The notes under the pieces were generated by a model. That model saw nothing but the letters and a program-made list of their open reading frames with translations. It was not told the DNA's origin and made no database searches. From Bugula neritina (Eukaryota; Animalia; Bryozoa): 64,000 bases of DNA. Positions 1 to 64,000 of the stretch are shown piece by piece. Each line of letters starts with the position of its first letter. Position 1 is the first letter of the stretch. The position numbers were made by a program, and so were the translations under genes. The stretch is from positions 9,081,751 through 9,145,750 of the forward strand of contig OZ037773.1 in NCBI GenBank assembly GCA_964035545.1. The letters are read 5' to 3'.

Positions 1-485
1 AGAAAACAAAGGAAATGAGAGTGAGGTACAAAAAGTAGCACCTGTCAATATGTGACATGCTTCATTTCATCACCTGTCACCATTTCAACAAGAAAAAGTA
101 GAGCTTAAGCCAAAACCCGGTGTAGGATAAATAAGTTTACATAAATTATAGCTCAAAATGTTGTTGATTCGTGATCATTTCAACAAAAATGGCAAAAAAT
201 TATACTTGGAAAAAATCAACATTGCATAAGCAGAGATTGGCTTCAACCAGCAAAATAGAGAAAAAGGCAACAAAGTGGGTTTTTAAAGTAAATTTTGGCT
301 AACCCAATTAATAGCTTTTTTGCTATAATTTCCTTGGAGAAAGGCACAACTTTGAGGAAACGCATTTTTATACAAGCTTCAAGACTTCCGAGGAAAATTT
401 AGGACATTAGGGTAGCCATTGTTGAGCTACAAAGCTCTTGGCGTGATGAAATACTATTTCAGTGCTTTTACAAGCAAGAGTTTAC

Positions 486-3400
486 CTTCATCTCATGGCA
501 CATGTCCACAGGTTCGCCATTCTTGTACCACACTACGGTGACCGCCGGCTCGCCGATTATTTCGCACTTGAGGACAACATGGTCGGTAGCGAGAGCGGAC
601 AAGTGGCTGACGGGCTGGATGTCTTTACTCTCGTACTTGGGAGGTGCTAAAATAGATGACATAGTTGGTGACAGGCACGGCATCTCTCCTCAACTCACGA
701 GATATTTACATAAATTAATGAACATGTTTACGAAATGCAAAAAATAGAAATCATAGAAACAAGATGGATTCTTTTAGACTCCTCACGGCTAACTTCTGAC
801 TGCGGCAGTAATACTTACATTATAGCAGTAATACTTACACTACGGCTGTAATATAGCCGTAAACACACGTGTAAGTAAAGCATGCAGCTCTGACCAAATA
901 ATCTCACAATTCATGAGATGATTGGCAATAGGAAACGGCAGTTGAAGTCAAATACTAAAATATGACTCAATGCTTCACGAAAACGACGTATGACTTTGAG
1001 GCTTGAAAAGGTTGGAATGAGAAGACAACTGAAATGTCGAAAATCAAATTACCTGAGGACCAACTAGAAAGTGTTTTTCACCGCCCCACCTCAAGAACAT
1101 TTAATTAACGAAAACTCGAATCAACTTACAGAATATTTCCACGTCAGCAACTGTTTGGTACAAGGAACCTGTTTGGACGTCAACCCTGTACTGGCCGGGC
1201 TGAGTAAGACCTCTCATGTACTGGTCTGGTTTAGTCATCTGTAGTTGCTGCCATACGGCATCGTGTGTCGCAGTATACACTGGAAACATGAAGAGTATAC
1301 ACTGGAAACATGAAAAGTGTAGTGAACTAGGCTTTGAGTTGAGCATTAACTCTTCACTGATGTTCTTTATTATGTTTTATTATACTTCTATTTTGCTCTC
1401 TTAGAATTACACCAGTTCACTAGCACCAACTATTGCAAAGTGCCAGAGTTAGCACTGGCTGTGCTGTAGAAAGCTTTTCTTAGTGTAGCTTAAATAGCTT
1501 AGCAAACTAGCGCTAATTTCACTACAAAAGTATACACTGGAAACAGGAAAAGTGTACACTGGAAACAGGAAAAGTGTACACTGGAAATATGAACAAATAT
1601 TCAGTTTTATTCCACCAAAATACTTGGTAACTTCAGAATAAACTAGCATAAATATAAGAAACATTCTATGAGCAAGTAGAATATTGTAGTGTATGTCAGG
1701 TGCTTATATCAGCTGTTGAAGTAACACTGCAAGGTACACAGGCTACGGTATTAGATAATACAGCCTGAGAGATGCATGCAGTAGGGGAGTTAACTCAACA
1801 CTGGATGACTTTCAACTTATCTGATTTTATGAATACAAACATAAATTATTTGACATTTCCTCACACATTGAATAGAATAGCATATTAACACACTGTATAA
1901 GTGACTCCATCAGTAGCTGGCAGAAAGCAGTGAACATTAATAGTTATTATTTTATATTCCTAAGTGATTATATATTAAATTATATTATCTATTAAATTAT
2001 AGTACATAGTAAATTATATTATATGTTAAAATTGGTTTGTGTTTTTATTGCTAGTTAAACAAAATGGATAAAATGAAGATAAATAACCTAAAAGTGTGTC
2101 ATTGGACTTTAAATTGATATATCAATAGTAGATGTGATATTGAATTATCAAGAGACTACCCCAGGAAGAGGTTGCGATGCTGAAGTATTATAATAAGCTG
2201 AACTCATGCCGTGGACTGACCTTTCTGATACCAGCTGACAGTTTCACCACCCACGGAGTTGATATAGGATTCCAGCACAAGGTCATCTCCAGGTCGGTAT
2301 ACAACCTGTGTAGGGGGCACTGCTAGCAGCTTAAACTGCCGCTCACCTACAGCAGGTAGTTTATTATTATTCTCAGGTTATGTAATATCATATAGTAATG
2401 TGTAATATCATAATATAGTAATATATAATATCATATAGTAATGTGTAATATCATAATATAGTAATATATAATCTCATAAGGTAATGTGTAATATCATAAT
2501 ATAGTAATATATAATCTCATAGAGTAATGTGTAATATCATATAGTAATGGGTAATATCATAGAGTAATATATGATAATATTACACATGCACATGTGATAT
2601 ATAATAATATATAATATAATATAATATAATAGTATGCAATACCATATATGATATCATACAAGACTATGTTATGCTAATTATAAGATTTCGCAATCCATTC
2701 CTCTACAAACACCATGAGTGCGAGATCCATGCCAACAAAAACAACAAATCTATTGAGGAAAAAACAAAAAACAAATACAGCATAAAATATGATGTATTCA
2801 TCATTTTTTGCAGTTGAAAGGTTTCAAGTGGAGGGCAGGTGTCAGGGAGCTGAGAGTTGAATAGATAAGGTATAGGGGGCAGCAGTGGTGGATATAGATC
2901 AGGGGCAGCAGTGGTGGATATAGAATAGGTATAGGGGGGCAGCAGTGGTGGACATGGATCAGAGACCACAGTGGTGGATACAGATCAGGGGTAGTAACAA
3001 CCACGAGCTGACACTTCATACCAAAACATGATAGTAGATAGTTTTTCAAGAAGAAGCTAATTAATATTCAGGTACTAAAGCTAAGTGACTCACACACCTA
3101 CAGCCCACCTCCTAATACACCAATTAGCTGATAAGTTGCACATATAAGCATCAACCCGTAAAGAAAGTTGAGTTTAGGAGAGAAGTTATAAAATATCAAA
3201 TCAGTGGCTGAGATGTGAGTAGTACGTTGCATGCAGGTACCTCGTACTGATATAAATAGGATGCCAGCTTATAACGGCTCTATAAATTTCACCATTAGGT
3301 AATTCTATTGTTTTTTGTATCAAAGGCTGAACTAGAATTTTCGTAGAAATCGCCTCTTCCACCAATCATAGTGCAACTATTACAGGAATTCAGTTACCAT

Positions 3401-6400
3401 CCAAAACAAAAACTGAAAATCAGCCAAGATTTGGCAACCAGTTTGGAAATAATTTGCGTAATGCCAGAGTACTGAGGAGTATGGAGGGAGGAATTTGAAC
3501 GAGTTGGCAAGTTGCCAAGGTTTAGGAACTAGGCCACGTATATATAATATATATTATATATGGTACAGTCAACTAGCTATAGGTAGAGGGTGATGCAGCA
3601 TTATTATACTATTGGGATCAATATTTAATTACAGCATGAATATTATTACGTTGTTTACTAGGCAGAAATACACCATCATTACACAGATACACATTTATTA
3701 TTTATACAGCTATGCAAAGGAAACAGAACCACCTTTTGGACTAATATAATTGATAGACCGAATTGAACTGTACACCAGAACAAAGGGCACACAACTCCCA
3801 CACTGACTTCAAGTGAATTCCACTCTACCTCATGGCTGTACTGGGTTGACTGCCAAGTTTCCTATTATTCAATTTGAGTTGGCAATTCTCAGATAAATGT
3901 TATTGTTACAGAGCCACTCAAATTTCAGCATTTCCCAAATCAAGTTATCAAATATTTAGAACATTTTTTAAGGGTTTAGAAGGCAGCCAATCATATTTTG
4001 AAAACCCTTGAGGCAACTTATCAAAGTTTTCTATTACAATTATGGAATAATTTCATTTATAAAAAATGAGATTTTCACACCAATGTTTATGAGCTGAAGT
4101 GTCGGGTTACAGATGTTTCTATTAGAGGTCAGACAACACACACTGGCCCTTAAATGACAGAGACTGACTGACGCCTGACAGCAAGTGAGAGCAGGCACTT
4201 GTTACATCATTCCCAAAGCCAGCACCAACACATTCTAGCAGCTAGTGACACTTTCAAAAGTATGTACTTCTTAAAACCATATATATTTGATAGACAGTAG
4301 CAGGTACTTCCAGGTACTCTTTATAACTACATTTTTTGACAGATATTAGCAGGTACTTGTAAGGTGCTCCAAATGAATATATGCTAAACAAACAGGTATT
4401 TGCCTATGACCTTACTACTATTACTTATTACAGTACTTAAGACATAAACCAACAGTACTTGTCAGGTACTTGATGATTCTGAACAAAAATACAAACTTAG
4501 AGTTTATTGAATAACTAAGTAACCTCAATGTCAGAACTATACATGCATACCGTCTTAAAATAGCTCAGAGTTGCCTTAATGAAACTGGGATGCAGTTTTT
4601 GCAGATGACTAAACTTTGACAATGATATATTAGAATGTCTATAGCTAAAAGAATGTCAAAGGAAATTGGTAGGGTGGATTTAACTCCTCAGGTAGATGCC
4701 ATCACTTATATATAGCTCTAGTACATTATTATTTCATCAGTTATTTCAACTGAAGTTAATTCAAAACTCAACATGTGCCTTGAAAACAAGGAATATTTCT
4801 CCAAGACACTTAACTCTCACGTGCTGGTAGTCTATATAGAAAGAGCAAAACCATGATTTACCATTCACCTAACATAAATTTGCTAGTTTCCATCTGGCCC
4901 ACAATGTATGGGAGTGTGATAGAGACAGCTTATAGTCTGAGTGAAATTATTAGTCAGAAAAAACTGCAGTATTTTTAGAACAGCACAAGTCTTGGCAAAA
5001 TTTTGTAGCGTGATCAGTCCAACTACGAAATGCTAAGCTAAATTTATAAACCCAAGCCAATCGACATCCTATTGTGAAACTTTGCCCATGAGGGCAATAT
5101 CTAGGCTAAAGAACCCAACACTAGGGAGAGGTGGGGGTATATCCAGGTATAGGTATCAGGTGAAGCCGTTTCAGTGAGCCAACCTCTCTCTCAGTCAACG
5201 CAGTAGTAGCTATAGATTCAGCCATTTAGTAGGTCAACATGCAGCACATACATACCAAATGTTTTGGAAAACTTATGTAAATCTATTGTCTCATTATGTA
5301 GATGGAAACTTTTAGGGGTTCAGAAGAAGGATGTTTGTGTGAGGAGTTTAAAGTGATGAAGCTAAAGATGGTCAGATAAGACACGATTTTATAGACTAGT
5401 AGGTCATGTGTTGTTCGTTAGGAATTTATTGGGGAGCAACTCAAGCAGAATGAAATAAGAACTACACGTTCAACTACTTGTACTCAAACTTTTCAGCAGC
5501 TAGCGGTCAGCTAAGGTGTAGATTTTCAAGTGTGTTATGCTAAAGCTTGGCCAAGGCATCTCTGCTAAACGCATCTCATAAAATACTGCAGTATTGGATT
5601 ACAAACACTCCTAGTGACCCAGTAAGGCTACAGTTATGCTAAATTTGGAATATAATTAAATTGATTAGTATTAGAAAAGTAAAAGTGTTAGCGCTATGTG
5701 CACTAGTTTGTGGACCCCAGGGAACACAAATGATATAATTGAGGAGCTGCCACTGCATAAAAATATTATTAACTGGTTCCAAGTTCAAACAAGACTCATG
5801 CTGCCACAGCGCTGCCTCACTGCTCACAGTTCTGATAATCTCAAACATTGCGAACAGAAAGTTGCTACTTGGGCGTATGAAGTCATACCTCTACCCTTCT
5901 AGAATTTCGCTACACATGGTTGGATTTCAGTGAAGTAGTAATGAAACGGATAAACAGATGCAACAACACAAGTCAAAAGTTCAGGTGCATACATAAATAT
6001 CGAATAAAAAGAGGAAAATGTGACACCTTTTTGGAGAAGATCCATGCATTTATGAGATGATGTGAATCCCATCAGCTTTAACTGAGCGTGCTTTGCTTCC
6101 AGCTCTTTACAGTTATTGATTATTCTTTATTTTTCCAACAATTAACTGATAAAATTACTGATAGCTCGAGTTACATAAATTCATGATTCCTCAGAGGTTT
6201 GGGTGGGTGAGCTAGCAGCAGTTATGATTGGATGTTGTTTTGCAGTTGTAGATCTAGTGTAGTATAAATAGTACGCCCTGTATCTAGGCCTGCTTTCTTC
6301 ATAGGAGATGCAGTCAATAAAATTACACATGATTCATGAGACTGTAATTATAGATGCTGCCTGGAGAAAGAAGCTCTTTATTTAACTTGAACTTAGCTGA

Positions 6401-9400
6401 AAGAGCTTCCAACAATAAAATTAAAGATTTATTTTAAAATATTTTCAGGTCTCTTAACTATAAGCATTTGCACAATAACTTGCTTTGAATTTATGTTTCT
6501 GGAAAGATCTTTGGAAAGCAACAGCTGAGCACAAAACTAAAGCAAATTCTTGGACATTAAAATTGAACTTTATTTAAAGTGAAAGAAGAATTACGTTGTT
6601 AATGGGCAAATTTGGTTATACCAGAGAGTGTGGTGTTCTCAGGTAGCCTGGGGGGTGGTGTTGAACCTGAGAGAGGTGGTGTTGGGCCTGAGGGGAGAAA
6701 GGGGGTGAGCCAGGTAAAGTAGACATGGTAACAATAACACAGAAAGTTTTCAAATGTAGTGCACAATGCTTTTACTATCTTTTTGTAATTAAAATTGATA
6801 TTCAAATATTTAATCACCACTGAAACTAATTCAACCATAATCTGACTTATCAAATTGAAAATCTATGAAGTGAGAAATCTAAAGGCACTGTTGAATTCTA
6901 TAAATGCAGAACAAAAGTTGCACAAGTGTAGAAGAACTGCTTCAGCGATCGACTAAACACAAGCCATTCATTTCCTTTTTCACTGCCAACAGCAATAAAT
7001 GGATCATTTTCCCTAGATCATCAATGAAAGCTTTCTCAGAACTTCCACTAAATGTTTCTAGAATATTCCTAGAATATATGGCTACTAAAACTTAGAAACT
7101 AGTATTTGGAAGCCAGAAAATATCGACCAGAACTGAGTTGGTTGAGCATGGATACTAGAAATTAGTAAATAGAATGATGAGAGATGGCCGCTAGCCGAAA
7201 GAGAAGGTCAAGGATGAAGCATGGACTGATGAATAAATTAGAAAAGTCAAAAAATTAATAATCCAAGAGATTACATAATGGAAGACTACAGCACCTGGTA
7301 AAGAAGGACTTTGCAGAGGCTAATTTCCTATTGGAAAAGACATGGGAGTAGAGAGGTTGGTAGTGGAGCTATGGGGGTATAACAAAAGGAGTCCGAGGGA
7401 AATAATGAAGTGGTTTGATATGCAGGAATGCAGCAACGTACTAGAGTAAGTATTCAGTCACTGTGCATTAATCTTGTGAATATTCCACAAACATGTCACC
7501 TGAATCATTATACATGAATAACCACCAACTCTCCCATTTAGGTGCAGAGAAATTTCAATAGCATAAATTCTTTAAATTTTCAAGAATTCTTTCTTCAAAA
7601 ATTTTTGTGTGGGACCTCCTATGAAATTATCCCCAGACCAAAACTTCTGTTGCTACTTTTGTCTTTTAGAACACAGGCTTTTCCCCAATTCCTCCATTAC
7701 TGCACCTACGTCCTACTCAGCAGCAACATGCTTTGCAATATAAGAACAGATGTGTGGTGCAGCCCTACGTTTACCAGAGGTATAGTACAGCCCTACGTTT
7801 ACCAGAGATGTGGTGCAGCCCTACGTTTACCAGAGATGTGATGGCTATTGCAGCATGCTTTATGTAAGAGATGGAAATACAATACAAAGAGAAGAGATAA
7901 GCAGATTGAGCTGAACTACTGGAATACTGGAGAGCATCAAGAGATTGATGAGTAAGAGAGAAGGAATCACAGAGAAAACAAATAACAGATCTCCGTAGCA
8001 TATCTTTCATCTGATTTATATATAATGGAGTGATGATGACTACAAAGTAGAGATAGATATCAGTAGATGGGAAGATAGCCAGATCCTGACAGTGAAGCAA
8101 ACTTAGGGACTGAAACACGAAATAAATCATCAATTAAACCCCGAAAATGTGCAACCCGCGTGATCTGCTAGAGTGAGAGCTGCAACACACTTGAAGGTGT
8201 CTAAACCATCTCTATGGTCATTCAGTCAAGTGACAAAATAGAGACAAATGTTATTAATTTTCAGTCACGGCTGAATAAACAATATGGCAACAGTATTGAT
8301 GTCGTAGTAATTAGTGAATTCCAGTAACTCAACCTGAGACTGGAGATTATGAGCCTCCAGTTGGCCAAACAATAAGCAATAGTAAGTATAATTCAGTCAA
8401 TCAAATCCCCTACCAGTGATTTACAATCTTCAAAAATAACACAATTATGTAACCTAGTTTTCCAGCATTTGGGAACTTTTAGATAGTGCCAGCAGCTGGT
8501 GGGACACAGTCTTAAGATCACAGGCTATGGGTATTCATCTTTAGCTCGTGAAGTCAGTGGTAACAGTATAGTAACTATTAGTACAATTAGCAGCCGATAG
8601 TACTAGCAGTGAGTTGTAGCAAGTGATAGTACTAATGCTGAGTCATATTTGCTAGTACTACTCATAGTCATGTACTCATAGTCATGCACTAGAATTTAGA
8701 AGTAATACCTTGGAAATCTCCCAGGTATTGACAGGTTCACAAGACAAGTGGTTGGAATAATTTATAACCACCTATTTATAAACCTGCCTACAACCAGGGA
8801 AGGGTTGAACAGATTTCGAGGGTTTAACGGAGCCTGTGAAATATTTCTTATGCAAGTCACTGAGGCATGCTGGGAAATATGGCAAACCATCATGAATGTT
8901 ACTCATAATTCTTTTAAAATTACCATTAGAGTGTTTTTATTAGAAAATATGGTGGCTTTTACCATTGTTGATATCATTGCTAGTTGATTATGTGAATTGC
9001 ATATTCTACTGCTTTTTATTTTCAAGAAAGTGGTCAGTGCTTTTGGCAGGAGAGAAGAGAATGGAAACAGAGGCAGCTTTCTAGAACTGATCACAGAACA
9101 GAGCAGAGAGTCACAGAACAAAGCAGAGAGTCACAGAACAGAGAGTCACAGAACAAAGCAGAGAGTCACAGAACAGAGCAGAGAGTCACAGAACAGAGCA
9201 GAGAGTCACAGAACAGAGCAGAGAGTCACAGAACAAAGCAGAGAGTCACAGAACAGAGCAGAAAGTCACAGAACAAAGTAGAGAGTCACAGAACAGAGTA
9301 GAGAGTCACAGAAACCAGAACATTTGTCACTTTGAGTTTGTAGTTTCGCCTATAGAGAGTACAACAGAAGCCGTGACGAAAAGACTGAGAGAAATGATTT

Positions 9401-12400
9401 CGGTGTGAGCCGTACGGGAGAGAGGGGAGTGAAATTGAGGCTATTTGAATGTGAGATTCATGAGCAGTGATGAGAAATCTAAAGAAAAAATCAATCGGAT
9501 GAGAACAAAAATACATTAACATTTCCACCTGACCAAGCGCCACTCAGCGTGATTCAGCTTGACCCAGCGTGAATACTGGAACACTCACCTTCGCTGTCGA
9601 TGTCCACTTCAATGCCATTCTCGCTGGAGATAACGCTGCCATTTAAAGTGAGAGCTGCACAGCTGTAGGTTCCGGTGGTGTTGGAACTGAGGCTTGTTAC
9701 GTGAAGAACCCCGCTAGGGAGAATGTCATACCTAGATCACACACACAGCGATAGATTTCAGAGTGAGCGTTAATAAATCAACAGTAAGAATAGTGCTGTG
9801 GCTGGCAAGAAAACACTTAGTAAAGAAATTCAAAAAGCAATGCCAAAAAAATGGTCAAGTTGAATAGTGGGTATAATAAATTGTCAAGAACCTAAACCAT
9901 ATATAAATAAAAAAATAATTTTTTCAGGAGTTGGTAAAAAATTTAACTTCTTTTTTAAGCTACTAAATTGTCACAAACATCATGCTATAGCTATCAAAGG
10001 ACTATTGGTAATAAATCAAATTTCTGAAATAAATTCCAAAAGCCATAAATTTAGAAGAACATTTTGATGAGCTGGTTGCAATCAATTAACTGAGAGACCC
10101 GACTGCAAAAAAATAACATTATTGGCTGCTTTTTTCAGCAAATTGGAAAAACTTAAAACCTTGGATTGTCTTCCAGTGGGAGGGAATCCTTGAACCAAGT
10201 GATGGTGGGGGCGGGGATCCAGTCCTGTGTTGGACAAACTAGACGAATATTGTCCCCTTCTGGCACAGAGAGTTGAGTATTCTCAAAAAGTAACGGCAGG
10301 GCATAAACTACAAAAACAAGATTACGTGTAACATTCATGCGTGTGCTGGTGGGCCACAACTGACTAGAGTATTATTGATAGGGGTGAGTTGAAACCAGGG
10401 GTTGCGGTATTGCTCTATAAAGTATAAACCCACATACTGAGTAAGGAATTAGGTCTAAATGATGGCCACAAGCGCAGATTATCTGTCACGTAAGAATTAC
10501 ACATACCGAATTTCATCAATAATAGGTATCAAAATACATAATCTAACAGTTTAATGTTATGCATAACAAACATGCCATAGGAATATATATACCATAAATG
10601 TGTTTATTCTAATGAGAAGCCCTAATGTGGGTGCTAAGTAACCAGGTGCTAGGGCTAGTCAAATAACCTGGATTCTGAAATATGCAAGTCTTGGAATTTT
10701 GAAGACACCAGATTTTTACGGATGGATAATAGTTACTGTTTTGGCAACAAGACTCGACATTTTTCACATCACCTAGTGAGGGCGGTGTGTGAAAATTTTA
10801 ATTTTTTAGTTACTGACTGTTTTCCCAATAAAACAAAACATTATACACTGAGCTTCAGTCTAAATATTTTATTTCTGAAATGTGGAAAACATTCAAACAA
10901 CTTGAACTAAGAAAATAAAACAAAACTAAAAACTTCACATTGGAGAAAATAAATGTTCTAAACAGCAACTTCTCACTTCTTTAAATATAATTATTAAATA
11001 TTAAATAAAATAATAAATTAAATATAAAATTAAATATGTAAATTAAATACATAAACTAAATATTGAATTAAATGTATAAATCAAATATTAGATTAAATAT
11101 ATAAATTAAGTATTTAATACAATAAAATATTATCGTAAATTGAATAAATTAAATATTAAATTACAAACATGAAGTTAATATTCAGTAGATAAAACAAGTA
11201 TTAAACTGAATCTATTAATTGAATATCAAATTACATATAATATACATTCAGTATAGAGAGCTTAGATGTGAGACCTGAATAACTAGAGTAGGTACTGAGA
11301 CTACATACTGTACTGAGAATCATAAGACTAGTATCAGTAGATGCTTGCAGAGATATTCTCACACAGGTGACCTTACCTGAAGGCAGCAGTCTGGTACTGG
11401 TGCTGACGAGGCCGAATGAGTCATTAGTCCTCTTACAGTGATAGTTACCAATATCCTGAGTGGAGAATCCTGATATACTTAGACTGCCGTTGGAAAGCAC
11501 AGCAAACCTCCCGTACTAAACGAAATCAAACTCAAATGAGTCACAAAACTAGAACGATGTTAGCATTTCGCGAATTTGAATGAGGAGAGAATACATGAGA
11601 ATAACATGACAGTGATCCCATCTTAACTTCCTACTTAACTTATGCACATTCTAGATACGTAACTATAAGCAATATTTTGTGAAAAACAAACTCTGGTATC
11701 TGTAAAACTGGCTACCAGTGGCTCTTACATACGCATTTGCCAAGATTTTCATTCTAATACGTTTTTTGGCAACTAGGGAAGTCACATTTTAGAAATTGTT
11801 TTAGCTATTTTTACGAAAACTCACTCTTGATAAACTCAGTGTATTTTGTATTTAAAATAAATCTCTCAATAAGCCGAAGATACTAGAAACTAGTTCTCTG
11901 ATTGGCTGAACAGTTAGAAGATGTGACATAATGTGAATGTGAGTACGACAAGAACACATTTCTTTACAAAACTCGATGTAAACATAACTCAAAGTGCTTG
12001 CAACATTTCCCTATTCAACATCAAAAAGTATTTGCAATGCCAAAACTTGGCATCCTTGTCTGTTTTCATGACAGAAGTTGAATAGCTGACAGGATGAATC
12101 AACTGAATGGAGAGAATTCAGATCTGAATGAGTAAACACACTGAGTAGAGTAATACCGAAGCTTGCAGCGCTAGTCCATTCCGGAACCATTCCGTCAGCA
12201 CCCCATCCCCCTCACTCAGGCAGCTGCTGCCTTGTGCTGATGGACAAACTTGACAGAGGAGAGCAACCCTGCTGCCATAGTCAGCGTATTGTGTGGTAGA
12301 AAGGGCGACTTTCACATATTCAGCATCTGTAAACAGAACTAGATTACTAGAGAATAGTATAGTAGTAACCATGGTATCAGATTATACTCAGTGAATGGGG

Positions 12401-12641
12401 GGGATTATGGGCCTGTTATATAGTAGTAGTAGTAATAGTAGTAATAGTAGTAGTAATAGTGGTAGTAGTAGTGGTAGAAGTAGTAATAGTAGTAGTAGTA
12501 GTAGTGGTAGTAGTAGTAGTGGTAGTAGTAGTAGTAAGTAGTAGTAAGTAGTAGTAGTAGTACTAGTAGCAGTATTAGTAGCAGTAGAAGTAGTAGTACT
12601 AGTAGCAGTATTAGTAGCAGTAGAAGTAGTAGTAGTACTAT

Positions 12642-12679
<38 letters not shown>

Positions 12680-15600
12680 ATAGTACTAGTATTAGTAGTT
12701 TCACACACTTTGTGCAGGGGCTAGAGATTTACCTTAGTAGTAATGAATAACGTAGTAAATGATTAGGTCAATATATTTCGGATTACTACGTTCACTACGC
12801 AACAGCACGCGAATCAAGCTGGCCGTCTTGAAGTCATTAGGAAATCTAGTAAACTAAAGCTCAGCGAGCTAAGATCGTAGCAATCTCTTCAAGCTGAGCG
12901 AGTGCATGATAGAGAAAAGGAATGCTATTGTTTGAGCTGGCATCAACTAACGCATCCCTAATACTACTAGTTAGAGCGGGTAAATAAATAAGTCATTGTT
13001 GGGGTATTGAGATTGCAGAGGGTAATGAGAGAAACATACAGGCACGCACTACCACACTCCCAAAATAAGTTGAACGCAATACGCGATATAAATACCCAAT
13101 AAATAAGTAAAGTGGCTGGGAAAGCAATTTTCGCTCAGCTTTGAAGGAAAAAGCTTGGAGAGTTGAACGCAAATGGTGCTTCCCCCCCACCCACCCAACA
13201 GAATTTACTTTAACCAACCACTTTTTACGCACCATAAAGTTGCGGGAACAAATATACCTAATATTGAAATACAGTACAAAATGAAAACAAAATATTGAAG
13301 TATGCATCATTAGGTTATGACCTGTTATGTGGTCGCAGGTGTTACTGTAGGTAAAACATCGAGTAATAAAGGAAGTCACTAAGACCTTAGGAGACTGTTT
13401 AACAAAGACTATACTGAACTGCACTGTTACTAATCAAGGGAAGAATTATAAATTCCATAAATCAATTGAACTTATATCTAATAAATTAGCATACGGCTGG
13501 TTGGATTAAGGTTGGTAACAGAAGTATTATTTTATATTTATCAGCATCAAAATCACATTTAATTTTAAGGGTAGTGAATTAATATTTCAATTATTAATAG
13601 CATGAATAAAATTAAATTGGCTGTTTCTAAGCAACAACTACTCAGGAATTGTAACATTGGCTTATAATGACATGCTGAGAAATAAATGATTGTATTTAAT
13701 GATGTGAGATTATGCAAGGAAAACTACGCCAGCATTATTAGTGTCCTTAGCTCACCTACTCTTAGCTCACCTAGTAGCTAGCCTTAGCTCACCTAGTAGC
13801 TAGCCTTAGCTCACTTAGCCTTAGCTCACCTGGCCTTAGCTCACCTGGCAGCTAGCCTTAGCTCACCTAGTAGCTAGCCTTAGATCACCTACTCTTAGCT
13901 CACCTAGTAGCTAGCCTTAGCTCACTTAGCCTTAGCTCACCTAGTAGCTAGCCTTAGCTCACCTAGTAGCTAGCCTTAGCTCACCTACTCTTAGCTCACC
14001 TAGTAGCTAGCCTTAGCTCACTTAACCTTAGCTCACCTGGCCTTAGCTCACCTGGCAGCTAGCCTTAGCTCACCTAGTAGCTAGCCTTAGCTCACCTAGT
14101 AGCTAGCCTTAGCTCAATTTGATATGAAATCTAGCTCCCATCATCAAAAGCAACACCTCAACTCCATTAATTACTGCATTTCTAAATTATTCAAATTTTA
14201 CAGAAGATTTAGGGTGTGCATTCGCTAGGCAAAGCTAAAAAATGCAACCAGTAGGGTAGGACTCTGCTCATACTGATAATGATTTAACTCTTCACACAAC
14301 AGGTGACCTCCATACTGTTAGTCTTATAGAACTCCTAGTTTTAGCTGAGAAACTGTATAATATAGCTTCAGTATAAACTGTAAAGGTGGCTGTTTACGAG
14401 GGCAGGGTGAGAGAATGCAATCCCAGCTAATGAAAGTTATCTCCAAGGAAAGAGTTTCTGAAATATTGCATTGTCTTGAAACTGTTGTGCTAATTTTAGT
14501 ATCAGGTGCTAATTGAAAGTTGTAGTAGTAACAGTAGCTGCAGAGGTAGCCTATAGTAAGCCTATAGTAAGCCTATAGTAAGCTAGTTAGTTGGTTATGT
14601 AATAGTTTGCTAAATGACTTGGCCATCTATTGTGCCAATAAACTAAATATTGGTATGCTTTGAAGAGCTTATTATGTAATTCCGAGAGTGTCAGGGGTCA
14701 AACAACTAGCGTACAACTTTTCAAGATGAATTAGATAAAATACAATGGGAGGAAATACTTTGATACATTAAAACTCCATAATTTGAGTTGTTTTGCTGTT
14801 GATTGCAGGAGGAAACGTGGAGATGAAATCATTTATTATCTGAGAAAAGTTAGTATTTGGAACAGGGTGTTAATTGGGCCACCAGCCCTTAGCTCTGGAT
14901 GTTTCGGGCCCAGCAGTTTCTTCACACGGGCTTCCTATTGATAAGTCCCGTGCCAAATACTTGCCGAGTTTTGTTAACTATTTTTCTCTTTCTTCCTCTC
15001 CATGACTCAAAAACAATGCAAGCATCGTATTTCTGGATGCCAAAATAAGGGTGCAGTCACGTTAACCTAAAAATGAGCAAGGCCGTGCCAAGTGAACTAC
15101 GATACAGCCCAATTCCTGATCAGCCATACGAAGTGAAAGTATCAGTGGAGAACAGACAACCTCAACTCTGAATATTAAATCAACAAGAGTTCATTTTAAA
15201 TTATCACAAGTCGAGGATTACCAGACTTTCCATCATCTGTACACACTTTACTGTAGCCAAACCTCTGGCTACCTGAAATTACTTAGGGGGGGTGGGGGGT
15301 GGGGGGTGGGGGGTGGTGTACAAGGCTACATAAGCTGTCAGCATACTGAGCAGTAAAACAGCGGGCTATAACCCCTCCTCCATTATTTCCTCAGTTGCAA
15401 CCCCATTAAGCTCTCTAATTATGGAATTATTTTTATATTACGTTGTTTTATAGCATTTTTTATATGTTTTAATCTGCAGTAATGAGCCCATAGCACTACT
15501 AGTAGCCTCTGAGCTCCCAAACTGAGCTGAACCAAAATTATTACTACAAAACAACATGAAGATTAAGTTAAGCCAATTTATTACCAACTATTAGCAAAGG

Positions 15601-18600
15601 CTTTGAGTAGACTAATCAAGGGTGGAGAGGGCAGTGACTGGAGTTATCTTTACACTGAAAGGTAGTATATCGATAAGAGGTACAGGTTCAATCGCTGCAA
15701 CTGCTAGCAACCCTGAGTTTACTGAACTAGTCACAAATGACTGCTGGAGCTAAATTAGCCCTTCATTGATCAAGTCAGTTCAGCAAACTACAATTTGCAC
15801 AAACTAAAAAGAGTTGCATAAATATTGCCACAACGAGAAACACAATTAGAATGAGATGGAGCTGTTTAACTGATTTAATTACCTCCAAACAAAAGAGAAG
15901 TTGAACAAGCAAATTTCATACCACAACACTTTAATGTTTGAATTCATCTCTCAACAATGTGTTTACATTGATATAAAAGTAACTTAAGGGTTTCTTTATT
16001 GACTAGAGGCAAAAACAAACAACACAATAGAGTAAACGGAATGAATACCTATACTTAGTGGTGGCTCCCAAAAACTATATCAACCATAAGCACGTGTCAG
16101 CGAAAGAGCTTTTAATGGGAAATTTCTATAAGTTTCGAATGGTTGGAGTGTTACTAGTTTTTAGCTGGAATTGGAGTGTGTGCTTTATTCATATTATTGA
16201 ATTTAAGCTGGCAGTCTAACAAGACCACAATTACACTAGTAACAGAAAGTTTCCATGAGCCCATAACTGGATGATAGCAGCTGTCCACTTAGTAGTAATG
16301 AACACAAAAACGCAAATTTATTTCAACATTTTCAATTGGGAATTAAAATTATATTGGCATTAGCTTTCAAGGTCATAAAAGAAGAACTCCTTACTTGATA
16401 TGGTTTAGAAAAAACAGAAATAAAAATTTCAAGAATATAATTGAAAAAGTTTTGGTGAATAATTTCCGTAGCATAGCTGTGGTTATAATATTACCAAGGA
16501 ATTTATATATAGCTCTGAATTGAAGGCTGTTTATTACAAGCAGCACTGATGATATTGTGCAGTGTAGCTGAGAGTTCTATTAGGTATATCCTAGCCTATC
16601 TTTCCCCTTAGCTGCAGCACGTGTACATTGTGATAACAATTATATTACACAGGGCAGATCAATATTTGCCTAAGCAGTTCGTAACTTTGCAGGCATAGTT
16701 TTTTGCTCCACTGAGTTTAGAAAGATAATTAAATTACTGACTAACGTATGCTAATCGCTGTGTATTTTCTATGAATAGCTACTATGCGTCTTTTTATTAA
16801 AAACAAGCTCCTTAGCTATGATAAGTTCAAATGGAAGCTGATTGAATTTTCAGAAGTCGATTTTGTGACAGGAAAACCGTTATGTTGCATTTAGGTTTCT
16901 GAGGATTCCAAGTTTAGAACTTGAAACTGACTAGAGTACTCAAGTCCTTAGCTGACTAAAGGACTCAAGTCCTTAGCTGACTAAAGGACCCAAGTCTTTA
17001 GCTGACTAGATTATTTATTAGGTAAGCAGGCAATGTTTGTTTAGAACTAAACATGTTGTTTGCTCAAAAATGATTGTTATGTCACGCCATATTACTAAGA
17101 AAAAATATTTTTAGCATACCATTTCCTTGCTATGAGCAACAGTCTAAAGGTCCAAGGAAAAACATATCTAAACTGGTTTTGGAGAGGAGGGAGAGGCTCA
17201 GTAATGCTGGCTTTAGATTTTATTAAATTGCACTCTATTTGTTTAAAGAGAGTGGAAAGCTAGCATTTTACAAGTTAACAACCTTGTCAACATCCTCTGA
17301 AGTCAGTGGCAGTCTTTGATTCCAGGTACAAGCATTATACAGGTATTTATAGTATATCATAATTATACAGGTATACATTATAGTACTTATGATAATATAT
17401 TACATTAGTTTACAGAAAAGAAACTTGAAAACCCAATAAAGGAACTTTGGCAAGATTTGCTGAACTCTATAATATTTCGAATTATATATCCTAGAAACAG
17501 GCAATTATTCTGAAAACCAACTACATTAACCCCAGCTATAAATCATTCACATTATTCAAATAAAAGTTAAACAAATATTTTCTGACAAAGTTGGTGTTGA
17601 GCAGCAAAACAAGTCAACCCTCTGCTTCACAATGACAAGAGGTCAATAAGGAAATTAGTCAGGTAGCTGTTTATGAAATCATCATTTTGTTTGTTAGTTT
17701 TTTTCATGACCCTTTCAACTTGGAGGGTCTTTGTCAACAACTATTGTATTGGACAACCTTTTGGCCTTAGTATACTGGTTACACACTTGAAGCTGGTATA
17801 GTCAGAGTTGAGAAGACGGTGATAGTGACTAATTTTGTAACTGGTTGGATTCAGTAAAAGAATTACTGTTGAAATTGGCAGTTTGATTTAATCACGCTAA
17901 TAGTATTACATGATGTTGTCAGATTATAAATGTTACCGAAAATCAATAAATATTATCATAACATATTCAACTCTCCTGTGCAAATAGCAGGGTTAAACTT
18001 CATGCAATACAGTGGCCTGGTCATTGAGTTTCACGCTTGCATTAAATTTAATTCTAGGTAGCTTAAATTAATCTAGCCCTTAATTCTATGACTTAGCAGC
18101 AAACTTTGCTGCAAAAATTAAATAGAAGTATATTAATAAAAGCATATTTGGTTTTTACATAGAACTGAAGCTAAAACTATGACTGTTCAAGTAAATTTCA
18201 TCAGCTATTGGCTAGGAAGCTAATGCTTTGCTTCTGCCATTATATTTCATGGTTACAACAGTTGGCAAAATTTATGGTGAAAATACGTGTATTAATTACA
18301 TACCATAAACATATATCTAGTAAGCAGTACAATAAAAGTACGATCTTATTTATCTGCAGGTACACTATCTCACACATATTAATACCATACCTTGCTCATA
18401 AGGTAATCATTATTATATATTTATTAACACATTCAGTTGGGCAGTTATATTTATCAATATATATAATTACTGTGAGTATATTGGAATGTTAGTAATGAAA
18501 TAGTTAACAACTAGGAGAAAATAATCAAAGATGAGATGAACCACATTCAAAGCAACAACACTAACCCCTCCCCCCTTATTTGCATCCTTGAAATACTGAA

Positions 18601-19521
18601 ATAACTAATTTTGGCCACCAAGTTAACATAGAACATTGCTAATGCTCAATATATCAGTGCTAAGCAAAAGTTAGATACTATCACTGTGACTCTGTAACTC
18701 TGAAAAGGCAGAGCAAGAGATACCTATTTATGTACAACAAAGGAATTTATTAACTCAATTAAACAATTACAATTGGCAATAATAACATTTGCGATCACTA
18801 TTCCTTCTTTTATCAAGACTGCAAGCATTTTAGACTTACAATATTCACATAAATATTCGTATGAATTATAATTATTAATTCTTAATTTTATAATCAATGA
18901 TATAATTGGATAGTATCATTATTCACAATCTCATTGGTAAAACTAATAACTGATAAGTGGTAGTATAAATCTGATTAAAATGTATACCATTCTTCAGTTT
19001 TTTGATATAAAAGAAATATTAGTGGAACTAGAAGAAATTGTCATTATAAAAAAAGTATGAGTATGATTATGTTAATACTAGTATTACTATTAGTACCACC
19101 AAACTCTGTGGAACTGAAGTCACAAGCGTGGCAGAATCCGAATTGGTCATTTTGATTTGGCCATTGCCATAAATTTACCATGATGGTGATACTCATACTG
19201 ATAGTTATAGCCATAGCAAATTACTATTACTATTGGAACTTTATTGTTAACTAAACTTAGAGTAAATATAAATTTCAATATCAATATGACACGGACAGTA
19301 ACACCAACAGTAACTGTTAGTACAACTTTAACCGTAACAACTTTTGATAATTGTTATAAAATAAAAAAGGTAAAGTAAAAAATCAAATGTTTAAAAGTGT
19401 AGTTTGAATGAAAACAAGTGTAAGTCTACGTTTAACTTTTAGTCTTACCTGAAAAATTAGCTAGCGACAGTAACAGTAACTGTAAGTGTAACCAGGTTCC
19501 TAATCCTTTGGCTTTAGTCAT
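486..19521 (-). CDS. Ig-superfamily cell-surface receptor, DCC/neogenin/protogenin-like (5' part: signal peptide + Ig1-Ig4); continues beyond the left edge of the window
   Basis: Minus-strand exons with compatible GT-AG phases: 19521-19449 (MTKAKGLGTWLHLQLLLLSLANFS, signal peptide), 12326-12157, 11515-11377 (LSNGSLSISGFSTQDIGNYHC), 10307-10160 (LVCP..IPAPTITWFKD), 9731-9589 (YDILPSGVLHV..TGTYSC), 2346-2221, 1279-1130, 646-486 (LKCEIIGEPAVTVVWYKNG). A pyrimidine tract at positions ~1-30 (minus) suggests the next exon lies just outside. The Ig call is strong; the DCC-family call is from motif resemblance only. Confidence 0.85.
2380..2630. repeat. AT-rich minisatellite (GTAATATCATA-type) and (ATAAT)n
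   Basis: Visible tandem units. Confidence 0.8.
2870..2990. repeat. Degenerate GCAGCAGTGGTGGATATAG repeat (4 copies)
   Basis: Visible direct repeats. Confidence 0.75.
6840..8110 (+). mobile_element. Possible highly decayed non-LTR retrotransposon (RTE-like) fragments
   Basis: Purine-rich, stop-interrupted frames such as LIKLKIYEVRNLKALLNSI and KRRSRMKHGLMNKLE loosely recall LINE ORF2; no RT core motif seen. Confidence 0.25.
7753..7843. repeat. ~29-bp tandem repeat x3 (CAGCCCTACGTTTACCAGAG core)
   Basis: Three direct copies. Confidence 0.85.
9091..9313. repeat. 20-bp minisatellite (CAGAGAGTCACAGAACAGAG), ~11 copies
   Basis: Visible tandem array; explains ORF 8997-9281. Confidence 0.95.
12421..12698. 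repeat. (TAG)n microsatellite
   Basis: Trinucleotide run; explains the poly-T/L/Y ORFs. Confidence 0.95.
13745..14116. repeat. 15/22-bp minisatellite (CCTTAGCTCACCTAGTAGCTAG)
   Basis: Visible tandem array. Confidence 0.95.
15286..15317 (+). repeat. (GGGGGGT)n G-rich tract with G-quadruplex potential
   Basis: Four runs of 6-7 G separated by single T. Confidence 0.7.
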
Positions 19522-20459
19522 AGTTTAAGCTTTATCCTAGAGGTATACTATAACTATTCCAAAGTAAAAGAGACATCATATATTGTACTGTAGCATCCTG
19601 TAGTTTGAACGTAATTGTGAGAAGTTAAAAACATCTACAAAACAATGAATTGATGTGACTAAGTCTTAAAATGAGTGTTGATCGGATTAGCTACTATTGC
19701 GTATAAAAGCGCTACTACAAGAACATTTGAACAATGTGTATAAGTTGATACACGATCAAGGGCTGTAACTGCACTCAATTCTTATTGGCTACATCGTCCC
19801 AAGACTTTTCATTGATAACCATGAAAACAATACGATAATAATATTTTCATTACGGAGGCGCACTCAATTTGCACTCGATGTTATTGATGCTGGTAACTCT
19901 TTGTTAACATGCTCCTTGGTCAAGTTTTCGAGCTACGCCAAGGCTTTTAGCTTTGATGTAGCTCGAGAGAAGATAAATCTATATTTCAGAACTATCCTAG
20001 TAAATACAATGAACATGTTTTTTGTGCCTGTAAATGTAAAAATCTATATTGTTTCTAGTTAATTATATCACACAGTTTATTTTCTTATCGTATGAAATTT
20101 TTTTTAATTATTTGACATAGCCATTGTATGCATGAACAAAATATGACATTTTATAAGTATAAACAGTTATAAACATATAACATTTCCATACAATAATTTC
20201 TTCATGCTGAATTACCATTCCATCACTTAATGTTGACAATGGTAAAAGATGATATTCTATTTGTGAAGTTATCCTATGCTATGCTTTTACATATTTCCAA
20301 TCTGACAATGATAATACATTTACTGAAATAAAGCTGCATTATTTTGCAGTTGCTCCACCCATAGAGTTATCTCCCCACTGTGGCTTGGCCGTTTTTCTAT
20401 TCCCACATTTTCATTAATTCTTGGTGTCAAGGCTGTTCTTTTCATTGCTCTCTGGATAA

Positions 20460-20815
20460 TATTAATATATAATGAAATTATAATATTATATCATAATAAT
20501 ATCATAATAATATCATAACATTAATATTATATGGATAACTGTGATAATATTCTAATCATTTACATTATCATATTCATATTGACAATCTTGATAGTGAACT
20601 AAGTAGTAGTATTACTATTACTATACTAATAGTAATACTAATAATAATACTAATAGTAAGTACTTACTTAGTCTTAACTCTTATACTAATACTAATACTA
20701 ATAGTAATACTAATGTAATAGTAATACTAATACTAATAGTGGTACTAAAAGTAAGTTTAATATAGTAAAACTGAAAGTAAATCTGATAGTAATACTTATA
20801 CTAATACTAATTCAT
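20460..20815. repeat. (TAA/TAC)-type low-complexity repeat in the divergent intergenic region
   Basis: Visible TAATAC/TAATAG iterations. Confidence 0.75.
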
Positions 20816-21559
20816 AATGTTTAACTTCATCATCATCATGTAATCCCTTCTAGCTCTATTTTTAGTTCTGTTTTGTATTATTTCTTATTTTATTATTTTT
20901 AACTTTACATTTATGGTGCGATCAATTAAAATATTATTAGGTTTGAAATATTAAGCAGTTCTAGATTAAGGTACCTTTAGCTTCAGGCTTAGCTTTATTA
21001 TTATAAATTGAAATATATCAAAAAAATTTCACTTTGTTGCAAAGACTATCTGAAATTACTCAACTTGTGAACTTTGAGACTGTCGCTTCTATTTGTACCA
21101 CGAAGCTCTCTTTGGAGAATATGGTCTAGCGTAGCCTTGGAGCATTAAATCTAAGATAGTTTTTCAATGTGAAACTAACTAGTTACACTTACTGACTAAT
21201 TAGTAACACAGATTTGTTATTAAATATATTTGGGATCACTGGGACCGTTGGTGGGAGATATATTTTAATACAAGTAAAAATTATTCGGTTTTATGTTGGC
21301 CTTTTAGTCTCTCTTTCAGTATACCATTGGAGTTTTTCTACAGTAGCTTTCCTATATAAATTACATTATAGATTTACTGGGCTTGTGCATGAGCCTGAGA
21401 GATTCATTGACGCTAAGTGTGCACCAATTAATATGCCGCTCATTAGCAGCAATATGTGTTTATCTTTAAGTTTTTTCTGTTTACTCTTCTGCAGCTTTCG
21501 GATATGACGATTCCGCAGTGTTATTAAAACTGAAACTCATTTGAAAGGCAACCTTACCA

Positions 21560-24500
21560 ATGGGACAACAAGGAATATGCGAAGACATGTGTCCAAAAAA
21601 AGAGATCAATTTGTACGATAATTTTAGCGATAAAATGGCTAACAAACCTCCAACATTACTCTCTGATAATTATTTTGTAATAATATCGAATACTAATATT
21701 TACTAGCCCGGTTGATGTTTTTCTCTTTCTGAAAAGTGATTTAGCACTTGTTTGCAAGCTGCTGGTGCCACCTTAAGCTGGTACATACTGATTTATTATA
21801 ATATGACTAAGAAATAACATCCTGTTTACAAGGATGCCAATTTATCTACTCGTAAACAAGAAGCTTGTCATGGTGAACGCTGGTTGCCCTGCAATTTCAA
21901 TACAAGTAGTATTATATGAAATTCATTCAAACAGTTAGGTGCCAGCTGAGTTTGTCCAAGCTATATTCCCCATGTTTTATTTCTCAATAGATAAACAGTG
22001 AAGCTGTGTAATGGTTCTAAATCCAGTTCTAACTAAAATATGTACTCCTTGTGTTAATAGCCGAGTCAAGGAACGCTTGCTTCATGAGTTGGAGAAGAGA
22101 GAGGATGGAAGAACTGAGTAAGTCTTAGGTAAAGGAATTGCAATATTTTGCTTATTAGCGTTATTAGGTGAAGGTCCAATGGTTATGGCTACACCTGTTT
22201 GACCTTAACTTCACAGTTATAAGCCAATCACATTTAACTTATGTTCTTTAGAAGAATTAATAGCTGTTTAACTCATGCACCCGCTAAGTCAATTTCTGAT
22301 ATTTTGCCATGCTCAAAAACTTAAATTTAAATGTTTTCTGAATGCGTTATCTTTTTATTTTATAGCCGAAAATTTATTATTTTATTAAATATTTAATGCT
22401 ATGCTACTTTTAGGAAATGTTATTGTATTCCTGGTATATTGTGTAATCAACTGATGACTGTTAGAAAATACTTACTTGTTTTCAATTAGAAATATGATTC
22501 ACAAACACCACTTGCTGGCACCTGTCATAGTACTCACACTGAGGTGTCAACCTGTTGTAGTTTCATTGTAAAGGAGTACAGGAGATCGGCTGCTGGCAGG
22601 GATTCCACTGATGTCAGACAACTCCGAACTAGCAGAGCTCTAGTTCAGACCACCCACTATCTTGTCAATAAGTAACTGTGTTTTATTTTAACTCTAAGTA
22701 AAGACTGCTTGTGTAATACTTACAATCATTTCAATGTTTGTTTTAAATTTACTAGTGAGCATAATCTATACACTTGAACAAATCTTTGTCAAAACTTTGA
22801 ATTCATATTTTTGCAAAACACAGCTGGATGTTTTATTCTAGTTGACTTATTTTACAGTTTATTGAGCAAGGAAAGGGTATTTTAAGTTGTTTTAAAAATA
22901 AATTAATTGAGACTAAGTTGTATTGGATATTGTAAAACGAGGACGTTTAAGCTCTAAGTCTAATCCTTGTTCTGTGTTGGTTGTAGAGTGTGTTCCATGG
23001 ATAGAGACTGGGCGGTGATATATGAGTTTGTATTCGATAGACTGAGAGCTGTGAGACAGGATATGGTTATACAATCTCTGGCTAACCTTGACACTGTTTG
23101 TATTCTAGAAGAGTGCGTGAGATTCTACCTGACTAGCATGGACAGGTGATAGTATAGTGTATAGTACACTTCTCTTTAGTATAGTACACTTCTATGCTCT
23201 ATAGTATAGTGTATAGTATACTGTATAGTGTATAGTATACTATATAGTATAGTGTATAGTGAATAGTATACTGTATAGTATGACATACTGTATAGTGTAC
23301 TGTATAGTATAGTGTATAGTATACTGTATGGTGTATAGTACACTTCTATACTCTATAGTATAGCATACAGTGTACTGTATAATATGGTATACTGTATAGC
23401 ATAGTACTACACTGTATAGCATAGTATTACATTGTTTCTCATAGGCTGAGGAATCGACCAATCAGTGTGTTTGACCCGACTATCAATAATACACACCTGC
23501 AGGAGGTTATAAAACAGCTACTTGTTCAGTACGATGCAGTGCCCCCTGGTGGTACAAAGGCCATGCATCAGGTACAGCTCTACTCGTTTACCTGGTCACT
23601 GGAGTTATTTTTCCTTGCATAATATTAGCAATATGTGACACAGGCAATGCTCATACTAGATATACTGTGGTTTGGAGCGGCTATTTCAACGAGTCAAGTT
23701 GTTCATTAAACAAACAATGTTCTACAGAAGTTAATACAGCTTATTATTACACAGATAAAATACAGTAAGTGTAATAGTTTCAGCTGACTAACACAGATAA
23801 AGTTCAGTATTTGTAGCTGACTAACACTAAAACAATAAAACAGCTCTTTTAGTTAAAAACAGAAAGATTTTCTCTCCTATAAAACTTAATTTATAAATTT
23901 TGTCTGAATTTTTCTTAGAAGTAAAAGTCTTTTAGTATTATTTAGCAGATGTTGGAACAGCACCGGCTAAATATCAACTAGAATTACCTGCGCCAATTTC
24001 TCAGTCTCTGGCGCTCGGCTTAGAGTTCATATTTTATACAATGCAAATGCACTGAAAATTCTCAACCTGAAGCGTCTTGTGTTTGAGATTTTAAACCTTT
24101 GTTTTGTGTTTTTCAGAATCGTACGGAATTTGAAAGTATTTATCTACTCTTTAACTTGAACCACAATGAGGCTCTCTACCACTTCTTGTCGTTGCCTTCA
24201 AATATCAGGTTCGTTCCTCCATCTCTCTACTGTATGCCCTGATATACTATGTATATCTACTTCCATCTCTATTATGTATGTCCTGATATATTGTATATCT
24301 ACTTCCATCTCTCTACTGTATATCCTGATATACTATATATATCTACCTCCATCTCTATACTGTATATCCTGATATACTATATATCTACCTCCATCTCTCT
24401 ACTGTATATCCTAATATACTATATATCTACCTCCATCTCTCTACTGTATATCCTGATATACTATATATCTACCTCCATCTCTCTACTGTATGTCCTGATA

Positions 24501-25312
24501 TACTGTATATCTACTTCCATCTCTATACTGTATGTCCTGATGCGAATTATGATTTTGTAGAAAACAGGAAGTATGTGAGAGGGCGTGGCAAATAAACATG
24601 GCTGCCATTGATCACAACTATGTTAGACTGTTTAGACTGTTGAATCAGCTTACCCTTCTAGAATATTCTGCGGTTCATTGCCATGTTCTTCCTCTGCAAT
24701 GGTCAGTATAACAGTAATGGTTGTGTGTGGTGCTTGGTAATATTCTAATGTACGTCTGCGATTATTCTAGTGTACATCTGCTAATGTTCTAATGTACATC
24801 TGCTAATATTCTAGTGTACGTCTGCTAGTATTCTAGTGTACGTCTGCTAGTATTCTAGTGTACGTCTGCTAGTATTCTAGTGTACGTCTGCTAGTATTCT
24901 ACTGTACGTATGCTAATATTCTAGTATACGTCTGCTAATATTCTAGTTGATGTAGTATTTTGCTCAAGATAAACTTATAAACTATTCTAGTTCTGTACTT
25001 TGCTAAGCATGATAATGTTCATTATTTGTTTAAGTTTCTTTTGCAATAATTTAACTAACATGTATGGAAATATTTTTACTAGTTTTTCTAGTATGTGAGT
25101 CTGTAATGTTGTATTGTTTTTCTGATTGTAGTAACGCCTTGAGACGAATGAATACAGCCTATTCTAGTAAAGCCTGTAAATTCAGTCTATCTGAGCTCTG
25201 CGCTGTGATTGGTCACACATCTTCTCAAGACACGACATCATTACTTCTATCGCACGGAGTCAAGGTCACAGATGGCTGTGTTTCCTTCTTTAAGTCTTCA
25301 TGGCGAGAATAA
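21560..25312 (+). CDS. SAC3D1: SAC3 domain-containing protein 1-like (SAC3/GANP family), ~306 aa, 8 exons
   Basis: Exons 21560-21612, 22061-22117, 22561-22671, 22987-23145, 23445-23571, 24117-24208, 24561-24701, 25132-25312 sum to 921 nt with an open frame. Motifs [73 protein letters not shown] and [12 protein letters not shown] are typical of SAC3/GANP. The short stand-alone length fits SAC3D1 rather than GANP. Confidence 0.9.
23149..23430. repeat. (TATAG)-based satellite filling SAC3D1 intron 4
   Basis: Visible. Confidence 0.9.
24215..24541. repeat. ~40-bp minisatellite (~8 copies) filling SAC3D1 intron 6
   Basis: Unit CTACCTCCATCTCTCTACTGTATATCCTGATATACTATATAT. Confidence 0.95.
24739..24947. 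repeat. 22-bp minisatellite in SAC3D1 intron 7
   Basis: Unit TATTCTAGTGTACGTCTGCTAG. Confidence 0.9.
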
Positions 25313-26225
25313 TTGTAGTTTTTCTAAACTTATTTGTGTAAAAGTTTCAAAATCAAATTATTTCAATTTTACTGACCGAGTCTGTAAAACTAAGTGAATG
25401 TTAGGAAATTGCTTTATTGTGACTCGCATATGTTTGCGTATAAATTTTATCATTTGTATATTTCCACGAAAGATTATCTTACTCATAGATGGAGTGAATA
25501 AATTTGTCATATATTATTTTTATTGCAACATTTATTTAATGTTATTCCTTCCTCTCCCAGCTTTTATACTTGCATCGCTTAATGATGGGACAGGAATCTT
25601 GATACATAAATCTACTTGTTTGTCAATTGTATATAATGACTTATGCTTATGTGTAAATATGATGTTTATTTCAGAATTAAATATAGTTTAATGAATGAAT
25701 GTTATTGCATCATGTTTATGAATTGAACAGAAATAAATTTTGTAATAAAATGAATTAACCTAATCCTGTCATGTATGGTAGTAGATTCAGATATGGTACA
25801 ATGCTAAGAGTTGTGTGCTCTCGCACTCAAGTTGATGTATTCCCTCTCTATTGAAATGTGCTCCAGTACTTTTCTACAGAAATTGTAACTTTACTGCATC
25901 AATGAGTAAACTATAAAGATATACTTTTTAAATGATATAATTTGTTAATTCAATGTATTTTATATACTTCAGCATATTAATCAGCGCAGCTAATGCTAAT
26001 CCAAGGCGCAACAACTTCACTTATGTTGCGGACTAAATACTGCTTCAATCAATAACTGAATTATTATGAAAAATAAAATAATTTTTCATTCTTGAATTGA
26101 CTTTGCTGCCATTTGGTCGACCATATATCTCATTCATATCACATTACATTAACTTTTCCTCTCACACCTAATCAGACTGCATACAGCTACTGCTTTATTT
26201 CATTCTCTATAAGTTCTACCAAAAC

Positions 26226-29200
26226 ATGTTCTCCAAAATCCTTTGGCTAAAGTTGCTGCTGCTGTGTTTGCAGAGCGGGTTTGCGGTGTGCAATGTTTTA
26301 GGTAAGTATATATAGTTCTATTTGCATATAAATTAAGCAATATTTAATGATTTGAAAATGTTTAGTTCATATCTGTCATTATGTAGTTCATTGCTTGCTT
26401 TAATATACTTATATAATATAATACAGTATAATATAATATAATATAATATAATACAATGCAATATAATATAATATAATACAATATAATATAATATAATATA
26501 ATACAATATAATATAATATAATGTAATACAATGCAATATAATATAATACAATATAATATATTATATAATACAGCAATAAAATATTATTACTCATACTAAG
26601 CCTTATTTGAACTTTACGTATATGTGTATTGCTTGCTATGAATACATAACAAATGTTTGCTAACCTAAGATATTAGTGTTATATATTTATTATTATATTT
26701 TACAATTGAAGCAGGCCTCTGATGATTCCGTGCAGCTGCTTCCCTATGTTGATGTTATTTTCAGAGTTACCCACTTGCTCTAGAGGTGCTGTTACCAAAG
26801 ACGTCACTATTGCCAGTAACAGCTCAATGATTACTCAGAAATCTAATGCTAGGAGTTTAGCTGAATGCGTCACTAACTGCATGATGTCATATCCTGTTAA
26901 ATGTAACTCGGCGTTCAAAGACAAAACGAGCAGTGAGTGGAGAACACATAATGGTGACATATTTTAGTGAAAAACCCTTTTTATAAGAAATCAAACTTTC
27001 TCCTTATCATTGAATAAAGTATCAATAACAAAATGGTTTGGTTGATAAATAATCATGTATTGTTTTATCAGCCTCGAGATCCTTAATTTTGAGCTTTATA
27101 ATATTGTACATGTATGTTATAGTTGGTAAAAAACAAAACCTTATGATTGCATAAATACTGAATCTTTTAGATCTCTGCTATGAAATGAATGGCACTGAGA
27201 CTACAACTAATCCTTCTGATGACCAAATGTACAGAGTTGGACATCTAGTAGAAATTATGACCACTGGAAAGGTATAGTGTTGTATTTCCTAGTTAAGCAC
27301 TGTTTGTTCTCCCCAGTTATTTAGTATTCTAAAGCATCAAAATATTACCAAAAAATGAGATATTTTTCCTAGCAATGAAAACCTACCAATTTCAAGTTAA
27401 GAAAAGAAACCCAGAATCATTGTAGGAAAGGATTTGTATGTTATATATAGATGCATGTTTGTTGTTTAACTTAAAATGATCCCACCAGGAATTTAAGATG
27501 ATTTTTTTTTTAAAAGAAGTGATAAATTCTAATTTTTGGCAACAAATGTGTGTACCTTGTTCTCTCGTCACAGAGTAACATTAATCTATTGCAGAAGGGA
27601 GATTGTGGTGGGGGACAATGTCCTGATAACCAGGTCTGCATGGTGGGCTGTGCTGGGGAAGAACAGGTTCCTCCAGTGTGTCTTGGTAAACTTCATCTCT
27701 CTCTCCATTGTTACCCAGTCATACAAATCTATTGTAATAAATAGAGTAAACCTCAGGATTTAAAATGTTATAGGTGTCAGATAATAACATGCTTGATGCA
27801 CTACACTACAGTTGCACTATACTATATATACCACAGTACAATACACTGGACTACACTACACTGCACTGCACCACACTACACTACACTACACTACACTACA
27901 CTACACTACAATACACTACACTACACTACACTACACTACACTACACTACACTACACTACACTACACTACACTACACTACACTACACTACACTACACTACA
28001 CTACACTACACTACGTACACTACAGTTGCACTATACTATATATATACCACAGTACACTACACTGGACTACACTACACTGCACTGCACTGCACTAAACTAC
28101 ACTACGTACACTACAGTTGCACTATACTATATATACCACAGTACACTACACTGGACTACACTACACTGCACTGCACTGCACTGCACTGCACTGCACTGCA
28201 CTGCACTGCACTGCACTGCACTGCACTGCACTGCACTGCACTGCACTGCACTGCACTACACTACATTACAATTCACTACAGTTGCACTATACTACAGCAC
28301 ACTATACTACATGTTATGCTGCGCTGCACTTATGCACTACCTATACATTATTATAACATTACTATTGAATAAATTGAATTTAATTTATAAAAACAGTTTT
28401 TATGTGAGTATAGAAAATTTGTATTTGGTAAAATTTCATGACCCAGTATTTAAGTCTGTGTTTATGTGGACTTTAGCTGATCAGCGGACTGAGTGTGACC
28501 TGATGAATGAATACGGAGGAATCAGACACTACTGGAGTGACGAGGTATCTGATGCCAGAGATAATGGTGTCATCATGGTTAGTATATACGGGTAGATTAT
28601 ATGTATCTCTACTAGCTGATTCGTCTGGTTTCTGGGTTCAGACTAAATTGCTAAAATGTTAAAAACTGTTATAATTCACGTTGCTATTTGGCGCTTCTGA
28701 AACTCTCTTTTAATAATAAGATGAAAACAATTTTATTCTAGCATTTTCTACAAGCTAATGTTGGCAATGTTTTCTGACATCGATTTATTGTTACTTTAAC
28801 TGATATGAAATAAACAGGTATATACACTTATATAGCTTTTAATGACATAAAAGATGATATATTACATAATACAGTGTAATGTACTGTACTTGAATGACAA
28901 AAGCTATCAAAGTAAGCTTTGTAATATTAATTGCGATTTCTGTTAGTAATACATTATTACAACTGTAAGCACTGAATATTGCAAAGATGAAAGGGTCCAT
29001 GTTTGTAATTCATAATAGTAACAGAAAAAATTAATTACTTAATATCATACAGCAGATTTAAATTATTGATTGAAGTTTTATCTTCCTACAAGGGTTAGTG
29101 ACTTCGTAAATAAGAACTGGTTCAAACATAACTTATTGGTAAACCAGAATAATAGTGAGTAAATATAATAAGTATATAGTAGATAAATCAAGTATATAGC

Positions 29201-32200
29201 ATAGTATAGTATAGTAAGTACAGTGTAATGAGTATAGTATAGTATATAGCTGTAGGTTTTGATGCTACAATACTAATATGTTATGCTACAGTACTAATTT
29301 CTGTTGTTGTGGTAGAACTGATTTCTGACGCTACAATGCTAATTTCTGGTGTTACAGTATGCCACTTACCCAAAGCAAAGCAGTAATTCTGGCCTTAGAG
29401 TAAGTATTAACATGATTGTGCGAGGACAGTACATGCAACTAGATGCCTGTAGTCGCTGGTACCTAAACTTCAACGGTGATGAGTGCAGAAACCCAGCAAC
29501 CATTGAACTGGTGGTTTATGCACTGAACAGCCCAAGTGTTCATCATGCTATTGACAGTAAGTATTGTAATTGTATTAAGTTGTGAGTTTTTTTGTTCAAA
29601 AAGTTAAAACAAATTGAGTAAGCAAATTGAAGCAGCATAAATCTTTCAACTTTGTAGAGTTAGAAGATTTCATAATATTATAAGGTATAAGTAAATGTAT
29701 TTTGTTTTCAAAAATTAGAGCTTTGATGCAAGAAAAGTGGCCTACACCAAATAGCTAATTACATTGATAGTATTTTCAGCATTTGCAGTTTTTGCCTATA
29801 TAAACAAAAAGGTACTTGCATTTACTATTAGTTGGGTAAACTTTTTCATTCATACATATATATCGTATATGACATATTAATTTTTCTAAAAAGTTCTGCG
29901 TGCTTTCTCATTAACTAATACAATTAGTAACAGAAAGTAAATATGGTTGTAGTTGATGGAACCTGCTATGGTATAGCATCTGGGGATGTTCTGATAGAGC
30001 TGGTGGTACAGAATACCTGTGGGGGACGTACTCCTAGCGACCCTCAGTCGGGATGGAATTCTGCCAGAACTATGGTGATGATGGAAGTGACATCATCGAG
30101 TCATCTCTTGCAGAGTCAGTAATTCATTCAGTTGTACTCTTTTTGTAAAGAAATAACTTAATGGCCGACTACAGTAAAGCTTGTGAGCTGGGATGTTTTA
30201 GTACACCTTTTAAAAAGTTGTGACAAGTTTAAGTTTAAATAATATAACTTGTATCTTACAAAGGTGATGATCCATAAAATGCAAAATCTTCTAGAATATT
30301 AAAATCTCTTTTATGATTTATATAATTTTAATAATTATTGGTTCCCAGGCAGACTGTGCTAATAACATGCTATTATTCATACATTTAGTTCAAAAACACT
30401 TAACTTTGTTTATTGAAATACGTTAACTATGTCATAATCATAGTGTCAGTTTTTAATACGAAAGTTTTTTACTTGTAGAAACAGGTATTGATGTTGTTTT
30501 TAGTTCAGTAACTGTGCTAGCAACAATCAAGTTTCATGCATGACCTTGAAGCATATCATACAGAAGTAGCAGCATTTAAATTGATGATTAGTCTGAATTG
30601 ACACCTAACTTGTGATATGTGTCAACCTTTTCACATGTGTCAACTTGTCACATGTGTCATGTGTCAACCTTATTACATGACACATGTCAGCCTGGTGACA
30701 TGTCTCACGTGTCAACCTTGTTACATGTTTCATATGTCAACCTTGTCGCATGAGACATGTCAGCCTGGGGACATGTCTCATGTGTCAACCTTGTTACATG
30801 TGTCAAGTTGTCACATGTGTCATGTGTCAACCTTATTACATGACACATGTCAGCCTGGTGACATGTCTCATGTGTCAACCTTGTTACATGTGTCAAGTTG
30901 TCACATGCTTCAACGTGTCAGCCTTATGATATATTTCAACCTTATGATATTTGTCAGAGTAAAAACAAGCTCCCACATTCTATATCAAGTGCTTGGTGTA
31001 CATACTTTACTTCCATCGAACAGTGCACCATTTACACACTATCACATAAAATGCTTTGAAACAGCAATGGCTGTTGATGTTTATAAGATTAGTAACCTTA
31101 CTTTAGTGTAATTAAATTGCATCACTAAGTTATTGCAACATTGCATTGCAATAAAAGTGAGCTACAGAACAACAAATAATGTTGAAAATATTACTAATGG
31201 CAGCAAACATACACAAGTCCTGTCCACAACTGAACGTCTTTAACTACGATTATCAAGTATGGAGAGAAAAGATAGATGTCACTACAAATCTGGAGCTGGG
31301 TGGCTTGCTGATAAATGTATGTAGATATGCTTTAAAGGAACATGTACTGGTATAATTATTTGACATGAACTGATAGTCATTGTATATTGTCATTTAGTAT
31401 TGTATGCAGTAGAGTTAGTATTGTATGCAGTAGAGTGTATTGTATGCAGTAGAGTTAGTATTGTATGCAGTAGAGTTAGTATTGTATGCAGTAGAGTGTA
31501 TTGTATGTAGTAGAGTTAGTATTGTATGCAGTAGAGTTAGTATTGTATGCAGTAGAGTTAGTATTGTATGCAGTAGAGTTAGTATTGTATGCAGTAGATC
31601 AGTGTGTGAATGTAGAAAGCGAACCTTATACCATGTGGTTGCAAATAGTCGAGAATAGATCACTATGTGGTTGCAGATAATTGATTATAGAGAACCATGG
31701 GAAGTGTAGACAATAGTTTATAGATTACGCTGTGATTGTAGAAGATAAATTATGAGAAGTTTGCTGATGATACCAGTCTAAGAATAAAGTACAGTGCAGT
31801 AACTACAGTTGTAAACTATGACTTAACAAGAGTGTTCTGTGCCAGATGGTAAGTGTGAACAGTATGCTTAATTCTACAATTCTTTATACAGCAAGACTGT
31901 GCATAGATAGTTATGTGACGTAGTCATGTGACATAGTCATGTGACAGGATGTGCATATATAGGGCTACTCTGTTGCAGGTATGTAAAGATTAATGGAGCA
32001 GAGTGTACGCCCACGCTAGACTACATCATATATGCAGATACACCGAGTCAATTAACTTACTGGGAACACTTTAGTACCGGAAGAACAGGTGCTCTGTGCC
32101 ATAATATATATATATATATATATATATTTTATATATATTAATTTATACATATGTTCTAACATCATTGCTGATATAGCCGAGGGAATCTGTGACAACAATC

Positions 32201-34487
32201 TTTCAGCTGGCATTCACTCAATCGAGATATGGATGGGACGTTGTGTTGGAGTCCGAACTGACCAACCAACTAGAACTATTTCTGGTGACTTCAACTCCCC
32301 TTCACGCCTGCATATAGAGGAAGTGAGAAGAGACCATGCTGTTGATGGAGGTACAGTAATATTGTGATAAATCACAAAATGGTATGACAGGTGTTTGTAA
32401 TATTTTATATGGGATTGTAATATAATTCAAGTGCTGAAACATATCCCTGTGTCATGCTACACAGAACTTAACTATACAATAAATAGCAAATTGCCATTTA
32501 GCTATACAATAAACAGCAAATTTTTATCTAGCTGTGCAAAAACCAAAAAATTGCCATTTGCTATCCAAAAAGGGTTTGATACATATAATACATAGAATTA
32601 GCCTTATTTCTACTTTTCCAGCTTCTGTAGTTGATCTGCCTTTTGTACAATGCGCTCTACTGGTTGCAGTTTCGTCCAAAGCTGAGACTTACAGAAGCCA
32701 CACAGGAAAGATATTCAGACACTTTTGGCTCTGGTCTCTACCGCATTTTGGAAATCAGGGAGAGATTGCATCTTTGACATACTACAAAGAGTTTGGCGAT
32801 ACCGCATTGAGGTTGACGGCCAGTGGCGTCCACAAAATAGAGAGTATCGTTGGAAACGGACTCTGTGGAAGATGGTAAGCTGGTATAGAGAAAGGGGAGG
32901 AGGGGAGAGGGAGGAGGGGGAGAGAATGGAGGAGAGGGGGAGGCAGAGGGGGATGAGTCTATTTGAATATTAGCTCTTTAATTTATTTTCTGTTATATAT
33001 TAAAAATCCTTGTTAATTATAGAACTTTAAACAAACTACATTTGAACAAAGGTATACAGACTCAAAGTTTTAAGGTGATAATCATATTGATTTAAGCTTA
33101 GCATGACACATGCAATGCTTGCTTTTTACTTCCTTCAACATTGCCACAATTTGATATATGAAATAATAAATGTTTTATCACTTTCCATGCAATTAGAGCA
33201 GTTATGAGATGTAGGACTACACATCTGATAGTAAAATTCTGAGCTTCACTATAGTTGCATCTAAAACTAAGTTAAATATTGCTTCAAACTCCTTCAATAT
33301 ACTATAACATTTTTTGTTAACATTGTGACTATGACAGCAACTAAAACTTTAACTCTAGAATGTTACTGACGTGACGCTCAATGTTTTATTCATAACACAA
33401 CATATTTTTATTATATTTATAATTTGATACTAGTCAAAAACAATTGGCTATACTAACTAATTTTGTGGATTGTTTATGCATGTGTTTTTATTTTATTTAT
33501 GTTAGACAAGAAAATCTACAATAAAATTGACAATTTTAAATTTTGGCAACTATTCAACCATTTTGTACTTTAAAATTTATTTTTATTCCTCCAAACCCTC
33601 ATTTTTGCAATATATATTAAAGCTGTTATAACATTATATATAAAAAGAAGGAATTATCTATGTATATCTACGTATAAAAACATTGTGTTTAATTAATTGT
33701 TCAACATTTACTTGACAATTAGTTACAGTTTAAAATCTCTGTAATACTTTCATAAATTATACTTATTGATTACAGTTTTCATATAAATTATAATAATTTA
33801 TTATGCTTGTATTTAGGTATTTTATGATAGATGGATCTGAGTGCACAACTCCCGGTAGAATTGAGGGAGTGACCTTTATTAAAGCTAACACCAACTACCA
33901 CCACCCCAAACAAGGTGAGTGTTTCTACCAGATGATGTATAAAGATTACATATGAATGGGCATACAACTCCATAGCAGTATATGTCACTATGTTTCCAAG
34001 CTTTGCATTATAAGAATGAAATTTTTATTCGATGCATGTTGGGAAAGAGTTGCATTGAATGAAACTAGAACCATAAGTTCATGCAAGCCGAAACCACAAA
34101 TTCATCGTAAGAGCATCCATTCCCAAAATGCGAAGAAATGGAACGTGTTCTTGTTACGCTATGTATACTACAGATACTATAATTTGCGTATTTTTACTGA
34201 ATATTAATAGTATTGTAATTTCTCAATAGTTTTAATTGTGACTTATGTATAGCAACATTGCAGTGAGCGGAATATGTCTGGACATACCAAGAGGAGACCA
34301 CATGGTATCCTACATGGCTATCGGTTGCTTAAACCAAGACATGGCAATGTTCTACACTGGATTTGCCAGCTCCTTCCATATATTTGTGGAGGAGTTGAGA
34401 ATTGAGTCTTCTACGATATGTTCTGGTCTCCCCGTCAACTGTGATATACCTCTACTGCCCCCTGACCTAGCTTCTTACCTGGACTAG
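26226..34487 (+). CDS. Secreted protein, paralogue A: signal peptide + PAN/Apple-like + Cys-rich module + 3x CTHRC1 C-terminal domain, ~642 aa, 14 exons
   Basis: Exons 26226-26301, 26765-26932, 27171-27271, 27595-27685, 28477-28577, 29358-29556, 29953-30114, 31204-31316, 31742-31848, 31979-32088, 32177-32350, 32670-32874, 33817-33914, 34264-34487 sum to 1929 nt, open. Signal peptide MFSKILWLKLLLLCLQSGFAVC. PAN-like SLAECVTNC..CNS..LCYE. Three repeats of K..S/T.LR..C.RWY...G.EC...(I)E..V.G.C...G...C..GWNS/GDFNS/GFAS..IEE match the CTHRC1 C-terminal domain pattern. Confidence 0.88.
26410..26570. repeat. (AATAT)n microsatellite
   Basis: Visible. Confidence 0.9.
27799..28310. repeat. (CTACA)n/(CTGCA)n pentamer satellite
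   Basis: Visible; explains the HYTTL/HCTAL ORFs. Confidence 0.95.
30617..30925. repeat. Composite ACATGTGTCAACCTT minisatellite
   Basis: Visible. Confidence 0.9.
31395..31598. repeat. 21-bp minisatellite (GTATTGTATGCAGTAGAGTTA)
   Basis: About 10 copies. Confidence 0.95.
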
Positions 34488-34873
34488 CTTTATCAGCTAT
34501 TTCAAATGACAACCAGAAAACTTTTGCTTTTTGATTAAGTAGTTGCAGAAGTTGTGGTAGAACCATAGACATTGTGATTGTTGTTCATCATTGTTCTATG
34601 TTGTTGTATTCACAGTGTAGTCAGTATTTGACTATTATCTAATCTCTACGACCTGTTTGCTGTAAAAATAAGTATATCATAAAAACATTGTTACTTGATG
34701 ACTTATAAAAATAAGGAGACTATAAACTTATAAATAATGTAGTCTGTTGTTTCTCATATTTAATTTGTTATTGAAGATATAATTAGCTATTCTATGGCAT
34801 GCTTATTCATAACTGGGTATGATTAGGTGTAATTAAGATGCAAAAGCAAATTTTCCGTCAAATTTAATTGCAG

Positions 34874-34920
<47 letters not shown>

Positions 34921-36800
34921 TTAATAGTAACTATTATTATTTAAAAAAGATTTAAAAAAATATTCTTTTGTGTTAAGAAAGTATGGTTTGTGCCTTTGTC
35001 ATGGATAATTTGTGGATAAGATACATTTTTAATAATTTTTGTAATTTTTGCTATGCACAGTTAAGGCTGTCCATTGTTTGTGTAAAAATAATTGTATGAA
35101 CAGTGAGATTATAGAGTGTTTGTTATAAATAAAGGCTTCGCTTTTCTCACTATTTGAGATCAAGCTTTTGTGCCCTATTAGCTATTACCAATTCGGCTTA
35201 TAGTTACATACGCACAGTGCTGATAACTGCAGAAACTTGAACAGATAGTTTACTTTAAAAGCTAAGCAGACTGCTACATTGAAAGCTTGCTTTTATTAAT
35301 GCAAATCTAAGATTTTGAATTGTTGGTGCTTTTCTATTGCTCATACCAATTGCAAAAATTATTAGCCAGGCATGGAGGAGAAAACCACCAGAACCCATAG
35401 ACTATTATAGTTATATGGTTACAAAACTGGTTGAGAAAAAAGCTCAGGTGTATCAGGAAATTGTGTTTGAAAAGCATTGATTGGATATATATTTAAAAAT
35501 CAACTTTGTCAAACTGTTGTACAATTTTATGGATCAAAGGCTAAAAGAAAGAGTAGTCTAGCCTGTGATATCAAAATGATAAACAGAAAGTTGGTGCTTC
35601 TAAGCTAAGCAAATGACTTGTTTGAGTGATCATTGAGATCATGAGTGGTCAATTTGAAACTGGAGTAGATAAAATTTAATTGATAACGAAAAACATAGGC
35701 AGTTTGATATTTTCATCAATTGTGTCAAACAGAAAAATTTTAAATACAGAAATTATCTATGTATCACAGGTCGAATACTGTGGCAAGCATCAACTTAACT
35801 GATCAACTACAGAAACATTCAGAAAATCAAAAACTGCGAGAAATACAAAAAATGACTACATTATAGTTGCAGCTGTAACATTACGAGAATGTATATAATA
35901 TAACTATATGGAATATTGATTGAAACAAACACATGAACTTTTTGTTTGGAAATTTTGAATACATTTATTGTTGTTGAGTTCTTTTAAAAAATCTAAAATC
36001 TATCAATATATATGTTTTACCCAGATACGATTCTTAGAATTTTATTTTTTAGCTTTTATGATATCAGAACCTATTAGTTTATGCTCTAATTTTCCTCTGA
36101 AACATATGTAATGTTGTGTTATTTACTAAAGCATCATGAGTGGAAAATATTTGCAAAGCAATATTGATGTGTAAAAGTGAGGCTATATAATAGTAATATA
36201 TGAATAAATGTAATGAGAATATAATTATAAACATAAAAAGGGAGTTGTTTGACATCATATACTTAGTTTCTAAATCGATTCAACAAATACAAATACTGTA
36301 AAATGGGAATTAATTAATAATTAATTAATATTTATATACAATTTTAATTTCTAAGAGAACCCTCTGAAGCATTTAATTTAAATACTGGTTTTCTGAATAA
36401 TTAAAAAGTTGCATTCAATTTTATTTCCTTTGAAATTATATATTAGTAAACAAAACTACAATAAGCATTTGGAACATCTATATTTCTTTATGCCAACTAT
36501 AATAAGGCATATTTGCCTTGCTGTTTAGGCTGTTACAAAATAGTCACCAGCTTTTCATTGGTCAATGTTTCAACATTTATGGTCCCAATTACTAAAAAAA
36601 AAAACAGAAAGGCAGTGCGTCAACTAGGAGGTAAATGTTTAGAAGATTGGCTCTTCAAAAATAGAGCATACAAACTATATATTACAATTAATTACTGTTA
36701 TTGCAGTGAAAAGATATTAAAGGTTGGTGTCCAAATATTTGCTAATGTCAAATTATTACTATATTATTTTTTTACTATAGCAATATTAAACTATAGTGTT

Positions 36801-36934
<134 letters not shown>

Positions 36935-36983
36935 ATAGGTATACGAGAAACATTGTTATTTATTACTTTATTAGGTAAAGTAA

Positions 36984-37029
36984 TTACACTGATATTTCGG
37001 GTACCACTGTACCCATCTTCAGAGTAGCA
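36984..37029 (-). ncRNA. Mirror copy of the minimal hammerhead motif
   Basis: Exact reverse complement of 37035-37080 within the palindrome. Confidence 0.65.
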
Positions 37030-37033
37030 TTCA

Positions 37034-37080
37034 TTGCTACTCTGAAGATGGGTACAGTGGTACCCGAAATATCAGTGTAA
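37034..37080 (+). ncRNA. Minimal type I hammerhead ribozyme motif (Penelope-like-element type)
   Basis: Core CTGAAGA at 37042-48, one extra T, stem II GGGTAC-agtg-GTACCC at 37050-65, GAAA at 37066-69, palindromic stem III A-TA-T, cleavage-site C at 37073. Stem I: ttgc(t)act pairs with agtgtaa. Confidence 0.7.
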
Positions 37081-37159
37081 TTACTTTACCTAATAAAGTA
37101 ATAAATAACAATGTTTCTCGTATACCTATTTATAATCAAATTGCTAGCTCGTAAAGATA

Positions 37160-37230
<71 letters not shown>

Positions 37231-40200
37231 TTAAATGTGGTTTCATAGGGGGCTGCTCATAGGGGGCTTATATGCATTTGGTATATTTCGATACCATAGG
37301 GGGCCTATAAACAGAGCCCCCTCTGTTATCAGAATATATCATATTATTTTTACTTTGAAATTGTCTTCTCATTTTTACTTTTTGAGTAATAAAAGCTATA
37401 TTACATTTGTACTATGCAAAGTATAGAAACTCAATTGGCTTTGTTCTACTTTGTCTGCTATAATTAATTATCCAACAATTTCAGTTAACAAAAAATTATT
37501 TTTCAACTTTTATTCATACTATGCCATTACTCTCTGTAAGGAACTGATATAGCCATGCATTCAAAATAAAAAAAATTACACTTCAATTTCCTATGTTATG
37601 TATTTCCTTTTTAAAATCGAATAAGGATTTTCATGTCTAATAATTCGAAGTGCACCCTGTATCATCCTCATTACATTTGTTGATGTTTTGCTTATTCTTA
37701 TATTTTGTTTAGGTAATGAAAGTTGTATATATATATTTTTTTATATAAAAGGAAAAGTTCAATTAAATTGAACCAAGTGTATATAGTTTTAAACTGTAAA
37801 AACAAGTACTTTGAAAAAGAAATTGCACGTCATTCAATAAGCAAGTGAAGTAAAATATTGTAATAGCAAAAATAGAATAGCAGTTAGTTGACAAAATACA
37901 GATATAATTAATTAATTAAAAGTTGCCTCAAATTATTATAAGCCTATATTGTATACTTAAAGAATGAATGAAACGTATAATGTATATTTTATTTTAAAAA
38001 TTACTCAATTTGATTGCAGCCAGTTTATACTGTAATATCTAATATCTATAGTATTTTCCTGTATTAAAAAATATGTGTGTTAAGTTCATTTAGCTACCAT
38101 GCATATACCTACTATAATTCGGACAAATAAGCAAGATAAAACTAATTTCTAAACTAGCTATATATTCTAAAGTCTTTTAATAAAAAACAATTGGATAGAT
38201 AGCACCACTATATAGGTATTATACTAAAAAAACGGCCAAGTATGCACTTCTATTTACCAGATGCTAAACGATTTGCTTCAAAGGCTTATTTTTGAAGTTT
38301 TACTAGCTATTCCTTTCATTAAATCAACCGTATAGGTACAGTATTTTGCAGATTTCTTAAAAGTCTGCCTCGGTGATTCTTTGAACAGTTATATAGATAG
38401 CAATTTGAGAGCACTGTTTGTAATCAATCATTAAAGAACACGCAGAACACCATTGCTTTAAACTAATCTTAAGAATATTAGCACATTTTCTGCACTTCAT
38501 CTTCATGATGCATCATATGAGAACAAAATGTCCTACTAATATTTTTGTCATTGCTAATATTATTTGAAGTACTAATGCACAATAGGCTGATAATTTTTTA
38601 ATACTTATTTCAAAATAATTATAGTATTCTATTTGAATTTACATAACAAAGAGACTTGTAATATATGATAAGATTAAACCAATTAGAATATATTTTTCAC
38701 AATCATTTATATCTGAAAATGTACTTTGAACTGTGATTCTTTGCTATAGTGCACACAAAACAGTCGGCTAGTACACTTTCATATGCTCTAAAGTCTATAG
38801 CGATTAACTCAACGCTTCAGTAAAATATATTGAGTTAAAGCTGAATGTAAGGCTACTAATTATATGCTCTTTCTTCTCAAACCCATATCTGAGTTCTTTT
38901 TTTAAATGCTTTACGGAGCACAAATAAGAGCAACCCCTAACTATATCTTTCACAGTTGCTAATATATAAAATAGTGCTTCTTAAAAAACCTGAAGCTATG
39001 TGTACTAAAACAAAATTTGAAAACCATGTTGTCTAGCCTTTTATAAGCTATTGAAACTTTTTGTTGGCTAGAAATGCAGCAGTTACACTACAAATTACTC
39101 TTTAATTGCAATAGCTTCAAAAGAAATATATTAGCAAGCTTCTGAATGTGCCTTGATTTTTTTTTCAATCTTTAGCAGTAACTTTTATAGATTTAATGTT
39201 AACAATTAGTGGTATAATATACAAGCTTCTTCAAAACTGCTCCCAACTCTTAGCAATTGGGCATTTTGTTTGCATGAGCAGACGTTTCAGAACTCGTCTC
39301 TGTTACTGCTTTTACGTACTTTTTATTTAATCTTGTACTGGTAAACTACATTTTCTTACTGGCCTTACCTGGCATAAATATATTGACAATTCAAATATTG
39401 GCACTCAACAATTTGTAAGCTAGGATAGCAGTTTATGCACAATCGCACTATATATGCAACTGGTTCATCTCTCTTTTTGTCCTAATGCTAGAGAGACAAA
39501 TCTAACATAATATTTATGACAAGCACCAGATTTTTTCCTTTTTTGTTTGTTTGGGTATCAGTCTACTACTAGCATTACGACATAGCCTTGTAAACTAAGA
39601 CAAGTAGACAACTTTCCTTCTACAATGTGTAAGTCATCTTCCATTGAAATACAGAATGTTTAATGCATGCTTTATGAACATCAGCAAGACTTTCCTGGTA
39701 CTTTATAGTAATATATTATTAAATTTTTCTTTCAATTATTTTCCGAAACTATTGTGTGTAACACAATGCTACTTTAAATCTTAATTAAACAACTTGGCTA
39801 TATAATTACAGGTTATTAACTAAAGCTTGCCAATTTTCACAAAAGCTAAACTTCAGAATAAGCAATTTTGGCTTGCTTTGTTGATAGCCTACCATGATAG
39901 AGAGCAATCCAGCAAGTTGAGTATGGGGTAAATGTTTCAATTTGTTTTAAGTTTCATCAACAGCTCTTTCAGTAGCTCTTTTCACAAATTGATAGAACAA
40001 AATAATGCAAAATATTGAGGTAGAGATACAAACTGAACAACAATGTATGGTGCTACCATTAAACATGTTTTTACTTTGAGAATATTTTAAAATTGATTTA
40101 TCTTGTAAGAGCAAAATGTAACAGGTATCTAGTCATAAAAAGCAATTTGAATCCTTCGATCTGCAAGCCAGAGTATGGCAAGTAAAGCACCCTGGACTAT

Positions 40201-40367
40201 CAATAGGTTACAATTGCTAGATGGTGCTAAATAGTGCTAGTTCTTCATTCTTAAAGCCTAGGGCCTAGAGTAAATAGAACAGCCTACAAACTAATAAATA
40301 ATTAGGTAACTGACTGAATAGATAGAACAAACACTGCTACACTGCAGGAAAGCTTCAAGTGAAACTA

Positions 40368-43300
40368 CACAGAGAGAAATATTAGTGTTAGAGTGAACAT
40401 AAGCTGACAACTAAAACCTCTCGTTTTTTGGATCCCTAAATTGACCAGCAGTGAATAGAAATTAGTGTCAGGTACTGTTCACAGTGAATAGTATGTTAGA
40501 TCAATGTTGATATAAAGAGTTGTGAAGTTGATTCTTTGTATTTATCACAATGAGCCAAATTATGTTCAATGGTGATCTTATATATGTTCAATGGTGAGCT
40601 TATATATTTTCAATGGTGATCTTATTTATGCTCAATAGTGATATTATATATGTTCAATGGTGAGCTTGTATATATTCAATGGTGATCTTATTTATGCTCA
40701 GTAGTGATATTATATATGTTTAATGATGATCTTATTTCTGTTCAATGATGATCTTAGATATGCTCAATGCTGAACTAAGTTATATTCAAAGCTGAACTTA
40801 TAAATGTTCCATGCTGCTCTAATTTTCGTTGGAAATAAGCTGCTGCAAAAATTATTACTGATCATTCTGAACTAACTTGTCATAACTTTTAACCAGTATG
40901 AGAGTATAGTAATGTGGATTTTATTGTATATGATAGTTGAATATAAGAAATGCAACAAAAAATAATTTCTAAAGATTAAAATAAGAAAAAAAAACATGAA
41001 AATAAACATTTGCAGAATTTTTCTACGACTGTAAATTCAGTTAACTTTTCTCAATATTAGCAGAATCTGCTAAGACCATAGTGTGTGTCATTACATTCTT
41101 GCTCTGTAGTGTAGCGTTAACCAAGCAGTTGTGGTGTGTAATGGTTAGCACACCTGTGTGCAAGTCCGAGGTCTGTGATAGTAACCCAAGTACGGGAGGG
41201 GGGAGGGGGAAGTTTTATAACTAATTCCAGTAGTTAGTAAAATGTGGTAGAACTCCGAGAGGAGTTGAGTGGTCAGGGAAGCTTGAAGGAGTAGTATAAA
41301 AAAGGCAGCTGGGTTCTTGAGAAGTGGGTGAGGTGTAGTGTCGAGAGCACCCAGTGAAGCTTGTAATGTAGTGGTGAGTGCGCCTGCTTGCTGGCTGAAG
41401 GTCTCAGCATGATTCAAAGTTTGTAGCGGTCAAATTCTTTTTTGTGCTCTTATTCAGCATCTTTGAGTGCATGGTCTTAAAAAATGTTATGGGATCTACA
41501 ACAAAAGATAAAAGTTGGGTAATATTTAAACTGTATTAGTATAAACAGTAAACATTTGGTTAAGATATACAATCACAAGCAGCGTAAATAAATTAAGTTC
41601 AACTTTGAAGAAGCTGAAGTCTAAGGCCAAAACTAATAGTATCAATGATGTTAGCTACGAATCTTTCAGCATATTTTCAGCACCATCGTACCAATCGTTT
41701 GATTCTGAATAACCATACAGGCTTGGGCAAACTTAGGTTGCGTAGTGTTTGGGTTAGTTTGAGCTTATCAAAATTTACTAACAATTTTTGCCATCATTTT
41801 ATTTTACTTTTTTCTTAATTACAAATGCAAGAGCTGTTGGGCATAATTAGTTTAGTTAATAAAAGCTTCTCTGCATTGAAATTATCTCAAATTGTCAGCG
41901 AATCACAATTTAAGCTGGAGTCAGCATTTTATATGGACCCCTCATATCGAGATAACAGATATTGATAAGTTTCAGTATGTCTATAAATTGAAAAACAAAT
42001 AAAGTACTACCAAGAAAAATATTGCTACTTAAACTTGTTTTTATATTTAAATAAAAGAATAAACTGGTGGCATGGAAGTTAATGAAAAATTTTGCCAACT
42101 TTGCCAACTCACCACTAATATTGGCATTTTGGTACTTAGCTATAAAACAAGAAGCTAGCTTGGCAGCTGATTAAGGCTAATAACTACTTGTAGGCTGCTA
42201 AACTGCATTATTAACAATACTTCTACAATGGGGGAGGGAATTCAAATTAATGAATTTAGCACAAATTGCTAGAAGGTGAAGTGGAAATAAAACGCTAAAT
42301 TTTTTGAAAATAGATTGTTACAGGAAAACTTATCAAATTGATATAGGAATAGAGTAGTTTGGGAATTATTAGTCAATGTGGTCTCTTAAAAGTTATGGTT
42401 GCACAAATTCAATTATCTGTCTACAGCAATAGTCATACTGTCATTGTGATATCAAATGACAACGTTAAGCAAATGATTGGGCTTACCTTTTGCTGCAATG
42501 ACAACTTCAGTTCCTAACTCTGAAAGAAAGTGATCATCTTCTATCTCTGAGAGGTAGCTGCAATCTTTACCCATGTGATGAAATGATTCAATGTTTTCCA
42601 TGTTGTGGGGTTGTTTGGAATCACAAATTCATTGAATCTCAAAGCACAACCTCTTAGTCTGAGCCTCTGGTGTTCACTATGCCGGCAAAATATTTCTTCT
42701 GTCAATAGACCTGACTGAAAACTATGTGCTGTTATGTAATAACCTTTGCTTTGCTCTGTCACTGCTTGGTAAGCCAGTTTCTTGCCTTTGAATTACAATT
42801 TAAATATTTCCTTACTATAGCTCTGTTATGCAACATCTTCTTTTGTTCCACCGGGTAGTTTACACAAGTTTACACAAGGCTTTTGAAGTGGTTCACCTGA
42901 TCCACAATTGACTATTCAGTAGCTTGTTTCATTGTTAATTTTAAGCTTCTTGTTTGAAACACATTTGCTGATAACTGAGTACATTGGAGTTTAATGGTGC
43001 ATCTCCCTGATTTCTCTTTTACACACATTTTAAATTAGTTGGCTTTCCTTTCCATGAATGAAATTGACTAGTGAAGCCTAAACTACCCATGCAAGAGATA
43101 CGTGCAGTTGAAATTTTTTGTTGATAAATTCAACTTAAGTCTTTGATAAACGGAGTGGGGCAATTGTTAATAGTAGTCTGGTAACAAGCTATTTGAAAAT
43201 GTCTTGGGTTCAAAAAAATTTCGAAATCATAAACAGCTAGTAGGTTGAAGGAGTTTCATTCCACTTATATGCTCCCAGGTTAGGTTGTATTTTTTGTTTT

Positions 43301-44086
43301 GGTACTAAGTATTATATACCTATATACCCTTATATAACTTTCATATCAATTGCTAAACATAAAATAACCATTAATATGATATATTTGCAATAATATTTCA
43401 ATTTTTCCAAATTTGTGTTGAAAAAAAGCATTAAATGCATTAATAATAACATTTTTTCAAAAAACAAAAAATATAGTAAATGCAAAATTAATAGGTTTAT
43501 GCAGAGCAAAGAAATTTATTTGTGTGCCAATTATGAAAAGCAATTGACTCAAATTTATTTAAATACACATATATTTTAATAGTATTCAAATAAATTGCAC
43601 GTAAAATGTATAAATAGTATCTAACTGGGAAGCACCAATTGAAATGACCCAAATGCAGGGTTCAACTCTATCCTAGCTTCCTATAAAGGTTTGTGATCAT
43701 CATTAGTGCACATGTGAACGAACAACGTTGTTAGGTGAACAACTGCCGTTTGTTCCATAATTCTTATGTAAATAAAATTTTGCTTGAACATATGTAGTTG
43801 TAGCATTGATCTCACTTTCTGCTCCTATCAACTACTGTTTAGCTTGATTCAGACCTAGGGATGATGATTACGTAATACTTGTGAAAAGTAGCATTGACTT
43901 AACAACTAAGTGGTTTCAGAGCTACTACAAAATATTTTTCAGCTTACACTAACCGGATTAATTTTCAATTTCATCAAAATAAATGCAGGTCTAACAACTA
44001 TTAGAGGTGTGGTGCAGGCTATACCAACAATAAAAGGCTCTTTGAACAACTTTAGTGCAAGCGCTGCACTAATATTTCTCTCTGTG
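40368..44086. mobile_element. Nested 3.7-kb CMC/EnSpm-like DNA transposon (non-autonomous or decayed)
   Basis: Perfect TIRs CACAGAGAGAAATATTAGTG (40368-40387) / CACTAATATTTCTCTCTGTG (44067-44086), each flanked by TA (putative 2-bp TSD). Subterminal GTTCAA-type repeats at 40555-40800. Confidence 0.65.
41145..43000 (-). pseudogene. Decayed spliced accessory gene inside the CACAG element, possibly BEN-domain-like
   Basis: Stop-interrupted frame ...GLLTEEIFCRHS...PTTWKTLNHFITWV...EVVIAAK ends at a GTAAGC donor (~42487) and continues in phase after a TTGTAG acceptor (~41495) as IP*HFLRPC...; domain assignment is tentative. Confidence 0.35.
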
Positions 44087-44551
44087 TATTAGAAACAATA
44101 TAACAGTTGTTCTTTCCACAACTGAAATGTTAATTTAACTAAAGAAAACTTTTTTTGATATAAAATACAAAATTATACAACTTTTCATGATTTATTCTGT
44201 ACTTTATGATTAGTTTTGCAAAATAAATGGCTTGCTCTATGTTTCATTATAATTTAGCCAGAGCTGCACAGCAACATCAAACAGTTTTACAAAATGCAAT
44301 TTATCTTCGTTAAAAAGATTTCTTGCTGGTATGAAGTTTCAGCAAGTTGAAAAAATGTGTTTAAAGTTTACATTAGTTAGGTATAATATTAATTCTTTGG
44401 GGAATTGCCAGCAAAATTGCTTCAAACTTCATGTCCTATGTTATACTTATTGTAGTTGTTGTTGTCCTTATGTAGCCCTTTGTGTATCTCTATAAGGTTG
44501 GAGCCTGTTATTAGCTTTATAATGAAAGCCATTACCTCTAAAATTACTTAG

Positions 44552-46945
44552 ACCATGTAAAAGTCAGCCGATCAGCAAAGTGTACCAGGTCAACACCCCA
44601 CTAATATAGCTTATATAAAATTCTGCAAGTTCAGTTGCAAAATGCATTCTTCTAGAAAGCAGTTGTGCAACTTTTTTTAAGTGCATTACTTTATTTCATA
44701 TCTTAAATTTATGACACTCTGATGTATTTTCAAAACATCTAAAGTAAGTGTGTATAAAATGCAATTAAAAATTGTATGTCTAAAAAAATGACCTGGTACA
44801 CTTTTGCAGCTGAAGGCCAGTTGTTACATAACTCTTAGCTTTATTTGTTCTCTATTATACTAGTATGAACTCTTGTTCTCCAATATGCCAGCTTTTGGTA
44901 CAGAACTCTGATTAGCTGGGTTTTTGAATGGTTTTCTAATACATACATCTGATTGCCTGAATAGTGTACACTCCGTCTACCTTTACATGGTGCAAGCTAC
45001 AGGGTAGTATTATACCATCTTTCTGTTTATCAATCTTTTGTTCATAATAGTAAATAGGCTATTTAGCAAGGATTTTATGGCGTGTAAGCCATGGGAACTA
45101 CTAAAGAGGTTTAATCAACCATCACTGCTGCTAATATTGCTTATGCATCTGTCCCATTATAGTTCTTTCTACTAAACTTTGAAATTGTTTCAATAAACAT
45201 TAGTAGTTAAACCACATGTATTTATTATTTATCTGTAGGGTTTAGCAGTTTACATATTTAGAAAAGATGTTTTATATAGAGTATTCATCTATCACCTAAA
45301 GTAGTTCACTTGCTGTCTTGACTTATTTAGTTAAGGTTATAATTTAACATGCGACAATCCTATACTCAGTAAAGAATAAACTTTTTTGGTTGCAATTTTT
45401 TTTAGGAGTAAATTAGCTTCATTTATACTTGTCTTTAAAGTCTATCAAAATTGACCACCTCATTACTAGTCATTGCCCGATAATACTTCAGTGTTTAAAG
45501 TAAGAATGATTTATAACCATTGCTTAAACACAACATTCATTAAAATTAATGTTGTTATAGCTGCATGGGTTTAAACCAGCTACTAAGTAAAGCAATAGTT
45601 GTTTGTCAGAAGTATTTGCTTAAATTCATGAACAAAGCCTTGTCTCATACAGCCAGATTACTATGCATAGTCACAACATTATGTAATGCATGTTGACACC
45701 CATTACATTCTGTTTGAATGGTAAAGTATTGGGTAAAGCCTTCAGCTAGCATTTCTTGAAAGTCCTATTGTCTGCTGGGATCTCTGCAATCTGCAGCCAC
45801 CCTCTATAACTGATGAAGTCTAGTACTTTCTCTATAACTGATGAAATCCAGTACTTTCATAGAAAAATTTCTTACGATATTTTAAAGCTATGAGATTAGG
45901 TCGTGTAAAAACATTATGTTATCATAAGCAGCATAAATTGCAATTTCTCTACACCAATAATTTATGTGTTTATAATTCATTGAAAGAAAAACCTATGTTG
46001 TTGCTAAACTTGCATTTTAAATCCTGCAAGTAAATATAATATGACTAGTTCAACCTATTGTCCAAATATAAGAGACAAACAGTATTTTAGGTTCAGAAAC
46101 GGCCAACTCAGGCTTAGCATAAGCTGCAATACACATTTTTTAAGCTATGGTATTGGTAAGCTGAAGAATAGGGTAGTCTAAAAGAAATGCATTTAAAAAC
46201 TGTACATGATAGTTTACCAAAGCTAAATCATTGAATAATTGCTTGTTATTTTCTATGAGTGAAGGAGGGATTTTATTATCTGAAGAAAATTGAATAAGTT
46301 TATATGAGAATATTGGTAGTAACACTATGATGTAGACTTGCTATTACAAGCTAAAATATATACAGCAGAGAGGGTTGATGGTTCCCATGGCTTACATGCC
46401 ATAAAATCTTTGCTGAATAGCCTATTTACTATTGTGAACAAAAGATTAGTAAACAGAAAGTTGGTATAATACTACCCTGTAGCTTGCACCATGTAAATGT
46501 AGATGGAGTGTGCACTATTCAGGCAATCAGATGTATGTATTAGAAAACCATTCAAAAACCCAGCTAATCAGAGTTCTGTACCAAAATCTGGTGGCTCATT
46601 ACCAGCTGGCATATTGGAGAACAAGAGTTCATACTAGTATAATAGAGAACAAATAAAGCTAAGAGTTATGTAACAACTGGCCTTCAGCTGCAAAAGTGTA
46701 CCAGGTCATTTTTGTAGACATACAATTTTTAATTGCATTTTATACACACTCAATTTAATTGTTTTGAAAAATACATCAAAGATCATAAATTTAAGATATG
46801 AAATAAAGTAATGCACTTGAAAAAAGTTGCACAACTGCTTTCTAGAAGCATGCATTTTGCAACTGAACTTGCAGAATTTTATATAAACTATAATAGTGGG
46901 GTGTTGACCTGGTACACAATGCTGATCGGCTGACTTTTACATGGT
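44552..46945. mobile_element. Foldback element or long inverted duplication (~575-bp arms, ~1.2-kb spacer)
   Basis: 44552-~45130 is the reverse complement of ~46362-46945 with scattered substitutions and a small insertion in the right arm (~46587-46605). No TSD recognised. Confidence 0.75.
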
Positions 46946-49029
46946 TTTACACGGCAGCTGTTCGAGTTCTCCATAAACTTTTAGTAGTCAATTAAGTTGC
47001 TTAGCCTGGTTGGGCCCAGGCCGAGAAAGGCAACAGTAAATAAGTTGAGTCTAACCTTTTGCCATTAATTTCAAATCACAAACTTACTTTAGGTGTTTAT
47101 ACATAAAAATATTCAAGCATTTAATGAGCCACGGTTGTAAAAATCTTAAACTTCTTTTGCTGAGGCAGAACATTTTATTTATTAAGTTTCCTGTGTAACA
47201 GGTTAGCTACTTGACTAATACTACATATCTTACAGTTGCTAGCCTTTGCTAAGTCTAAACTAAATGGCTGTTTTTTCTTCAATATAGGAAAGAAAAATGT
47301 AAGTAGGTCCAAAAAAGTTAGGCAATCTAAAGACACCCATCATTAATTTCAATTTGCCGTAGTTCTTGGCCTAATGTATTGGGATAGGAGGTTGTTAAAA
47401 GATTTTATTTTGTAAATTCTTACTTTGCCTGTCACTTAGTAAGGATAAGAGCAAATCCACTGTTAAGCTATTATACTAATTACCAAATAGCCACAATGTC
47501 CACATCCATGTCTACTTTTTAGTTGTATTGTTTAGAGGTATTACAGCTGCAAATATTTAGCCATTCTACAGTTATCTAGTGTATTTGCTCCAACTGTGTT
47601 TACATGAGACATACTCAGGGTTTCCCCCAGCTTCTATTAATTGCATGCAACAAAATATTTCCAGCAAAATACATATTATTTATAAAAAGTACAATTTTCA
47701 TTTTTTAACGCTTTTAAATATAGCTGTTCAGTAGGCAGTCTAAGTAGAATATATTGTTTGGCGTCTATATGGAGGGGGTTGTCTATTTGGAATTAAACTG
47801 AATTGTTACTCTTATAGAGACGGATGACCAGTGTAACACTGGTGCTACATGCCTTTTTCAAACTTTAAAACTAGTTGCTGAATTGGTTTCCCTGTTTTGA
47901 AAATTTTTCAAGTAAAATAATGCAGCTAGAAAAAGTATTGTTCGCGCAATGGGTGAATAACAAAATCTAGACTTCTTGCTAGTCATATAATTTGACTACC
48001 AACAAAAAGAGTAAGACATGTATAAATAGTTTTCAATAATATGTGTTAATAACTTTGAATTCATCATCTCTACTGATTCCCATTAGATTTATTGTGAATG
48101 AAACTTGGTGTAGGGCCTATCTTATATTCTACAGGGTCTAATATTTAGTAGCAAGGGTAAGCTGCAAGCATTTCTTAATATTTCCTATTATAAAAGTCCG
48201 TGTTGTAGTGACAGCAGACAAGATCTCAGCTATTATGCCCTCAGTCAGTTAAAAAGGTCTCTCATAGAGACTATAAACTCTGCGTGTACTGAGATAACAC
48301 AAAACCAAGAAAAATAGAACAGCTAGCTTGAAATTTTTTCTTTATTGTACAGTATTTGAGGGTAAACTCCTTCAAACGAATTTATAAATATGAGAGTGCT
48401 TTTGAAGTTGCAGCCAAATAGGCTAATTATAGGATTCCTGTATAAGGTTCAAACTAAGGTACCCCTCTTAGCAGCCATTTTTAGTAAATTAAAAACTTCT
48501 AAGCTTACTTAAGTTTCCTGATTAAAATGATTATGAAGATGCAAAGAAACTAGGCCCAAAACTACAGGGGGTCTATTATCTTTTGCATAATTGTAGGGAT
48601 GTGGTCTCCCTCTATAGACCTTAGTAAAAGTAATTGCAGGAACAGATAATTTTCTCTGTTACTAGCAGTATATGTATACGAGAAATTTTGTCAAAGCTGC
48701 TATTCTGACACTGGAAAGTTACATTTCAGCTAAGTAAAGGTTGCTGGGAAACCATATAGTACTTTTAAACACTATAACTAAATTGTTAGAAAAAATGCTT
48801 GTTTCTACCAGAAGCAAAAATAAAAATTTGAGCAGCAAATTGGAGACAGCAAAATGTATGTATCTTCTTAGGTTGATAATTTTTTTAATTTGAAAACGTG
48901 CTGCATATAACAAAAAAAAACTTCTAAAGCTGAAAGTCATAATTGCAGAGAAAGACATCAAATTAAAAATATGCAAATTAATAAACCTACTATGATACAC
49001 ATCAGACGCTGTGGACTGTGCTTGCTGAT

Positions 49030-52000
49030 ATAGGGCACACATAGTATACATCAACTCATATGGGGCAGATATAGTATACACAGGCTTATGGGGATCGCAT
49101 ACATGCAGCATATATGAGCTCATAAGGGGCACATATAACATATCTAGGCTCATAGCAGCACATAAATAGTATATGAGCTCAAAGATGGCACATAAAATAT
49201 ATACAAGTTCATAGGGGGCAGATATAGAATATATAAGCTCATAGGGGGCAGATATAATATATATATATATAAGTTCATAGGAGGCAGATATAATATATAT
49301 AAGTTCATAGGGGGCAGATATGGAATATATAGGCTCATAGGGGGCACATAAAATATATATAAGTTCACAGGGGGCAGATATAATATATATAAGTTCATAG
49401 GGGGCAGATATAGAATATATAGGCTCATAGGGGGCAGATATAAAATATATAGGCTTATAGGGGGCAGATATAGAATGTATAGGCTTATAGGGGGCAGATT
49501 AGAATATATATAGGCTTATAGGGGGCAGATATAGAATATATAGGCTCATAGGGGGCAGATATAATATATTATATAAGCTCATAGGGGGCAGATATAATAC
49601 ATATATATAAGTTCATAGGGGGCAGATATAATATATATATAGGTTCATAGGGGGCAGATATAGAATATATAGGCTCATAGGGGGCAGATATAATATATAT
49701 AAGTTCATAGGGGCAGATATAATATATAAGTTCATAGGGGGCAGATATAGAATATATAGGTTCATAGGAGGCACATAAAATATATATAAGTTCACAGGGG
49801 GCAGATATAATATATATAAGTTCATAGGGGGCAGATATAGAATATATAGGCTCATAGGGGGCAGATATAATATATAAGCTCACAACAACTCAAATATAAT
49901 TTTTTAACGGAGATGCAGGCCAGATTTCTATACAAGTTCTACCTCAAGCCCTGGCACAGTTATAGCAACTGAAATGATATTATCATCACTGTAAATAAGT
50001 GTTTCCAACAGTGAAAGAGGGCACATATCTAGGTTCATAGCGGGCAGATATGGAGTATATAGGCTCATAGGGGCAGATATATTATATATATATATTCAAG
50101 TTCATAGGGGGCAGATATAATATATATATAGGTTCATAGGGGGCAGATATAGAATATATATGCCCATAGGGGGCAGATATAATATATATATATAAGTTCA
50201 TAGGGGGCAGATATAATATATATATAAGTTCATAGGGGGCAGATATAATATATATATATAAGTTCATAGGGGGCAGATATAATATATATATAGGTTCATA
50301 GGGGGCAGATATAATATATATATAGGTTCATAGGGGGCAGATATAGAATATATAGGTTCATAGGGGGCAGATATAGAATATATAGGCTCATAGGGGGCAG
50401 ATATAATATATAAGTTGATAGGGGGCAGATATAGAATATATAGGTTCATAGGGGGCACATAAAATATATATAAGTTCACAGGGGGCAGATATAATATATA
50501 AGTTGATAGGGGGCAGATATAATATATAAGTTGATAGGGGGCAGATATAGAATATATAGGTTCATAGGGGGCACATAAAATATATATAAGTTCATAGGGG
50601 GCAGATATAATATATATAAGTTCATAGGGGGCAGATATAGAATATATAGGCTCATAGGGGGCAGATATAATATATATAGGCTCATAGGGGGGCAGATAAT
50701 AAATATATAGGCTCATAGGGGGCAGATATAGAATATATAAGTTCATAGGGGGCAGATATAGAATATATAAGCTCATAGGGGGCAGATATAGAATATATAG
50801 GCTTATAGGGAGCAGATATAGAATATATAAGCTCATAGGGGGCAGATATGGAATATATAGGCTCATAGGGGGCACATAAAATATATATAAGTTCATAGGG
50901 GGCAGATATAGAATATATAGGCTCATAGGGGGCAGATATAATATATATATAAGTTCATACGGGCAAATATAGAGTATATAGGCTCATAGGGGGCAGATAT
51001 AGAATATATAAGCTCATAGGGGGCAGATGTAGAATATATAGGCTTATAGGGGGCAGATATAGAATATATAAGCTCATAGGGGGCAGATATAGAATATATA
51101 GGCTCATAGGGGGCACATAAAATATATATAAGTTCACAGGGGGCAGATATAATATATATAAGTTCATAGGGGGCAGATATAGAATATATAGGCTCATAGG
51201 GGGCAGATATAAAATATATAGGCTTATAGGGGGCAGATATAGAATGTATAGGCTTATAGGGGGCAGATTAGAATATATATAGGCTTATAGGGGGCAGATA
51301 TAGAATATATAGGCTCATAGGGGGCAGATATAATATATTATATAAGCTCATAGGGGGCAGATATAATATATATATATAAGTTCATAGGGGGCAGATATAA
51401 TATATATATATAGGTTCATAGGGGGCAGATATAGAATATATAGGCTCATAGGGGGCAGATATAATATATATAAGTTCATAGGGGCAGATATAATATATAA
51501 GTTCATAGGGGGCAGATATAGAATATATAGGTTCATAGGGGGCACATAAAATATATATAAGTTCACAGGGGGCAGATATAATATATATAAGTTCATAGGG
51601 GGCAGATATAGAATATATAGGCTCATAGGGGGCAGATATAATATATAAGCTCACAACAACTCAAATATAATTTTTTAACGGAGATGCAGGCCAGATTTCT
51701 ATACAAGTTCTACCTCAAGCCCTGGCACAGTTATAGCAACTGAAATGATATTATCATGATCACTGTAAATAAGTGTTTCCAACAGTGAAAGAGGGCACAT
51801 ATCTAGGTTCATAGCGGGCAGATATGGAGTATATAGGCTCATAGGGGCAGATATAATATATATATATATATTCAAGTTCATAGGGGGCAGATATAATATA
51901 TATATAGGTTCATAGGGGGCAGATATAATATATATATATATAAGTTCATAGGGGGCAGATATAATATATATATATATAAGTTCATAGGGGGCAGATATAA

Positions 52001-52775
52001 TATATATATAGGTTCATAGGGGGCAGATATAGAATATATAGGCTCATAGGGGGCAGATATAATATATATAAGTTCATAGGGGGCAGATATATAATATAAG
52101 TTGATAGGGGGCAGATATAGAATATATAGGTTCATAGGGGGCACATAAAATATATATAAGTTCACAGGGGGCAGATATAATATATAAGTTGATAGGGGGC
52201 AGATATAGAATATATAGGTTCATAGGGGGCACATAAAATATATATAAGTTCATAGGGGGCAGATATAATATATATATAAGTTCATAGGGGGCAGATATAG
52301 AATATATAGGCTCATAGGGGGCAGATATAACATATATAGGCTCATAGGGGGCAGATATAGAATATATAAGTTCATAGGGGGCAGATATAGAATATATAAG
52401 CTCATACGGGCAGATATAGAGTATATAGGCTCATAGGGGGCAGATATAGAATATATAAGCTCATAGGGGGCAAATATAGAATATATAAACTCATAGGGGG
52501 CAGATATAGACTATAAGCTCATACGGGACAAATATAATATATATAAGTTCATAGGGGGCAGATATAGAATATATAGGCTCATAGGGGGCAGATATGGTAT
52601 ATATAGGCTCATAGGGGGCAGATATAATATATATAAGCTCACAACAACTCAAATATAATTTTTTTAACGGAGATGCGGGCCAGATTTCTATACAAGTTCT
52701 ACCTTAAGCCCTGGCACAATTATAGCAACTGAAATGATATTATTATCAATGTAATTAAGTGTTTCCAACAGTGAA
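49030..52775. repeat. Large ~27-33-bp minisatellite array (core CATAGGGGGCAGATATA) with three copies of a ~140-bp unique spacer (higher-order repeat)
   Basis: Over 100 units visible. The spacer TCACAACAACTCAAAT...CCAACAGTGAAA starts at ~49880, ~51651 and ~52639. Confidence 0.95.
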
Positions 52776-53103
52776 AAAACGTTACATTAGTTTTTGGGAA
52801 GACAACTCCCTAATTTGATATTTTATAATACCATAGGGGGCTTTTTGTATATATATACAGAACCCCCTCTGGTATTGGAAAATATCAAATTGTCCTTCTG
52901 TGAGCCTATTTTTAAAATAGTGTCTATATACCATAACAGACTGTTCTGAGTAATTTAAAACACTCAAACATGGTGCCCCCTATGAGCAGCCCCCTATGGG
53001 CATAGAGCCCCCTATGGATGTTTTACATACCAAATTGACCACCTATGAACCCAAATATGAATCTATATATATATATATATATATATAAGTGATATTTTGT
53101 AGA

Positions 53104-56100
53104 ATGATTCTGGGACTGATTATATTAAATTTACTTTGTTCTTCAAAAGCTAACTATACTCAAGGTTAGTATTTTTCACATTTATAAAAATTTTCTGCTA
53201 AAATCTCTTACTAAAACGATTCTAGAATTCTAATAAAACATAACAATAATGCACTTAAAAATTATTTATATATACTTAATTAAAACAGATATTTTTCTTA
53301 TAACACCTCCTTGGCAAAAATCATAATTATTTTACAGAAATATATTATTATATTATAAATTAGGTTATTTTTAGTTCAGTTTCACCTCTCAACAATTTTA
53401 TAACTGAGCCATGACGGGCATGTTTTGACAGTCATGCAGTTGGTAAAACTTAACGAGCGTTCTTATAATAAAAATCCTAATCTAACCCTAATGTGGGAGC
53501 TTTTATTTTTGCAAAAAATCAAATTTATACAATTGAGTAAAGCAACTATCAAAATATTTAATTATTTGGAATTTCACAAAAGTAATACTGTGTCTTAAAA
53601 TCATGCTAAGAAGATTTCTAACAGTTTAAAGCTTTGCGGACTCTTTTGTAATTTTCTGAATATTTTCAATATATCCTAAATATTTAAGGAGAGTTTTAAT
53701 ATTATATGTGACATTTAGTACATCTTCAGTATTGTATACATTAAAGTTTAATACAAGTTAGAACATAGTTTTTGTTGACAGATTTCTCTAACTGTGGAAC
53801 AGCAAGTTTACAAGAAAATGGAACCCTAAATACCTCCAGCCCACTGATCTGGAGAAAGCTACAGACAAGAAGTATTGTTGAGTGCACAGTAGAATGTTGG
53901 AAGAGCTTTCCATTTCAGTGTAATGCAGTTTTCAGAAATGATAAAGGTACATCTCTTACTATTTTTAAGAAAACAGAAAATCAAAAGACTAAATTTATAG
54001 TTATAAAAATTTTACAAGAAAATGATTAAGACTCCCAAGACCTATTAGTAGCGAAACAACACCCTAACACTTTACATTCTTGTGCAGTATAGGCTACTTT
54101 CTGTATTAAACATTGTTTTTGTTATAGTTTTCATTTTGCTGTATTGCGCAAATATATTTTAGATATTTATATATGATGAGGTTAGTAATTGGTTGAAATA
54201 AAAGAATTATGCAAAATAAGAGTATTTTATTGCACAATTCTGTACAAGTATGGAAGGCATTAATAATATAAAATGACGTGTTATACAAGCAAACTTCATG
54301 TGCAAATATAATCAATATTTTATTTGTTATATTTTAATTATGAAGGTAAACAACTTTATTTGTTTAAAGTTATGTCTTAGTTTCAGTCAATATTTTTAGA
54401 TAATCAGTAGAACATATTTACATCTTATAGTTTTCAGCAGTCACGCAAACTGCAGCATGTTTTAATTCAAAGCTTTCACTTACCAAAAACAATGATATTC
54501 GAAATTTAAATGCTGACGTCAAAAATCTTGAAACCTAAAACCATGATTGATTTTTAAACTGCATAAATTAATATTCAAACGGAAAACCAATGCTTCAGTT
54601 TTTGACTTTGCATGTCAAGCAACTGACCATATTTGGTATTTAACCATAAAACCTATAATATGGTCATGTGACTGACACTTGATCATGTGACTGAAACTTG
54701 GTCATGTGACTGATATAGCAGTTATTTTACAGGCACCTGCTACGAGTTGAATGTAGAGGAGGCAGATGTAGACATAGAACTGTTTAATGCCAGTAAAAAT
54801 ACTAAAGACATTGTAGCTGGACAGTTTATCAAACTAATAAAGAAAGGCAAGGTAATAACATTGGAAATCTAACAACACAGTTTTACAATGAGGGGCACAA
54901 ACTGGTATTATAGTTAAACTGAATTATCCTTGAAAAATTAATTTTTATGATCAGTTCTTGGTGCACATCAATTAGTTAATTTGCGCTCAAGTACATCTTC
55001 ACTAGCTTTTATCCTTTACCAAGTTCTTTTATAGCATTTAGATAAAAGCAGTTTACTGCTTTGTTTATACTTATTGAAACTTTTAGGCGTTTGAAAGGCT
55101 TGCAAGTTAATTATTAGATCAAAGTTATGCCAGCAGGAATTTTTTTAGGAATTATGCTCACATATAGTTGGAAACTTTTAGAGATTTATTCTATCCAAAT
55201 GAAAAGCTATATATGTTGGACTAAGGTTTACCAATAAGTTCACTACCCAATCATAGATGATGTAAATGTAATCTAAAACCAACTTTAACAGATTTGAATG
55301 CTATAAGAGCTTAATTAATGTCGTACTAATTAATTGTCTATTTTTAGCTATAAGAATTAAGTATTATACTAAATACTTATACCTGCTAGGAAACATAATT
55401 ACAATTTGTGCCCTTAATTCAAAGCATAATGAAATGTCCATTTAAATGATTTTAAAACTATATAGATTATACAGGCACAGCTTTCCAAGTTTTATTGGTA
55501 GCCCAGTATATTTTGTAATTCCTGTTAACTGCTATATAGCTAATAAATAACCTAACATATTTTGACTGCAGAGAGCTGATTGTGGGGAAAGAAACTGCAC
55601 AGAAAGTGAGATCTGCATTAAAGGTTGCGGTGAGGAGAGTCTGGCAGAACCTGCATGTGTGGGTAAGTGTAATCTGCATGTGTGGGTAAGTGTAATCTGC
55701 ATGTGTAGGTAGGTGTAATCTGCATGTGTGGGTAAGTGTAATCTGCATGTGTGGGTAAGTGTAATCTGCATGTGTAAGTAAGTGTAACCTGCATGTGTGG
55801 GTAGGTGTAATCTGCATGTGTGGGTAAGTGTAATCTGCATGTGTGGGTAAGTGTAATCTGCATGTGTGGGTAAGTGTAATCTGCATGTGTGGGTAAGTGT
55901 AACCTGCATGTGTGGGTAAGTGTAATCTGCATGTGTGAGTAAGTGTAAACTGCATGTGTAGGTAAGCGTAAACTGCATGTGTGGGTAAGTGTAATCTGCA
56001 TGTGTGAGTAAGTGTAAACTGCATGTGTAGGTAAGCGTAAACTGCATGTGTGAGTAAGTGTAAACTGCATGTGTAAGTAAGTGTGACCTGCATCTAATAA

Positions 56101-59100
56101 TTAAAAAAATGTTTCTAGGCATTATCTACTAGAAAGCATAATAGCAGGAGCGCGGTTTATTTCATTATATTCTAATTTATAATAGCCTTATTGTTATAGC
56201 GATCGTGTAATATTATTGTACTGTGTTAACTATTTGTGACAAACATATTTTATAGAATTGCTTCACATTACAGTTTCTGCTGATTAATGAATTATGGTTA
56301 AAGAAAGTGAAATAACTTCGAGCTAATGAGTAAAATATGTAAAAGATGATACTTTTTTTATAAACAACATTTAAATGGTTTTAATTTTAGTTTCAACTTA
56401 TTTGTTCATATTGGAATTTAATTGATTTCATTATGTTCTGTAATAAATGTCACACTCATGTCACATAGCACCTGTCACATAACATCTGTCACATAACACC
56501 TGTCACATAACACCTGTCACATAACACCTGTCACATAACACCTGTCACATAGCACAAAGAGGATACACATGGAGTATTATAGCTGGAACATGCCCAAACT
56601 TTTGACTATCATTTGGGTTTGACATGTAAATTTCGTATTTGGTTCATTAAAAGGTAAAAATAAACATAAACAGCAAAAAAACTTGTTTATTTTTGGAAAT
56701 TGCATTACTATAATATGGTATGAAAAATTTATGCTCTAAGAATTTTGCTTTAATTATTAATGAACAAAATTTAGAATAAAACTTATTAAAAGAGATAAAA
56801 TATTAATTATAAACTATATCAAGTTTATGGTTTTAGCCGATCAAACTCGTTGTACATTGGAGAATGAATACGCTAACATTCGGCACTACTGGACCCCAAC
56901 AATATACGACAATAGAAATGCCGGAGTAGTGATGGTAAGCTGAAAGTTTTGACTTTAGTTATTTTTTGACATGCCACTTTTTACTAACACCTCTGTTAAG
57001 ATCTGTTACAGCTCTATAATTGAAAGAAAAAATATCTTTCTGCAAGTGATTTTGCATTATTAGTAAAAATGAAAGCGTGTAACTTTATTCTCTTTTTAAC
57101 CATCCTATTAATTGTTTTGTATATTGAAAGAATATAGTCCCTAATTAACTAAAAAATAATTATGTCTAAAATGAATCCATCAAGTAGCCTATATGCCTAA
57201 TCATTCTACATGCGTGGGGAGCTTTCCCTCACTATAATATTTTAATATAGACTGTTCAATAGGCACTTATTGCTTGATTCACAGTTTTATCTTAATTATA
57301 TGAAATATATATAGGCATATAGGCAATTACAAATTGATGTTTATTAAATACATTGTAACTATTGCATGATGGGATAGTTTTTATATTTGGCCAACTTACT
57401 TAACTGCATTATATAAGTAGCTTTGCTGAATAGTTGCCTTTGCATGCAGTAACCTTCTCTCTTAGCTCAAATAGCAGCTATAGTATAGCAGTACAAGCTA
57501 TTAGATATTTCAAATGCTTGTAGGGTAGAGCTTGTCATTAACCTATCATAGCAAGTTATAGTCACCGATCTACTAATACTATAGCCGCATTATATTCCAT
57601 GAGTTTTTATATTGTATTCTTCAAAGGAGGTTGCTATATTTCATTAATTTATAATACACCATAGCTGCAGAGTTTTTGAAAAACTTCCAATCTACTACTA
57701 TTATAAAAAAACTCACGCAAGTTTACAGTTGCTATATCACTGCGTGAGAAACCACCCATTGGAAAGAGTTTTTGCTAAAACAGGCTAAGGACTTATTTAA
57801 CTGAGACACAAGAGCAATTATGACTGGATGCTCTTCCTAACATCACCAATGGCCTTTGTCAGGGCTGAACCCATGACTTCGTGCTTACTAGGCAAGTGCT
57901 CTAACCCCTAGACCGCATCTGCTCCCTACTAGGACTATTATGTATCTGATGAATGACTTAGGAAAAACTCAAGGTTTTTAAACAGTACTGTACTTGTTTA
58001 GACTGCGACTTATCCAAAGAGTAGGAGTGATTCCGGGTTGAGAGTGATCATACATATGACAGTTGGAAGTATAGGTGACAGTCAGTACCATTGTCATCTC
58101 TGGTACCTCACCTTTAATGGTGTTCCTTGCTCACAGCCCTCCTCCATCCAAATGTCAGACGTGGCCATCAAAGCTGGCAAACACAATCAAGCAATGGATA
58201 GTAAGTTGGGAACAGTTAACACTTCTCTGTCCAATTATGCCCTTTTTATACAATCAAAGAGTCGGAGATTCAATAAGTCTATATAATATGTTATATAACT
58301 AAACGAGGAATATTGGCAGAAAAAGCTCAGTAGAAAAAAGAAGTATCTGATTAGGTAGCACCTATATAATATAGATGGAAACTTCATTTTTCTGTACTTT
58401 AAAATGCCTTTTCACAAAGTGAATTTGCCAGTATATTGATTAAAAACTGTCATTCTTTAGACTACTAATACTACAAAACATATGTAAGCAATAAGTGGAA
58501 ACTTTTAATATGCAATAAGTAAGTAATCTAAGAAGTAGTTTTGATACTTGTCTCCATATAAAAAAGCTTAACACATTCTATAAATAGTAACACATTCTAT
58601 AAATAGCAACATGTTCTATAAATAGTATCACATTCTTGAGATAGTGACACACCCTATAAATAGCAACATGCACATTCTATAAATAGCAACATGTAAGCAC
58701 CTCCTCTTCACACAGTGGACGGCACATGCTACGGTCTGAATGCAGGAGACATATTGGTGCAGCTGGTGGTGGAGTCCTGTGATAGGTACGGCTTTGGTTA
58801 CAGACAAACCGGCTGGAACTCTGCCAGAACCATGCTGATAATGGAGATGGTGCCACAGCAAAATTTTGAGGGTCAGTTACTTTCTTTACAGAGTTTGGCG
58901 TTTCTAATTCCTAATTCCTAACTCCTGATCTGTATCAGAATATTGACTTTTCTGGGAAATGAAGTTAAAGCTTATCATTTCTTGTAAATATAAATTTTTA
59001 AAATTATCTATTTCATGTTTATTTGGTCATTGACATTGCCTCAATTATTATCTCAAGCTTTATAATACTCAGTTCAATTTGATAAAAAGTTTCAAGCTAA

Positions 59101-62100
59101 AATTATTGAAATTGATTTTACTAACAATTGCAAGTTTATTAAAAGCATATATGCATATTGTAATTTAGCTGAAACTCGAAAATGTATTTTCAGAACCCCA
59201 GTTTAATAACTGCCCTCTTCTAAACTCATTCAACTATAACTACAAGACGTGGGATGAACACATTTTTGAAACTGTGGATCTTCATGCCGAGAGTATTCTG
59301 ATCAAGGTGCGTCACTTTGATGTGATGTCGTGTGTATAAAATGCATGAGAAAATATCTTTTCACCTAAACAGGAGTAAAAGCAAGAGCTGTCTACAATAA
59401 TAAAAAAATGAGAAAGCCACACTATTTAAACTAACCGGTTCACAGGTTCTGGTCAAAAAACAAAGCAGCAAAAATGAGTAGGATGCAGTATTGAAAAGTC
59501 TTATTAATTCAAAAGTTTACGATAAACATATTTGCTATTATAAAAAGAAATTCCAATTTCTTTCCTCTAATTAATAAAAAATTGTCTTTTGTAGGAAATG
59601 GAATATGCAAAGCTGTCAGATGACACAAGTCTACGAATAAAGTACAGCGCTTTAACCGCAGTTTTTATTCAGAACTCAGGATTCAGCCATTGCGCTACAT
59701 GGTATGTCTAAACTGTTTTCTATTTTAGTGACAACATTAAAGTAACAAAAGCTACACTGCCTTAGCTTAATGGTTATAAGAGAACTAGAATAGTTAGTGC
59801 TAGATAATGTGGCAAAGTCTCAGTAGGGTCATTACTAATGACATATAAATAGCTTATAGTGACAATTGCTCTTGTGTTTAAAGCAGATTGAAGCCCCTTT
59901 AACCATTTTAAGGTGAAAGGCACAGCTATTAGTTCTTTTAAAAATTTCTATTGTCATCCATTTGAATAACAAAATAAGCTAAAGTGACTTTATAGGAGAA
60001 CCAAATTATTTTAAAGTTAAGAAATAACTGTGGTTGACTATAATATATATAATTATATTATTAGAATAATATAATATATAACTATATATTAATATTTTGT
60101 TAGGGTTATTGTTAGAATTGTTTTTGAAGCTGCTTACAGATACAAGTAGAACTAATTGAATTGATTATTTGTCTTGCCACACTATTTGCAGTGTCTCAAT
60201 TTGTTTTGTCAATTAGATTTCTTGTTATATATACAAGTTGTAAACAGTTACATTTATGCATGGTTGCTTGTGCTAATGTATGCTAAATGTGTGGTGACTC
60301 TAAATATAAATAAGGTTCTTTTTGTGTCTTCATTAAGGTTTGTTGAAATAGACGGAAATAAGTGCAGCCCTACACTGGACTACGTGTTGCATGTCAACCC
60401 ACCCAACCACCAGACCTACTGGGAAGACCATGGGAGAGTGAGAACATGTGAGAATATATTTAATAGTAAAATTGAGTTTTTAATAGCAACACTGCAGTCA
60501 TATAAGTTTGTTAAATATATAAGTTTAGGTAAACCACATGTGTGCTTTTAACTTCATCTTATTTGATTAAAAATAAAAATTACAAATATTAAATAATGAA
60601 AAAAAAATTCACAATCAGAATATCAATTATATTATTAGTCAAGCAGCTACAATATATTTTAATTTTGACACAGATAACACCTTTTAAACTGATTTTAACT
60701 GAAGTATTACGAGTTTGTATGTTCATAAACACTTGAAGAGATATAGCTGTAGCGAAATAAGTTTATTCATTCACTACTATAGACCGTATATATAGCGTAA
60801 TACTTTTAGTTTAACTGCGCAAGTTATCCATGTACTCAGCATATATGTTACACAATATTGATGGTTCAAAACGCTTTTAATCAAGATCTTTTCACACAAT
60901 CACAAAGATTGAGTTTCATCAATATTTTTTTAAAAATCATCCTAAAAATCTAATAACAAACACAAAGCCTTACTAAAAGATTCGAAGCACTAAATTAATA
61001 TATTAACCTGTATGAAGCTAGTTTAATAGTTGACTGCTTAACTATACTTATACGCTACAATCCATACATACACTGTTTTATAATGTATATATTTCGTGAA
61101 TTTTACATCAAAAATAGCATCAAATAAATTAGATAAAAATATACTTAAGGGTATTTTACAAATTCAAAATAACATAATTCTATTGTAGAAATGTGCTTTT
61201 TTATAAATTGATTTGCTTATTTTGCTAGATAAGATCAAAACCTAAGCAGTGGTGGTTTAAAATATGCACAGAAATTTGAATTCTATATATAGCTTTTATG
61301 TTTATTACAATTTTGCTAATTAGCCGACAAAGATCTAAATTGTTATAATACTTGCCTGTAAATGCAATAGAGTACGTAAGATACAGATCCTAAAATGTAT
61401 AAGGAAATTTTGTCTCAATTTAGTGGAGGGTATATGTGACAACCCCTTATCAGCTGGAGAGCATGTGATAGCCCTGCGCATTGGCAGATGTGTGGATGAA
61501 TATGATCAGCCAACTCTTGTTGTCAGTGGAGGACTGAACACTTATTCACGTCTGCATGTAGAGGAAGTACGAAGAGGTCATGTGACTGACGCAGGTTCGT
61601 TATTTTTTGCAGTTGGCAGAAAATTATATATTTTTATACAGATTTTTGTCATCAAACCTTCCAAGAAATAGATGATTTACACAAACCAATTTCAAAGTTT
61701 TGGATAAAAATAGACAAAGAGCTGTAGTTATTACTCCATGTTATATTAATGAAGTTTAAACGCGGTTGATTTTTATAAAGTGTCAACATGCTTCTATGGC
61801 TATGTTAACTTCAGTTACTTAAAGTTTGACCTGATGACAACATGAGTAATAAACACTCTACGTATTATAAGGATGCCAGTAAGAGCTGATGCTGTTATAC
61901 TTAGCTGTGTCCTGCATGCTATATCAGTATAGGCTGTGTCTTTAACAATATTTTCAGTTAGTATATAATATATTTAGCTATACTATTGCAACTGGCACAA
62001 GTTGAATGCTATACATGAATAAACTCAAAATTTAGAGCATTGTTAGGCCTACTATTATCATTACTGTAAGCTTAGCATTTGACTTGCAGTGCTTTCAAGG

Positions 62101-63419
62101 AACAGAAAGATGTACAGAAACCTCGTAGGCAACCTGGAACGGATCCACTACTGGGGAGAGATCAAGGAGGATGACGAAGCAGATCTCTACTCTGTGACGT
62201 ACAAGAAACAGCTCTCTACAACCGGAGTTAGAGTGACCTCTAGTGGTGGACACCGTGTAAAGTTTAACTTCAACACTTCCGAGTGTAGCAGATGGTAAGT
62301 GATAAAGCAATAGGTGTACATAATAGATTTTATAAGTTTTATTAACCTAATGAGTGCCTGAATAAATTGTGCAAGATCAGCAAACTATAGTTTTTAATTT
62401 TATGAATTGTAGTTTGTCTGACGAGTGGCAAAAATAATCTTAAATTGTTTTAATATATTATTTATTCAACAAGACCTCTAAATCTTTTTAATTGGTTAAA
62501 AAGTAAATTTTTTGATTGCTTGTGCAGCAGTTTATTTTTAACACAAATTTAGTTATTTTACTTAAAGGTACTTTAAAATAGATGGTGCTGAATGTACAAA
62601 CCCGGGAGCTATAGAAGGGCTGTTCTATTACAACATGAATAGTGAGGTTTACTACCCCATGCAAGGTTTGATAACTCCAAGTTAGAAATTCTACAAATCG
62701 ACACCTTTATAACTTATATTTGCATAATTTCACTGATAATGAGCGTTAAAACTGAAATAATGTGTTTTCTATAGTTCAATGCAGTGTAAACCAGAAGTTT
62801 AGGTCTTAATTTCTTTTATAGTTTATAGTTATTTTATTTTTACTTTTTTTTAACTAAAGCAGAGTTAGTTAAATTTCAAATTTATTTATTAAATTTATTT
62901 ATAAAAGGAAAAATTTTGGCTTTCCAACTTTCCTAGTGAGTATTTTTAAATTCCAGCCAAAATTAGATGGAAATGCTTGTCATTAACCAATCACATCAAG
63001 TTTACTAGTCACTAATATATAATTAATACTATAAGCCTCACCATATTCTGATTAGTTTTAATATTGTAATTATCAAGAGGCAGCACGCAATTACACAGTT
63101 ACGTTGTTGATCTTAGTCTTACGAGAGGCATTTTTGTAATGCTGGATAACTAGAATGTGCATTAAATGTTTTATGTCTATAAATCACATTTGTTTGAAAA
63201 AATACAGTAGATTCTATTGTGACACAACTTTCAGTCAGTGGAGTTTGCCAAGGAGTATCAGCTGGAACTCATGCTATCACATACGCTGTTGGGGCGTGTC
63301 AAGACTACCCCAGTTCTGATGCTAGAACAGGATGGTCCTCATCTTTCAACATCTTCATAGAAGAGTTGAGAGTGGAATCTGTGACTACCTGCACTTCACT
63401 GCCAGCAAACTGTGACTAA
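53104..63419 (+). CDS. Secreted protein, paralogue B: signal peptide + PAN/Apple-like + Cys-rich module + 3x CTHRC1 C-terminal domain, ~625 aa, 14 exons
   Basis: Exons 53104-53164 (MILGLIILNLLCSSKANYTQ), 53782-53946, 54733-54851, 55572-55662, 56837-56934, 58002-58200, 58716-58871, 59194-59306, 59595-59701, 60338-60447, 61424-61594, 62090-62294, 62568-62665, 63235-63419 sum to 1878 nt, open. Intron phases equal paralogue A's and seven exons have identical lengths (91, 199, 113, 107, 110, 205, 98). The last domain, VGACQDYPSSDARTGWSSSFNIFIEEL, closely resembles the CTHRC1 C-terminus. Confidence 0.88.
55651..56093 (+). repeat. 23-bp minisatellite (~19 copies) containing the exon-4 splice donor of paralogue B
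   Basis: Unit CTGCATGTGTGG|GTAAGTGTAAT; the first unit overlaps the exon end at 55662. Confidence 0.95.
56460..56553. repeat. 14-bp tandem repeat (CACCTGTCACATAA)
   Basis: About 6 copies. Confidence 0.9.
57735..57926 (-). mobile_element. tRNA-derived SINE (intronic)
   Basis: Minus strand begins GGGAGCAGATGCGGTCTAGGGGTTAGAGC (A-box-like), then GGGTTCAGCCC (B-box-like), then TGTTAGGAAGAGCATCCAGTC, which resembles a conserved SINE central segment. The 3' end is approximate. Confidence 0.55.
58571..58693. repeat. ~19-bp tandem repeat (ACACATTCTATAAATAGCA) just upstream of an acceptor
   Basis: About 5 degenerate copies. Confidence 0.8.
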
Positions 63420-64000
63420 TCACCGTGACTAGTGACTGTGAATAATTACTGGAATATTATAGTGACCATGACTAGTGACTGGTCATTATTAAGTGTGACT
63501 ATTGACTGTGACTATTTACTGTGGATAATGACTGTGACTATAGTGACCACGATTAATGACTGGTCATTATTATAAATGTGACTATTGAGAGTGTTACTAT
63601 ATTAAGTGTGAATATAGTAATTATATATGGGTATTGCATATTTTGAGTGCCAGCAAACAAGACATATGATTTATTGGAATTTTTCAGCACAGTTTTATTT
63701 GAAGTTCATTCATATTAGGTGTTAATGTAATGCATATGAATAAATGTCAATATGTGTTTACAGCTATTATAATATATATAGCTATATAGCTATATGATAT
63801 CTGTTGTATTATTATAATAAAGTGATATGCTATAGTGTTGAATACTAGAAAATAAGCTTTTGGGTTTAGTTTAGAGCATACATGTTTAAATACATTACAA
63901 AAACACATAAAAACTCGTTTTTGAAGTTTGAGTTACAAAGGAAGGAAATAAAGTCTAGACAATTACAATCAAATATTGTATTAATGCTGCTAGCGTTATA

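What the first reader, a model, noticed from the sequence alone, without database searches (positions are those of the whole stretch)
26226..63419. Tandem pair of secreted PAN + triple-CTHRC1-domain proteins with no collagen helix
Seen: two intact 14-exon genes with signal peptide, PAN/Apple-like domain, a 5-Cys module (DCGGGQCPDNQVCMVGC / DCGERNCTESEICIKGC) and three CTHRC1-type C-terminal domains; no Gly-X-Y repeat and no TM segment. Known: canonical CTHRC1 has one such domain after a short collagen helix, oligomerises, and modulates Wnt/PCP and TGF-beta signalling; PAN domains mediate protein or glycan binding. Inference: three covalently linked domains could form a single-chain pseudo-trimer that replaces collagen-driven trimerisation, with PAN as a targeting module. 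This would be a lineage-specific extracellular recognition or matrix family. I do not recall this architecture being characterised, but could not search for it.
Basis: partly seen in the sequence, partly recalled or inferred. Interest (0 to 1): 0.85.

Follow-up and report, generated by a model that had tools for sequence, protein, structure and literature searches.

The report
Secreted PAN plus triple-CTHRC1 single-chain trimer genes
Two neighbouring genes of a Bugula-like bryozoan each encode a secreted protein whose three linked CTHRC1-type domains are predicted to pack into one C1q/TNF-like three-lobed head without a collagen stalk. They belong to a family of about 30 genes, also present in the brachiopod Lingula, that no paper I could find describes.

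Summary
Two intact 14-exon genes lie on the + strand at 26226-34487 (628 aa) and 53104-63419 (615 aa). All introns are GT-AG, seven exon lengths are identical, and the proteins are 42% identical. Each has an N-terminal hydrophobic leader, a six-Cys PAN/apple module, a four-Cys module and three Pfam CTHRC1_C domains. Neither has a Gly-X-Y run or a second hydrophobic segment.

No RNA run exists for this genome. Support for the models comes from a 94%-identical relative: no indels in three exons, many in the introns, dN/dS 0.22.

The same architecture aligns end to end with Lingula anatina "uncharacterized" proteins and with one intron-free Logan contig of unknown origin. This genome holds at least 33 PAN-type exons and at least 89 CTHRC1_C exon matches in tandem clusters. 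The nearest named protein is a Bugula neritina "CTHRC1" (81-85% identical, at another locus).

AlphaFold2 of the three-domain part of an orthologue gave pLDDT 89 and pTM 0.91. Its best PDB matches are engineered single-chain trimers of C1q, adiponectin, Cbln1 and APRIL/BAFF (Z 20-25, about 340 residues); single domains score Z 7.

So the pseudo-trimer idea is supported by modelling only, and function is inferred. The scan noted this architecture at five other loci of this genome. I rate it a new variant of a known kind.

The parts
26226..34487 (+). Gene 1, 14 exons, 628-aa secreted PAN + Cys module + 3x CTHRC1_C protein
   Evidence: Spliced ORF without stops, all introns GT-AG. It aligns colinearly with Lingula and Logan orthologues.
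26226..26301 (+). Gene 1 exon 1: start codon and hydrophobic leader (inferred signal peptide); phase-1 donor TAG|gtaagt
   Evidence: The only strongly hydrophobic 19-mer of the protein is here. Splice context.
26765..26932 (+). Gene 1 exon 2: PAN/apple module, Cys 1-4
   Evidence: Profile of this exon finds 33 like exons in the genome. Cys framework equals that of orthologues passing Pfam PAN_1.
27171..27271 (+). Gene 1 exon 3: rest of PAN/apple (Cys 5)
27595..27685 (+).
   Evidence: Motif read. Same Cys spacing class in Lingula and P0021.
28477..28577 (+). Gene 1 exon 5: start of CTHRC1_C domain 1
29358..29556 (+). Gene 1 exon 6: middle of domain 1
   Evidence: Pfam PF25815 positions 27-84, E 2e-10. 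No indels against L001.
29953..30086 (+). Gene 1 exon 7: end of domain 1
   Evidence: Pfam PF25815 positions 96-136, E 2.4e-6. 134 nt in both genes.
31218..31316 (+). Gene 1 exon 8: start of domain 2 (the acceptor is weak; least certain junction)
31742..31848 (+). Gene 1 exon 9: domain 2
   Evidence: 107 nt in both genes.
31979..32088 (+). Gene 1 exon 10: domain 2
   Evidence: 110 nt in both genes.
32177..32350 (+). Gene 1 exon 11: end of domain 2 and start of the D2-D3 linker
   Evidence: Pfam PF25815 positions 97-135, E 7e-4. The donor was chosen from paralogue conservation beyond EE.
32670..32874 (+). Gene 1 exon 12: linker and start of domain 3
   Evidence: Pfam PF25815 positions 10-50, weak. 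205 nt in both genes.
33817..33914 (+). Gene 1 exon 13: middle of domain 3
   Evidence: 98 nt in both genes.
34264..34487 (+). Gene 1 exon 14: end of domain 3, two-Cys tail, stop codon
   Evidence: Pfam PF25815 positions 97-137. The tail resembles the C-terminus of the Bugula neritina protein P0006.
53104..63419 (+). Gene 2, 14 exons, 615-aa paralogue of the same architecture
   Evidence: 28% identical to Lingula P0004 over 626 columns, E 9e-52.
53104..53164 (+). Gene 2 exon 1: start codon and hydrophobic leader
53782..53946 (+). Gene 2 exon 2: PAN/apple Cys 1-4
54733..54851 (+). Gene 2 exon 3: rest of PAN/apple
55572..55662 (+). Gene 2 exon 4: last PAN Cys plus 4-Cys module. Its last 12 nt and the donor start a 23-bp minisatellite.
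56837..56934 (+). Gene 2 exon 5: start of domain 1
58002..58200 (+). Gene 2 exon 6: middle of domain 1
   Evidence: Pfam PF25815 positions 27-73, E 5.5e-6.
58716..58849 (+). Gene 2 exon 7: end of domain 1
59202..59306 (+). Gene 2 exon 8: start of domain 2
59595..59701 (+). Gene 2 exon 9: domain 2
60338..60447 (+). Gene 2 exon 10: domain 2
61424..61594 (+). Gene 2 exon 11: end of domain 2 and linker
62090..62294 (+). Gene 2 exon 12: linker and start of domain 3
62568..62665 (+). Gene 2 exon 13: middle of domain 3
63235..63419 (+). Gene 2 exon 14: end of domain 3, two-Cys tail, stop codon
   Evidence: Pfam PF25815 positions 97-137, E 3.8e-12.

Best explanation
These are two tandemly duplicated members of a lophophorate family of secreted proteins.

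Architecture (shown): a cleavable leader, one six-Cys PAN/apple module, a small four-Cys module, then three CTHRC1 C-terminal domains in one chain.

Fold (modelled): the three domains are C1q/TNF-type jelly rolls that pack side by side around a pseudo-threefold axis. One polypeptide therefore makes the globular head that CTHRC1, C1q or adiponectin build from three chains held by a collagen stalk. Because the three lobes are different sequences kept in a fixed order, the head is a built-in heterotrimer. The PAN and Cys modules sit where the stalk would be.

Function (inferred): the head and the PAN module bind extracellular ligands, most likely glycans or other surface patterns. The roughly 30 diverged tandem copies would then form a recognition repertoire, either immune or lectin-like, or for matrix and adhesion. 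This would resemble the expanded C1q-domain genes of bivalves.

Status of each step: the genes, domains, family and expansion are shown. The pseudo-trimer is a confident model of an orthologue. Secretion and ligand binding are inferred.
For: - Genes and domains.
- Purifying selection and exon-specific absence of indels against a 94%-identical relative, L001. There are 0 gaps in 432 exon nt against 99, 216 and 16 gap columns in the three introns. dN 0.036, dS 0.165.
- Same architecture end to end in Lingula anatina XP_013395411 and XP_013399537 and in an intron-free 2.6-kb Logan contig encoding P0021. Pfam PAN_1 and 3x CTHRC1_C are over threshold there.
- The Cys framework 6+4+1 is identical in all of them.
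- Positional identity of D1, D2 and D3 is kept across taxa: 3 label changes on the tree against 7.8 for shuffles, 0 of 200 shuffles as low.
- AlphaFold2 of P0021:150-611 gave pLDDT 89 and pTM 0.91.
- The top PDB matches are only single-chain trimers: 5HZF and 5HKJ (C1q), 4DOU (adiponectin), 5KCA (Cbln1) and 4ZCH (APRIL-BAFF). Z is 20.5-24.7, rmsd 3.4-3.8 A over 338-353 residues spanning model residues 5-458. The next hits are single domains at Z 7.
- Expansion: at least 33 PAN-type exons and at least 89 CTHRC1_C exon matches in clusters on four contigs. Twenty fetched PAN exons are all open with conserved Cys.
- Precedents for function: the bivalve three-C1q protein HcC1qDC6 binds bacteria, LPS and peptidoglycan (PMC5519582; review PMC10672478). 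Many single-domain structural neighbours are TNF-like lectins.
Against: - No RNA data exist for this genome, so expression and junctions are unproven.
- The fold was modelled on an orthologue only about 25% identical to the window proteins, because spliced sequences have no reference for the tools.
- AlphaFold may reproduce learned C1q/TNF trimer geometry from a shallow alignment (37 rows, about 9 with three domains).
- The three-chain co-folding test gave no verdict.
- Other organisms carry 2, 4, 5 or 8 or more tandem CTHRC1_C domains, so tandem arrays need not always close into threes.
- Domain 2 of the bryozoan proteins is very diverged (branch length 1.6).
- No ligand, tissue or phenotype is known, and no CTHRC1-type domain has a solved structure by sequence search.
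Confidence: 0.62

Rival explanations
1. Beads or inter-chain trimers. Each CTHRC1_C domain trimerises with the same domain of two other chains, as in canonical CTHRC1. The mature protein is then a three-chain rod with three stacked heads, or the domains are independent beads.
For: Canonical CTHRC1 and C1q-family heads are three-chain assemblies (PMC7058181). Arrays of 4, 5 and 8 or more domains exist elsewhere and cannot all close into one trimer. The co-folding test gave no verdict.
Against: pTM of 0.91 for the 462-residue three-domain model means a fixed mutual arrangement. The whole model, not one domain, matches single-chain trimers at Z 20-25. Only about 13 and 20 residues separate the last strand of one domain from the first of the next. 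The three positions have diverged and are conserved as positions, which homotypic pairing does not require.
Confidence: 0.13
2. Canonical CTHRC1-like signalling. The proteins act like vertebrate CTHRC1, as soluble modulators of Wnt/PCP or TGF-beta receptor complexes, rather than as a recognition repertoire.
For: They share the CTHRC1_C domain. Public annotation already calls the Bugula relative 'CTHRC1'.
Against: About 30 rapidly diverging tandem copies (42% identity between neighbours) do not fit a conserved signalling cofactor. The family's domains form a clade apart from canonical CTHRC1 (92/85 support). The collagen stalk is absent and a PAN module has been added.
Confidence: 0.1
3. Non-functional or mis-modelled loci. 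The exons are relics of duplicated genes or belong to different transcripts, and the 14-exon proteins do not exist.
For: No RNA run is available. The models were built by hand. The gene 1 exon 8 acceptor is weak. The region is rich in repeats and a large insertion separates the genes.
Against: There are two independent full ORFs with 26 GT-AG introns and seven identical exon lengths. dN/dS is 0.22 and there are no exon indels against a relative. The proteins match, end to end, an intron-free contig and RefSeq models from other species.
Confidence: 0.05

Closest known systems
[quoted passage not shown] 2020 (PMC7058181)
   Same: Secreted. Carries the CTHRC1 C-terminal domain (Pfam PF25815), which that paper modelled as C1q-like. 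The family is prone to tandem duplication in invertebrates.
   Different: No collagen Gly-X-Y stalk. Three domains per chain instead of one. N-terminal PAN/apple and Cys modules. The domains form a clade separate from canonical CTHRC1. [quoted passage not shown]
Engineered single-chain trimers of the C1q/TNF superfamily (scC1q globular head 5HKJ/5HZF, single-chain adiponectin 4DOU, single-chain Cbln1 5KCA, scAPRIL-BAFF-BAFF 4ZCH)
   Same: Three jelly-roll domains in one chain are predicted to pack into the same three-lobed head (Z 20.5-24.7, about 340 aligned residues).
   Different: Those are laboratory constructs with artificial linkers. This would be a natural, ancient version with diverged lobes. 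Sequence identity is 6-9%. The window family is a model, not a structure.
Bivalve multi-domain C1qDC proteins, e.g. [quoted passage not shown]
   Same: Secreted, collagen-less, with three tandem jelly-roll head domains. Belongs to a family expanded by tandem duplication in a lophotrochozoan. Those proteins bind microbes and PAMPs.
   Different: The domain family differs (Pfam C1q versus CTHRC1_C). They have no PAN module. No binding data exist for the present family. The papers I read did not propose a pseudo-trimer for the bivalve proteins.
Lingula anatina LOC106162620 / LOC106165752 and Bugula neritina KAF6026444 'CTHRC1'
   Same: Direct relatives. The Lingula proteins have the identical architecture and Cys framework. 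The Bugula protein is 81-85% identical to another locus of this genome.
   Different: They are only automatic annotations ('uncharacterized protein', 'CTHRC1'). The Bugula model is partial (two domains, no PAN). They are 25-30% identical to the window proteins.

Membership tests
CTHRC1 family (sensu Leclere et al. 2020) | CTHRC1 C-terminal domain (Pfam PF25815) | tested here: met
   Exons hit PF25815 colinearly, with best E 3.8e-12 and 2e-10. There are three domains per spliced protein. Orthologues score 250-260 bits.
CTHRC1 family (sensu Leclere et al. 2020) | Short collagen triple-helix (Gly-X-Y) region before the domain | tested here: not met
   Neither spliced protein has a Gly-X-Y run of collagen type. 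The one 9-residue pattern match lies inside the Cys module. Orthologues have no Pfam Collagen hit.
CTHRC1 family (sensu Leclere et al. 2020) | One C-terminal domain per chain, trimerising between chains | tested here: not met
   There are three domains per chain. The oligomeric state could not be measured.
C1q/TNF structural superfamily | Jelly-roll beta-sandwich domain assembling into a three-lobed head | tested here: met
   This is a model of orthologue P0021, not of the window protein: pTM 0.91, Z 24.7, rmsd 3.4 A and 340 residues to 5HZF.
C1q/TNF structural superfamily | Sequence signature of the C1q or TNF Pfam families | tested here: not met
   Pfam scans returned only CTHRC1_C and PAN_1 for the family. 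No PDB chain matches by sequence.
PAN/apple domain | Pfam PAN_1 match over threshold | tested here: inconclusive
   The window exon 2 alone gives no hit, because the domain is split over exons 2-4. Orthologues P0004, P0021 and P0010 pass (25.8, 22.8 and 21.7 bits; cut-off 21.4). An HMM of their N-termini scores gene 1 at 33 bits, and gene 2 was not reported.
PAN/apple domain | Six-Cys framework and beta-alpha-beta apple fold | tested here: met
   The Cys spacing is the same as in the orthologues. A low-confidence model (pLDDT 59 overall, 76-83 in the core) has essentially only PAN/apple structures among its top 50 Foldseek rows, though with E of 2.7e-3 or weaker.
Secreted protein | Cleavable signal peptide, no membrane anchor | not testable with these tools
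   An N-terminal hydrophobic stretch is the only hydrophobic 19-mer. No signal-peptide predictor was available.

The most novel reading that the evidence does not exclude
Lophophorates evolved a natural single-chain 'heterotrimer' of the C1q/TNF fold from CTHRC1. It dispenses with the collagen stalk and fixes three different lobes in one order. Bryozoans then multiplied it into a repertoire of about 30 genes used for non-self or surface recognition, in parallel with bivalve C1qDC and vertebrate C1q.
Probability: 0.3. Interest if true: 0.72.

Novelty: new variant of a known kind. Interest (0 to 1): 0.6.

Why it matters
CTHRC1 is studied almost only in vertebrates, as a single-domain, collagen-stalked trimer. 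No CTHRC1-type structure turned up in a sequence search of the PDB.

A natural chain holding three diverged CTHRC1 domains would show how a three-chain head can be converted into one gene product. It would also give a monomeric, expressible form for solving the fold.

It could reveal an unrecognised recognition or matrix gene family in bryozoans and brachiopods, two phyla whose immunity and adhesion are poorly known.

It would also correct public annotation, which labels these genes 'CTHRC1' or 'uncharacterized'.

Tried and rejected
- RNA support: the look-up of sequencing runs found no RNA run, only one DNA run. Read laying was therefore not used, and the junctions rest on comparison.
- A splice-site-only dynamic programme gave wrong short exons. 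I replaced it with paralogue-guided choice of boundaries.
- The search for homologous proteins with P0021, with the five-protein alignment A2 and with P0006 returned almost nothing new. Its word index misses these diverged relatives, so the taxonomic spread is a lower bound.
- The protein-atlas search gave no usable hit. The Atlas fold search gave only single-domain matches.
- Complex prediction with the three domains of P0021 as separate chains gave no verdict. The score was 0.39, but a control with chain 1 replaced scored 0.42. This counts neither for nor against.
- Short exon fragments were misplaced in the N-terminal alignment A5, so I dropped them and used A6.
- Alignment A7 collapsed to about 64 consensus columns and was not searched.
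- The N-terminal AlphaFold model is of low confidence (pLDDT 59). The fold of the four-Cys module stays undetermined.
- Literature searches for the architecture, the accessions, and CTHRC1 with bryozoan, brachiopod or PAN found no description. A Lingula shell-proteome paper lists PAN domains among shell proteins, but its supplements are not held, so a link to this family is only a lead.
- The spliced window proteins could not be submitted to Pfam, fold or database tools, because they have no reference and I did not type long sequences.
Full report
**What is in the sequence.**
The window is AT-rich eukaryotic DNA (about 33% GC). It is G000:C9:9081751-9145750 of a 216-Mb assembly.

Stop-to-stop frames on the + strand show two parallel series of short coding pieces. 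I set exon boundaries from splice signals, reading phase and conservation between the two series. Both resulting models have 14 exons, only GT-AG introns and no internal stop:
- Gene 1: 26226-34487, 628 aa.
- Gene 2: 53104-63419, 615 aa.

Seven of the fourteen exons have exactly the same length in the two genes. The proteins are 41.8% identical.

The junction I trust least is gene 1 exon 7/8, where the acceptor is weak. Equal exon-7 lengths in the two genes (134 nt) support the choice.

**Are the genes real?**
No RNA run holds this stretch; only one DNA run does. Transcription therefore could not be tested.

Indirect support comes from L001, a 2.5-kb contig from a JGI metagenome that carries the same locus from a close relative:
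- Across exons 6-8 there is no indel in 432 nt, and identity is 94%.
- The three flanking introns carry 99, 216 and 16 gap columns.
- dN is 0.036 and dS is 0.165, a ratio of 0.22.

That is the pattern of a gene under purifying selection.

**Domains.**
- CTHRC1_C: single exons hit Pfam PF25815 at colinear profile positions in three successive sets. A domain HMM built here finds three full domains in each spliced protein.
- Collagen and membrane segments: there is no collagen-type Gly-X-Y run. The only hydrophobic 19-mer is the N-terminus, which I read as a signal peptide. That is an inference, because no predictor was available.
- N-terminal region: after the leader it has six Cys in PAN/apple spacing, four more Cys, and one Cys at the start of domain 1.
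- PAN evidence: exon 2 alone does not reach Pfam PAN_1. The orthologues do and share the identical Cys framework. A low-confidence AlphaFold model of the orthologue's N-terminus (pLDDT 59 overall, 76-83 in the core) finds essentially only PAN/apple structures among its first 50 Foldseek rows, at weak E-values.

**Relatives.**
A profile of the six last-exon pieces was searched against 1.84 billion representative proteins. It found 328 hits, several with three matched stretches.

Pfam shows PAN_1 plus three CTHRC1_C domains in three of them:
- P0004: Lingula anatina XP_013395411, 'uncharacterized protein'.
- P0010: Lingula XP_013399537.
- P0021: a 611-aa uninterrupted ORF on a 2.6-kb Logan contig of run SRR32924703, organism unknown to me.

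The window proteins align with these from leader to C-terminus, at 24-30% identity with E values of 1e-36 to 1e-52.

P0006, Bugula neritina KAF6026444, is named 'CTHRC1'. It shares the two-Cys C-terminal tail and matches another locus of this genome at 81-85% identity. The genome is therefore most likely a bugulid bryozoan other than that B. neritina strain; this is an inference.

Tandem arrays of CTHRC1_C also occur with other counts: four in the sponge Oscarella, five and eight or more in unnamed contigs, and several in Symbiodinium.

**Family size here.**
PF25815 gives at least 89 exon matches on contigs C9, C5, C3 and C6. A profile of the two PAN exons gives 33 matches in the same clusters. 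Twenty fetched copies are all open, with conserved Cys.

For at least 15 of them, CTHRC1_C exon matches follow within about 10 kb on the same strand, by comparing the coordinates.

First-stage notes of this scan list the same architecture at five other loci of this genome. My searches agree with them in part.

**Domain history.**
In a maximum-likelihood tree of 48 domains, all domains of the PAN family fall on one side and canonical CTHRC1 on the other (support 92/85). The labels D1, D2 and D3 need 3 changes, against 7.8 for shuffled labels (0 of 200 shuffles as low).

The bryozoan domains sit on long branches and are not resolved next to their Lingula counterparts. The triplication is therefore probably older than the brachiopod-bryozoan split, but this is not proven.

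**The pseudo-trimer test.**
Spliced window proteins have no reference, so I folded the three-domain part of orthologue P0021 with a 37-row alignment. The model has mean pLDDT 89 and pTM 0.91. That means one rigid body and not beads.

Foldseek's first rows are the engineered single-chain trimers of adiponectin (4DOU), C1q (5HKJ, 5HZF), Cbln1 (5KCA) and APRIL-BAFF-BAFF (4ZCH).

VIA-align results:

| Match | Z | rmsd | Aligned residues | Model range |
|---|---|---|---|---|
| Single-chain trimers (five entries above) | 20.5-24.7 | 3.4-3.8 A | 338-353 | 5-458 |
| Next best, single domains | 7.1 | 2.8 A | 129 | one domain |

The single-domain matches include TNF-like lectins, chlamydial Pgp3 and spore proteins.

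A profile search of PDB sequences finds nothing, so the similarity is structural only.

A co-folding job with the three domains as separate chains gave no verdict.

I take the single-chain head as the best-supported reading, with three caveats. It is a model of a relative. The alignment is shallow. AlphaFold knows C1q/TNF trimers.

**Function.**
Nothing here measures function. The arguments are by analogy:
- C1q/TNF heads and PAN/apple modules are extracellular binding modules.
- The nearest single-domain structures include glycan-binding TNF-like lectins.
- Bivalves hold large tandemly expanded C1q-domain families. Some members have three tandem C1q domains, each of which binds bacteria, LPS and peptidoglycan (PMC5519582 and PMC10672478).
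- About 30 diverged tandem copies fit a recognition, adhesion or matrix repertoire better than a conserved Wnt/PCP cofactor.

A 2026 Lingula shell-proteome paper lists PAN domains among shell matrix proteins. I could not link them to this family.

**Novelty.**
Leclere et al. 2020 defined the Cthrc1 family as collagen repeat plus C-terminal domain and modelled the domain as C1q-like. They mention only in a table footnote that Lingula and Phoronis have other predicted proteins with the domain but without the collagen part.

I found no paper describing the PAN plus triple-domain architecture, the accessions, or a natural single-chain CTHRC1 or C1q head.

The proteins are in public databases as unnamed or mis-named models. 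This is a new variant of a known kind, not a new kind.

Noticed in passing
window 55651-56093: A 23-bp minisatellite (19 copies, 92% matches) starts 12 nt before the end of gene 2 exon 4. It repeats the exon end together with its GTAAGT donor, so intron 4 begins with about 19 potential donor sites. Most of them would shift the frame.
   Followed up: partly
window 49110-52641: A 3.5-kb array of a 30-bp unit (115 copies) lies in the 18.6-kb spacer between the two genes. An earlier first-stage note calls 37227-53063 a TIR element ending 40 bp before the gene 2 start codon.
   Followed up: no
window 27799-28311, 30637-30907, 31394-31598: Introns 4, 7 and 8 of gene 1 carry (CACTA)n, 48-90-bp and 21-bp tandem repeats. 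These produce long spurious ORFs in mechanical ORF lists.
   Followed up: no
L001 (JGI metagenome 3300002729) against window 29257-31598: An environmental metagenome contig carries the orthologous stretch of gene 1 at 87-94% nucleotide identity. DNA of a close relative of this animal is therefore present in that sample.
   Followed up: partly
G000:C9:10199920-10211135: The locus matching Bugula neritina KAF6026444 'CTHRC1' (81-85% aa identity) has a PAN-type exon about 5.5 kb upstream. The public 321-aa model (two domains, no PAN) is therefore probably a truncated prediction of a full family member.
   Followed up: partly
G000:C5:8.10-8.50 Mb: Several PAN exons give identical scores (three at 75.5 bits, two at 73.3) and lie about 30-130 kb apart. 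This suggests very recent segmental duplications of family members.
   Followed up: no
proteins P0011, P0015, P0022, P0140/P0160: Tandem arrays of 4, 8 or more, 5 and several CTHRC1_C domains occur in a sponge (Oscarella), in unnamed contigs and in Symbiodinium. In P0001 and P0005 (metagenomes) the three domains are each other's closest relatives, which points to an independent triplication.
   Followed up: partly
window 36803-37165: A long (TA)n tract lies here. I did not examine it.
   Followed up: no
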